Shown: one piece after another, positions 1-64,000 of the stretch
Numbering within the stretch: position 1 is the stretch's first letter
How the letters are laid out: the number at the start of each line of letters is the position of its first letter
Notes under the pieces: model-generated
Seen by the model: the letters and a program-made list of their open reading frames with translations, nothing else
The model's database searches: none
Told to the model about the DNA's origin: nothing
Assembly: GCF_036588685.1 (NCBI RefSeq)
Contig: NC_086381.1
Location: 37,944,001-38,008,000, forward strand
Direction: 5' to 3'
DNA length: 64,000 bases
From: Mytilus trossulus
Taxonomy: Eukaryota
Program-made: the position numbers and the translations under genes

Positions 1-1188
1 CATCGAGGTTTTTAGCTAATATTAACGACAACTTTTCCCGTCAAACCCCAACATATGTGTTCAGTAATTCACATTTTGTTGTGATAACATAATATCGTTT
101 AATATAAAAAAAAAAAGAAAGAAAAAAAAAGAAAAGAAAAATATGTGGTATGATTGCCAACATTAGCGAGACAACTCTCCACAAGAGACCAAAATGACAC
201 AGAAATTACCAACTATAGGCCTTCAACAATGAGCAAAGCCCATACCACAAAGTCAGCTACAAAAGGTCCCTTAGTGACAATGTTAAACCTTTCAAAAAAC
301 TAACGACCTTATCTAACGGTCTAAGTTTAATTGTTCCTTTGTAATATTTTGAAAAAAGGGGAATAGAGTGGTTTCCCTTTATTTGATTTTATAATTTATG
401 CACTCGGCAATCCTCGATAGATCCGCTACTCTCATTCTATGAGGGTACGGAATCGGCCGAGTTGAGTCGAATGGCATTTCATGATAGAGCAGTAACATTT
501 ATAACACATAACACAGTCGAACTTGTCATTTATCAATAAGAAATAACCGAAATCTAATTGAAACCACCATAAAGCTAACAAACAATAAATTAAATACTAA
601 ATTATTTTTTTTAAATACATACATACATTTTATCTTCAATAAAGCTCACACTTTCATACACAACAGATGACAGAACTGTATGATTTGCATTAAGCAATCG
701 CAGATTTGTAGAAAGGTAATTATTGTTCTTGCAGTTTATAATGGAGTTTGTGGAATTTCGCAAAGGTTTGTGTTATATCGCATACATGCATGTTTGCTTT
801 TTTTTATATTTCGCAAAGGTTTGCGTTATATCGCAAAATATATGAAGAAACATAAAAAAAAGTATGTGTTACGCTTCTACGCTTCCGAAGCATTTAAAGT
901 GGTACATCTAGTGTTTTCTCCTAGAATTTGTTTTTTTATTTTATTTGTCACTTCCTGTATGTCCTGATACACTTTTTGTCGACGGTGGTATGATTATAGT
1001 TTCTTTGTTCATTTTGAGAATTAACTAGTTCAGTCTGTAACTTTTCATTTGTTTAGATTAACACCTTAAAAAGCATACTTTATATGCATCTGTACATTAA
1101 GCTATCAAGGTACTGGATTAAATAAATGCAAGATAAAATATAAAAACCATTACGACAATTCTCTTTATTAATACTGATAGTACTTTGT

Positions 1189-1369
1189 CTAACATCTCAG
1201 AACCATACAGGAACAGCATTGTGGTAGACGTTTATATTGACGAATTAACTGACCAAGTTTTGGACACCAAATATAATAAACCATGGTCTTGAAATTAGTT
1301 TGCCTGCAAGCCTTTATTCCGGGGAAGACATGTTCTGATACAGCTGTCACTCCAAGACAACTCCTTTGT
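1189..1369 (-). CDS. Paralogue A coding exon 5 (C-terminal half of the cystine knot)
   Basis: Acceptor ttattttacag, stop TAG at 1189-1191; encodes ...WCPKLGQLIRQYKRLPQCCSCMVLRC, homologous to exon 5 of B, C and D. Confidence 0.9.
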
Positions 1370-4300
1370 CTGTAAAATAATCAAAAAGTCACATTAATGT
1401 TCCCCAGTTTATGCAAAGTAAACTATAAAATCCCCAGACCTGGCCAGACTACGTAGTTAATTCATGTTCACAAGTTACAATGTACATAATTAACATATAT
1501 ACTGATGTTTATTCGCTGGTTTTAATTGGATGTATGAACGACTGTGTTTAACGTTCGGTGAGGTGTTGCTATATTGCTCCGTGCTCATTTAATAAAAACA
1601 TCCAACAATTGCAATTATGGTGAAATATTGAAACTAAATATAAGGATTTACGTAACGCAATATGTAAACCGTCATTATGATCAGTTCAAAGAACAAACAG
1701 CCAACAATATTTGAAGGAAACGCTTTACCATTTGGTCTGAGTTTCGTGTCATGAAGACATATACAATTCCCCTGTTTCCGTGTAAACACTCCCCCCCCCC
1801 CTTTCCAAAAAGGAGAAAAAACAACAACAACTAACAACTTGCAAAACCTTTAGAGTCAATTTTTCTGTTGTTAGATGTAACTTATAAGTTTTTGACTGAG
1901 AACTAATTTCTATACTTTAGTGGTTTTCTATGTTTTTAATGGTCAGATGTTCATTTGATATCTAAACACTTGTTGTCTTTCGGACTTTGGTGAGTAGTTT
2001 TTTTATTGACCATCTGCATACCAGACTTTTGTAAGCAAGTAATGTTTATAAACTACCGGACAGTGTATTGTATTGATTGTTACCTGAATTGATTTGTAAT
2101 ATTTCTCTTACTCCATAGGTCGTATGTACACGTATAGTTATTGATTGGTTATTTCCCTTTATTGTTTCCCGCCTCACGTTCATTATCAAATGTGCCTTCC
2201 AAACTATCACATATGTTAGTTTTCTCCCCTGATTAAAAGCGCTACAATTAAACGTAGAGTTAAGTGTAGTGAGAATATGTTACCCGACATACTTACTGAC
2301 AACCAACGAATGGACATCCACCTGATTGTCTAACCCATGGTCGTAAGATCCAACAATGATGTCCGTGGAATTCAGTGGATTTGGGGAAAAAGAATAGATT
2401 TTGAACAGCAGGACAGGTATCAATCCATTGTGTAGACGTGTGTTGGGGAGGAGGTGGTGGTGCACCATATGAACCATGAGAAGACCTGAAATATATAAAA
2501 AACTGATATCAGGTATAATTAAATAACAGCTGTATTAAATAAATTTCATTTAATCCTTGTCGTACATGCGCGGAAAAAAAATATGACTAAGTTTTTGTTA
2601 GTGAAAGAAGTTGGAGAAACCACCGACCTTCGTTAGAAAAAACTGACTATCCTAGCTATATTGAATTGAGATAGCCTAGTTCTTAATGCACCTGCCTATC
2701 ACTTGCATGATTCGAAATCATCACGTCAGTATTGACAGTCTTTTTATCTAGTAGTTTGATGAGTTAGACCATTCGTCCAACGAAGCCGATTGATGCAATT
2801 ATAACTCTTCATTATGAGTATCTAGTTTGCAAAATTTTTAAAATATGTTATGTAATATTATTTATTCTATGTTCAAAAAGCGTCCATTAAAATAGTTTTT
2901 ATCAAAAATATTTTTCTAAACTTGACCAAATATAGCTTTAGAAATCGCGATTGCAAGGAACTTCTCTTTACATAACTACATATGTTTTCAGTGTTTAATC
3001 ATGAAAATGTGCTAGAGTATTACTTGTTTCTCAAATTATGTGGACAAATTTATAACAAATACTGATATTGTACAAACCACGTGCCCATTTTCATTTTATT
3101 TTTCCCAAACTTTTTTTTTAGTAATTTGGCCCGTCGTGCTATACATCCCAACAGCTCATATTTATAAAACGTAGGGCTTCTCCATTTTTTGTTTTTTATT
3201 ATTTATTTTCCGGCGTATTTTGTCAAGCATACTGTAACACAAACACCTATTTGTGAAATTAAAAATAACAAAGTATGTAGAATATAATTTTATGTACATG
3301 TATAAGTATTATGATTACTTACTTGGCTTTGTGTCGATTACAGTGACATGAAGCTGTTCGTCTTGCTTGTGACACGTGTCTGTTGAAATGTCTACTGGAC
3401 TTTCGCAAATATCTTGAAATATCGGTACTAAAATCAGAGAAAAACTGTTATTCTAAATATATATGCATGTATATTGTGTAAATTTGAATAAAGTATTCAT
3501 TTATCATCAATGTCAAACAATTTTAGAAATTGAAGTTTAAAATGTAGATTAATCTTCCACTCCAATCTAAGTCGTACCAACACCGTGACTAAAAAAGATT
3601 TGGCTTGTTTAATATTCGTTTAATTTTTACAAAATATTGCAAAAAATATAAAACTGCAGCAAATTTAAACCATATCATTTACTAGATTTTTTTTTTGAAA
3701 TTGCAGTTCGACAAAGTTTTACACTAATTTTGATAATTGTGAAGCTTGATTCCTCTTGAATTATAGAATATTTGATTAAAACGTTCACAACAGTTGACTT
3801 TTAAAGAGTTAACTTCCCTCAGGTATATTTTCACATTAAGTTGCTCCATTCGATCAAATTTGTTTTTTATGTATTATAATTTTGCCTATCAAACTGCAAC
3901 AGATGAAGGATCATAGATAAAACAGTTTTTTTATGTTCTGACAAATGGGTGGACGTGTTTAACAATACTTCAATTATATAAAGTCTGCTAGAAAACATGA
4001 CACAATATTCAGAATTCAAGCCGAACAGTCTTTATCGCTATTTACAAATATATATACCATGTTGTTATTGGATAAACAGTAAAATGCAAATAGTCAGACC
4101 CAAGACACTTCGGAATCTCGAGACAAACATTAGAGATCTTAGGTCAATTGATCAATCAAAACTTTTTATCCCTACTTTTAGATTATTGTACGTAAACGTA
4201 TTTGTAACATATCTTAATATATATGAGTCAAATCTAATACAAGCACACACAGAAAACAGTTGAATTATATGTCTGGGTTTGTGTTTTCATTTTCCCAGTT

Positions 4301-5570
4301 TGCTGTGTAAGTTGAAACAAAGGCATATCAGTACATACGCAGGATATTTTCCGACTAGCTGGACATCACTCAATTTTGTAACGGTTTCATCTCTTGGTGG
4401 AACACATCGACCTACAGGCTGTGGAGCTTTGACGGGTTGTGGGTGTCGCAGATACTGGTGAGGCGGTAAGGGTTGGTCATGGTGAGGTGGAACTGGTTGG
4501 AGGTGGGGAGGAAGAGGGTGATGAAGAGGTAATTGTTGTAGATGAGGAGGGAGAAGCTTGTGAGGAGGTAATGGTTGAAGATGGGGAGGCAGTTGATGGT
4601 GAGGTGGCACCTGTTGTAGATGGGGAGGAAGAAGATGAGGAGGAAGAGGATGATGAGGCGCTACTGGTTGGAGATGGGGAGGCAGAGAATTGTGAGGTGG
4701 CCCTTGTTGGAGATGGGGAGGGAGAAGATGTTGGAGGTGAGGAGGAAGAAGATGTGGAGGTGGCACACGTGGTACGAAATGGCGAGGTGGGGGATGGTAA
4801 GTGTTTGATTGAACTGAAACAACACACACTACCAGTATCAATATCATATGTGGAACCTGCTAAAAGGAAAAATCAGGAAAAATAGTACACATGAATTATA
4901 TGTTCTTACGATATAATTTAAGATAATTACACAAGTATTGTAATAAAGTTTGTTATCTGAAGAATTGTCTTCCGATAACAAAATAAGGCTTTTTTCACAT
5001 TTCGTCTTAAGCATAAGTATCTTTTTAACTGATTTAAATAAATACTTTAAAATTTAAAGTAAGTTTTGAAAATGATATAATATAATCCTCAACTGCATTT
5101 CATAAAAAAAATTTAAAAAAAATATGAACTGACAAAAAACAAGACGTTTCTGTCCGTTCAATTTTAAATAGTTATCAAAGGTACCAGAATTATAATTTGA
5201 TACGCCAGACACGTTTTTCGTCTACTTTAGACCCACCAGTAACGCTCAGATCGAAATAATTAAATAGCCAAACAAGTATAAAGTTGAACAACATTAAGGA
5301 CCCAAAATCCCCAAAATACGATTAAGGTTATCTATTCCTATGATACAAAAATCCTTTGTTTCCGAAAAAAATTAATAAAAAAGTCTCTTAAAAGTTATGT
5401 TAAAATTTCCTAAATGCAATCTTTTTCTAGTTTATTAGAATTATTTTGATTTTAGCTATTTTCTTACAATTTTATATCATTTTGAATATCACTTATATTT
5501 TATCTTCATCATTTGTTAATTAGAAAGATGGTCGTATTTTAGCTAAGGAGTAATAATATATTCTTACCAT
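1189..5570 (-). CDS. Paralogue A: secreted His/Pro-repeat protein with C-terminal Spaetzle-like cystine-knot domain, 331 aa, join(5568-5570,4339-4856,3323-3427,2297-2485,1189-1369)
   Basis: All introns are GT..AG with phases 0,2,2,2, and the 996-nt spliced CDS is open. Protein: MVPHMILILVVCVVSVQS (signal) - His/Pro repeats - GRCVPPRDETVTKLSDVQLVGKYPA-TDISRYLRKSSRHFNRHVSQARRTASCHCNRHKAK-SSHGSYGAPPPPPQHTSTQWIDTCPAVQNLFFFPKSTEFHGHHCWILRPWVRQSGGCPFVGCQ-QRSCLGVTAVSEHVFPGIKACRQTNFKTMVYYIWCPKLGQLIRQYKRLPQCCSCMVLRC*. AATAAA (minus strand) at 1164-1169. Exon 1 is the least certain part. Confidence 0.88.
2297..2485 (-). CDS. Paralogue A coding exon 4 (N-terminal half of the cystine knot)
   Basis: tttcag acceptor and GTAAGT donor; WIDTCP..FFFPK..CWILRPW..CPFVGC matches exon 4 of B, C and D. 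Confidence 0.9.
3323..3427 (-). CDS. Paralogue A coding exon 3 (basic pro-region)
   Basis: ttttag acceptor and GTAAGT donor, 105 nt, phase 2-2; same size class as exon 3 of the paralogues (105-108 nt). Confidence 0.82.
4339..4856 (-). CDS. Paralogue A coding exon 2 (signal peptide + His/Pro repeat + CxxP..GKYP motif)
   Basis: ttttagcag acceptor and GTATGT donor directly after the GKYP motif, the same position as in B, C and D; overlaps ORF 4287..4847. Confidence 0.9.
4455..4765 (-). repeat. Coding minisatellite, ~39-bp / 13-aa unit LPPHLQ[QP]xPPHHx
   Basis: Units LPPHLQQGPPHNS, LPPHLQPVAPHHP, LPPHLQQVPPHHQ, LPPHLQPLPPHKL, LPPHLQQLPLHHP, LPPHLQPVPPHHDQP, plus partial units. Confidence 0.9.
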
Positions 5571-6519
5571 GTTACTTTATTAAGAGTATTGCCTCCACAA
5601 TAATGAATGCCCGGTCACAAAATTGAAAATGACAAAAAAATTGCAACGCATTTAGTTTTAAAGTACTTGCATGAAGTTTATCCCTGTGACGACATCCGAA
5701 ATCTTTAAATTGGGGATTTATTGAAACAGATGCCTCCACAGTATATTGACAAACAATCTTACTAATGAAAATATATCAAATGTAAACATGAATTGGGGAA
5801 ACAACTCAATAAAAATTACATACTTTGTTCCTTTCATATTAACAATTAGACGTAAAGTAACGTGTAAAAGGTAATCAGCCTAACATGATAAGGAAAACAA
5901 CAATTAATTTGCGCGCCTAAACTTCTTAGGTGTGGCAGTGATTCATGCAAATAATTCTTCAGTTCAGGTTAATATTCTATGTAAGGTCAGCAAAAACTGC
6001 ATATTAAAAAATACTGCAGCAACACTGTATGCATTGACGTTAATCTCAATTATTATAAAACGAACTTGTGTCACGTATACCAACGCAATGGAATCCAAAA
6101 CGGCAAGTTTATTGTAAGCAAAACTATCTGTATTATAATACATGTATTAACAAACAAGACTTAGTTAATCTTAACTTGTTGAGTGTTAACAGCCTGTCTC
6201 TAGTCCTTTCTCGCGCTATACTTTTTTAAGGATAAATAAACAGAATATTTTTCAAACGCAATGTTTTTTTCCAAGACTTATCATAACTTGCTTTCAGCAA
6301 TGGTTATGCGTATCCATCCATTCGTCTTCCTTTGTTGTGCACAGTCCATTTTATACTCTGGGAAAAACGAATTATGATATACTGCTGTTCTTTGTTAATA
6401 TGCTAGCACAATAAATGAAGAATCATTCTGTGTGCCCCCTTACGGTTGTTGTTATTGACTATAAATGTGTGGCAATCAGTTTTACGTGTACTACTGTAAA
6501 AAACATGACGAATATACAC

Positions 6520-6585
6520 TGTGTCGTTACAGGACTAAGCACGCTCCTTTCGGACTCAAGACTGCACCGGCTAACTTTCAAATGA
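6520..6585 (+). mobile_element. Possible tiny Ty3/Gypsy RT relic
   Basis: Translates YRTKHAPFGLKTAPANFQM, resembling the LTR-retrotransposon RT motif PFGLKNAPATFQ; no flanking RT motifs are visible. Confidence 0.35.
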
Positions 6586-7561
6586 TTTTCCTTCTAGATG
6601 TACACATTGCTTTTTTCCTTCAAGGAAGTTTGTCAGTAATTTTCTTCTTGTCCTCCTTGTGCCATAATGATCGATCTTATACAATAATTGCTCATGTGGG
6701 ACTTTGTCAAAGACCGTTGACAAGTCTCAAAGGATAAAATCTATTTTCTCTTTATCATCGATTCTTGTGAGAATCAGTTGTAATCTACAGGACCGCCCTT
6801 TTTTTAAGTCATATTGGCAAATCGGTCACGATAGAATTACTTTCTATGTGTTTGATATGATATGTTCAATACTTTACATAATCATTTGTTTTCATTTTCA
6901 TTCAGGTAGTAAATTAGCCTTGGTCAACGGGGCCTTTAAAAAAGATAAGTTCGGATAATATTTCAGAAGCTATTGATGATTCCTATAATTTTGTATATAA
7001 TACATATGTCCCTTATGCTTTATGTTTGTTTAAATATTTGCAAGTGGCTTGTATCTTCCAATATAGTAATGTTTTCATATGTGGGTATGTATGTGTTAAC
7101 ACTTCCTCTATTGTGTTCTTGTCTTCGTGGCTGTTAGATACTTAGACGAACTGATTATCATGTATATAGGCTTTCATTTTTTTTTCCAACGTGTATAATA
7201 TACTGATTTAACAGCACAACATAGGAACAAAATGTTATATTTACTTGAAAAGGAAGAGTCAGACTAATCCGATCGAAACTAAGCTTAACAGCACACAAAA
7301 CAAAGAAGTTTACCTTACATGAATACATAATGTATTTCCTCATGTTTACTATCAACCAATGTTCCCCCAAAGACGGCATACACAGTAGGAGAAAAGGATG
7401 ACATTGTACAATGCCAAACTATAGATACGACTGCATGCAGGACCATTTGTTTCCACAACTTTGCAAGAATACGTATTTAGATGTTTTTCATATGTTTTGT
7501 TATTTGATTTTGCCATGTGATTATGGACTTCCCGAATAGATTTTCCTATATATATATATAT

Positions 7562-8052
7562 AATTTTATTTATAGTGCAACCTGATATAACAACTATTTT
7601 ACATACATTAATACAACGTCAATCAGCCAGCCTTCAAAGGCTTACGAAGCACTGTCAATTAATATCTATAATTTGCGCTAATATAGAAGATATGAAATTA
7701 ATACTTCAAGATCATTTTAAAACAAGATTATTTAAATATCACAATGAGAAAGTAACTGAGTTCTGATTTTTGAAATATTGAATATATAGTTTGACACTAG
7801 TTTACAGTCTGTAGTTAGCAATTTAATGAGTATTTCGTCATCAGAAAGAACGGAAAAGTCTATGTTGTTACGTTGCTGAAAGTCAGTGAAGGCATTGTTT
7901 CTTTCACACAAATATAAAGGACATTTAACTAAAAAATGTTTTTCGTCCTCAACGGATACATTGTCATTGCAGACTTTACAAAAACGTCTATTTGACGGGA
8001 TACCACGATAACGCCCAAGTTCTAATTCCAACGGAAAAGTCCCACAAAGCAT
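7562..8052 (-). mobile_element. 5'-truncated non-LTR retrotransposon 3' end (ORF2 C-terminal CCHC region + 3' UTR)
   Basis: ORF 7732..8052: LELELGRYRGIP..RFCKVCN..VEDEKHFLVKCPLY is the typical post-RT zinc knuckle of CR1/L2-group LINEs; it ends near AATAAA and a (TA)n tract at ~7548-7572. Confidence 0.75.
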
Positions 8053-10132
8053 ATAAGATCAGTATTTTTTTTATTTTACCTTTTAGTTATGATTTAAATA
8101 ATAGATAACAAATTCAATGTAAAAACCAACAAAGACGATATTAAAAGAACTGACTATAGTTTTAAATTAATAACCTATAAAATATATGTATGATTTGTTA
8201 CAGATTGTTTCTAGTTTTTTTGTGCTAGATACACACATTCAACGTAAATAAAAGGATACTATATTCCGTTTTCAATGATTTTCTACAGATACAGCCAAAA
8301 TTATACAAATAATTGACTACTCAGTCTAGTATATGATACATAAGAAATTTGTGGTAACGGCATGTTTTTAGTATGTGCTTTATTTCAACAACACACGAGG
8401 TAAATAGGCCAAGGGGGACATTGTGTACAGTCCCATATTTCACATATGTGCCATGTCGAGTCATCTGGTTTGTTGTTGTTTGCTTTTTTTACATGAAAAA
8501 GATGGGGTATGATTGCTTAAGACATCTGAATACCTACCCAAAAGTCAAAGTTTTAAGATTGTAAATGAAAAAAACCTTTTAGTTACAATAAATTTAGATT
8601 TGTCTGTTTGTTTTCTCACAAATTAATGTCAATATAATGCAATCTATGTAACTGTCATACAAGTGAGAGGTTTTGCTAGCTATGAAACCAGGTTCAATCC
8701 ATCGTTTTCTACACGAGGCAATGCCTGTACCAAGTAGCAATGTAAGAGTTTATGTTTCTTTGATTTCGACATTGGATAATGGCTATTTCGTTTTGAATTT
8801 TTTTGGAGTTTAGTGTTGTTGTTATTTGGCTTTTAATAAATGAGTTAATTTCTAGTTTGTAGCTAGGAACAACATGACTCTATGCACAAACTGTTCTCGT
8901 GTAATATTGAGAAATGTGACATTTGTCCGGTTTAACAAAAGGCTTTTCTCTAATCGTTTAGAAAATTGCAAAACATTCTGATCACATTGAATTTAAAAAC
9001 TCCATGTGTCATACAGTATCGATTTCTATATTATACATTGTAACATAAATTGGATTTTTTCCTTTGATGTTTTTATTAAATAATTTGCTTAAAAAGTGTG
9101 GTGAGAGAAAACCATGGTATATTATATACACATTTATGTTGTACCATACTTTGCTAATTAAATATGCAACTCAACTAGAATCCAAAGGAAAAAAGAAGGA
9201 GCTTCAGCCATGGTATAACATATTCATTTTCATGTTATTCCATGACTGAAGCTCCACCTTTTTTTTTTAAATGTATCCGCCTCTAAAATATTTAGGAAAC
9301 TGGAAAACGTACTTAAAGGTCAAGATCTTCATTTGTTTTCATTTTATAAGAAAAAGCAATAAATTATGTGTACCACATTTTAAGAAACCTTTTTCAAACT
9401 ACATAGGTTTGTTACGAACTCCATTAATTTTGAAAACAATTAGTAAATATCTTTCTTTCAGTTTTGAAAAATATAAAATGTAAAGCTATTATTTTTCCAT
9501 TGCGAAAATTCAATTAAATGTTGATTTAAAAAGGGGGTACCTATAGAAAAAGGAATAAATACCGGCTACAAATATCTATGAAAAAAACATGATTTTTTGG
9601 GCGATCAATTAGGGGACGTACACTATCTACGCCCCTGGATCCGCCACTGTTTAAAAACATTGTTTTATCATTAAAATTGTGTTTTAATAAATAAACTAAT
9701 AATCGAATTAATAAAAAAACGGAAGAAAAGCTTTTCAATTAGATGAAAATTCTGTAAACTATCATTAATTTATATGATATACATTGAAAACAAAGAAAAA
9801 AAAAACAATTCTTACCGCCATTAGAATAATTATTTAATCCTTGTCACTGGATCCGACATTTTTGTTTACCTCAGGCTGATGTCATTATGAAATTACCTGT
9901 GGATACAATCATACACGGGGCGGAAAAATAAAAAAAAATCATTTTCTTTCTTTCTGCAAATTCAGGGGTTCTATTACATGAAATACACAGACGATCATAC
10001 ACGAAGCGCAAAAGTGACTTGCGCGAGCTTCCATTTCATTGGATAAAACTGTAATGTGATCAATTTCCAATATTAGTTGAATGTCTTGAACAATGTTGAA
10101 GCTGTCAATCATTTTATTTATATTACAAATTT

Positions 10133-10229
10133 TATATACCATGTGTTTTACTCATTAACATATTTAAACAAACTCATCCTTCGGATTCGTTTGTTTAAAT
10201 ATGTTAACTCGTAAAAACCATGGTATATA
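10133..10229. repeat. Long imperfect palindrome, ~45-bp arms
   Basis: TATATACCATG..TTAACATATTTAAACAAAC..ATCC-TTC-GGAT..GTTTGTTTAAATATGTTAA..CATGGTATATA. Confidence 0.8.
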
Positions 10230-11015
10230 TAGTACTTAGTTTGTGTTATTAATCTAGGTAATCTGTAGATTGATATTCGAATAGTATATGTAAATGACCA
10301 TTATAGACAAATATTTTGTGTTCTATATTACTCTATGTGCGTGATATCTTTAGAACGTGTATATTGTTGGTTACGGTTGCAATTTTCTTAAAAAGAATAT
10401 GTAATTCCTGTAGGTCTCCATCGCTGATTCTAACATTTTCCACACACAACAGCATAAGATAGAATATGTCATCGTTTGGTGCAATGAATTGCGTAATGAC
10501 AAACAATGATAAAGCTTTTGAAAATTGAAATCACAAAAATACCGAACTCCGAGGAAAATTACACACAAAATGTCTCAAATCGATTGCCATAGTCAAAGCT
10601 CAAGCACTTCAAATGAATGGAAAAATAACTGTCATATTCCTGACGTAGTACAGGACATCATTTCGATTACCATTATACTTTCGACAAAGTGATAACTACA
10701 CATTTGGTATGTTTTACAGACATTGTATTACTTATCAATGAAAGTTACACTAATGGCACTAAGGAGAAATTTGTAAGGAAAACTATCAATATTTTTTTAA
10801 TACTTTTTTTCTTTTTTCATTTTATTACTATTTTAAGTTAAGTGTGGTTAGCCTTATCTGACTTTCGAATACTAATTTTCTGGGAGGTCCGACAGTAAAG
10901 TAGGAGTGAAAATAAACTGCATATATTTGTTTTAATATAGTTTCGTGAAAAAAGGAACATAATTGTAGAAACTGTTCTGCAATATCTGCTAACATGTACT
11001 TGGGGATTCCGGTAT

Positions 11016-11202
11016 TTAGAACCCTAAACAATACAGAGTCATACATAAACAAGTTTGAGGTAATCTAACATATCTTCGAACAATCCCAGACCTCAGACAC
11101 CATATGAAATAGTCAAATGACCTCAATGTAGAGCTTCTGCAAGCCGTGACTCCTGGACCATTCCGGCTGACTATTCCTTTTACACTAAAACAAGCTTTAT
11201 TT
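11016..11202 (-). CDS. Paralogue B coding exon 5
   Basis: ttttacag acceptor; 3' part of ORF 11016..11441; WCLRSGIVRRYVRLPQTCLC. Confidence 0.9.
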
Positions 11203-14200
11203 CTGTAAAATATAATTTTAATGGTATGATTTGCCAATTGCATTTTTGAGCTTACAAACGAATAAAAGAACACCAATATTTTTTGTGGTTGAGTAATTAG
11301 TAAATTAAAATGATAATTTATTTGTAAATCAACAAATACAGTATAAGGCCTATATTTTAAAATATAAAAAAAAGAAAGATGTGGTATGACTGCCAATGTG
11401 ACGATGCTCCTCAAGAGACCAAATGGCACAGAAATTAACAACTATAGGTCACCACATGGCCTTCAACAATGTGCAAAGCCCATACCACATTGACAGCTCT
11501 AAAAGACCCAGAAATTAACTGTAAAAAGGTTCAAACGACCTAATATATGAACCAAAAACGAACAAAAACAAATTTGTAGATACATCTTAGTGTGATCATT
11601 TATTTGTAATAGCAATTTATCTCCTTGTTTTTGCATCTTATGTATTACTCACGTGCATGTAACGTAGGGACAATGCATTTGATACCATGGAAATACCATC
11701 CAACATGTTTTCCCATCATGTGTGACAGTTCTCGGAAAGTAAAACCTCTTGGAAGAGGATGAGCATGTAGGAGACCAGGTAGGGCGAGGTTCTATTTCAG
11801 TAGCTCTAGGAAAGAAATCAAATGGTCTTCCAGCTAGACTTTCGTTAAATCTTGGTCTGAAAAGATATATTTGTACTCGAAATTAATACTTGAATGGAAT
11901 ATTTGTTACCTTGTCATAACTTTCAATACTACAGTTGTTTCAGTAAAAACTTTTTATCAGGCCAACTTTATATACCTATAGCGGATAATACTACAAAAAA
12001 ATTTATTTTACTATACATATGTTATTTTACATAAGCAGATCCAAAACATGCACACACATAATTTTACTGCTTGACAGTGATTCCATTCACAACCGTTATC
12101 ATTCTATTTGCCTTCTTACAACACCAGGAATGCATATGTATTCAAACTGTATTGCAGTTTCGGAATACTTAGAGATTCAAATGTTATAAATTTGTTTCCC
12201 AAAGTAATAGGACTATTTGTTCTAATGCTCTATCGCAGACAGGAAGTTTTGAATTTATTTGTGATTTTAATTTATTGATCAAGGTCGCCTTATAAGTATT
12301 GACCTTTGTGTTTTTTAATAAGAATTTTAACCATTCAATGATTGATCAAACTAATTACTAGTAGTAAAAATTCCTTTTTTGATGCAATGAAGAAACTTTT
12401 CTGATCATCAATGTAGGCGAGAGCAGAAATTAAATTTTGTAAAAAGAAGTGATTGCATTTATCAGTTCATAATTTAAATAATGAACTATAATACTGCTTA
12501 ATATTTATTATTCTTTTTAAAATATCTCACTGAAAAGGGTTGTATCTGTAACACAGACTGTTTGTATAACTTCTTGCGGTTTGGAGCCAATCTCTTGTGT
12601 ATCTGTCTAACTTACTGATTGCATTGTCTACAGACGTTCTGGAAATGAAAAAAAATAACATTATGTCGAGTGCTTAACTTGAAGGTTAAGCAAATCCTGC
12701 TCCACATGTAGCACCCGTCATGTTGCTCATGTTAATACAAACCCGGTCATAATGGTCATCTAGCACTTTTTGTTGAAATTGCCTGCCGGAAGATCATGAT
12801 ATCTTTAAAGTTTCTAGAATTCCACGTAATCAGGAATCGTCATCAGATGAATCAATTACAATTTTTTTCTCGTGTAATCCACAATCATGCATTTTCGTAT
12901 TAAAGGATATGGTATTTAACATAAAAATAGGGTTTCACAACTGGATATTGACAAGTGCAGTAACACGAGATTTGCCATCTAAATACACACAAATATAAAA
13001 ATTACCAGGTTTTATGACATACTTAAATTGATCGTCTTACAAATACTATCTGTATTTTGATTCCAATGGTTAGTTTTGGTTTTGTTACGTGCTTTTACAA
13101 TGCACTATCTACTCACATTGGATACTTGTCAGCAACTTTCACTTCAACCAACTCTTTTAACGGTGTTTCCTTTGGTCTAGTGCAAAGTGGTGGGTTAGCT
13201 ATTGGAGTAGCTTGTGTTTCAGGAGTATCTAGTTGCGAATGGACAGCAGAAGACATCGCTAAAAATAATGTCATTTGCAGCCTCTAAACATGGAATGACA
13301 AATAAGTAAGAATTCAGTTTAATATTAAAATTTTCTGTTTTTTGCTTTGGATCTGCGCTAAATATCGATTATATTTAATAGTCATATCATCTGTTAGTTT
13401 CATTAAGATTTTCTTAAATTTCAATATGATTACTTATATCTTATCGTATAATTTCCGAAACATATTCTCCTGTTATGGTTGTGAAGTTGAATTATTATTA
13501 GTGTTATCGTCCTGCATATGCATGTTATACTGACACAACCACCAACAAATAAACAAATGTATTAATTATTCGTTATAAGATTGAATACATGAATTGACAT
13601 TTTCAAATTTTATATTTCATACCATTTTTCTTCGCTTCAATGGCGTATGTAATTATTTGCCTGTTTCTTCGAAAGTCATATTAGTGGAGCGGCGGAGAGG
13701 ACAATTTCAGAAATTTAAATAGCATAAATACCTCATGGAATTTTAATAGCTCATTGGAAAGCCGAAATCGTATACTTTTTGAAAATATGTGTCGTAAATA
13801 TGAAAGCTTGTACCATTATGCCGAAAACCAAGATCAAAGGTCATCACGAAAAAGTCATATTCTCATCTAGTAAAACAATACCATTGATATTTTTCAAAAT
13901 TAGTAATCTATTTAATAAATTAAATGAGTATTATTATGTATCAATGTGTTTGTTCATACCTTTTTTTTCATTTGGACATGACGTCAGAACAACGTTATAT
14001 TTAACTTTTTTGAAGGTAGTCCGTGGTATACAAATTTTAAAGCCTAATAAAAAAACAGTAGCATAATAACCGGGATATTTCACCTCGACAAAGAACATTT
14101 CTTGAATAGTTTAGGATAAAAGTTTTTAAAAAAGTATTCGAAATGCATAGTTTATAAATCAAACAATAAAACTGTGCAGCCGTGTTAAATTTCCATTCAG

Positions 14201-17200
14201 TTTTCAAAGTTTAGACATGTCACTTAGTTTTCCTTAAATGAACTTTCTCAATACAAGATACCTTTTCATATAACATAGTTATTGGAGTGGTAGACTACCA
14301 AGCAAGCATTTTGTAGAAATTATTCAAAAATTAAGACATTGAACGTTTTGGTTCTATTATCTATGATGAGCTTAATTTCATAAAAAATGAAACGTGGAAA
14401 AACATATAGCAAATCACAATAAAGCTATCAAATATTGTAACAAGAACTATTTTTATGATATTTCATCTGTGTCATCAGCTATGTCAACGGATACTGACTG
14501 GACATTATTACAACTTCCTACATTTTGGCAAAAACATAAATCAGTGCAAGGAAGACCCTGCTCCTTGTAAACGCATACGTCCTGGCATGTTTCCCCCCTT
14601 ACACGAACAAATAAGATCTTGTAGAAAGTCTGATGCCAATTGTCCCTCAAAGAACACTGGCTCTAACTTGTCATTTTGTGCAGTTTTCCAACCAAAAGCA
14701 CATGGGGAGCCATTATTTGGGTTGGCCAAATTTTCCCAAACTTTGCTTTGCCACATTGCACGCATTACGTGTTGCTTAAATACGGATTCACATGGCGGAG
14801 GCTTTATAAGACTGTTATCTTAATTGATAGCCAACTGATGTCTCAGCAAATTTAAATCGTTGTGATATTTCTTAAATTTGTACTTTGAGTCGTATAAAGC
14901 AGCAAAAAAACTCCCTAGCAGCAACTACCGCACTTTCAACATCATGGTGTGTTAAGGTGTAACACCACTAATTCAGGCCCGGCCAGAAAGCACATACCAG
15001 AAAGTAGTACATATCTAACACAAAACAGTTCCTACGCATGAGTGTAACTTTCAAAATATGAAGAATATTTAGGTATTTTTGGTATCAAATGAAAGCTGAA
15101 GGACTGGTGATCATTGCAGAACACTTTTGGATTTTTAATGTTGAATATTAAAAAAATTGCACCAAATTTCAAAAAGAGGGTACATTTAGTCTGTTTGTCA
15201 GATCTGAAGTACCTGTTTTGGTACATCCGAAGTTCTGGGAACCAGTTCTTTCTTATATGCCATGTAAGGAATGTTGATTTTTTCAGTAGAAGACACCATA
15301 AAGTGTTGCGTTGACATGCAATGATTGCCACTTTATTTGAACTTAAAATGAAAGAGGTGTGCCTGGTTGAAATGGAGGAATTTAACATAGAAAGTAATGG
15401 GACCATGAATTAGTGGTGTAAATTTATTCAGATTGGTCCACTTCATCTTTATGGAAAGTATGAAAAAAAGTTTAATTGTGGAACTGTGATTTTTTTCACG
15501 ATAATAGCCCAAAAATAGGTAAAAATCGATGAAAAGTGAGAAAATCATCAAAATTGGGCATTTTCAAAGGGCCGTAGCAAAAAACGAAGCACACCACCAT
15601 ATGATTTTTTCTTCACCAATTGTTTTGTTACAGTCTTATAAACCTAAAAATCAGGTTAAGAAAAAAAGTTTAATTCTAGAAATTTTTGGCTCCTCAGAGG
15701 TGTACATCCTTAAGGCTACACGATTACTAAAACGGCTTGGTTTTGTTCTGAGGTGGTTGAATACCGACTTTTTATCATTGCAAAAAAAAAGAGTGGAATC
15801 ACACCCACTCAGAGCATGAACGACCGGCAGAATACCGGTGACAAATGGGTCAATAAACGAAACAATGTCGTGACCTGGTATTAAACGTTTATTATCCTTC
15901 AAGCTACCTATTGAACCAGTTTGAACCCATAATTCTTTTGTATTTTTAAGCATTGGGTAGACATGTAAAGCCAGAACAAGAACATCAGTATCATCTGATT
16001 TTATATTAATTCCATCCTTGACGTCTTTCCCAACAAATATCCCATCCGTGTGAACAGCATGCAAAATAATTCCGGTATCTGCTTCTTCATGGTTACAACG
16101 CAATGTCGGACAACTATAACACTACTGTGTGTCATTTTTTATGCAATTTCCAGATCAGTAAAACAACCAGCCATGTTCAAAGCGTTTGGAAACTTTACAT
16201 TTACATTTGATGTGACATATTCACCAAGAAAATGCAAAAAGGATTTTTTGTTTTGAGAGACAAACAAAAATCGTTTCCAGTCTGGCACAAGTCGACTTTC
16301 AATGACCTGGAAAAGACCTGAATATCCTGTTTTGACGACCTTCATTTCTTTCACAAGATTTGACTGATAGTAATACGTCGTACCCACTTTCACTTTGCTG
16401 GATAGAGCCCTGTCAACATGATCATTGGCAAGGTCACCGACAGTTGAACTTTTTTCAAATGAAATGTTTGAACAATTGCCATTTCATCTCTGATAATCAC
16501 TGTTTTTGACAGACAAACAGAAGAAGCAGTTTCCTCAAGCTTGTGGAGCAAGTCAGCTTTTACCGATTTCCTCATTGATCCGTTATCATGAAAAATTGCA
16601 GTTGGGACTGGGCCAATCGTATGCTCCATGATCTTTTGCAGAGAGACGTCATTAAGTGAGCTACTTAATGTCAAGGCTCTTCGAAACACAAGCTCTGGTT
16701 CAATATAAATGTGCATAGTGTCTCCTGTACGAGAACGAAACGGGGTTTTCTTGGACATGTCGGCAAATGTTTTTAGAATAGACCGCGACAAGAGACTATA
16801 GAAACTAGACTTTCAATCGATTTACAATGCGTTGTTTACAAAGGATCGTAGCATTTTATCACCTGTTTCGATCGCAGTGAAAAGGGATTTCTGAATTTCT
16901 GGTGACGCATGCATGCCCGTGGAAATATTTATCAAGCATGCGGGGTGTAAACTGATATCAAATGGGTTAGTCATGCGTTCGGTGAGATTATTTATTAACG
17001 TCTTTACATGCTCCCCGTAGCGTTTCATGGCTGCTTCTTGAGTTTGCCCATGTATATGATCCACCTCCGCATTGTGCTGGCATAATAATCAGCAACGCAA
17101 TGACGAGATAATGACCATCTGATTAACGCAGAATTTTTTCCAGCAATGTTTGCTGTACCCCCACTACCTTTTGAATCTTTGATCACAGTTTTTCCACAGC

Positions 17201-20200
17201 CATGTCACTCCAAATCCCGTTGTATCTCCCAGATACCTGTCAAATGGTGAATTCATCATTGTCAAAATGTTGCTGAACCTCTGGTGGTATCTCTAACATA
17301 TCTAGAAGGTAAACAGGTGCCCATCATGAAGAGTTTGTACGGTTGGTGTATGATAGCATTTTAGAAATGGTAAACAAATGCAGTTTCCAATGTCCTTCAC
17401 GTTCTGCTTTAATATTGTTTAATATTAGTTGGATGGCATGCAACAGCATTAACCAATATTTAAACTTTGGTGATTTTTTCCCTGATAGAATTAATATACT
17501 CGGTTAAAACAAGAGTCACATACTGCGTAAATGTTTCAGTAAGATTATCAACATGCTGACTGTTACCAGAACATGCAGAAGATTCAAACTGTAAATTGGC
17601 CTCTTTCATCCTGCTGCACACATGTTTTGGTACATTAGCCAATCGATCTTCTAAAACACTACATTCGAAAAACTGAGACAACAAAACATGCACCAATACT
17701 TCATAGACAAGGATTAACCCAAGAACTGCCCTGTTGAACTGTTTGCCGCTGTGCAGTGGCTCTACAGTTATTCCTGCATAGGAGCCAGCTGAAGGACGCC
17801 TCCGTGTGCGGGAATTTCTCGCTACATTGAAGACCTGTTGGTGACCTTCTGCTGTTTTTTTTTATTTGGTCGGGTTGTTGTCTCTTTGACACATTCTCCA
17901 TTTCCATTCTCAATTTTATAGACACCAGAGTCAACACGCAAGTCTTGCAGACAGACCGGCTTCCATCCATAATTTTCCCACTGCCGTAATAAAACAAAAG
18001 AGGACATGGAAAACACCGAGTCTAATTATATGATCAGCAAATTTATCTTTCAGGGACCATTTGACTTGTTGAGTAACTGCATATAGCTGCTGATCCATTG
18101 TCTTAATTGCATGTTTTTGACCCAACGTATGGTCTTTAAATTCTGACAATTGTGCATTGCAGTAAATACAGTGACCATGTCGCTTGGTTTATTGTCAATT
18201 ATAGGACCATAGGTAACAATTGTTATATCTGGTTTAAAGTCAGCAAGTGTGCTGATGAAACCAGATCAAAATGGAAAAAGTTGTTCGGTACAACATTTAC
18301 TAGACAATTCATGTGGCAAGACAGATCCCTCTCTGCATATATATCATTCTACAAATAACCCACAACAAATCTGGAATCTGACCGATTAGATCTGTGCAAG
18401 TGTTTAATAGTTCCAGTGCAGTATATTGAAGTTGGAACGGTTCGCCCTCATTTTTGGTTTTGTAAAGGGTAAGCACTGCATCAGCGAGGATACTTTTTCG
18501 TCATAGACTAATGCTTTGTCCTGTTTCCGTTCAAACCGTTGTCGGGCATTAAATCCGAATGTTCCATGTATAATTGAATTTTGAAATATAGCACGTGCCA
18601 TCGAGTGAAATGTGTTTTTTCTGTCAATCGTTTCGGTATTAATTTCAATATTGTCCACACCTTAATGGATTAAGGAGCCACAATTAGCTATACCGGACGC
18701 GACTTAACAACCACCTTGCATTTTTGTTATTTCACCATTTGCAACACTAGTCAAATAAACCTCCGAACCTCGTCATACTTGACACAGAAACCATTTGCAT
18801 TTGAATTTCTAATCAAAGACTTCGATCCGAACTCATGATTTTACTGTACTGCAAAACTTAAACTTAGTGGAGTAATTATGTTACTACAATTTGACACCAG
18901 GTACTCTGCAAGAGCTGCACATTTTCTTCGAATATCATGCGAAATATCCATTGATATTGTAGAATATGTTTCAAAAGACGTTTTGTCAAGTAGCCAAGTA
19001 ATAAAACTTATCAAACAAGTTGGCAACATTGCTTCTTACATTTTCAATGATACTTCGTCATTTGCAGGATAATAATCTTCAGAAATATTCCATTGTTTGT
19101 CTTAATATTCAGGCGGCTGCATTGAGTATATGCATATCAGTTTGTTCATTGGTTTTGGTGGAGCTACATGTACTCAGGTCGGCTTTTATCTCAAGCTATT
19201 AAAATTTTGCTATGATGTTATTCGCTGCCGTAACAACGTCGCCAATGAAAATATCGCTATCAAATACAATGCTAGATTTACTTTGTCTTTGTTGAGCAAA
19301 AAATACAATGGCATCCCTGTAATGCTTCTCAAGTTTAGCCTTAAGCTTAGAGGAATTACAGTAGGTCTTACTTATTTTATCAGGTAAAAAAGACTGGTAC
19401 ATTGTCAAGAGTGATGAAAATAGAAGAGACATTTTTGTCACGAATTAAGTATCTGTCTATAATTTCCACCACTCTTTCAAATGCCAAATTATACGCTGAT
19501 TTATCAGTTGATTTTGGTCTGTACGCCAAGAATGTGGTCAGACATACTGCACGATACACTGCATTATTTAGCAAATTCTCTTTCTCTATTCGATTAAGCA
19601 TTTCAGCGTCGCATGCTCTGACAGCGGCATCTTTAAGATTGGCTAATCTTTCAGCAGATGAAATGGTATGTAATGTTTTCACCCTTTTAAGTGACATTTT
19701 GCTGCAAATAATACACGTAAATGTATTGAGAGGGTGATCATTATTTCCAGGCACCAAATGATTAGATAAATCGTTATTTATATCTGGTGTTTCCTTTTCA
19801 GCTGAAGAACATGCTACTGATTTTAAATTCTGTTTACTTGTGTAGCTTTTTAAACATGACCTATGGTACCTAAATACGGGTAATTCACTAGCTGTTTCAT
19901 TGCAGAATTCATTAAAATAACTGAACAAATTATCACGTCTCTTTGCTGCAGCATTTATCAGGCTTTTTCTTCCAGATTCCGTTGATGTTATTAAAATTTC
20001 ATCATCAACAGAATTGCAGATAATTCAATTGTCAACACCAACTTCCACTCTCCTTTTTTTGGCATCTGGCGGGACTAGTTTTTATGAGACTGATAAGTTG
20101 TCCATTTGATTAAATAAAAAAACAAGTCAAACACACCTGAAAACCAAACCAACCCTACAATGATGTAAATTCAACAAAAACTGATAAACAACATAAATTA

Positions 20201-21426
20201 ATCACAAAGCTTCGGAAATAACAAAATGAACAATAAATATGCTTGTTTACAATTAACCTTCGAAAAATTGTTGAATGTTGGACTATAAATAGAAACCACA
20301 ACAAAGTCGGTAAATTTGTGACAAATATTTGGACTTGAAATCTCGATAAAAAGCATTTATTTAGTCAAATATTTATCTATTTAGAAATTAACTGCAAAAA
20401 GTAAATCGAGTCGATTGTAGTATTATACGGCGGTTTTATTGTTGTGCCTTTAAAATACACATCTACTGCACGTGTAAATAATGCTAGGTGAAAACGATGA
20501 TTTTTCAGTGTTATTTTCAACCATTTTCAGATGCATTGTGCTTTCCATATAGGACTATTTGAAAATGCTCTTAAATTGAATAAAGTAAAGAATTACTATA
20601 TTTACCAATTTCGTATTTTTTAGAACGAGTTTGATATGAGATATGAGTACCGAATCAGCAGTGGGATACACGATGCAAGTTGGGTTAAGGCTATTTTTAA
20701 CGTCATTTGTACCACATTGGATTTTTAAGACACACATTTTTCTGAAATTGAATAATCGATAGACATTTTAAGCCATTAAAATCCCATGAGGTATTTAGGT
20801 AATTTAAACTCGTTAACTAAGCGACTTTTTTAACAGTCGCCGCTCCACTATATGAAACGAGTTCCTTGAATGTTAATGTTATCAAAATTATTGAACCAAA
20901 TAAAATTGAGAATGGAAATGGGGAATGCACGCATATATACTAATGAAACATATTTTGCATACATGCTTTTAATATTTTTTACACATCTTTAACGTATAAT
21001 CGATATTTATTGAAATAACCTTCAAAAAAAGTAAAATCACAAAAACACTAAACTCCGATGACAATTCAAAACGGAAAGTCCCTAACCAAATGGTAAAATC
21101 AAATAATTAAACACATCAAACAAATGGACAACAACTGTCATATTTCTGACCTGTTACAGCCATTTGAAATGTAGGAAATGGTGGAATGAACCTTGTTTTA
21201 TAGCGTTTAACCTTTCACTTGTATGACAGTCGCATCAAGTTCCATTACATTTACAACGATGCATAAACAAAACAGACATAATAGTTACTAACAGTTGTTA
21301 AATAAATTGTTGAAATACATTTTGTTCTGATGAGTCTAATGCATCTGTTATTTCATTTTGCGAATTGTTTGTCTGTTACTTCTTATATTGTAATATTATA
21401 AAATTATTTTCTGATAGACTTACCAT
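11016..21426 (-). CDS. Paralogue B: secreted Spaetzle-like cystine-knot protein, 222 aa, join(21424-21426,13117-13283,12531-12638,11653-11856,11016-11202)
   Basis: Canonical splice sites, phases 0,2,2,2, open 669-nt CDS. MRLQMTLFLAMSSAVHS-QLDTPETQATPIANPPLCTRPKETPLKELVEVKVADKYPI-TSVDNAISKLDRYTRDWLQTARSYTNSLCYRYNPFQ-PRFNESLAGRPFDFFPRATEIEPRPTWSPTCSSSSKRFYFPRTVTHDGKTCWMVFPWYQMHCPYVTCT-NKACFSVKGIVSRNGPGVTACRSSTLRSFDYFIWCLRSGIVRRYVRLPQTCLCMTLYCLGF*. Confidence 0.88.
11653..11856 (-). CDS. Paralogue B coding exon 4
   Basis: cttttcag acceptor and GTGAGT donor; WSPTC..FYFPR..CWMVFPWYQMHCPYVTC. Confidence 0.9.
12531..12638 (-). CDS. Paralogue B coding exon 3
   Basis: tttccag acceptor and GTGAGA donor, 108 nt, phase 2-2, single conserved Cys. 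Confidence 0.8.
13117..13283 (-). CDS. Paralogue B coding exon 2
   Basis: tttag acceptor followed by AGGCTGCA (same start as C and D); GTGAGT donor after DKYP. Confidence 0.88.
14956..15709. mobile_element. Non-autonomous TTAA-targeting DNA element (Kolobok-like GG..CC termini) nested in the Academ nuclease ORF
   Basis: TTAA at 14952-14955 and 15710-15713; imperfect TIR GGTGTAACACC / GGATGTACACC. Removing the element restores the reading frame RVALTHHDVESAVVAAREFF. Confidence 0.72.
17782..17919. repeat. Short interspersed repeat copy nested in the Academ element
   Basis: CCAGCTGAAGGAC..ACATTGAAGACC..GGTCGGGTTGTTGTCTCTTTGACACATT..CTCAATTTTA also occurs at ~24548-24690, ~40805-40945 (inverted), ~45680-45740 and ~51300-51410. 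Confidence 0.8.
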
Positions 21427-24400
21427 GATTGTGTGTCTCTGCTTCTAAAACTTTAAAACATATACAAATCTAGGGGGAAAATCTGTTAACCTTTTCTCTT
21501 GCATAAATAGTGCGTTATATTTGAATATGCCTTCATAAAACATATTGATATAACATAAAAGTCATATTACCAAACGGACGTATTATGCTAATATGTATAT
21601 TTTATACTTAGTATAATTCAGGCGTAGATCTTTTTCTTCTGCAAGGTTTTAATAGTATTAAAATGTGAAAATTTTACGGATAGTGTACAAAGGTAAATCG
21701 GCTTAAACAAAACTTGTATATTGTAAATGAAGTGTGTGATAGCAAAAGAAGGAAACGTCAAAACAAATATCACATATACTGATGGACTTTAACACGCTAA
21801 ACCAGACATTTTTTTTATTTCAATTGAAAATTTTCCAGTACCTGTAAAATACAAATAGACACATGGCAATTACATTTGTACAGCAATGTCTTAAAGTATT
21901 TGCTAAAGACAGTTAAATTGATAAAGTATTGTTAAATGACTTAATCCCATGGTATGCATTGGAAACCTTATATTTATGAATTTATCACTGCCAAAGGCAA
22001 CCATCGTCTAAATGATTGACATCGAAGTTGACCACTCATATGTGGGGTGTACTAAAAGTAATTGTTGGTCTTATTGATAAGACCTCTGTCTCATCTATTA
22101 CAGTCTATCTGGATGTTTTACTGTTTGAACTGTTTTCATTAAAACTGTTTTTCTATAAATGCAACAATAAAAAAAGTAATACAGATTCATTCATAGTCCT
22201 TAGCACGTACTTTCGTTGAATAAGGGCAAATGGTATTTTCGGGAAATTTAATCGTTCACGTACTTAACTGTACGCAGAATTTCCACGACCATTGGTATAG
22301 CACGAATTCAGATTAATCCACATTTTAGAAAAACAGGAAAAATAAAACCAGGTCTCATTATTCTGTGTGTAGTGTGGTAAATGTGTTGTCAAAATAAATG
22401 CTTTTCTTCAAAAAATAAATACAAATTACGTTTGAATTAACATCTGTATTATCAAATATCTTGACAAGCAGCTAAGTTTTTTTTTAAATCATATTTTTTT
22501 TATTTTCTTCTCTTAACATTTTGGATTGCACAATATTGCAAAATTGGACACACTAATTGAAACTATCGTGTGGTATATCAGCGGAATATATTCCCTCCAA
22601 TAGATTTGTCTTATACTTTGCCAAAACTAATATTTTACTACGCTTTGTTTTTTTTTAAATATGATAAAAAAGTATGGGTCATCGTGCCATATTTCGTTCA
22701 AAATATTCAAACCTCCTTAGAATGTTCATAAAAAAAACAATTCTGTGAAAAAAAGGAAATCTAAGTGATATAATTTTGAAACAAATTATGAGAAGATAGG
22801 TTGTATGAAAAAAAACACACTATCTATCTTTAAAGATGTCCGCTTTTCATGTTTTGGAATTTTCGTCAGATTTTCGGAATCCTCTGGTTTTATCCATTTG
22901 AATGCCTGAAAAATGTTTGCCAATTGACCCTCCATTTTTCTTTTTTCATAATTTTTTGCATGTATGATTTAAGCCATTTGTAAAAGTCATATTAATCTTA
23001 TTTATTTTTTAATGTTTTTTGAGAATTTAACATTTCAATGATAAAGGGATGAAAACATCAAAAGCGAAACATTTTCCCGCCAAAATTTCATTGGCATATA
23101 TTTCGAAAAGAAGCACATTAATGTCTATATATTTTTAGATTTTTTGATTCCTTAATTAGTTCCCTATCAATATATACTAGTTTTGTGAAAAGCTATTTAT
23201 TTTGAAACTTAGTAAAAAAAAAGTGTCCCCGGACTTTTTTCCCCGCTAAATGTTGTTCAAAATTATCTGATTTTTTACAAATTATGCATCGAAAATCCAA
23301 TTTTGTGTGCTAAAATGAAAACTTCACTATAGAATTTTAAGATAAAACTTGAAAAGATAGCTCAACCAATATGCTTTCGAGGACGTTACTCGGAAATATA
23401 AATCAACATGCAGTTTATAGGTTCAGGTATTGCACATTCAATCTTATATTGTAATATTCTTTACAAGGCTAAAAAACGTCGGAATTCACCTCAAAAAGTA
23501 ACAAAAAAATTATACAGATTTATTAAGAAGGGACAAACTGTTTTCAGGTCATTAAAGATGGCATATTATAGTATTAATATTGATTCACTTCTAGGGTCTT
23601 TGCATCGGAAATAACATATTTATTCCAAAACCAGTTGTTTGCATGATACGTGTTATGTGCTTGCGAAAGTGTTATAAATTGGGGTCAAATAATTATGTAT
23701 TATAGCTAACACTCATATCTATCTATCTTAGTATATAAACACAATAGTGTAACTACATGTCAAGTCAAATTCACGTCGGTTTATTTTTCATTCTAATAAA
23801 ACTTAATTTTCAATCGAGCTTCATTAAGTATATGCATTTAAGCTTTCATTGCCCATAACAAGAAGTTATACGAGGGATGTAACATCATGTTCTATTTCTG
23901 ATGGTTTGAAATCACATCTACATATGGAAGTGTTATCATGTATCAGCAAAAAAGTTTATATTGACAATTACACCAGAAAGAGACGAGACAGTACAGCGAA
24001 TCATATTGCAATACAAAAGCAGTTTTAGTTTTAGTTTTAAACATATGTATTTAGAGTGGATTTGGAAACAAGTTTTGCAACTTATATCAATCCCTTTCCA
24101 CTTTGCGGGTACGAGTGCTGCCTTGTAGCGGCATTAGCCTACTTTGTTTCGAAATGTACAAGGGTGTCTTCAACGTGTAAGATATGTGTGTCTCTTTTAA
24201 CACGGGTCAGATAATACAAAAGCAGTAATGAGCTATTAATTTGGGGACAGAAAAAAAGACGCAATCAACTTGTTTTTATCTGAATAGTGTGTGAACTCAT
24301 CGTGAGTCCTCATTAAACGAAAACATACATACAAATAAAACTAACAAAGATGCTCAAGAAAAAAAGTGTTTGTAGTTAAGAATGCGTTCATTATAAACAA

Positions 24401-26524
24401 ACATTATGCCGCAATTTTGCGCCTGTCCCAAGTCAGGAGCCTCTGGCCTTTGTTAGTCTTATATGCTTTTAAATTTTAGTTTCTTGTGTATAATTCGGAG
24501 TTTAGTATGACGTCCATTATCACTGTACTATTATGCATATTTTTAGGGGCCAGCTGAAGGACACGTACGGGTGCTGGAATTCTTTCTACATTGAAGACCC
24601 CGGATGATTGGTTGCCTTCGGCTGTTGTCTGCTCTATGGTCGGGTGGTTGTCGCTTTGACATATACACCATTTCCTTTCTCAATTTTATTATGACATATA
24701 CACTTTCAAACTAAAGATAATTTCGTAATCGTTTGTAAAGTTTATATACGAAATGATAAATTGTCGCGCAAATTTTTATCATTACACAGCACTGCAACAT
24801 AAAAGTTTTAAATACTTGTTTACACTTAAGGCAAATTAAGTAATGTACAAGTAACAAACCTTATCAATACACTAACTTGATCGCAAGGAAGCTTTTAAAG
24901 TAAGAGTTCAAAGCTGGTATCCTCCCTTTGTTAGTTTTACAAACGCCATCACTAATTGGTTGACCGTTTATGAATATCTGTATCACAGATGACAACGGAT
25001 AGGTTCCATTTATCGTAACTATACAATCTCGTCCCCTTCCCCGAACGTGGCCCTAATTAGACTTATCACCAGGTTTGTACTTAAATGAATCCACAAATTC
25101 TACATGTGGAGCTGGATCTGCTTACTATTCCGAGATGCATCAGAACATCTTTTGATGGGTTCGTCTTGCTCAGTCGTTGCATTGGTTTTCTATGTTGAAT
25201 TTTATACAGTTGTTTGTTAATAATGTAAATTTTGGCGTTATCAGTTTATGGTCGGCTTATAAGTTTTAGAGTAACTAATTAGATATTATTCGTCTCGTTT
25301 TTGTAAAAGGATGTTAACCTGTTTTATTTTTCATCCAATTAAGTTACATAAAGTCTAATATTGAAACTAGCTGGATGGAACGCAAAACGTTTTTAATAAT
25401 ATTTAATAGACTGTACATAACCATTTCAATTCATTTAGTTTTTCAAGAGGTGTTCAGTTCCTTGTTAGAAACTGCTCCTGGTGATAGTAATGCACTGACG
25501 AAACCTTGCTATTTGGTGCTGATATTGTATTGTAACGTCAGATATATTCATATTTCATGTAAAAATAAAGGCAATAGTACTAGTATAATTCTGGTTAGTA
25601 GTCATAAATTGATTTAACTGAAACAAGTCCTGGTCACAAACCAAAACAAAGGCAAGCAATCAACTATTAAAAGTAATTATAGAGAACAAAAACAAATCTG
25701 GAATAACAGAAACACTATACTGCCTCAAAAGCAAACACCAACTTACATAGACACTAGCTTCCGGTATGTGATAACAATTGCCATATTCTTGACTTGGTTC
25801 ATGACATTTTAGTTCAAATAGTGGGTTGAATGGTTTAACGGCTAACCAACCCGCCCGCTTGTATTACAATATTAAAGATACTGCTAAAATGACAATATTA
25901 CGTGATAGGAATACAGTAGAAATAAATAGAAAACCGTTTAGGAAAGTGAATTACGTAACTGAATTATATAATAGTACATTCTAACATGTACACCACAGAA
26001 TATCAGTGATAGGTTTTTATCTGGTTATAAGGTCTGGTTATTAACTTGGATATTCCAAAATTATCTGCTTATGAGAATATGTTTTTATTTATTATAATCT
26101 ATGTAGCCAACAAGAAAGTCATGATACTTGGAAATCTTCTGACTATTATTTTCAGGTCACTTAATTTGAATAATCATGTAATGTGAAAATGTAAATGAAT
26201 AAATGAAGGTGCAGCAGGTTTAATGAATATGTGAATAAAGAGCACCTTAAAAGGAATTTCTCCTTTCTTATTTAATGATAGGAAGGCATCTGGGTAGGAT
26301 AGCGTGGTTGTTTCATATCTATTTGGCATGTACTGGCTAGTCAATTTTCAAAAAAAGTTCATCGGAAGTTACCAAGACCTTGTTGATTAAAATTCAGAAT
26401 CAACTTCAAACATAATAAACTATGGTCTTGAAGTATCGATCCCGTGTACTGCCAGTCTTTATAACTTGATAAAGTGTCATACTATTCTTGAATTTGTCTT
26501 TATAAATATTACTTTTACTGGGTA

Positions 26525-27120
26525 TAAAAAAGAAGATGTGGTATGATTGCCAATAAGACAACTATCCACAAAAGACCAAAATGACACAGACATTTCACAA
26601 CTATAGGTCTCCGTACGGCCTTCAACGATGAGCAAAGCCCATACCGCATAGTCAGCTATAAAAGGCCCAAATAAGACAATGTAAAACAATTCAAACGAGA
26701 AAACTAATGACCTCATGTATGTAACAAAATGAACATGATGAACGAGAAACAAATATGTAACACATAAAAAAACCGACAACCCCTGAATTGCAGGCTCCTG
26801 ACTTGGGACAAGCGCATACATAAATAATGTGGCGGGGTTAAACATGTTAGCGGGATCCCAACCCTCTCCTAGCCTGGGACAGTGGTATAACAGTACAACA
26901 TAAGAACGAACTATAAAATTCAGTTGAAAAAGACGTAACTCATCAGATGGACAACAAAACACGTGGACGTGGCCGGATACTTATACATCCCGACACAATG
27001 AACAGATCTGAGAGTACTCGTAGTTATCTGACAGCTAGTTCAGAGCCACTAACAACTAATAAAGAAATCATGCATCTAAGATTAAACTATCAATCCGTAC
27101 ACAACCAAAATCCAATGGAT
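26525..27120 (+). repeat. High-copy interspersed repeat family 1 (AAGAAGATGTGGTATGATTGCCAA...), longest copy
   Basis: Related copies at ~140-310, ~11368-11580, ~30135-30220 (rev), ~46100-46645 (rev), ~55470-55735 (rev, diverged) and ~62270-62600 (rev). Explains the near-identical ORFs 26477, 46191 and 62214. Confidence 0.85.
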
Positions 27121-28549
27121 ATTCTTTTTTATATCCATTTCCATTTGTGGCTCGGTATTTGTACGTCCTGACATTGTGTTATTGTTTTATCATGATTCTC
27201 GGTTGTTTGACATTCATTTTTTCTAATGTGGTAAGTTTATACGCCTTTTTGGTGTTTCTTTGGTACAAATGGCGTGGCACATTACTAATGCATCCCGTTA
27301 TTTTGCTATAATAAAACATTTTTGTATTGTTTTCTTTTATTTTTGCTTTGTCTTTATGCCACTGCATGTCTTTTTTTATGTTTTTTTATACATATATGAC
27401 GTGGCTCTGTACTTATGCATACCGTCATTGCGAATGTTGTTTTTTTAATTTTTGCTGATATGCTGGACTATACACCCTTTTGTGCCCCTTTGTTATATAT
27501 TTGTTTGTTTTTATAGGGATTATGATTATAACACAATGTTGACTGCTGTACCCTAATTTTTGACATTTTTGAATATTATGTTGTTTGTTTTGTTCAGACA
27601 TCTTTGTTATTTTAATGAAATTTGATGTGACTGTCATACAAATGAGAGGTTGAGTTAGCTATCAATCCAAGTTTAATATCCCATTTTCTACGTAAGAATA
27701 TATTACAGTTGTTATTCATTCTTTTGATGTGTTTGAGCTTTTGATTTTGTCATTGGATTAGGGACTTTCCTTTTTGATATTTCCTCGGAGTATTTTAATA
27801 ATATTATTGAAATGGTTTGAGAAATTCAGTTGTTTTACAAAAAAAAAACATTCACAATAAGACCACTGTTTCCTGGATGAATTGAAATCTCTCAAGCTGA
27901 TGCTATAATGTCTTGCCATGTACCTTCTAACGTTTTTATATATTTATACAAATGTAACTATCACATATTTTGGTATAATAATTCCCGGAGAATCATTTAA
28001 AGTGCTTTGGACGCATAAGAATAATTTTGTAAGGGGAACTATTTAAAGACAACAGGACTGAAAAAAAGTCTTTTTGAGATTACTTATAATAGTTTTATTT
28101 CATCTGGACATTAAAGAGCTTACACAACCTGGGAATACGTCTTGGTATTCAAATTGGATTGAAATATGTGTCCTTGAAATGCTATCGTTGATACTGATTT
28201 CTGTAAAGATCATATTCACAATGATAATTTTGTCAAAATATGCATGTGTTTTCAATATTTGTGCCTTTATCTTGACATTACACATTTTATTTTTTTCCTG
28301 AACTTCCATTTCATATACATATTTAATTTCTTATTTGTATATCAAAAGCATGGAAGAATGTTGTTTTAAGTTTCGACTTCAGAGACAACTTGCGTCGTTG
28401 TCCTTGTCACCTTTAACATGTCATTGTTAAATTGCATTCATAGATTGTAATTCTTTGGAGAAAAAGAAGACTCTTAAGAAACAAGAAAATATTTTATTTT
28501 TACACTTTAATCATGAAAAGAAATATGGTTGATATCTGTCAAAAAGATT

Positions 28550-28754
28550 TTAGGACTTATCAGCTCCTTGGAACCAAGGGCAGAACAGGTATTTACATGA
28601 ACAACATTGCGGCAAACGTACAAATTTTCGAACTAAACCAGCCCTTCGACACCAGACATAATAGTAATAATATTTATAGTTAGAATGTCCGCAGTACGTG
28701 AATCCTTGATTAAATATGGAGACTGTACCCTTCACTCCTGAACAACGGCTTTGC
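28550..28754 (-). CDS. Paralogue C coding exon 5
   Basis: ttttag acceptor; 3' part of ORF 28550..28870. Confidence 0.9.
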
Positions 28755-31700
28755 CTAAAATATATAAAGTACATGTTAATGTCTCTCTCTCTTTTTATAG
28801 CTTTACATATAGTGATATTTAAATATATGTATTTATTTCTCGCATTTAAATGAATGTGAATGTCAAGCATTCAACCTCGTAAGATACATTATAATGAGTG
28901 AAGAATTTCTATGTACAAATAATATCTTCTATCAGTTAAAAAATTATAAAACAAATCATTTCGATTTATTTTATACAACTTACCTGCAATAAGCCCGTTT
29001 ACAACGTAAATTGTACCAAGGTGATAACACCCAACATATTTCACGATTGTGCCAAACTGCTCTCGGAAAGTAGTAGTACGAAGTGATTGACGGGCATGTA
29101 TCACGCCAGAATGGTGAAGATGTCCTCGAAGAAAAAGATTGTGCAGGCGGTACTACATTAGCAGGTCTAGAACTAAACAAAAAACAAGTGCAAATTGTAA
29201 ATAGTCAGAGTTATATTGAGCTCAAAGTATTTTTTGTTCTGTCTAATAAAATTTATATCATGAAATATTATGCGACAGTGCTTACTGCTGACAGATTGTA
29301 ATGAAATTTAAAGCATGCAAATAAATAAATAATAGATTTCATAAAAAATTATGTTCTCTTCCTCAAGTTATTCCCACTCAAATCGACATATATTCAGCGC
29401 TATGTTTCTCAAGTATTTAAAATGTTCAATCACAGACTTGGTATTGTACTTGACTACAGTTTTAGTTCAGTTACCGAAAGTGATTACTCAAGTAAAAAGA
29501 CTGCAATGCAGTAATGTTATTTTCGTTAATATGGTTAGGAACTCCGGATTTTCTGATGTCAGTAAATACTTGCATTGCCAAGTACAGTGATAAATTAAGG
29601 CAACAATAGTAATCTAAACCTCTGTTCAATAGTCACAAATCGAATAAGCGAAAACAGATCCGGGTCACAAAACAAAACCGAGGAAAAATGATATGGTTAT
29701 ATTTATAAATTGACTGTTTACATGTTTTTTTTATTTTTTGGAAAAAACCTAAGGCTGATCTACCTCAGACATAGATTACCTTAGATGTATTTGGTAAAAC
29801 TTTTATGAACTTTTGTCCTCAATGCTCTTCAACTTTGTACTTTATTTGGCCTTTTTAACACTTTTGGAGTCGAGCGTCACTGATGACTCCTTTGTAGACG
29901 AAACGCGTGTCTGGCGTATATACTAGTATATTAAATTTAGTCCTATTATCTATGATCAGTTAATTTATACACTATAAGGAGAAAACAGTGTAACAATAGA
30001 ATTAAGAAACGCTGAACCTCTACAAAATCAAACACAAAATTACATAGAAATTTACCTTTGGATAAATTGTAACTTCTTCCATATTCATAGCTTAGTACAG
30101 AACATTTTCAAACAATGGTGGGATAAACGGGCTGTCCTATAGTTGTTAATGTCTGTGTCATTTTGGTCTTTTGTGGATAGTTGTCTAATTGGCAATCATA
30201 CCACATCTTCTTTTTTATATTTAAAAAAACACTGACCAATAGATTCAATGAACTATAATGCAACGTATGAGTAGTGGGAAAACGTTCAACTAAAACATGC
30301 ATATATAGTATCTGGAACTATCATTATAAATATTATATTAATTCAATCAATTTAACATGAATTTTGTGTAACAAATGTAAAAAAATGGTAATATTGAAAA
30401 ATATTGTTTATTGGTTTTACGATTTAACTTTCTTATTCACTTTAAAGTTAGTAACTTTCGTTGCAAATGTTTTTTCTATCGTTATGCATGGAACTTGTTC
30501 TTTTAAATTCATGTAAAAAAGTGAAATCTTTAGTGCAGTGACCATGTCAAATTTATGTACATTTATGTAAGCTCTTTTAAATCGGTCAATTCGATTTGCA
30601 GGTATGGCCTATATATATGTGTGTGTATACATGTATATATGCTCTCATTTTTTGGCGTATCCTGTATAGCAACACAGCAATTTGAAAAAGACTAATAAAC
30701 CACACCAAAAAAACCACAACCATTGAACAACAGTTTTCTGGAGTATTAGACATATTCGACAAAACAAGCGGGTTTAACAGGCGCCAACCTTCACCTTAAC
30801 CTCGAACAAATACTATAAAATTTGTCTTTAAATAGCTTCACTCGAACAAAAAGAAATGAAAACAAAGGAAGTAAACATACACTGAACTACTAAAATTGAT
30901 CTATGCACTTAGGGAAGATAAAGTATCCCGAAATTAAGAGTTCCAAATACAAATATCTGATTTGACACATGTGAAAAAATTATATCTTTTGAAAAAATAC
31001 TTTTAAAATAATTAAAAATAAAACAAGAATTACCAAACAAATTGCTTTCAACTTTATATACTTTTGATAACAAGATCATATATTCATATGCTTTTCCTCG
31101 CATTCATGGTTAAACGGATACATGTTTTAATAGGAGTTCGGCTGTCCGTTTACTTTATGTCCGTTCGTCTGTACATTCTTCTTGTACGATATGTTTTACT
31201 TTTGAATACACAAGTATAACCTCTTCAACAACTTATCATAATGAAATTAAACCACATGTTTCTTACCATGAAATGCCAATTTGCACTTTTTATTTTGTTT
31301 TTTGGTCAATCTCAGTTTTGGGGTTTCTATTTCCTTAACATGAACTTTACAATTTAAGATTCGTTCTCATATAATGCCATTTATGTGTTGTTTAGGGTTA
31401 ACTAACACACCTTTCTTCGATTTAAATAATTTGTTTAATCATAAAAGTAAGTAAACTGTTACTACATCATTTATTCAAATACCTGGGAAATGTCAGTGAT
31501 CCCAACCGATATGTAACGCACATCTTAAAAGTCTTTTGTGACCCCTTTAAAATTTCGAATTTAGGTGAATGTACATAGTATTCCATCATGATTTGTCACC
31601 CATTTATATTTGATTCGTCTAAAAGCCAGGTACGAAACAATGCAGTATACGTAAATAAACAATTAGTTCTCTCATTGGCACTCCACATATTCCTATATCT

Positions 31701-34700
31701 ATAAACAAACGAAATTTGAAAAACGTATGTTAAAAAATATGATTGTTCAGTATATATTCAAAAAATATTTTCAATGCATTTTTATCAAACTTACCTAGCA
31801 AAATGGAAATGCTCACAAAGGCCCCTTCCAAGAACTCTTGCGTTCTCTAGCTCACTTTTTATCGAACCACGCATTGTATTAATGGCTTTTCTAATAGCTG
31901 CACTGGAATTGAATAAGCAAAATAATCAGAGAGTAAGCTAGTATCAATTTAAGTGTTTTACCTTACTTTTTTGTATAGTGTATGGTGGGTTTTTTTGTAC
32001 GTTTTTTTTATTTTATCATGAACATTTAAACGAGGTCTGCTGAAATTTAAACGCTTATGTTTCCTGTCATGTTTGCGAAAAAAGAAATACGTTATCCTTT
32101 CGTGCCTTCAGAATATATATATATATAATTCTTATATGATTTGCATATCTATGAATACTTGAATTTGATTGGTCAATTAGATTTTTTATCTGAGTTTACA
32201 CTTCGATAAACGATATTTCCAAAACTACTTTTGTAATCTATTCATTCGCGATACACAAGCTTGCAGTCTCATGGGATTTTCAGCAAATTGAGATTTAAAA
32301 ACAATTGCATAACAGTTGTGACTATTCTAGTGCATATATAACAAAAAAAAAAGAAATGAATTTAATGCACTTAAGCTTCAAAAATGTATAAAACAAAATT
32401 TTATAAAATTCCGCGAAATTTCATGAAGGATTTGGCGAATTTACGTCATGGCAACACGACGTCATACGAATGGAAATTTTGGAAGGGAAAGATTATTTCG
32501 TTACGTGCATATATATATACAACTCGTCTAAACATCAACCCAACAATTTGTTTATGCCGTCACAATAAGATATTCAGAGGGAAGCAGGCAAATACGACGA
32601 CATAATCGGAATAACGAATGATTAACTGAGATCAAACGAACCACACGTTGATTATTTTTTGTACACACAATGGGTGCAGAAAGGTATAAATTGACGAAGA
32701 ATTAGAGAAAAAAATTATATATGTCTTTCGTTGAATACCGCCTTATGTTACGATGTATATTGGACAATTATACTTTTATTCAAGACATTATCAGATGTTC
32801 GTTTATTGAGGTTTGAAGTTCATATGTAAGATATTGAATCCAAGATTTTAAATCTAAAGTTGAAGTGATACTTCTGAAATTCTATTACCAACACAGTAAA
32901 TCAAGTTGATTAATATGGCACATTCTAGTCAATCACTGATGTCCACGTGTACAGTTCATTCTTTACTGTAACCTTTCTGACATGAGACTGATATTTGAAT
33001 ATATCATAGTATAACGACGAATCTTATGTGATGAGAAGGGATAGTGTCAGGAACGACATGTTATATTACAATTGTTAAGTGAGCCAATGAACTGCACTTT
33101 GCTTTTTATGTGTGTTTTATTAGACCTTTTCAACAACTCTCGAAATCGACTATTGACACCTACAGCTTTTAGGAGAAATAAATGGGTCATATTAAAGATA
33201 ACAATCAGTCATGTATAACATGTATATATCTGAAACATACATTGCAGTACATGTGTACTACATATTAAACTAAAACGATATTATTTAAAAAAAAAAAAAA
33301 AAAAAAAAAAAGGTTTTGCAAACTGTCAACTGTAGATGTAAACAATTCTATTATAATGCCAGGCTTTGGAAATCCATACATATTATGTGATACTAGTACT
33401 TGTAATCCCGTAACCTTACCTCTTACTTCGGACTGTCATATTTATAACATTTGGCAATCGCAATAGTTCCAAATATTGTTATAATTTTAAAAGATATTAA
33501 TGAATGATAAAATTTGTATAAAAATACCACAGTTGACGTTGCGACATTTTAAACATACCTCGCAAATAACGCTGCAGATAAGAGGATTCATAACGTTAAA
33601 TATATTCTTTACAAGGCAGATGTACTTACGCAGGATATTTGCCAGAAGTTTTTGCAGCAACCAATTCTTCTATTTCAGGTTCTTTCGGTCGGAAGCAAAT
33701 CCTCCTTTTTTCCAGAGATGCTTCATCAACTGGTTTCCCTGGGGGTTCTTTGACTTCTGGTTGTGCGTAGACAACTATAATCACTAATTGCAATGTGAAT
33801 TGCAGCCTCTAAAAAGTAAGACAAAAACCGACTTTCGTATCATGTGCATTGCATTTTACATTCAATCAAATACTGGCAAATATAGCTAAAAAAAGTAAAA
33901 GGCTACATACTGAACACCAAGTCAAAGGAGTAGAGTCAGTTATCCAAATAAACGGCCCTATAAACTGATAAAGGTGCATTTATATACACTTTCTATTCTA
34001 GTGTCGTGACCTTGATTTTTTCTCAGTATTTAACATGTTTAAAGGATGATGCCTATATTGTAGTTTAAGTAGTGTAGTCAGACTTACAACTCCTATACAC
34101 AATTTGTAAATACCACTTTATAAGTTTTGTTCATCCGATGCAATTTTGTGGATTAACCTTTATTTGTAACGCTCAAATCTAAACATTTGAGAGATGGGGA
34201 TGCATTAATTTGTACAATGTATGTTTTGAGGACTATATGAAAAAAAAAGAAGAAAACGACAGTCAGTTTCATCAATGTTCAATTTTGATTGTAATGCCTG
34301 GGTAAGCTAAAAATCCAATCTTTCATTTGCGCCACAAGGTTATATTTCATTTGCGCCAAAAATTAACTGCTTCATTTGCGCCATTTTACAGGTAATACAG
34401 GTTATATATATTTTAACAGGAAAGAAATAATCATCGCTCTATCATGAATATTAAAGTTTGTTTAGACAGTATTACTGTAAATACAATTAGGTTTAGATCT
34501 ATATAGTGTTCACATGTAAGATGTCCATGTATCAATATGGACATTGTCAATTCAGATGTTCTGAAAAATAGTGAAAAGTCATTTAGGTTTCAGAGGTAGA
34601 ATAACTTGTACGTGTAAAGGCAGAATAACAACTGATACGGAACACAAAACAATTATCAAAACTTTGAACAATCACAACCATTGGGTAAACCAGCAGAAAG

Positions 34701-35275
34701 TATAATCTCAAATGGTTTTATGATGACTTATTTCTGAGGAATATGTTTCGACCAACAAGAACTTTATCAAAAGTGGTTTTTTTGAAGATTAATACCTGTA
34801 TTCATCTGTATCATGCGTATTTACCTGTATGATTGGCGCAAATGAAACGTTTAATTATTGGCGGAAATCAAGTATAGTTTGTGGCGCAAATGAAAGATTT
34901 TTTTGGCGCAAAAGCAAAGCACCGGCTTAAAATTGGTGCTGTCCTTGATTGTAAAATTGACGGATTTATATATTTGAAACTTTGATTACATTTACATTTC
35001 TGCCAATACGCTGACAACGAGCAATCTTATATACGTCAAAACGTATTTCTTTTTTTTTCTTTGGTCGATTTGGCAACATTGTAGATATTTACTGGGTTTT
35101 TTTTCAAACATACAGTCACGTATTTTAGAAATAAATCGGCTCTTCAGTCAAGTTAAGGTAGAGTTGAAATGTGTAAATACATGCCTGAAATCATTGTTTA
35201 AACAAATTTGTAATGTAATACATTAAATGGGTGAATAAAAAAAAAAAGGAAATATAATCATATTTGACTTACCAT
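28550..35275 (-). CDS. Paralogue C: secreted Spaetzle-like cystine-knot protein, 227 aa, join(35273-35275,33630-33808,31795-31902,28984-29172,28550-28754)
   Basis: Canonical splice sites, phases 0,2,2,2, open 684-nt CDS. MRLQFTLQLVIIVVYA-QPEVKEPPGKPVDEASLEKRRICFRPKEPEIEELVAAKTSGKYPA-AAIRKAINTMRGSIKSELENARVLGRGLCEHFHFAS-SRPANVVPPAQSFSSRTSSPFWRDTCPSITSYYYFPRAVWHNREICWVLSPWYNLRCKRAYCR-QSRCSGVKGTVSIFNQGFTYCGHSNYKYYYYYVWCRRAGLVRKFVRLPQCCSCKYLFCPWFQGADKS*. AATAAA (minus strand) at 28493-28498. Confidence 0.9.
28984..29172 (-). CDS. Paralogue C coding exon 4
   Basis: tgtttag acceptor and GTAAGT donor; lies within ORF 28980..29180. Confidence 0.9.
31795..31902 (-). CDS. Paralogue C coding exon 3
   Basis: attccag acceptor and GTAAGT donor, 108 nt; AAIRKAI..AR..G.GLCE aligns with ASIRRAI..AR..GHGFCE of D. 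Confidence 0.87.
33630..33808 (-). CDS. Paralogue C coding exon 2
   Basis: tttttag acceptor followed by AGGCTGCA; GTAAGT donor after SGKYP. Confidence 0.9.
34296..34925. mobile_element. Non-autonomous element with inverted arrays of TTCATTTGCGCCA subterminal repeats (intron 1 of C)
   Basis: Three TTCATTTGCGCCA copies at 34321-34383 and four inverted TGGCGCAAATGAAA-like copies at 34834-34912. Confidence 0.65.
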
Positions 35276-35366
35276 TGTTCGGCCAGGACTTCCAGGTTTA
35301 CAGAATAACTAATAAAAAATAGTATAACAAAACTTTCCTTTGAAAAGTTTTGTTACAGTCTTAGTC

Positions 35367-35429
35367 TTTTATATTGGAAATTTCCTAAAGAAAATTAATT
35401 TATTGATATACGATTACGAACTTATGACC
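35367..35429 (-). promoter_or_regulatory. Putative core promoter of paralogue C: TATAAAA plus an upstream 17-bp motif GGTCATAAGTTCGTAAT
   Basis: TATA box at 35367-35373, ~92 nt upstream of the ATG; motif at 35413-35429 matches the one upstream of D at 16/17 positions with the same spacing. Confidence 0.55.
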
Positions 35430-36429
35430 AACAGTTCACATAATGTCATTATGGTTTTTGTTCATCATACAGTATAACTAATTTGGTGATCATAAGTCCC
35501 AACCTTCAATCATTTATTAGCATAAAAATGCGACAAAATGGAATTGATTATGTTAAAAAGGGTCTCAAAAAGTTAATCGGACATATTACAAAAAATAAAT
35601 ACATTGCGTAAACCAATCTTTGGCACGCTTCATAAAATCAATAGATGGAAACTTCCTCAAAATAAGGAAACACATTACAAATAAAGGAATAAGTTGGACC
35701 TCATTAATCGCTGAGGTAAACAATTTACGACTTTTTTATGCTGTTTATTTCCACATCTGTTGGCTGTGTTATTTCTTTTAGAACAATTGAGTTATTTTAC
35801 TTTTACTTTGGCAAACATCCAGATGCGTCATCAGTTAAAATCTGTAGTAATCTCTATACAAGCGGTGTATGCTAATAAACGGACATCGATGCGTAGTCAT
35901 AACAAATATATCGAATTGTTTTTTTAAAAAAGAACATTTCTCAAACTGTGTTCTTTTATATTGTAATTATAATGCTACTATTAAGACAAAAGATTGCTGG
36001 GTGTAGCTTGTTTTTCTTTGGATTACGTTGAAAATAACTTTTATGATGAGTTTATTTACCCTTGGATAGTTTCTTGGCGAAGAACAAAATACACAAGAAG
36101 ATACATTGATATTTCTATTCTACTTCATTTACAATTCAAACAAAAATGTTGATAAACTGATTCTTTGTTTTTATTTATATTTTAATAAAATATGCATATG
36201 GTGGTTTAACAAAAAACCAGTTGACATATGATGAACCTGCCCACTTCCAAGTTATTAAATTCGGGGATTAAAACACTAACTGAAAATTAAATTACAATGG
36301 TATGTTGCTTTTTTATATAATGTTATTAAGTTGTAAGGCAATTGGTAAAGGTGATATTTCAACATCTACAACAGCACAAAGGGTATAAGTGCAAGCGATT
36401 TAAAGCTATAGTCCGTATTTAATGATTGC

Positions 36430-38030
36430 CTCTTATGTGAGAGGTTAGAAAGATACCAGAGAGACATTCAAACTCATAGATAGAAAATAAACTGACAACG
36501 CCATGGCTATAAAAAAGGGAAAAACAGACAAAAATTAGTACACAAGACATAATTGAAAAAACTAAAGACTAAGCAACACGAACCAAATTAACAACTGGGG
36601 TGATATCAAATGTTTCGGAAGGGTAAGCAGACCCTGACCACATAGGGCACCTGTTGTGATGCTCCTTATATTACAAAGCCGGTTAATAGTCTTTTTGGGT
36701 AGGTCACATTCGTAACAAGGAAACATGATTTTAGTAACGACATACATGTAAAAAATCCTTAGTATTTCAAAAATTCTAAATTTTAAAAACAGTTAATTTA
36801 GAAATATAACCATATCAATGATAATTCATGTCAACACAAAAAATGCTGACTACTGGGCTGGTGATACCCTGGGAGAAATAAATCTCCACCATCAGTGGCA
36901 TCGACCCGGCTCTACAATTTTGTATTGGTTTGGCTTTTTAAATGTTTTGATCTGAGCGTCACTGATGAGTCTTATGTAGACGAAACGCCCGTCTGGCGTA
37001 TTAAATTATAATCCTGGTACCTTTGATAAATATTTACACCACTGGGTCGATGCCACTGCTGGTGGACGTTTCGTCCCCGAGGGTATCACCAGCCCAGTAG
37101 TCAGCACTTCGGTGTTGACATGAATATCATTTATATTGTCCTTTTTTTTTATATATAAATTTTCTGTTTACAAAACTTTGAATTTTTCGAAAATCTAAGG
37201 ATTTTCTTACGCCCAGGAGTAGATTACCTTAGCCGTATTTGGCACAATTTTTTGGAATTTCGGGTCCTCAATGCTCTTCAACTTTGTATTGGTTTGGCTT
37301 TTTAAATGTTTTGATCTGAGCGTCACTGATGAGTCTTATGTAGACGAAACGCGCGTCTGGCGTATTAAATTATAATCCTGGTACCTTTGATAAATATATA
37401 TATGTAAGGAACATATCTGAGATCATCTGTGAAATTGATATTCCATAATGGTCAACCAACTCTTGATGGCGTCCTCAAAATTTAAGAAGGGATGATTTCA
37501 ACTAAAGCATTCGGAACTCTTGGTTCAATAGCTTCCTTATGAGCACCAACTCTCTATCAAGGAAATCATGATATAAAATAGAAGCATGGGAATATTGTAT
37601 GCATTAGGAGATATATACTTCGTATGCAGGCGCTGCTGGAATGATGCTTAATAGAAATGGAAAGTTCACAATTGTGAAGATGAAATCATCTCTTTTGTTG
37701 TAAAGTTTTTTTTCAACCGACCCTCATTATCACTTTCTAGTTTAAAGTCAGGATAATTGTCATACTTAACTGTATATGTATCTGTTCTATCATTTATCTC
37801 TTGTACGATTGGTTAGAAGCGTTCAACATTGGCACGACATTCTAAATTAGTTAGTGAAAGAACATCACTCTATATAGCGGAAAGTAAAGTTAAAGGATAT
37901 TGCTAAATTTAGTTTCTTCTTAAGAAATTTCTATATGAATTCAGCTTCATAAGAATAAAGGAATATCGACAAAAAGAGGGGCACAATTGGTCACCATGGA
38001 ATACCGAAAGTTTGATGAAAATGTACAATT
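36430..38030 (-). mobile_element. Decayed reverse-transcriptase retroelement (Penelope-like), interrupted by a repeat at ~36751-37398
   Basis: Minus-strand remnants GIP..TNCAPLFVDI..SYEAEF, FNFTFRYI.DVLSL and LYNKRDDFIFTIVNFPFLLSIIPAAPAY. Its 3' non-coding part recurs at ~40650-41100, ~47425-47645, ~24915-25290 and ~61585-61740. Confidence 0.7.
36751..37398. repeat. Interspersed repeat family 2, composite copy (short forward piece followed by tandem reverse units)
   Basis: Duplicated block TTTGTATTGGTTTGGCTTTTTAAATG..GGTACCTTTGATAAATAT at ~36919-37033 and ~37283-37397; 36751-36908 is in the opposite orientation. Confidence 0.8.
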
Positions 38031-41000
38031 TTAACATTCCTTTAGAAAATAAAGGGAACTCTGTTTTATTCTAAAAGTATGTTTGTTTCTCTTTGTGGTT
38101 GATCATCGGAATATTCCTATCATTAAACGGTGTGCCATACTACATGAAAAGCTTAAATATGCATTACACCTATTATAACATCGGATTGTAAGTTATTTTA
38201 AGTATTCTTGTTAACATGTTATTTGTAGACGAAATTTCCCTAATGATAACATTACGGGTCATATGTCATTGCACCAGATACCCATTTCGACAAGTACTTC
38301 TTTTCAATGATGTTGAAGTCTAAAATATTTGAATGTCAAAATTCTAATGCAATGCTAATATCCACTGAACCAATATTAACATTTATTAATCTTATTGCAT
38401 GGATATATATGTTCGGTAGTGAGTTGTGAAAGTCGTGAATTCGGTGATGAATGTATACCTATTGGGATTAATCATAACAATCAGAAGATGCAGTTTACTA
38501 GTATACTAATGTAATGTGGCTCTGCCTTTGATCTCATTTTTATCTACAATTGTAACCAGTGATATGGGGGTTTATATCAATAATTAGTTCATAAATATTT
38601 ATTTATTCATATCAAATCAATGATGTTTGACCGACTTTGAACAAATGTCATTTATTGTATTTAATATTAGATATTGAACATATGTTCCCCTCAATTCTTC
38701 ATGCATTCTTACCAGTATCAGCGTGAAAGTTGAATTATTTATGTTAAACAGTCACCCAAGTTTAATCTGCTCAATCAAAAATACATTCATTCGACATACG
38801 CATTATCTACATTGTATTCATGATTGAATATGTTTATTTGTTCACGTCTTCAAAACAAGGAAACTTCAAAAGTTGATATATAACTACATCAGATTTTGAA
38901 AAAAGAAATTCACCAGTTAGAAGATAGGCAATATAGAATCCTTAGAAACTATTTAAGTTTGCATTATGTATAGCACCTGAAAAAGTATATTGTGTGTCAT
39001 GCTAGTCGTATCCTTTAGTTCAGGTTCCGATATATAGATAACTAAATAATACAAAGTTTGGTGACTATGTCATAAGCGCATCTAGATCTAAGAACTTGAT
39101 ATAAAGGATTCACAAGATTCAGGTAAGACTGCGTTATATCTTGACATACATCTAGAAATTTCTAATACCGGTTTCATATGGAAAAAGGTACAGCACATAT
39201 ATCATATATGACAGATCAACACTAACCTCAAAAACAAACAACAAATTTCTCTATGCGAATGGAATTTTGTATAGGTAATCATGGTCTTAAATTATGTTGT
39301 GCATAAAAAGCTGCCGAATTACAAAAATATTCTCAGAAACTTATCATAGATACCAGATTTAAAATTGAATACACTAGACTCGCTTATTTTTTTTATTGTC
39401 AACGACTTGACAAAAAACAGTTTTGTTAAAACACAATTTATAATTATGAGCATATCAACGATAACACATACTAACATTGGTTTTGAAGAGATATGTTAGT
39501 TCATTCTTAACATACAATATATTTTGAGTATACAACGAGTATTCAAATCTGACGATACAAAAGACACACTTACAGAATACAAGTGCAATAATTTTTACAA
39601 CATGTAATAAGTCCATTAACTCTTGCAATGTATACTGTTACCAAAGATAAACAAGGGCGTCAAACGAATTAACAGTTAAACAGATATTGCAATCTATCTT
39701 GTGTCAGTCTGTTCGAAAACAAAAATAAAAATACCAAAAAAAATAATTGATTTTTTTTACTTTAAATATTATTATTGTTGTTCTTTTTTATTTAACTTCC
39801 TTACAAAATACTCTGTCATCACTTTTTACAAGCTGTCATTGTTAATTGTTAAGTTTGATTAACTTCAATTGAGTCTGATAATCAATATCTTCACATAACT
39901 CTTATGATTTATTAAGACAATAGGAGACAGAGAAAACCCAGAGTTGTATGGTGAATATAGTCAGAACGTGTTTTTTTTCTAGTTTCATTATTTTTAGGAA
40001 TTTTAAATACACGGGAAATTTAGAGAAGTCACAAATTCACCCTTTTTCTCTTGTTATTGTAGCCCTTGGATCGTGTAAACTTCCCAAAAAACGTGTATGG
40101 GATAATGGCATATGGCATATGGTGCAATGTTGTAAGGTATATGGTGCTATGGTGTAAGGGGAATGGTGTAATGGTGTTTGAGGAATGGTGTTATTGTGAA
40201 ACGTGCGATCGGGAATGGTGTGAATGATGGTGTACGACATTTCATTGATTGAAAACGAAGTTCTTTTTCTTTAATTTTTCGTATAGTAAACATAAACAAT
40301 AATAATAATCTTAACATTTAAAATTTAATTACATTATGGGTAATTTCGGATTGTGTAGATAAAATGGGGAATGGTGTAATCTGTAAGGTGTATAGTGCAA
40401 AGGTGTAACGTGTATAGTGTAATGGTGTAATGGTGTATGGTGTTAGTGGGAAGTTTAAACCATCAAAGGACTGTTACATTAAATAAAAGGATGATCATCT
40501 CGTTTCTATATCCTAGATACCTAACCTGCTCAAACTCCTCAGAGAACGATATTTAGTCATGTTCTCGAAATATTATATTTTTTTTAAGTTTGTGCAATAA
40601 TTCTACTGACAGTTTTTGTCTGAAGTCTTGTCAACTTTAAACCTACCAAATTAGACTATTTAACGAATGTGTAATCTCATAAGCAACACGACGGGTGCCA
40701 CAGGTGGAACAGGATATACCTACCCTTTCGGAGCAACTGAGATCACCCTTAGTTATTGAAGGGGTTCGTGTTGTTAATTCTTTAGTTTTCTATGTTGTAT
40801 CATTTAAAATTGAGAATGGAAATGGGGAATGTATCAAAGAGACAACAACCCGACCATAGAAAAAACAACAGCGGAAGGTCACCAACAGGTCTTCAATGTA
40901 ACGAGAAATTCCCGCACCTGGAGGTATCCTTCAGCTGGCCCCTAAACAAATATATACTAGTTCAGTGATAATGAACGCCATACTAATTTAATTAATTAAA

Positions 41001-43985
41001 CTATTGTTTGTCTGTTTTTCATTTTCCTTTTTAGCCATGGTGTTGTCAGTTTATTTTCGAATTATGGGTTTGACTGTCCCTCTGGTATCTTTCGTCCTTT
41101 TTTTTATATCGATCTGATAACTCCAGCCATTTTTAACGGATTTTTACAGTTTGTTCTGATGTTTTGTTATTTCACCACGGTCTCCAGTTAGAGAGTTAGG
41201 GTGCTCATAGACATGTTAAAGCCTATAACTTACTTAACATGCTTAATGTGCCTGCTCCTAGGCAGGAATTTATATTTTATTAGTTGTCGTTGGTTCATTA
41301 TCTATCATATTAGTTGTTTTGAGATATGTTTTGTTATAATAACGTTAGTGGTACCAATTTTCCTGCACCAGATGCTCGTGGCCAAAATATTTGAACTTGC
41401 AAAGCTTATATAATAGTTGAAGAGCTATAATCCAAAAGTATAGCCAAATCCGTGACAGAAATCAGAGCTTTGCATGAGGGAGATACATTGCTTAATTTAT
41501 AATAATTTCTAACATTTGGTAACAGAAAATTTAAATAACACAAAAAATCCGTATTTTCATGCTAGTACCGAAGTAATGGCAACTGGAATGGTGATGTCCT
41601 CGGAGACTAACAGTCCACCAGCAGAGGATTCGACCAAGTGATAGTAATAACATAAACGGTACCAATGTTCCTGCACATATAAACTAGGCCTTTACTTATC
41701 ATTGATTCGTTTGATATTTTTCATTTCGAACTTTTAGCATTTGACTATACGGTATGGTATTTTTTTCTCAGGGCTGAAGGACGAACAATTGCTTATTAAT
41801 GCATAAATCAACTGAAATTTAAGTTTAGACGATCTTATCACATCTCCTTGTTTTCATAAAGATTGTCTTCAGAAATTTGAAATGAGGTATATTCAAGTAA
41901 AAGAAATCTATCAATCTACTGCAGAATATCATTTCAATCCTTACATTGTTGCAGAAATATCATTTTTTTTTTACTGCTCTTATAATTTTGTGTATGCAAA
42001 ATTGAAGGTTCGAAGAATCTTCTCTTTTAACACAATGTTTCAACAAATTATGGTACGCACAAACACATTTCTTGTTTGGGATCATGGATAAAGACAACAG
42101 TAGTATAAACATATCCGCGTTACAAACTTAATCTGAGGGAAACACATCAAATATTATAAGAGGAGAACAACGACACGACAGAACAATTTTATCGTGTGAG
42201 GAAGGGCACTGATTCAATAAATAAAAATTCACCGCAAATGCTACCATCAAAGTGTTACATGTGTTATACCTTTTTTATCAACAAAATATTTGTTGACTTA
42301 GTGAATTGATATTGTAACAGATAGTCAGTATTCCAATGAATACTTATTCGATGTATGTCCTAGACGTTTTGATACTCATTTAGTATCTTTATATAAATTT
42401 AGACTGATGGTTTTCCTGTTTCAATTGTTTTACACTAATCATTCTTGGGTTCTTGATAGCTTGATATTCGGTGTGAGCCTTATATTGACTTTTTCAATAA
42501 AATCAAATAACGCATGTTCGATGTGCAGGTTTAGTTAATCCTATTAATCAATCATTTACTTGAAAACAATATATCCCGAAAACGACAAAAAAATTATTGT
42601 AAACTGCATGATAAGTTATTCATCTAATTTTTATTCTATATCATAGCTACCTGACTAAACTTTTAACTTTGGTAGTTAATTATTTAAATTTTTTCCCTCA
42701 TATTCATGTCAACAAACCTTTCCATAGTTAGATAATCACAAGTTTGCTGAATGCTATCCTGGCGTTTGGTGTTTTTTTAATAGTCGAGAAAACAAATATG
42801 AAAACAAAAGTTGATTATTTTAGTGGAAATACACGCGGCAGAAAACCTTAGTGCAGTAAAGTGGAAGTATTTTGCTTTTACTTGTATATAGATTGATTTT
42901 ATACTCATTTTTCTTTGTATTGATTTCCTTCCTATTATTGAGTATTCTATCTTTTTATTATTAATATTTTAGGATTCGTATACACTTTTTTTATAATTAG
43001 TATTCGTTCCTATCTGAAATGTTCAATTTCGAGATATATTTTCATTATACGGATCTGATGAATACGTTATCTAAATTCAACCATAATATTCGTTATGAAT
43101 TTAGTTCCGTATCAATATTTGAAAAATCTAAATTTTAATGTAATCCGATAGGTAGATACAATGTAGTATGCAAATTAAACTATTTGTCTCGTCTTTCTCT
43201 TACAAATTTTTTACTGCAATTTAAAATTCGGCCAAACATGTTTTAAATAAATCTTTAGAGCAAATATTTTTGTTGAGATAAACTCGCATTATTATCCAAG
43301 TGTTATACATTTTAATAGGATATAAGGAGTCAACTTTTGCATTGTTCACTAAAACTTTAAGTCTATTTTCTAGACAAGAATATCAGAAAATGATGAATCT
43401 CTATTAAAGACATTAATATGTACCTCATGAATTTAAAAGTATACCGTCAAAGATAATATAATGTTCTGGTTGTAAAAGTAAAAAGAAATTCTCCTCAAGG
43501 TCAATTCAAAATTGATAACAATTGTGCACGATTGATTATTCCATCTAATATACAAAAAAGCATAATCACTTACAAAAATAATTTGTCAAACGTTGTTAAA
43601 GTAAGTGATACAGTTCTAAAATGAAATTATAAATCATTTTGATCTCTGAGACAACTACTAAGCTGTGGCGAATCTCTGAGACTACTAAGCCATGGCGAAT
43701 AAAAAATTGTAAAACAAAACCTGATAGGGAGGTATACCAATCAAAAACTACACAATTGGTTGAAGATAAATGAACTTTCGTTGAGAATTCTGGAGTTATC
43801 TATCTGTTTTTAAACAGTCGTGGAATGGTTGAATGTTTTCAGTTTGTAATGTTCACTCTGGAAATTATAGATTAAATAAAAACAACAAGCATATTAATCA
43901 ATACCATTATGTTAAATTTAATCCACACTATATTTGAAAGATATCTGTCTGTTGGTGTTTATAGCGGAGTAGCCATTGCTTGGAA

Positions 43986-44154
43986 CTAAGGGCATCTCAG
44001 TCGCATACATGAACAACATTGCGGCAATCGGATACGTCTTCGCACTAAACCGGACCTTGAGCACCAAATATAATAATAATATGACCTCCATGTACTCTGT
44101 CTGCAGGCAGTGATTCCTGAATATGCTTCCTTTACTCCTTGACAACCCCTAGAT
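43986..44154 (-). CDS. Paralogue D coding exon 5
   Basis: ttttatag acceptor; lies within ORF 43986..44180. Confidence 0.9.
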
Positions 44155-47100
44155 CTATAAAAATATATGTATCGTGTCAAATGGAAGCTTTTTCGAGAAC
44201 AGTAAAACCACCCATATTTCTGATACCGGATTAAATGATATATATATATATGATTTCTTGCAAATCAAATTATAAATGCCGAATTATGTATGATGCAACA
44301 AAGAAATGAACACTAACACATACTGTATTCGGAAATGATTCCATTTTAATTCATAAATTTTAATTCAATACATGACATCATTAGCATTCTGAACATTAGT
44401 CACGCGTTTCAAATCTTTTTTTGAAAAGCAACTTCTCATATTTAACCTTATGCCATGCGTTTAAATAGAACATACTGAATTGAACTGTGCGTGGTTTTTC
44501 TGTAGCAGTAAAAAAGTAATTTTTAACAACAATCACACAACTTTCATGAATATTACTCACGTGCAGGCAGTGTAGGGACAACGTAGACGATACCATGGAG
44601 AAAGCATCCAGCATGTTTGTCCTTTGTATACGATGGTTTTTGGAAAGTAAAAGTACTTTGTGTATTTTGGGCACGTATCAAGCCAGAAAGGAACAGGTCT
44701 AGGTGAAACAGATGATTTGTCAACAGGTTTTACATCAGCAGTTCTAAAAAGATACAATTGTATTAAATGAACTAAATATGTGCCTATTGTTATGCGTTAA
44801 CTTTTCTACATTGGTTTGATGTATATGGGGAGGATTGAGATCGCTTAAACATGTTTGACCCGGCCGCATTTCAGCGCCTGTCCCAATTCAGGAGCCTCTA
44901 GCCTTTTTAAGTCTTGTATTATTTTTACTTTTAGTTTCTTATGTACAATTTGAAATTTAGTTTGGCTAAGGTAATCTTGCCTGGGATAAGAAAATCCTTA
45001 TTTTTTCGAACATTTCAAAGTTTTGCTAGCAGAAAATTTATAACAATGACCACAGTATTGATATTCATGTCAACACCGAAGTGAGACTACTGGGCTGGTG
45101 ATACTCTCGGGGACCAAACGTCCACCAGCATTGGGATCGACCCAGTTGTGTAAATAATTATCAAAGGTACCAGGATTATAATTTAGTTCGCCAGACGCGC
45201 GTTTCGTCTACAAATGACTCGTCAGTGACGCTCAGATCAACATAGTTGTATCGTCAAATGTGTACGAAGTTGAAAAGTATTGAGGACCTAAAATTTCAAA
45301 AATGTTGTGCCAAATACGGCTAAGGTAATCTATGCCTGGGATAAGAAAATCCTTAGTTTTTCGAAAAACTCAAAGTTTTGTTAGCAGGAAATTAAAAAAA
45401 ATGACCACATTATTGATATTCAAGTCAACACCGAAGTGGGACTACTGGGCTGGTGATACCCTCGGGGACCAAACGTCCACCAGAATTGACATCCACCCAG
45501 TGGAAATAGTTATCAAAGGTACCAGGATTATAATTAAGTACGCCAGACGTGCGTTACGTCTACAAAAGACTCGTCAGTGACGCTCAGATCAAAATAGTTG
45601 TATCGTCAAACATGTACGAAGTTGAAGAGCATTGAGGACCTACAATTACAAAAATGTTGTGCCAAATACGGATAATTTGTCTGTTCTATGGTCGGGTTGT
45701 TGTTTCTTTGACACATTCCGCATTTCCATTCTCAATGTTAAAATTGACTGCTTAAAGTATCATTTTCCTTAGTTATAGATTATATATTTAAAATAACAGA
45801 TGATACTATAACATACATTATGCGGCAGTAAACGTTTTATGAAATTTAGATTTACAGCGCTTTCGGAAGACAAAACAAAGAATTAAACGAACAATCAGTG
45901 CTCACTATAACAAAGAAAAAAGAAAAACACAAACAAACTGAGCACACGACAATGACTAGAAAGTATATACATGTACATTGGAATACCAGTTTCACTTTGT
46001 AAATTCTGAACAAAACTGGTTACAAAATACGTATTGATATTTTCATATTCTGTGTACTTAAACATTTAAAGTAGAAGATTTTCATAAAATAGGTAATCTT
46101 AGAGGCATGCTTTTTTATTAGTTGTTAATGGCTTTGAACTAGCTGTCTGATAACTGCGAGTACTCTCAGATCTATTGATTTTGTGTCGGGATGTATAAGT
46201 ACCCGGCCACGTCCACTTGTATTTTTTGTCTATCTGATGAGTTAAGCCTTTTTCTACTGATTTTTATAGTTCGTTCTTATGTTGTACTGTTATACCACTG
46301 TCCCAGGTTATGGGAGGGTTGGGATCCCGCTAACATGTTTAACCCCGCCACATTATTTATGTATGTGCCTGTCCCAAGTCAGGAGCCTGTAATTCAGTGG
46401 TTGTCGTTTGTTTATGTGTTACATATTTGTTTTTCGTTAATTTTTTTACATAAATAAGGCCGTTAGTTTTCTCGTTTGAATTGTGTTACATTGTCTTATC
46501 GGGGCCTTTTATAGTTGACTATATGCGGTATGGGCTTTGCTCATTGTTGAAGGCCGTACGGTGACCTATAATTGTTAATGTTTGTTTTATTTTGGTCTTT
46601 TGTGAATAGTTGTCTCATTGGCAATCATACCACATCTTCTGTTTTATAAGTTCATAATCAGATGAAGTTTTGTATGTACATACGTATATGCAAAACCTAA
46701 TATTCCATCATTGAATGAAAATGAAATGTTCACGCACCGGTGTAAATTTGTATTGAACTTCTTTATTTTAGTTGATCGTTTCACTGTCATATTCAAATTC
46801 TGGATCGAAATTATTTTCAAAGGAAATGATTGAAAATTTAAAAGATTCTTTATTGGCAAATCGGAGATTTTGATTCACAAAAAGACATACGTTTCTTTGT
46901 AGTTCATAATTGCTTTATACTAACTGGTATTGCTTTTTTGTGAACGTATGTGCTATAAAATAAACTCATCATAGATACCAGGAATGTCATTTTATATTTA
47001 CGCCAGACGCGCGTTTCGTCTACAGAAGACTCATTAGTGACGCTCAGATCAAAATAGTTATAAAGCCAAACAAGTATAAAGTTGAAGAGCATTAAGAACC

Positions 47101-50100
47101 AAAAAAATCTAAAAGTGTTGCCAAAGAAAGCTAAGGTGATCTATTCCTGGGATAAGAAAATCCTTTGTTTTTTTTCAAAAAACTCAAAGTCTTGAAACAG
47201 AAAATTTATAAAAACCACCATATAAATGATATTCATGTCAACATCGAAGTGCTGACTTCTGGGCTGGTGTATAAAATTTGTAAACACTTACTTGTGTCTG
47301 TATGTTTCACAAAAACCGTGTCCATGACCTCTAGCAAAATGAAGATCGTGTCTGTTCCTTCTTCGGGACTTAAATATAGCTCTTCTTATAGATGCACTGA
47401 AAATACATGCATGTACAGTTATTAAACAACCTGACAGCTGCCACATGTGGAGCAGGATCTGCTTACCCTTCCGGAGCACCTAAGATCACCCCCAGTTTTT
47501 GTTGGGGTTCGTGTTGCTTAGTCTTTTGTTTTCTATGTTGTGCCTTCAGTACTATTATTTGTCTATTTGTCTTTTTATTGGCGTTTTCAATTTATTTTCT
47601 ATCTATGAGCTTGACTCTCCCTTTGGTATCCGTCGTCTCTCTTTTGTTAGGGAATTATAGTTTAGTCAAAATAAATGAAAAAGGATCGGGTTTTTTTCGA
47701 ATGCGAGGTGATGCTAGTTTTTCTTCTTGAGATACAGTTTAACACAAATTTTATCTGTTTTAGCAGTAGAAAATTGATTTTAAGTCGTTTATTCGGGTTG
47801 GTGATTTGTTTAAACTGTCTATGATATATTTGTGTTTTCATTAATTGGCGAATGCCTTATGTTGTTTACAAGGTATTCGGGAACAAGTCCTTCTTATAAT
47901 ATTGGGTCATATGTAATATATTCTAACATTTCTTACATTTCATTATTTCTTAAGTGATTGTTTAAGGATATATATAAAATCATATTCAAAACAGTGTGGT
48001 CCTGGCCATTGATTGACGACCTAAATTATCCCAATTGACTGGGACAGATTAGGTGAACGTTTGTCGGTAACAATCACTGCTCACTATGTACTTGTTAAAG
48101 ACACTGAATCTGTGGGGTCACCAAAGGTTCTCAACACCTAAATTAAGCAATTCGAAAAACGAATCCGGAATAATACGATGTGTTGATTTGTATTAATAAT
48201 ATAAATCAAAACATAAAGGTTATTCCTGAATAATTTTTCGAATTATTTTATTATTAAAGGTGTTAACCTTTGGTGACCCCACAGTTTAAATTCTATAATA
48301 AGTAAGAAGTGAGCAATGGTCGTTACAGACAAACGTTCACCTAATCTGTCCCAGTCAATAGGATAATTTAGGTCGTCAATCAATGGCCAGGACCACACTG
48401 TTTTGAATATGATTCTATATATATGTGTTACATATGGCTATGATCCATTTGTTAGAATAACAACACAAATCCGCCCTGCTTTTCTCGGTATACATGGTAT
48501 AACATAATCAAATGAAACTCATAGTTGTTCATACAATGACTTATCATTTTTTATCTTTCCAGAATCACCTCAATTTACTCATGCTTAGTAGTAAGGTTGC
48601 ATGGTGCTGTTAAATATTCAGTTTCTGCTAAATGTGATTTTGAAATTGCTGGTTGTCTACTTTATATTTACTAAATCCATGTAGTTAACCTTTTTCCACA
48701 CATATTATGATTCGTTCAAATACAGAATTTAAATATTGGGACCACACCCTAGAACACTACAACTCCATTTCTATAAAATAACGTCTTTATTTAATTTTTG
48801 CCATCTTGAAAAAACGCTTAGATGCTAGCAACCTGATAGAATTCACAACTTTTGTTTTGGTGAAGTGTTTACTTGTTTTAACAATGCTAAATGTACTTAC
48901 GTTGGATATCTGCCGGAACGTCTTGCTTCAACCAACTCCTCTATGTGTATTTGTTTTGGTCCAGTGCAAACCCTGTTAGGAGTAGGTTTTGGAGCAATAT
49001 TAGGAACAGGAGTAGGAGTAGTAGTTGTAGGAGGATTCGTAGTTGAATCTGTGTAAAGAGCAGAGGTAGAAGGAGGAGTAGGAGGAGGAGAAGGAGGAGG
49101 CATGCCACCATGAATAACTGATGGCACGTAGATGACAAAAATCACTAAACGTAATGTGATGTGCAGCCTCTGAAATAAAAATAAAATTGATCTGTAAATA
49201 ATCTCCATTTGTTTTTTGTTTAAGGTAACGTTATTTTGGCGAATGTGATATACCTAAGTATCTCAGACATTTAAAACAAATTAAAATCTATTAGTATAAA
49301 ATTTAATAGATAAAATGTCTAATAACATTTAAAAATAGATTTCGATGCGATAGTTATAACTTAAAATTAACGTTCTTGAAACGCTTTGGGTACGCATGTG
49401 GTAAAATATGAATATATTGCCAGGGCAATTCTGTTTGTACTCCCACGTCATATGCGTTCTTATGAATGAGGTACCCGACGTCATGGAAAGATGACGTAAG
49501 AAATATAAGCATTTTACGGAAAAACTGAAAATCATCACAACAAGAAAAGTTGTGCTAGGCGTATTTCAGCTGACCCCTAGACAAAAAAGTGTACTGGTTC
49601 AGCGATTATAGACGTAATACTAAACTCCGAAACATAACAATGAACTAAAATCAAAATCATAGAAGACTTAGAAGGACAGAGGCTCCTGGATTGGGACAGG
49701 CGCACAAATGCGGCGGGGTTTAACATGTTTCGTGAGATCACAACCCTCCCCTATACCTCTAGCCAATGAAGAATGAAAAACACACAGTAATACGAACAGT
49801 AAAACGCACTTCAGTAGGAAATACAAGTCCTATGTCAGAATAGGAAACAAACTAAGAAACTAATTAACATGCATGACAATGATAAAAAAATAACAAAGGA
49901 CTACTATACATAAGGCTAGCAGTTACTGGCATACGCCAGCTCCAGACCTCAATTAAACTAATTGAAAGGTTTTATATGTCCTCATTATGCACACTCTCTC
50001 CCCGTTGCATTTATTGCTAATTTGTTCCGGAACATTCATGAAATATTTGTCACTGGCAACAACAAAAAATCGAAAATTTAAAATAGGTTGTTTACATACA

Positions 50101-53100
50101 AATTACTAAGAAACGTAAGATTCAACTTCCGAGGACAAAGTTGCCCTTATAGATGGATTTGAATATGTTTTAACTTTACGTTGTTCAAACACCTCTTTAA
50201 TTGTTTCGTTCTTATTTTGCTTGAATTTCAAATTTCAGTTTTAGCGTTCCGTATGTGAATTCTTTACTTCAAATTCAGCGTTTAACATTGTACTGGTTTT
50301 TCGAGAGCGACATTGGTGTACGGCCAAAAATGGAAAAAATCCATCATGCAGCTGACATGAGGCTTCTCTTTGCACGCCCCATTCTGATTGGGTGTACATG
50401 TGAGTTTGCTAAAAGTCGATTGTCGTACGATAACTTCAAAATACCCAAATAACAAAATGCAAATACGGGACAGTAATATCCTTTCATACAAAAAAATCTA
50501 TTCCTTTTGTTTACTATAATAAAACAGTGGTTGATTTAGAACTTTAGGTTAGGTTAGTATTTTAAAAGTTTGTACAAATTTCTAAACTATCAAATTTATA
50601 AACGATATTTTGAAATTTTGATATTTTAAAACTTTGATCAAAATTCCAAAAATCTAAAATTTCAAAACTTTTTAAAACTTTGAATTGATAAGTGTTGCAC
50701 GGACCTATAAGCCAATTACTTTTATACATATGATACATAAAAGTAAACTATCATTTAAATTCATCCAAAACTATCTAAATACGTTATGGTAAATAGTTTA
50801 AGCATGTCACTAATTTAGTTTGCTACATTCTTTTACGCCAATTAAATAGTGCGTTTAATTATGGGAACGGCAAATATTATCCTCCACCTAGAGCGCTTCG
50901 ATCCAAAAGAATTGCCGTATTTGTCCTATTAGAATATAATTAATTCATATGGGCTTGCATATATCGTGATTTCGCTTAGCGCAAAATATTTACCGTATAA
51001 GTTTATATTAACTGAGAACGATTTCTGTTTGTTAAACTAACCTCCATACGAAATAAATCGTGTACCTTTTGAAATCACATAGAATCATATTATGAAACGC
51101 AAGGTCAAAAGTTATGTCTACAGTGGATTCTATTTCTTGCCCAAATTTTAAATATATCTTAATATACCATTAGATGATTTAGAACTTCAACTAATTGTTT
51201 ATCTCCTACCTTGAGAAAGGCACATTCAAAAATAAAATGGTTTTGAAATTACTTTTTTAGCGTCCTTAACTTTACGGGCCAATTTAAACACAACGCAGAG
51301 TGCAGGATATTCTCGCTGCATTGAAGACCCATTGGTGGCCCTCGGATGTTGTCTGCTCTGTGGTCGGGTTGTTGTCTCTTTGACACATTCCCATTTATTT
51401 TTTTCAATTGTATATCTAGAAGAGGGGCGAATGCTACCAGAGGAAATTTAAACTCGACATATGAAATTGCATGTCTCTTTTTGTATCTTAACCTTATTAG
51501 TATATCTACCTACAATTTACAGCAATTTATTATAAAGATTGATTTTCGTTTAGGTAAGACGAGATGTTGGCAAGCAAGTTATGCAAAGCATAAATGTAAC
51601 ATTACAAAGATTTCAATTTCCAAAGAGAAAGTTAATAGAAAATATTTCTTTTGAATTGTACAAATAAAATATTTAAATCACAATCAGTATTTTATTTCAG
51701 CTCAGAACGAAATTTAAAAAAAATACAACAAAACTCTATATGCCCTTCCACAAGGTACAGCATATGTCTTTTCATATTGGTTTACAGTAAACATTACTGT
51801 TTAACATATTCTTTAGAAAAAAGTAAAACTACCAAAATACTGAACTCCGATAAATATTCAAAACGAAAAGGCCGTACTCAATAAGAAAAACCAAATGCTC
51901 AAACACAACAAACGACCTGCATTGGTACATGCATTTTCATATGTAGAACATAGTGGATTAATTCTGATTTTATAACTGGAAATATATTTTTGAAAATAAA
52001 AATATACCGACAAATTGTTTTATCCTGATTTAGAGTAAGTTTCTCGCAATTTGATTGGCTGATATTTTTCTAATAAATGTCAGTACATTTTTTTATTACG
52101 TCAATAGGAATTATTTCCCTTATTTAGTACGTCAATTGGGATTATCTCCCTTCTACCATTGACATAATATTTTTTTTTTTAAATGAGTTGCTTCATAGTC
52201 CTAATATTTTAATTTTTCACACTTTTAGATTAAATATCTAAAATAAATTTGGTTGATGTTGTCATTAAATTGAATTTAAATATAATAATATGTAATATAA
52301 CAAAATCAGGATAAATTCGTTACACGGTGTTCAATTGTCCTAACACGAAATTTTTCGGGTCAATAAAATTCATATCGGGTTTGGCTTTGTCTCACCCGAT
52401 ATGAATTTTATTGACCCGATAAATTCTCGTATTAGGACAATTACACACTGTGTAACTAATATTATCATTCTGTAGCGTCTGGCTTACAAAATGAAAATGA
52501 TTGGTATATCTCATAAAACAACTTCGGTCGATGCTACATGCATGTACTACTATTGGAAGTATCGCCCCCGAGGTTATTACAAGTTAACATTTTTGTCTGC
52601 CACGAAATGCAATTGATAAGTTCACAGTCTGTCAATTAATCGATATATCGTTAATACAATGTTGAATTATTTGAAATATGAAGCTATTTGATCGTCTAAT
52701 GTCCAAAAGATTCATTTGCGGTTCTTAATGCTTTTCAATTTTGTAATTGATTCGGCCTTACAATAGTTGTATTTAATCGGCACTGATAAGTCTGATGTGG
52801 CCTTCAATTCGTGACCATAATGGTTATATAGAGATCGACGTATGTCAAAGACGTTGGTATCATTAGCGTAATACTAGGAGCTTCGGTACTGACTTGTTTG
52901 TTAAACTGAATTTAAAAATTAGTAAAATAACTAAGGTTTCATCAGGCAAAAATTACCGTAGATGGATCTGATTTTGTTGTGTGTCCCCTTTTAGCAAGAA
53001 TATATTATATTTAATTGTCATTTTATAGATTCACTGTTTGCAAAAGTATGGATTATTTGAAATACTAAGAATTTTCTTATACCAGGCATTACCTTAGCCG

Positions 53101-56100
53101 TATTTGGCACACCTTTTTAGAATTTTTGATCCTCAATGCTATTCAACTTTCAATTTGTTTGTCTTTCTAACCATGTTGACTTGAGCGTAACTGTTGTGTC
53201 GAACGAAACGTGCGTCTGGCGTATCAAATTATAAGCTGGGTAACTTTGATCGTAAAAAGTAAAATAACAAAACTATCGAACTCCTCGGAAAATTTAATGG
53301 TAAAATCCAAAGGTCAAACACATCAAACAAAGAGAAAACAGCTGTCATATATATTACTAACCTAGCACAGGCTTTTGATTATAACGAAAATTGTGGATTA
53401 AACCTGGCTTTATTGCTGGCTAAACCTTTCACTTGTATGACAGCAGAAATAATACATCATATGGACAACAATATGTGAACAAAACAAACAGACATAATAC
53501 TAGAAGGTAAAAATTTCCAATAAAGGGTACAGCAGTCAACATATTCAATATGAGTAAAAGGAAAACAAATCAACCAAACCGCTTCGGATGCATTTACCAT
53601 ACAGGTTTTTTCTTGTGACGATCTTGAGATATATGATCTTCATTTTAGTCATTTGGAAGTGACGTAGTCCGGCTGGTGTAATTTTGAACAATGTTCAAAG
53701 AAATGATATATTTTTGAAGTCACAAATCAAACAAAAAACAAAATGACAGTTTAAAGCGGAAGTAACATTTTATCCGCTTTCAGTTTATTTAAAGGGGGAA
53801 ATAATCATAAACGCGTAGTGTTTGTGTACCTTTAGCTATGACATGACATGACGTACATAGAATCTGACTGAATTAACGCAATAACAATATCAATTAATGA
53901 AACGCGTGGAAAACATATTCCTATAGTCGAATCTTTCCAGATAACTTTTCAGTTGTAAAGCGAGCTTAACCTTCAAGTTGAATGAAAGTTGTTTAAAGTA
54001 CATATATATGAAGTGAAATATAAAAAAAAACGGGAGAACCGCATCAACTCCGAAAACAGCGATACCATAAGCATCTATATAAGCGTGTCCTGCTATGTAT
54101 TGATGTCTCGACAAACAAACTCTCATTCAGTCCAAATATCACAATCGGTAACATTACAGATCAGTAGCCCTTTTCACACAAAGTCTTCAGTGTAAAATGT
54201 ATCGTACGTCTAAAACAATTCAACTAAATATTTTTATCATTAGATTAATTTTACAATTTAGAATTTACAAAATATTGACACTTCGACACATCATAACGAT
54301 CAACAGAATTATGTAGGTAGCTGTAAAACTTATTTTGAAGTCTCGGTTTCAGTAGTTCTTCTTTTTCCACCTGTTGACACATTGGTGCGTAAAAAAATCT
54401 GGTTAATGAAGTTCAAATAGTGGAACCGGCACGTTTTAATTGTGAAACGTTAGCGTCATACGATAGAACAAAGAGAATGTAACTGCTGCAAAGATGAAGC
54501 TGACAATTGAAAAGTTGACATTATAACGTTTATCATTAATGTTCGTTCGTATTCGCCCAACAGTGTCCATCAGTGTCATTTCGAGGAAAAGATATATAAA
54601 ATATGAAGCAGATCTTATACATTTTTTTCTATAGAAAAATATCACAAATCAGTACATATACAGCAAAAAACAAAATAAAAAACAAAAAGCGGTAGGTCCT
54701 CATCACGACAATATTCAAACCTCTCATTTCACTGCAAATTTAAGACGGTTCCAGTTCATTTGATCCTTAATAACCAATAAGGGAATTATTGACAGACAGT
54801 TATATTATTAAATTGTTTAGTTATTCCCGTTTCATAACAAAACACCGATGCATGATTTATCAATTACATAGGTTTTAGTATTTTGTATTTCAAGTATTAA
54901 TGATAGCTTTGTGTAGCATGTTTCCGAATCAAATTTTCCCAATTTATGTAAAATATGATTATATATTTGTACTTATATATTTAAGCTTAATGTATATTCA
55001 TCACAACGTGAAATGTAATTTTGAGAAAACAAGTATAAAGCGGTATCTACTAGTTTATATAAACCTAGTGTTTTTATAGTTAAAGCAACGGTCTAATCTC
55101 TTTAAAAAAACAAGAAACCACAAACAAATATCAACCACATCAACAAACGACATCAGGTCTTGACCAAATACAGTTGCAAACAAATGCAGCGCGTTTAAAC
55201 GTTTTAATAGGTACCAACATTTACCCTTACATACGACAGTAATGTAAAGTCTCAACATAGAAAGACACACTAAAAAATATCAATTGTAATGGCTAAACTC
55301 AATCGAAAGACATATTAACACAAACAAATGAACATACACTGAACGAATAAATTTGATCTAGGACACAATGTTTGTACAAAAACAATAAGATAAGATACAA
55401 AAATCAAATGCATAGAAAAAAAAACAATAAATAAAGCGGCCATAAGGTTCCAAAAACATGTTTAGTCCGCAACATTCTTCGTCTGGCTTTCCCAAGTCAG
55501 AAGCCTGTAGTTCAGTGGTTGCAATTGGTTTGTCATATTTATTTTTTGTTAATTGTTTTGTTATAAATTGGGTTATCAGTTATCTCAATTGAATTATTTC
55601 ATATATTTTATGAATGAGTCTTTTATAGACAATAGTCCGGTATGGGTTTTTCTCTTTGTTGAAGGCGGTAACGTTGCCTTTATTTGCATACATTTGATGG
55701 AAAGCTGACTTATAGGCTATCATACCACTTCTTTTCTTGATATTTACGATTGTTTTAAGAAATTTACCCTAAATAAATAAATCATGTTTTCCAAGATAAG
55801 AATCAGTTCAAATATCGCATCAAACAGTTTTAGTGTTTAGTTTAATGTCGTAAAATACATACTGTTCTGCAATACAAATAGTTATCAAAGTTACCAGGAT
55901 TAAAATTTAGTACGCCAGACGCGCGTTTCGTCTATATTAGACTCATCAGTGACGCTCATATCAAAATATTTATAAAGCCAAACAAGTACAAAATTGAAGA
56001 GCATTGAGGATCCAAAATTCCTAAAAGTTGTGCCAAAAACGGCTAAGGTAATCTTTGCCTTGGATAAGAACATCCTTAGTTTTTTTTAAAAATCAAAGTT

Positions 56101-58035
56101 TTGTAAGAGGGAAATTTATAAAATGATAGGAGTAAACAACATCAACTGGATGCAGGATCACGAGTATTCATAGCTTCATACATAAATAGCAATACATATT
56201 TTGTTACTAGTAAACAAACTAGAGGCTTTAAAGAGCCTGTGTCGCTCACCTTGGTCTATGTGCAAATTAAACAATAGACACAGATAAATTCATGACACAA
56301 TTGTGTTTTGGTGATGGTGATGTGTTTTAGATCTTTATTTACCGAACATTCTTTTGCTATAATTATCTATAATGAACTCGGCCAAATAATTACAGTGGGA
56401 AGTATTTTGTGAAAATTTACAAAATTTTATGAAAATTGTTAAAAATTGACTATTAAGGGCAGTAACTCCTAAAGGAGGCAACTGACCATTTTGTTCAAGC
56501 TGATTTATTGGTAGATCTTACTTTGCTGGACATTATTGCTGTTTACAGTTTATTTCTATCTTAAATAATATTCAAGATAATAACCAAAATCTGCAAGATT
56601 TCCTTAAAATGACTAATTCAGGGGCAGCAACCCAACAACTAGTTGTCCGATTTGTCTCAAAATTTCAGGACGGATAGGTCTTGACCTAATCAACAATTTA
56701 ACTCCCTGTCAGAATTGCTCTAAATGCTTTGGTTTCAGAGTTATAAGCCATAATCTACATTTTACCCCTATGTTCAATTTTTAGCCATGGCAGCCATCTT
56801 GGTTGGTTGGCCGGATCACGCCACACAATTTTTAAACTAAATACCCCAATGATGATTGTGGCCAAGTTTGGTTAAATTTGGCAGAGCAGTTTCAAAGAAG
56901 AAGATTTTTGTAAAAGAATACTAAAACTTTTGAAAAATGATTAAAAAAAGACTATGAAGGGCAATAACTCCTTAAGGGATCAACTGACCATTTTGGTCAT
57001 ATGACTTATTTGTAGATTTTACTTTGCTGAACATTATTGTTGTTTACAGTTTATCTCTATCTATAATAATATTCAAGATAATAACCAAAATCTGCAAGAT
57101 TTCCTTAAAAATACTAATTCAGGGGTAGCAACCCAACAACTAGTTGTCCAATTTGTCTCAAAATTTCAGGGCGGATAGGTCTTGACCTAATAAACAATTT
57201 AACTCCCTGTCAGAATTGCTCTAAATGCTTTGGTTTCAGATTATAAGCCAAAATTTACATTTTACCCATATGTTCTATTTTTCGTCATGGCGGCCATGTT
57301 GGTTGGTTTGCCGGGTCACGCCACACAATTTTTAAACTAGATACCCCAATGATGATTTTGGCCAAGTTTGTTTAAATTTGGCCCAGTAGTTTCAGAGGAG
57401 AAGATTTTTGTAAAAGTTTACAGACGACGGACGACAGACGCAGGACGCCGGACGACGACAGACGACGGACGCCAAGTGATGAGAAAAGCTAACTAAAATA
57501 TTTGTATCAATGAAATAATAAAATGAAAGTTTGTTGTTTATCTGGCGTTAAAGAAACCATTACTTAATAATTTACAAGTGATACATATAATACGTTTATT
57601 GAAGTTTTAATTGCACCTTCGGACATGGACTTAGTCAACACTGTGAAATAAACACCATGTTTAATGAGGCTAAAGGAATAGCAACATTCAAAACATAAAA
57701 ACTTGACAAACGAAGCAGAATCGTCTGTGTTATCGTTAATGTGTGTGTAGTGTTTCCTGTGTTTATCCGAATTAATTATAATACATATTTTTGAATCGAA
57801 ACGGACAACAATTGCTGTCTTATTCGATTTAAGTTTATTTGGTAAACTTATGCAGTTAATTTGAATACTTTTGATTGTTTGATGTATTGCGTCTGTTCCG
57901 CAGTGATCTGTCACTATGTATTTCTGAAAACAAACTACAAAGGTTTTTTTGCTTTCTTACCATGATTTTTTTTCTTTAAGTCAGTATATTTTAGAATTTT
58001 AATCACATAAAATACACGGTAAGAGGACTTACCAT
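43986..58035 (-). CDS. Paralogue D: secreted Pro/Thr-linker Spaetzle-like cystine-knot protein, 242 aa, join(58033-58035,48901-49169,47292-47396,44561-44743,43986-44154)
   Basis: Canonical splice sites, phases 0,2,2,2, open 729-nt CDS. MRLHITLRLVIFVIYVPSVIHG-GMPPPSPPPTPPSTSALYTDSTTNPPTTTTPTPVPNIAPKPTPNRVCTGPKQIHIEELVEARRSGRYPT-ASIRRAIFKSRRRNRHDLHFARGHGHGFCETYRHK-TADVKPVDKSSVSPRPVPFWLDTCPKYTKYFYFPKTIVYKGQTCWMLSPWYRLRCPYTACT-SRGCQGVKEAYSGITACRQSTWRSYYYYIWCSRSGLVRRRIRLPQCCSCMRLRCP*. Exon 1 was chosen because its upstream sequence resembles that of C. Confidence 0.88.
44561..44743 (-). CDS. Paralogue D coding exon 4
   Basis: tttttag acceptor and GTGAGT donor; lies within ORF 44557..44757. Confidence 0.9.
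44964..45672 (+). repeat. Interspersed repeat family 2, two tandem ~354-bp units
   Basis: GGCTAAGGTAATCT at 44964 and 45318; core TATCAAAGGTACCAGGATTATAAT..CGCCAGACGCGCGTTTCGTCTAC. Other copies at ~5166-5370, ~29700-29960 (rev), ~36751-37398, ~46960-47270, ~53040-53250 (rev) and ~55876-56120. Confidence 0.85.
46100..46645 (-). repeat. Interspersed repeat family 1 copy in intron 3 of D
   Basis: Reverse complement of 26525-27120 with high identity. Confidence 0.85.
47292..47396 (-). CDS. Paralogue D coding exon 3
   Basis: ttttcag acceptor and GTAAGT donor, 105 nt; lies within ORF 47288..47479. Confidence 0.87.
47968..48424. mobile_element. MITE-like foldback element with ~170-bp terminal inverted repeats in TA-rich flanks (intron 2 of D)
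   Basis: AATCATATTCAAAACAGTGTGGTCCTGGCCATTGATTGACGACCTAAATTATCC.. is mirrored almost perfectly at 48320-48414. Confidence 0.85.
48901..49169 (-). CDS. Paralogue D coding exon 2
   Basis: tttcag acceptor followed by AGGCTGCA; GTAAGT donor after SGRYP; lies within ORF 48897..49208. Confidence 0.9.
52319..52455. repeat. Long palindrome, ~60-bp arms with a 13-nt spacer
   Basis: TCGGGTCAATAAAATTCATATCGGGT-ttggctttgtctc-ACCCGATATGAATTTTATTGACCCGA is perfect, with imperfect outer arms. Confidence 0.85.
56215..57490. mobile_element. Non-autonomous Helentron-like (HINE/pearl-type) element with ~500-bp internal tandem repeats
   Basis: Starts ACTAGAGGCTTTAAAGAGCCTGTGTCGCTCACC (short palindrome); tandem units start at ~56449 and ~56951; ends with a (GACG/GACA)n microsatellite and GCCAAGTGATGAGAAAAGCT. 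This architecture is typical of bivalve HINE-like elements. Confidence 0.7.
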
Positions 58036-58087
58036 ACTTGTCTGCCAGTGTTTCCAACTGAAATCTAAAACTTATGATAGATTTATC

Positions 58088-58149
58088 TTATATGCAAAAT
58101 TGCATCATCAAAAATAATTTATTTCTTTTAATATTACGAACATATGACC
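58088..58149 (-). promoter_or_regulatory. Putative core promoter of paralogue D: TATAAG plus an upstream 17-bp motif GGTCATATGTTCGTAAT
   Basis: TATA-like box at ~58088-58092 and motif at 58133-58149, matching the arrangement upstream of C. Confidence 0.55.
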
Positions 58150-61100
58150 GACGTCTCAGGTTATGTCATTGCATGCATGAAAATATGAGCACAATAGAGA
58201 CGTTAATCTGCTCAATCAAAAATAAGTTTATACAATACATGTAAAAACCGCCTAAATACATGCTAAGGAGATCATTTCTGCAAGACATTAAACTTTGAAA
58301 ATAATGCATATTAAAATATTCAGTCAGTACAATTTTGGGTGCATATAACACAAAGATCAACAGATGCTGATTACGTAGTAAACGTTGTTAAACGTACGTA
58401 CTTGAAAGCTGTTCTCACTAACAAATGGATTTGCGTTTTTACTTTAACAAGCAACCTAAGAATAATCTGTGTGGCGGTTTTCCATCATTTTTTAGAGGTG
58501 ATTTCTCTTTCATATTTCAAAAGATGAATGAAAAGCACATCACTTTACTCAAAGAACAATCAAACATATTTTATTTTCAATAACAAAAACAAAAAATAAA
58601 GGGAAAACATTTAATATTTATTCTAAATTATAAAAAAGTATATATTTTCAAAAGTCTGGTTAAATTCAATGAAAATATTTACGTGGGTGTTGCAGTGTCA
58701 AGGCATCGCCGTAGATGGCATTCTCACGTAAGATTTGAATTTTGAAATTACCGTATCTGGTAAATTTGTTGTCGACAACGAAAGGACGGAGTTGGACGCA
58801 GATGAATGGGCAGGAAAAGACAGGAGGTGGAACACATGGTGACACACGGACAGGAAGAAGCTGACATATAGCTAGGTAATGAGTCGGTGGAAGATGCACG
58901 AGTATTCCCACTTTTATGCATAAATCGTCATACACAAATTTAGTAGCTGCAGGTTTTTATGAGTGTTTTCATTGAAAAATACAGGACTCAGACACAAAAA
59001 AGTATATACTCGAAATAATATTAGCCACAACGGAACCGAAAGAAATACTCCTAAGTTAAGTACAATTATTTTTAAAATCCAATATCTTATCTAAGATATG
59101 CTATCAATACAAGATGAGTTTAAAGACAATTGTACATTCAGGTTTCACTGAGGAAAATTGCTTACGAAGTTCGCGAATTGTCAACATTGAATGTACAGTA
59201 CTTGTCTAATTTATGAAAATATTTAGAATACGTCAGAGATATGAAATTTACATGACATTTGAATCACTTATACTTTGTAGTCTTGTTTCTAATTATATTT
59301 AAAATGTTATGTTAATATAATAACTTGAACATAGCGAAAAGGCGAAATCGCGAAAAGGCGAAGTCGAAAAGGTGAACACGTAGAATATGAAGGACGAAAA
59401 CGCGAAAACGCGAAATGGCATTAACCGGCCACCATACTTCAACAACATGTTGTTGCTACCTTTAAAGATATTATATTTCTTTTTAAACAACATGTATTTT
59501 TCTAGACATAATATCTCATTTTAACTGACAAATAACCCATTTTTTAAAACGTGAGCCGCAAAATTGAGATTTTAAAATGAAAGACGAAGATAATTGCACA
59601 TTAAACATTAAACATGACATATCTAGCATTGTTTACCAGCTCAATACAAATATAATGCATATTTAATACAAATGAATGCATTTATTAATTCTGTTGGCTG
59701 CTGGCTAAAACATGGTTTTGAAATCTGTTTAATCATTTGTTAAAACAACTTATTATTTACTCGTTTGTATATTCGTAATCTGCATTAATATGCAGATTTA
59801 ATGCATGCCGTTGATATTTTTTACCTGAATTAGGTAAATCAGTACATATGTCTGTTGAAGCAAACTACTTTAAGTAATTCACGTTTCGATTAATGATTCT
59901 ATTGTAATCATGGTAATAGATTATGTCAATATGTTTAATATGTTGTTTCTTAATGATTTTTTTTTACAGCTGAGTAACATGATGAAAGACAAAATGTTTC
60001 AAATACATGTCTGTACCTATAAAAAGAGCCAATATTCGTTTTCTATTATTCTATGACTTTCTTGAATCGTTTCTAAAGCAACAGATAAGCATTATGCTTT
60101 TTTATCTATATATTGTCGAAACAAGCGGCAAGAAAATGTGTACTAAAGCATTTACATAACACAATCACACTGAATATACGTTTTTCTTTACGAATAGCTT
60201 AAATTTTAATGTTAATCTCTTTTTTTCGGTGTAATTTTATGATAGCCATATAACGTGTTGCAGTATGAAAACGTCTTACACAAAAAAAAGAAATGGACGG
60301 TTCACACGAAATGCTACATCTGCTCTTTATTAAGAGTAATCGAGGGGGACAAGTAGTGTACAGGAAACGCGTCTATTACACAATGTGACAACAATGGTGT
60401 TGCATGCTGTTACAATTTAAAGAAGCATTAATATGAACATAGTTGACAATATTGATTAAAGCAGATGCAATTTTACAATTTAGATTAGGCTACAATAAAA
60501 ATTCACGCAATATATTATACAAATTGTTAGTTAATAATGTTTGGGCATCTTGGTTACTTACTTCAAGCTTGACCCATGTGTAGAACTTGATCTCCGATTG
60601 AGTTGTTTTTTCGGAGTTTGAAATTCACTGCCATACTCTAAATTTATGAAATCATCGAAGACAATTTCTACCAATTCTATACCGTCTCTGCTTATATGAA
60701 CCCCACTCCGTTGGATTCAATTGAACAGTGATCAATACTAAATCTTGTTATAAGTAAGTTCGTTTCATTAGTCACTGTATTTCAGCACTTGTTTTTTTTT
60801 TTACACAGAGTGCTGGTGTAAGGCTATGGACAGACTTTGCATGAAGCTATATTTATTGTTTGTAAGAGTAAGTAACCCTTAACTTTTTTTGATGGAACAC
60901 TGCAGAATCAAATTTATGGTTTTTAACATGGGTTTTTTATGTATCTATGCATGTCATAAGATTAGTTGTTATTTGATCGGTGGCATGTCCCGCTTATGAG
61001 TGTCATTTATCACTAATGATAAAATCACATTAATAACATAATTCAGAATTAGCTATATATTCAGATTGACACACACGCTTGTCAATTGGATTAAGAGTTG

Positions 61101-62269
61101 TGGTTGGTATCGCTAGAGTGTTTATATTTTGATCCCAATTTGAAGGCGACTGCAAATGGATGCACAAAATATTCCTGTTTGAGGTGACGGTAGCTTTTTT
61201 AATTCCAGACACACTTTTAGTTGTTTTGCTTAATTCAACATTAACTTCCTGTGAGTTTTTGTCTTCAACAAACGAGTCATTTGGTTGACGTCCCTGCCTT
61301 CTTAAATACCATGCACATAGCCACTATACAGTTCTTGGTCATCAACATAACAATCCTTCTTCATATCAATTTCTAAAACAGACACTTTAAAGGTAGGGTT
61401 CAAGATTGATATTGAGTACTAAAATATTAACATCTTCGAATGAATGTTTTGTTTTCAAACAAATATGGCATGTCTTTTCTGATGAAATCAGCAAAATTAT
61501 TAATCAAATATAAAAATTTTAAAAAATAAACAACTTACTTTTTATCATTTTAACTGTAAACTATAAATGGTTACTTTTCTTTAAAAGAAGGGCAAAGATA
61601 ACAGAGGGACATATAACTCAATAATCAAAAATAAATTGACAACGCCATGGTTACAAATGATAAACAAAAAGACAAAAAATAGGCCACAAAACTCAACATA
61701 GAAGTTAAAGACAAAACAACACGAACCCCACCATTACATCTCAAACACGTGCGGATGGACAGTGTACATACATGAATCAGAAGTACATGTCCATGTTGAA
61801 CTGATACATTTTTTAAACATAGAACATAACGGCTGCAAGTAATAGTTATATCTAATTGTGATTTAGTTGGTGTTTCAGACTTTGCCATGTAACAACTTTA
61901 TTCAATCTTACGTCATTTTATCATAACTTACACCTCTTGAATAAAGTTACAAAGAACTATAACTAATTTGAAACCTGAATAATGTTACTTGCACACATCG
62001 TAAGCTTATATAGAAAAAAACACTTTTAAACGTTTTTGATGGAGTTGGAGTCCAATCAACTTGAATTTATTACACATGTTCCCTATGATATGATCTTTCC
62101 AAGTTAAATGCCAAATCTCTACTGAAAATAGAAAATAAATGATATTTTGAGTTTTATATGGCCTATTGACAATCTATAGTTGCTGTTTTTCACGTCATTT
62201 GAACTCCGGTTGATTGTTTCTCATTAGCAAGCAAATATTCCATAGATACAGTCAGGTTAGGGTGAGGGG

Positions 62270-62600
62270 TTGGGATCCCACTAACATGTTTAACCCCGCC
62301 ACATTATTTGTGTATGTGCCTATCCCAAGTCAGGAGCCTGTAAATTTAGTGGTTGTCGTTTGTTTATGTGTTACATATTTGTTTTTCGTTCAATTTTTTT
62401 TACATAAATAAGGCCGTTAGTTTTCTCGTTTGAATTGTTTAACATTGTCTTATCGGGGCCTTTTATAGCTGACTATGCGGTAAGGCCTTTGCTCATTGAT
62501 GAAGGCCGCACAGTGACCTATAGTTGTTAATGTCTGTGTCATTTTGGTCTTTTGTGGATAGTTATCTCATTGGCAATCATACCACCTCTTCTTTTTTATA
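62270..62600 (-). repeat. Interspersed repeat family 1 copy
   Basis: GGGTTGGGATCCC..TTTAACCCCGCCACATTATTT..GGCAATCATACCAC shared with 46316-46640. Confidence 0.85.
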
Positions 62601-63667
62601 ATGATTTTGTACGCCAGCCAAATCAGGAACGAGATAAAGACTCAGTCTCGACTTTCCATAATTGATCTGAATAAGCTAAATTTTGACTAAATTCGGATAG
62701 TCACCTTTTAAACTATATATTTCTATTTCAAATCAATTTGAATTTTCATGAAGTATAGTCTTTTCAGACTCTGAACAATAGCTGCTATTTATAAGAGTGA
62801 AGATGGTGAATTTTCATGACCTTTGCAGTTACAAATGATTACCTCAAACCTACATTTAATTTAATATGATCAATTTTAAAACCCGTGTTCCTTACAATTC
62901 GCAGTTTTGGTCGGGATTTTATCTCACTTCGGTCGAAACGTTTGAGGGTCCATGTGAACACACCTCCAATAATGCATCGTTTTATTTAAATATTTGTTTG
63001 CTAGGTATTATTTTTAACTTTGATTTCTATTGGTTTTTAGAAAATACAGTATTGTCAAGTCTCCAACAATCAATATTATATGACACAAATCTCAAATAAA
63101 AAAGACTATATAGTATATCACGATGTATTGGTTTTCTCTGAATTTAACTAGGCTATTGATTATATCAACTGAATTATATACCTTTACAGAAAATCATATT
63201 CTAGAGCTTTCACTTTCACTTTCACTTTTGTTGGTTTTTTTTCATTCTAGTAATTCAAATAGTTGATTTCCGTCTAGACTTTGCATTAGGCTGTATAATT
63301 GGGCATTGTGGTTTAAAGACACCTATCAAACCGTCAGATCAGATAACTTGATTATAAAAATAACAATAACCTGGTTTGTCATTTAAACATTTATAAAAGA
63401 AATTTGAAAACAAATTAACCTTCCACATGTGTCGACCTTCGTGATTCTTAAAATTCTTTGTGCATATTGTTCGAATGATTAGTGTCTTTTCTTACAGTAC
63501 TCTGACAGTACTGTCGGCTATTGTAACTTCCTTCTTTTTGAATTATATGAAATCATTTGCATGAATGTTAGTTGCTTGGTATGCTAGACCATGGACAGTT
63601 ATTATAACTATATAATAATTTGTATATCTTTGCATGGTAAGTCACATCTGTTTTGTTATAAAAAGAA

Positions 63668-64000
63668 TCATGAAAAGCTGAGTTGCTTTACTTTTATTAT
63701 CTGGAGGTCTTTGATCACGTAATGATTTTTTTGCAAAATTTTGACTCTAACGGAGATCACTGTATACAGTTGCCTTTTTTCTTCAAATTTCGATTTTATT
63801 CTTGGTAGCTGAAATCCTTTATGGGGTACTTGTGATTTGAAATTATTCTCTATATCATCATCATTCACAAAACTTGATTCATCATGTGGCGATTTTGAGA
63901 TATTCGGGTTTGCAGCCTCACTATCGGGCAATAGACGGTTACAGTTAGGATCGTAAATAGCCCCTATCCTACTTTTATAGTCATGTGGTCCTCTTAACAA
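63668..64000 (-). other. Open frame running off the window edge; possible exon of an unrelated neighbouring gene
   Basis: 110 codons without a stop and hydrophilic protein-like composition, in AT-rich DNA; no recognisable motif. Confidence 0.3.

What the first reader, a model, noticed from the sequence alone, without database searches (positions are those of the whole stretch)
1189..58035. Hidden tandem cluster of four intact, divergent secreted Spaetzle-like cystine-knot genes
Seen: four co-oriented minus-strand genes with the same 5-exon architecture (phases 0,2,2,2), all splicing into open frames. They share the C-terminal pattern WxxTC-x6-7-FP[KR]-x8-CW-x3-PW-x4-6-C-x4-C-x4-C-x-[GS]V...C...[YF][IV]WC..G..R..RLPQ[CT]C[SL]C-x4-C. 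Established: Drosophila Spaetzle C106 has a similar layout (C..YPK...C...C...CxQ...KIPSCCKC) behind a signal peptide and cleavable pro-domain. Inference: this is a lineage-expanded Spaetzle/neurotrophin-fold family in a mollusc-like genome. The copies are highly diverged yet free of disabling mutations, which suggests an old, functional multi-component system such as Toll-type ligands or co-secreted matrix subunits.
Basis: partly seen in the sequence, partly recalled or inferred. Interest (0 to 1): 0.9.

Follow-up and report, generated by a model that had tools for sequence, protein, structure and literature searches.

The report
Four unannotated Spaetzle-like mussel genes
The window, from the mussel Mytilus trossulus, holds four intact tandem genes for secreted proteins whose C-terminal half is a divergent Spaetzle-like cystine-knot domain, a cytokine type barely described outside arthropods, but whether they are expressed and what they do remain untested.

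Summary
Four co-oriented minus-strand paralogues (A 1189-5570, B 11016-21426, C 28550-35275, D 43986-58035) share five exons with intron phases 0,2,2,2. All splice sites are canonical, all frames are open, and the cysteine pattern is shared. Introns 2-4 of A and C match full-length public Mytilus proteins. Exon 1 is the bare ATG, as in an annotated fifth paralogue 4.7 Mb away.

The genome is Mytilus trossulus. Public relatives are all labelled "uncharacterized". No protein encoded by the window turned up in any search, so the genes appear unannotated.

Three weak but concordant lines support the Spaetzle/neurotrophin-fold reading:
- Spaetzle is the only recurrent Pfam hit and spans the whole domain, but stays below threshold (best E 3.7e-5, 24.7 bits, cut-off 27).
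- Two AlphaFold models (pLDDT about 60) match almost only cystine-knot cytokines, at low scores.
- ESM Atlas features put Spaetzle clusters first (0.91-0.92).

The family is divergent: 10-11 cysteines in exons 4-5 against Spaetzle's 7 (from memory), and strongly cationic. It seems confined to mussels.

Function as a Toll ligand is inference only. First readers of this scan also noted Spaetzle-like clusters on other DNA of this genome.

The parts
1189..1369 (-). Gene A exon 5 (phase-2 acceptor, includes stop TAG at 1189-1191); second half of the cystine-knot domain, ends RLPQCCSC-x4-C
   Evidence: 97% identical to P0014
2297..2485 (-). Gene A exon 4; W-x2-TC ... FPK ... CW-x3-PW ... C-x4-C
3323..3427 (-). 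Gene A exon 3; basic helical segment with the invariant Ala-Arg and one conserved Cys
4339..4859 (-). Gene A exon 2; signal-peptide-like start, His/Pro-rich 13-aa tandem repeat (25 His and 49 Pro in 173 aa), then C-x2-PR ... GKYP
   Evidence: The acceptor at 4859 was chosen by alignment to P0014/P0001
5568..5570 (-). Gene A candidate exon 1 coding part (ATG followed by GTAAGA); least certain of the four
   Evidence: P0014 and P0001 begin with M followed by the exon 2 sequence
11016..11202 (-). Gene B exon 5 (includes stop); reads PQTCLC where the others read PQCCSC, so one cysteine is missing
11653..11856 (-). Gene B exon 4
12531..12638 (-). Gene B exon 3
13117..13283 (-). Gene B exon 2 (starts RLQ, hydrophobic signal-like segment, C-x2-PK ... 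ELVE ... KYP)
21424..21426 (-). Gene B candidate exon 1 coding part (ATG|GTAAGT); intron 1 is about 8.1 kb and holds a decayed repeat block at 14.4-20.0 kb
28550..28754 (-). Gene C exon 5 (includes stop); run of five Tyr before V-W-C
28984..29172 (-). Gene C exon 4
31795..31902 (-). Gene C exon 3
33630..33808 (-). Gene C exon 2
35273..35275 (-). Gene C candidate exon 1 coding part (ATG|GTAAGT)
43986..44154 (-). Gene D exon 5 (includes stop); the only single exon with a Pfam hit of its own (Spaetzle, E 0.026, 15.6 bits)
44561..44743 (-). Gene D exon 4
47292..47396 (-). Gene D exon 3 (contains the basic run SRRRNR)
48901..49169 (-). Gene D exon 2 (signal-like start, Pro/Thr-rich linker, C-x2-PK ... 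EELVE ... RYP)
58033..58035 (-). Gene D candidate exon 1 coding part (ATG|GTAAGT); intron 1 is about 8.9 kb

Best explanation
The window holds a tandem array of four functional paralogous genes in Mytilus trossulus. They encode secreted pro-proteins of a divergent, mussel-restricted branch of the Spaetzle-like cystine-knot cytokine superfamily.

Shown: each gene has five exons, with exon 1 being the ATG alone.
- Exon 2 gives a hydrophobic signal-like segment, a variable low-complexity linker (His/Pro repeat in A, Pro/Thr-rich in D) and a conserved Cys plus an ELVE...KYP motif.
- Exon 3 gives a basic helical segment with an invariant Ala-Arg.
- Exons 4-5 give a cationic domain of about 115-130 residues with 10-11 cysteines, predicted to form the long beta-hairpins of a cystine-knot cytokine.

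Inferred mechanism, by analogy with Spaetzle, coagulogen and pro-NGF: the precursor is secreted. A serine protease or convertase cleaves it in the basic exon 3 segment, at the invariant Arg or at nearby RxxR or dibasic sites. The C-terminal domain dimerises, using the first Cys of the CC-x-C motif, which B lacks. The dimer then acts as an extracellular ligand, most plausibly for members of the expanded mussel Toll/TLR repertoire.
For: Gene structure and intactness.

Orthologue and paralogue protein models reproduce the junctions.

Purifying selection: dN/dS is 0.28-0.49 over exons 4+5, with dS of at least 0.86.

Pfam: Spaetzle PF16077 is the only recurrent hit and spans the domain end to end (positions 3-95 of 96). 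Scores are P0011 E 3.7e-5 and 24.7 bits, P0008 E 6e-4, P0002 E 1.3e-3, and gene D exon 5 alone E 0.026.

Fold: the AF2 models of P0013 and P0011 have core beta-hairpins at pLDDT 70-90. Foldseek and VIA top lists are almost entirely cystine-knot cytokines:
- NT-4/5 at E 7e-3, then NGF.
- Coagulogen, Z 4.2 over 126 residues.
- Noggin, Z 3.7-3.9.
- PTTH, Z 3.5.
- Spaetzle 3e07, Z 3.5, and Spz1C.

ESM Atlas: Spaetzle clusters rank first for P0011 and for the gene A orthologue P0014, with scores 0.91-0.92 and 194-202 shared features.

Family expansion in the same genome: a fifth paralogue and a second cluster on C11.
Against: - All Pfam scores are below the gathering cut-off of 27 bits. Gene A-type (P0001, P0014) and gene C-type (P0013) proteins give no Pfam hit at all.
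- A family profile finds no Spaetzle, NGF or coagulogen chain in the PDB by sequence.
- Structural matches are weak (Z at most 4.2, Foldseek E at least 7e-3, model pLDDT about 60). They do not separate Spaetzle from NGF, coagulogen, noggin or IL-17.
- The domain has about four more cysteines than Spaetzle C106 (7, from memory).
- There is no expression evidence, and the dimer test gave no verdict.
- No receptor or protease evidence of any kind exists. Strong positive charge and Tyr-richness are also compatible with a non-signalling role.
Confidence: 0.6

Rival explanations
1. The cystine-knot scaffold has been recruited for a structural or material role. In this reading the products are secreted matrix, adhesive or byssus/shell-associated proteins, or a coagulogen-like clottable protein, rather than cytokines. 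The cationic, Tyr-rich domains and gene A's His/Pro repeat would serve cross-linking, metal binding or surface adhesion.
For: Exons 4+5 carry 12-20 Lys+Arg against 3-6 Asp+Glu, and up to 13 Tyr in C. Gene A has a 13-aa His/Pro tandem repeat, conserved in M. galloprovincialis and M. coruscus. Coagulogen is the best whole-chain structural match for one model (Z 4.2, 126 aligned residues) and second for the other.
Against: No sequence similarity to known mussel foot, byssal or shell proteins was seen in any search. The Z scores are too low to single out coagulogen, and Pfam Coagulin was not hit. The Tyr runs sit in a conserved beta-strand just before the conserved W-C, not in disordered DOPA-type repeats. 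A literature search for cystine-knot byssal proteins found nothing relevant.
Confidence: 0.15
2. The genes belong to another branch of the cystine-knot cytokine clan and act accordingly, not through Toll. Candidates are neurotrophin-like, trunk/PTTH-like, noggin-like (BMP antagonist) or IL-17-like.
For: Foldseek ranks neurotrophins first. Noggin is the top VIA hit for model 2, Z 3.7 over 114 residues including the helical N-terminal part. PTTH gives the lowest rmsd among the top VIA hits, 3.3 A over 75 residues. ESM Atlas lists NGF, noggin and IL-17 clusters at 0.84-0.87.
Against: Only Spaetzle is hit by Pfam. NGF, Noggin and IL17 profiles give nothing at E <= 10. Spaetzle clusters fill the top of both ESM lists, taking 15-17 of 30 hits.
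Confidence: 0.15
3. Some or all of the four copies are unexpressed relics: young pseudogenes, or dispensable presence/absence genes with no current function.
For: No protein encoded by the window appeared in any database search, so the annotation pipeline apparently made no models here. No RNA evidence was obtained. Introns 1 of B and D are long and full of repeats.
Against: All 4 x 5 exons are open and all splice sites are canonical and positionally conserved. Every conserved cysteine is kept except one in B. dS is at least 0.86 with dN/dS 0.28-0.49, and copies this old would not stay open by chance. Gene A has a 92-97% identical orthologue in M. galloprovincialis over exons 3-5.
Confidence: 0.1

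Closest known systems
Spaetzle (Pfam PF16077; Drosophila Spz C106, PDB 3e07; Aedes Spz1C, PDB 7b1c)
   Same: Both are secreted precursors with a signal peptide, a variable pro-region and a C-terminal cystine-knot domain of about 100-125 residues. The Pfam alignment is end to end (3-95 of 96). Both have C...[YF]P[KR] near the domain start and P-x-C-C-x-C near the end. Spaetzle is the top ESM Atlas neighbour.
   Different: Scores are below the Pfam cut-off (at most 24.7 against 27 bits). The domain has 10-11 cysteines in exons 4-5 instead of 7 (Spz count from memory). It carries extra CW...PW and WC motifs and a C-terminal C-x4-C extension, and is strongly cationic. The pro-region has its own conserved Cys and an ELVE...KYP motif. 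Processing, dimerisation and Toll binding are untested.
Horseshoe-crab coagulogen (PDB 1aoc)
   Same: It is the best or second-best whole-chain structural match (Z 4.2 over 126 residues; Z 3.3 over 124). It shares the layout of an N-terminal Cys-bearing segment, a helical segment flanked by Arg, then a cystine-knot core. It belongs to the same NGF/Spaetzle-like superfamily.
   Different: Identity is 9-12%, there is no Pfam Coagulin hit, and the Z values are within noise of other cystine-knot proteins. There is no evidence of clotting.
Vertebrate neurotrophins (NGF, BDNF, NT-3, NT-4/5)
   Same: They are the top Foldseek matches (E 7e-3 to 0.1, probability up to 1.0, TM on target 0.44-0.59). Both are basic proteins made as pro-proteins.
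   Different: There is no Pfam NGF hit, identity is 13-16%, and the cysteine count and spacing differ.
Uncharacterized Mytilus proteins already in public databases (e.g. M. trossulus LOC134683831, M. edulis XP_071122734.1, M. galloprovincialis VDI45799.1, M. coruscus CAC5360325.1)
   Same: They are true family members with the same exon layout and cysteine pattern. P0014 is the orthologue of gene A.
   Different: None carries a name, a domain annotation or a published description that I could find. The four window genes themselves were not found among them.

Membership tests
Spaetzle (Pfam PF16077) | Score at or above the curated gathering cut-off (27 bits) against the family HMM | tested here: not met
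   The best family member, P0011, scores 24.7 bits (E 3.7e-5). P0008 scores 20.8, P0002 19.8 and window gene D exon 5 alone 15.6. A-type and C-type proteins give no hit. The joined window proteins were not scored because the joined step was left out by rule.
Spaetzle (Pfam PF16077) | Alignment covering the whole cystine-knot domain rather than a local motif | tested here: met
   Profile positions 3-95 of 96 are matched in P0011, P0008 and P0002.
Spaetzle (Pfam PF16077) | Proteolytic activation of a secreted pro-protein and binding of the C-terminal dimer to a Toll ectodomain | not testable with these tools
   Only sequence hints are available: basic exon 3 with an invariant Ala-Arg. The homodimer prediction gave no verdict.
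Cystine-knot cytokine fold (NGF/Spaetzle/coagulogen/noggin/IL-17/TGF-beta clan) | Predicted structure with paired long beta-hairpins that matches solved cystine-knot cytokines | tested here: met
   For two independent models, 25 of the top 25 VIA-wide hits and nearly all Foldseek hits are cystine-knot proteins. Scores are low (Z at most 4.2) and model pLDDT is about 60.
Cystine-knot cytokine fold (NGF/Spaetzle/coagulogen/noggin/IL-17/TGF-beta clan) | Three disulfides in knot topology | not tested
   Model coordinates could not be inspected. The cysteines are conserved in all members, but their pairing is unknown.
Coagulogen (Pfam PF02035) | Sequence match to the family profile | tested here: not met
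   No hit at E <= 10 for any exon or full-length relative.
Neurotrophin (Pfam PF00243), Noggin (PF05806), IL-17 (PF06083) | Sequence match to the family profile | tested here: not met
   No hit at E <= 10. These appear only as lower-ranked ESM Atlas neighbours at 0.84-0.87.

The most novel reading that the evidence does not exclude
Mussels carry a lineage-specific, multi-cluster and fast-diverging family of Spaetzle-like pro-cytokines: at least five genes on this chromosome plus a second six-hit cluster on C11. These would be the endogenous, protease-activated ligands for part of the greatly expanded bivalve Toll/TLR repertoire. That would mean insect-style indirect Toll activation operating in a lophotrochozoan, with paralogue-specific add-ons such as gene A's His/Pro repeat and gene B's lost dimerising cysteine allowing heterodimers or new specificities.
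Probability: 0.2. Interest if true: 0.75.

Novelty: new variant of a known kind. Interest (0 to 1): 0.5.

Why it matters
A 2020 mussel immunology paper states that a spaetzle homologue had been described outside arthropods only in one clam (PMC7773633). How the very large bivalve Toll/TLR families are activated is still open.

A verified, expressed family of Spaetzle-like pro-ligands in Mytilus would provide concrete candidates to test for cytokine-type Toll activation in molluscs.

The four genes also appear to be missing from the annotation of a reference genome. This shows that short, multi-exon, fast-evolving secreted genes are being overlooked.

Tried and rejected
- The search for homologous proteins with the open stretch around gene B exon 5 found nothing.
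- Exon-by-exon Pfam scans gave only one weak hit.
- A six-frame search of the own genome with the Pfam Spaetzle model gave only noise-level hits outside the window.
- A family profile against PDB sequences returned a short gamma-crystallin match (E 0.006, 38 residues around a CW motif) and a designed helical bundle. I judged both spurious.
- Complex prediction homodimer of the mature region gave no verdict: score 0.00, the alignment was not used, and the fold was uncertain. This is evidence neither for nor against dimerisation.
- The 5' flanks of the four candidate first exons show no nucleotide conservation.
- Pfam on ten open stretches of the 14.4-20 kb block and other intergenic frames gave no hits.
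- Literature searches for Mytilus with Spaetzle or coagulogen, for byssus with cystine knot, for accession numbers and for Spz in bivalves found no description of this family. Papers that print the name with an umlaut cannot be searched.
- Mfp-6 was considered because it is Cys/Tyr-rich and cationic. It was rejected as a different, 123-residue protein with no shared pattern.
- Public full-length relatives served as proxies.

Full report
**What is in the sequence**

Comparing all minus-strand open stretches between the four intervals picked out three conserved coding blocks per gene. A search for phase-compatible internal exons found a fourth, short block.

Reading the boundaries base by base gives these exons:

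| Gene | Exon 5 | Exon 4 | Exon 3 | Exon 2 |
|---|---|---|---|---|
| A | 1189-1369 | 2297-2485 | 3323-3427 | 4339-4859 |
| B | 11016-11202 | 11653-11856 | 12531-12638 | 13117-13283 |
| C | 28550-28754 | 28984-29172 | 31795-31902 | 33630-33808 |
| D | 43986-44154 | 44561-44743 | 47292-47396 | 48901-49169 |

- All acceptors follow a pyrimidine-rich tract and AG.
- All donors are GTAAGT, GTGAGT, GTATGT or GTGAGA.
- Introns 2-4 are phase 2 at homologous codons in all four genes. The exon 2 acceptor is phase 0.
- With a 3-nt first exon, the coding lengths are 999, 669, 684 and 729 nt, all multiples of three.
- HMMs of exons 3, 4 and 5 find exactly four copies each and no further fragments in the window.

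**Exon 1**

Exon 2 of genes C and D has no Met near its start, so a first exon must supply the start codon. B, C and D all open exon 2 with a conserved RL[QH] that precedes B's internal Met. ATG followed at once by GTAAGT occurs three times on the minus strand, at 21426, 35275 and 58035. That is once upstream of each of B, C and D. A first-order Markov model expects 0.4 occurrences, with P(>=3) about 0.003.

The same layout holds in an annotated paralogue of the same genome, P0011 (LOC134683831).
- Its protein starts M-R-L-Y.
- The genomic R-L-Y codons directly follow a TTTAG acceptor.
- An ATG|GTAAGT lies 1.3 kb upstream.

For gene A the only candidate is ATG|GTAAGA at 5568-5570. Its orthologues begin with M followed by the exon 2 sequence. 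The flanks of the four candidates are not conserved in nucleotide sequence.

One small correction: TC and FP[KR] are 8 residues apart, not 6-7.

**Whose genome, and what is public**

A HMMER search of 1.84 billion representatives with the exon 5 profile gave five hits. Two are full-length Mytilus proteins. Follow-up searches added more.

P0011 is M. trossulus LOC134683831. It sits on a contig of 82,295,107 bases, the length of the window's contig C9, and it matches locus L001 at 100%. The window is therefore Mytilus trossulus.

| Protein | Species | Relation to the window genes |
|---|---|---|
| P0014 | M. galloprovincialis, 337 aa | 78% (exon 2) and 92-97% (exons 3-5) identical to gene A; its orthologue |
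| P0001, P0006 | M. coruscus | gene A type |
| P0013 | M. edulis | 59-72% identical to gene C |
| P0012, P0002, P0008 | M. edulis, M. galloprovincialis | group with the fifth paralogue |

These identities come, and the proteins reproduce the exon 2/3/4/5 junctions proposed here.

Every one is named "uncharacterized", "hypothetical" or "unnamed" and carries no precomputed Pfam domain. No paper cites their accessions. No protein encoded by the window itself was returned by any search, so the four genes appear to lack gene models. This is consistent with the title's "hidden", but I could not check the annotation itself.

Exons were searched singly by reference, and the public full-length relatives served as proxies.

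**Are the genes alive?**

- All exons are open and all conserved cysteines are kept, except one in B (PQTCLC against PQCCSC).
- Pairwise identity is 31-47% in exon 4 and 39-58% in exon 5.
- Over exons 4+5, computed per exon and summed, dS is 0.86 to saturated and dN/dS is 0.28-0.49.

Copies this old would not stay open and spliceable without selection.

**What kind of protein**

*Pfam.*
- Exon by exon, only gene D exon 5 touches a family: Spaetzle, E 0.026, 15.6 bits, C-terminal half of the model.
- Among full-length relatives, Spaetzle is the only recurrent hit. The alignment runs over positions 3-95 of 96. Scores are P0011 E 3.7e-5 (24.7 bits), P0008 E 6e-4 and P0002 E 1.3e-3.
- All are below the 27-bit cut-off, and A-type and C-type proteins give nothing.
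- A family profile finds no cystine-knot chain in the PDB by sequence.

*Predicted structure.* Two AlphaFold2 runs used 8-sequence alignments, with mean pLDDT 60-61 and core strands at 70-90. Both give two helices from the exon 3 region followed by long beta-hairpins from exons 4-5.

Foldseek hits for model 1 are neurotrophins (best E 7e-3, probability 1.0), sclerostin, coagulogen, Norrin, IL-17, PDGF and noggin. Model 2 gives the same classes, including Aedes Spz1C.

The Foldseek-independent VIA search of 48,161 chains returns cystine-knot proteins in all of its first 25 rows:

| Match | Z | Aligned residues |
|---|---|---|
| Coagulogen | 4.2 | 126 |
| NGF | 4.1 | 88 |
| Noggin | 3.9 | 119 |
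| IL-17A | 3.8 | 83 |
| PTTH | 3.5 | 75 |
| Spaetzle 3e07 | 3.5 | 83 |

For model 2, noggin (Z 3.7) and coagulogen (Z 3.3) lead. These Z values are low in absolute terms and do not rank subfamilies. The near-exclusive enrichment for one fold class in two models is the meaningful signal.

*ESM Atlas.* Feature search puts Spaetzle clusters first for both P0011 and the gene A orthologue P0014. Scores are 0.91-0.92, with 194-202 shared features and 15-17 of 30 hits. NGF, noggin and IL-17 clusters follow at 0.84-0.87.

Together these three lines support a divergent Spaetzle-like member of the cystine-knot cytokine clan. Formal Pfam membership is not met.

**Anatomy and likely mechanism**

Shown:
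- The N-termini are hydrophobic and signal-like.
- The linkers vary. Gene A has a His/Pro 13-aa repeat (period 39 nt) that is conserved in M. galloprovincialis and M. coruscus. Gene D has a Pro/Thr-rich stretch.
- A conserved Cys and an ELVE...KYP motif end exon 2.
- Exon 3 is a basic segment, predicted helical, with an invariant Ala-Arg and one conserved Cys.
- Exons 4+5 form a cationic domain with 10-11 cysteines, 12-20 Lys+Arg against 3-6 Asp+Glu, and up to 13 Tyr.

Inferred, by analogy with Spaetzle, coagulogen and pro-NGF:
- The precursor is secreted.
- It is cleaved in the basic exon 3 segment.
- The C-terminal domain dimerises, perhaps through the first Cys of CC-x-C, which B lacks.
- The dimer binds a receptor, with Toll/TLR the obvious candidate.

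The homodimer prediction gave no verdict and is not evidence either way.

The main rival is a non-signalling role, structural or coagulogen-like, suggested by charge, Tyr content and the His/Pro repeat. I found nothing that links the family to known byssal or shell proteins. Only expression and proteomic data can decide.

**Family size and range**

In the same genome, the exon 5 profile also finds:
- The annotated fifth paralogue at C9:33.25 Mb, E 8e-19.
- Six weaker hits in three minus/plus pairs at C11:24.98-25.04 Mb. Their exons end in LPQCCEC-x4-C and contain a CW motif.

This second cluster probably corresponds to another first-reader note of this scan (s1-829904).

Outside Mytilus, the exhaustive search found only a 60-residue metagenome fragment and one Logan-derived protein of unknown species. 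An exon-sized profile is not very sensitive, however.

**Novelty**

A 2020 paper on mussel haemocytes states that a spaetzle homologue had been described outside arthropods only in the clam Paphia undulata (PMC7773633). My literature searches found no description of this Mytilus family, with the caveat that the umlaut spelling cannot be searched.

The kind of protein is known. This is a divergent, cysteine-enriched, lineage-expanded and largely unannotated variant of it.

**Verdict**

- Observation: confirmed.
- Interpretation: partly supported. The fold and nearest family are supported; membership, expression and function are open.
- Interest: moderate.

Noticed in passing
window 14400-20100, minus strand (inside intron 1 of gene B): A GC-richer block (0.378 against about 0.32) holds many 80-214-aa open stretches in shifting frames and looks like a decayed mobile element. 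The ten stretches tested gave no Pfam hits. In M. edulis, one database model of the related fifth-paralogue cluster (P0007) is fused to a PiggyBac-derived zinc-finger annotation.
   Followed up: partly
G000:C9:33252333-33258146 (L001 6298-8244, L004 694-2146): A fifth family member lies 4.7 Mb from the window on the same chromosome. It is annotated as LOC134683831 (P0011), has the same exon layout, and gives the best Spaetzle Pfam score of the family (24.7 bits). It lacks two cysteines that the window genes keep.
   Followed up: yes
G000:C11:24980348-25042187 (L002, L003): A second, more distant cluster gives six exon-5-type hits arranged as three minus/plus pairs. The exons end in LPQCCEC-x4-C and contain a CW motif. 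It probably matches the other first-reader note s1-829904.
   Followed up: partly
window 4339-4859 (gene A exon 2): The His/Pro-rich tandem repeat (period 39 nt, units of the PPHLQP type; 25 His and 49 Pro in 173 residues) is conserved, with copy-number differences, in the M. galloprovincialis (337 aa) and M. coruscus (303 aa) orthologues. It is therefore a maintained feature of this paralogue.
   Followed up: partly
window 28550-33808 compared with P0013: The nearest M. edulis protein to gene C is only 59-72% identical per exon. Gene A is 92-97% identical to its M. galloprovincialis orthologue over exons 3-5. Either P0013 is not the orthologue (presence/absence variation, which is common in Mytilus) or gene C evolves much faster.
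   Followed up: no
window 5057-5321, 45073-45605, 46907-47140, 55845-56085; also 17700-18025, 24479-24710, 45609-45759, 51229-51509: Two families of interspersed repeats have translated similarity between the introns and spacers of different genes. They are unrelated to the gene family.
   Followed up: no
window 63671-64000, minus strand: An open frame of 110 codons runs off the window's end. It has no Pfam hit and its nature is unknown.
   Followed up: partly

Follow-up and report, generated by a model that had tools for sequence, protein, structure and literature searches.

We analysed a window of 64,000 nucleotides of the Mytilus trossulus genome (NC_086381.1), in which four related genes are clustered on the minus strand, hereafter paralogues A, B, C and D, with B, C and D located upstream of A (Table 1). 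The four genes share their exon layout and all have intact frames. For paralogue A, exons 2-5 join into a frame identical to residues 2-332 of the M. trossulus RefSeq protein XP_063399242.1, an uncharacterised model which is itself a prediction, and which starts with a methionine followed directly by exon 2. A candidate for this first codon is an ATG-only exon, the only ATG/GTAAG pattern among three candidates between A and B, and similar candidate exons are located at 21426, 35275 and 58035 for B, C and D. The resulting A precursor has a mass of 37.8 kDa, a pI of 9.9 and 10.5% His.

Table 1. Features of the four paralogues, with positions in the window
Feature	Positions	Strand	Content and basis
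Candidate A start codon	5568..5570	minus	End of ATG-only coding exon (ATG / GTAAG donor); pattern scan
Paralogue A exon 2	4339..4859	minus	Signal peptide, His/Pro repeat and C-x2-P...YP pro-motif; 100% identical to XP_063399242.1 residues 2-175; splice sites
Hydrophobic signal peptide, residues 2-19	4806..4859	minus	Read directly from the sequence; cleavage site by eye
Repeat core His/Pro/Leu/Gln, residues 38-134 (97 aa)	4461..4751	minus	Six 13-aa units plus 5-, 8- and 15-aa variants
Pro-motif C153-x2-P...L...Y173-P174	4341..4406	minus	Invariant in 15/15 aligned proteins
Paralogue A exon 3	3323..3427	minus	Basic pro-segment; helix predicted at low confidence; dibasic sites RK183, RR197
Paralogue A exon 4	2297..2485	minus	First half of Spätzle-like knot domain; C234, C254, C267, C272
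Paralogue A exon 5	1189..1369	minus	Second half of knot domain; C277, C294, C308, C324, C325, C327, C332; stop
Paralogue B	11016..13283	minus	Exons 13283-13117, 12638-12531, 11856-11653, 11202-11016; short linker; Thr at predicted dimer cysteine
Paralogue C	28550..33808	minus	Exons 33808-33630, 31902-31795, 29172-28984, 28754-28550; short linker
Paralogue D	43986..49169	minus	Exons 49169-48901, 47396-47292, 44743-44561, 44154-43986; Pro/Thr linker; orthologue of M. coruscus byssal protein-1

The four genes differ most in exon 2, which measures 167 nt in B, 179 nt in C, 269 nt in D and 521 nt in A with identical intron phases, while exon 3 stays at 105-108 nt in all four. Exon 2 is therefore the variable part, in agreement with the first-pass annotation of this DNA, which had called it hypervariable. 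The cysteine conserved in the C-x2-P...YP motif is residue 153 of A, and its counterparts in B, C and D are residues 35, 39 and 69; the linker sizes given earlier for B, C and D (about 15-20 residues in B and C, about 45 in D) are consistent with these positions, C having about 22 aa by estimated signal cleavage. In public databases, some models run adjacent paralogues together (A and B in M. galloprovincialis; D and B-like exons in M. coruscus); these are probably annotation errors, and they suggest that the order of the cluster is conserved.

Exon 2 of A has a polypyrimidine-AG acceptor upstream and a GT donor in phase 2. The first-pass annotation had bounded it at 4339..4856; the exon is real and follows a tandem (NAGNAG) acceptor, whose first AG gives 4859 as the exon start and whose second gives 4856. 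Both acceptors are annotated in public models of M. galloprovincialis, with a difference of one Gln in the signal peptide. On the minus strand only the His/Pro frame of the exon is free of stops, the remaining frames containing 7 and 3, and all orthologues are in the His/Pro frame. Two alternative readings were rejected as shadows of the repeat, namely a Glu/Asp-rich ORF on the opposite strand (4433-4885), given the frame used by all orthologues, and a Ser-rich frame on the minus strand, which in addition has stops inside the exon.

The repeat itself is regular. Its core has nine LPPH[LQ] starts with a spacing of 8, 13, 13, 5, 13, 13, 13 and 15 residues, TRF reports a period of 39 bp (4.3 copies, score 157), and the identity at lag 13 is 0.54, a value reached by none of 10,000 composition-preserving shuffles at any lag from 2 to 19 (maximum 0.45). 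The 13-aa His/Pro tandem repeat claimed at the outset is thus confirmed as part of an open coding exon. Residues 22-146 consist of 34% Pro, 19% His, 19% Leu and 11% Gln; the core includes 19 His with four HH pairs, whereas acidic residues (1 Asp/Glu in 97 residues) and Tyr are nearly absent. With a single Lys and no Arg, the core would yield poor tryptic peptides. When the six full units are compared in 15 pairs, which are not independent, third codon positions account for 86 of 146 base differences, and codons differing by a single base show 55 silent against 22 replacement changes, so the change between units is mostly silent, which argues that the protein sequence of the repeat is constrained. 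With 34% Pro the block cannot be alpha-helical. A His face on a polyproline-II helix was sought in the repeat and none was found (moment 0.05), and AlphaFold2 models the repeat with low confidence along its whole length. An ESM Atlas query with the repeat returned no usable match, and a protein search with exon 2 alone returned none among 8000 scored candidates of 92-296 aa, a range which excludes the orthologues of 303-337 aa.

Homology searches place the cluster in a family of Mytilus proteins. A profile of the four last exons in the window finds 8 matches among 383 candidates, all in Mytilus, and matches byssal protein-1 at E 1.7e-19; a full-length family profile finds 7 among 8000 scored, again all in Mytilus. 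When 1.84 billion representatives are searched exhaustively, 5 matches emerge, three of them judged real (two known Mytilus members and one unnamed, apparently related fragment of 60 aa); the two others, both repetitive proteins, were judged spurious. The named match is byssal protein-1 of M. coruscus (AKI87984.1 / A0A0G2YQ77). Paralogue D shares 61-78% identity per exon with it and groups with it in the tree at 97/97 support, and the assignment of D as its orthologue is new here. Paralogue A shares 35% identity with byssal protein-1 overall and 49% in the knot domain; homology over the pro-motif and the Cys-rich domain places A in the byssal protein-1 family.

Orthologues of A are found in M. 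galloprovincialis, M. edulis and M. coruscus. The repeat is present in all of them with a variable copy number, so that the comparison across species proposed earlier shows it kept in four Mytilus species, with the conserved cysteine at residue 158 in M. galloprovincialis, 140 in M. edulis and 124 or 116 in M. coruscus, against 153 in M. trossulus. Between 17 and 25 His precede this cysteine in all five A records examined from the four species. The first-pass annotation had restricted the repeat to paralogue A only, which is right among the four paralogues in the window and the further paralogues found, and not in the sense of a single gene, the repeat being common to the A orthologues of other Mytilus species. 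In the tree the A orthologues group together (100/100), and a long branch of 1.26 changes per column separates them from the rest; the path from A to D amounts to about 1.9-2.0 changes per column, and a long-branch uncertainty is flagged for A and B. Along this branch the tissue in which A is expressed may have changed. Further paralogues rich in Tyr/Trp (E and F) lie outside the window; their linkers are very short, their knot domains contain 12-16 Tyr, and they are candidates for DOPA-bearing byssal knots.

The A protein shows the order typical of Spätzle, with a signal peptide (by eye), a pro-region and a C-terminal knot domain of 103 aa. All 12 knot domains compared share nine invariant cysteines, and 11 of the 12 keep a tenth (C324), the disulfide pairing being deduced from cysteine spacing. 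The Pfam Spaetzle family (PF16077) matches five of the 12 knot domains (best E 8.4e-6) and three of 15 full proteins (best E 3.7e-5), in both cases without a match for A, and the last exon of D scores 15.8 bits against a cut-off of 27. For the knot domain of A, the top three ESM Atlas matches are Spaetzle clusters (0.93, 209/256 features), followed by NGF, IL-17 and Noggin, and the UniRef name of one fused M. galloprovincialis model is 'Spaetzle domain-containing'. AlphaFold2 gives a weak model for the knot domain (pLDDT 52) and an unusable one for full-length A (pLDDT 39). With the weak knot model, the top seven VIA matches are all knot proteins, including PDGF, VEGF, an LGR ligand and Gremlin (best Z 4.3, rmsd 4.0 over 77 residues), Spätzle being absent from the matches listed, while Foldseek finds nothing under E 0.001 (best E 0.84). 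PDB sequence searches yield nothing significant (best E 0.8; no match in a second search). Overall, the C-terminal domain looks Spätzle-like from the Pfam matches of relatives and from ESM Atlas, and there is now some evidence for the putative cystine-knot precursor proposed earlier.

A dimer of this domain is predicted as well. The ESMFold2 homodimer of A residues 228-332 has a score of 0.45 against 0.01 for the best control; contacts agree in at least 93% between runs, pLDDT is at least 79, and residue 324 touches residue 324 of the partner. In calibration, 21 of 30 solved dimers pass the dimer mark and none of 23 monomers does (17 of 29 and 0 of 30 for eukaryotes, 7 of 16 for animals); of seven eukaryotic dimers lacking an older solved relative, only one passes, and the pass of A may reflect memory of solved knot dimers. 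Spätzle is described, in the accessible text of PMC8637286, as having six knot cysteines and a seventh for the disulfide-linked dimer. The equivalent of C324 is replaced by Thr in B and by Trp in D of M. californianus while the neighbours C325 and C327 are kept, which fits a residue outside the knot that would act between chains; B and M. californianus D may therefore be non-covalent dimers or monomers. The knot domain of A has 3-5 Tyr against 9-16 in the eight other proteins counted, consistent with a shift from Tyr/DOPA to His chemistry. A scan of A for cleavage sites shows two dibasic ones (183, 197) and one minimal RxxR (180), and no canonical R-X-[KR]-R site.

Tissue data come from relatives in two other genera. 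The byssal protein-1 homologue of Perna viridis reaches 7101 TPM in foot against 0-0.33 in six other tissues, with 0 in mantle (PMC7971044 Table S4), and is the 9th-ranked foot gene according to the accessible part of that paper (PMC7971044). As far as the available portions of PMC5911496 report, the Limnoperna fortunei homologue (52% over 135 aa, no domain listed) is one of 16 proteins identified when the proteomes of foot and byssus are combined. It is represented by 2 peptides, has a 350-fold enrichment in foot, and rises or peaks during byssus regrowth. Both genes are called byssal protein-1 on the basis of BLAST in the accessible text of these papers and may represent any paralogue of the family. 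A being a long-diverged branch, its foot expression would be extrapolated from relatives. As for A itself, it has no match in mass, pI and His content, which are properties and not sequences, among mfp-2 to mfp-15 in Supplementary Table 1 of PMC13022425, and is thus not among the named abundant plaque proteins. Identity with mfp-17 was rejected, as the Perna table assigns mfp-17 to another gene (PMC7971044, in the part available). The motifs searched for are not found in the supplements of PMC7018726, PMC7971044, PMC13022425 and PMC11667028, and A is not mentioned in the accessible text of PMC7018715, PMC9999432, PMC13198611, PMC13608469, PMC12586715 and PMC7773633, though the supplement of PMC13198611 may still list it. 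A literature search on mussel byssus with Spätzle, cystine knot or the repeat motif gives no knot assignment for the byssal protein-1 family; the original byssus papers (DeMartini 2017, Qin 2016) could hold a prior listing. A search of sequencing runs for A lists 17 runs with only 0.05-0.07 of the words, which is no evidence on splicing or expression.

The reading that we favour, with belief and doubt about evenly balanced, is that A is a secreted component of the byssus, a predicted knot dimer whose His/Pro arms would serve as a setting switch triggered by pH and metal. This reading draws on the homology to byssal protein-1, the foot specificity of the Perna and Limnoperna homologues, the constraint on the repeat and its conservation, and the low Tyr content of the knot. 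According to PMC13022425, storage in plaque vesicles is at pH 3-4, a peptide of the His-rich mefp-12, which is unrelated to A, undergoes phase separation and curing that depend on Zn and pH, and several vesicle proteins rich in His are uncharacterised. A simple charge calculation for A residues 20-152 gives about +30 at pH 3.5 and about +5 at pH 8.2. Under the proposed mechanism, A would be made in a foot gland and kept in acidic vesicles, where the linker at about +30 would be soluble. Release to seawater would deprotonate the His (about +5 at pH 8.2), repulsion would be lost and the extended Pro/Leu/Gln chains would associate; the HH pairs and the regularly spaced His could then bind Zn or Cu and cross-link the chains. 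The disulfide-locked knot dimer would provide a two-armed, protease-resistant junction, with the arms either staying attached or being cut at the dibasic sites.

Some points count against this byssus switch. Pro-regions are cleaved off in Spätzle and neurotrophins, and the repeat of A sits in a pro-region with dibasic sites and may be cleaved as well. The long branch of A, the missing match to mfp-2 to mfp-15 and the missing His face also count against it, as do the missing Pfam match of A, the scarcity of acidic residues and Tyr in the repeat, the assignment of the Perna and Limnoperna genes by BLAST, and the chance that the dimer pass reflects memory of solved knots. The first-pass annotation had suggested that A may be a growth-factor fold co-opted as a structural or metal-binding extracellular protein. 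The presence of byssal protein-1 in the family, with foot-specific homologues in two other genera, gives evidence for a link to the byssus; yet the D/byssal protein-1 branch is without a His repeat, so that recruitment to the byssus would seem to characterise the family as a whole and not to be something that A alone owes to its repeat. A wider and more tentative proposal, which we consider possible and still rather improbable as a whole, is that a growth-factor fold of the Spätzle/neurotrophin kind was taken into the byssus as the byssal protein-1 family, there forming dimeric junctions that bear load and are locked by disulfides, with exon 2 as a swappable cassette of chemistry; A would be the DOPA-independent, pH/Zn-cured version with His-studded polyproline arms, without coiled coil, collagen or beta-crystal.

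The same architecture could belong to a signalling ligand of the Spätzle/neurotrophin kind, working in foot or immune tissue through a Toll-like receptor or as a growth factor, with the repeat as a spacer or sorting tag of a cleaved pro-region. The order of signal, pro-region and knot, the predicted dimer cysteine and the dibasic sites speak for such a ligand, and so does a knot that is strongly conserved between species, with 95% to M. galloprovincialis over its conserved part. We hold it to be unlikely, as the characterised branch is expressed in foot only, at levels of structural proteins, and is found in foot/byssus proteomics in the available parts of the Perna and Limnoperna papers, as mollusc TLRs bind microbial patterns directly according to the accessible text of PMC7773633, and as A has no canonical cleavage site. 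If A does belong to foot and byssus, its His block might still act in defence or metal handling, as an antimicrobial or metal-sequestering peptide and not in curing. Defence proteins and protease inhibitors are highly expressed in the mussel foot (PMC7971044, accessible part) and the block is cationic at low pH; since the regular 13-aa period would better suit assembly than a diffusible peptide, this role seems quite unlikely.

Two other explanations concern the repeat as material or as mere spacer. The repeats of amelogenin and gamma-zein self-assemble, and by analogy the Pro/His/Leu/Gln block could make A a structural or mineral-templating protein of another secretion such as shell, periostracum or mucus. 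The composition of A and its long branch from the byssal D clade would agree with this; we find it decidedly improbable, because the block is without the acidic residues usual in shell proteins and the sole tissue data of the family indicate foot, Perna mantle showing 0 TPM (PMC7971044). Alternatively, the repeat may be a tolerated expansion of a linker for which any Pro-rich spacer would serve, His being incidental. Linker length is indeed free to vary, with the conserved cysteine at residue 28-158 across paralogues and 116-158 among A orthologues, D has Pro/Thr instead, and the AlphaFold2 repeat model is of low confidence. The predominance of silent changes between units and the 17-25 His kept in 5 of 5 records nevertheless make a tolerated linker very improbable.

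Compared with known systems, A resembles M. coruscus byssal protein-1, whose orthologue D lies in the same cluster, in the signal peptide, the Pro-rich linker, the C-x2-P...YP motif, the basic pro-segment and the Cys-rich C-terminal domain. It differs in its linker of 133 aa of His/Pro/Leu/Gln against about 45 aa of Pro/Thr, and in a knot with one third of the Tyr, A being known here from sequence alone. With Spätzle (PF16077) and neurotrophin precursors A shares the signal-pro-knot order and six cysteines of knot type, with one more on the axis of the predicted dimer; unlike them, it has four extra cysteines in the domain, no Pfam match and a repeat in the pro-region, and its relatives are expressed like structural proteins. 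Horseshoe-crab coagulogen, an NGF-type knot which serves as a material-forming clotting protein, is a precedent for co-option, although it is reported not to dimerise for function in the accessible text of PMC2586362. The PDB sequence searches reveal no similarity of A to coagulogen. To our knowledge, coagulogen has no His/Pro repeat. The His-rich proteins mfp-4, -9, -11 and -12 are, like A, His-rich, basic and secreted (secretion being predicted for A), but their mass, pI and His content are unlike those of A, again compared as properties and not as sequences, and mefp-12 carries its His in a coiled coil.

His-rich repeats are expected in mussel secretions, which lessens the surprise of finding one here. 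The analysis gives byssal protein-1, among the most abundant Perna foot transcripts, a testable fold and mechanism, and suggests that coagulogen is not the sole NGF-type knot to serve as a material, this family being a second example. In addition, current work on mussel adhesion is looking for a His-rich component that does not use DOPA; A would be a concrete candidate, with a 13-mer short enough to be synthesised.

The window also contains features between and within these genes that concern its repetitive content. A GC-richer block on the minus strand (14400-20024), located between exon 2 of B and its candidate ATG exon, includes several broken ORFs which have no convincing match in Pfam; one of them has a HEEAD motif, which we take to be that of Academ-type DNA transposases. 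A fragment on the minus strand at 7735-8058 resembles the end of a non-LTR retroelement ORF, with a weak zf-RVT match (E 0.059). Finally, there are intergenic arrays of a 22-bp minisatellite and a 352-bp tandem duplication in an intron of D (40104-40443, 44964-45675).
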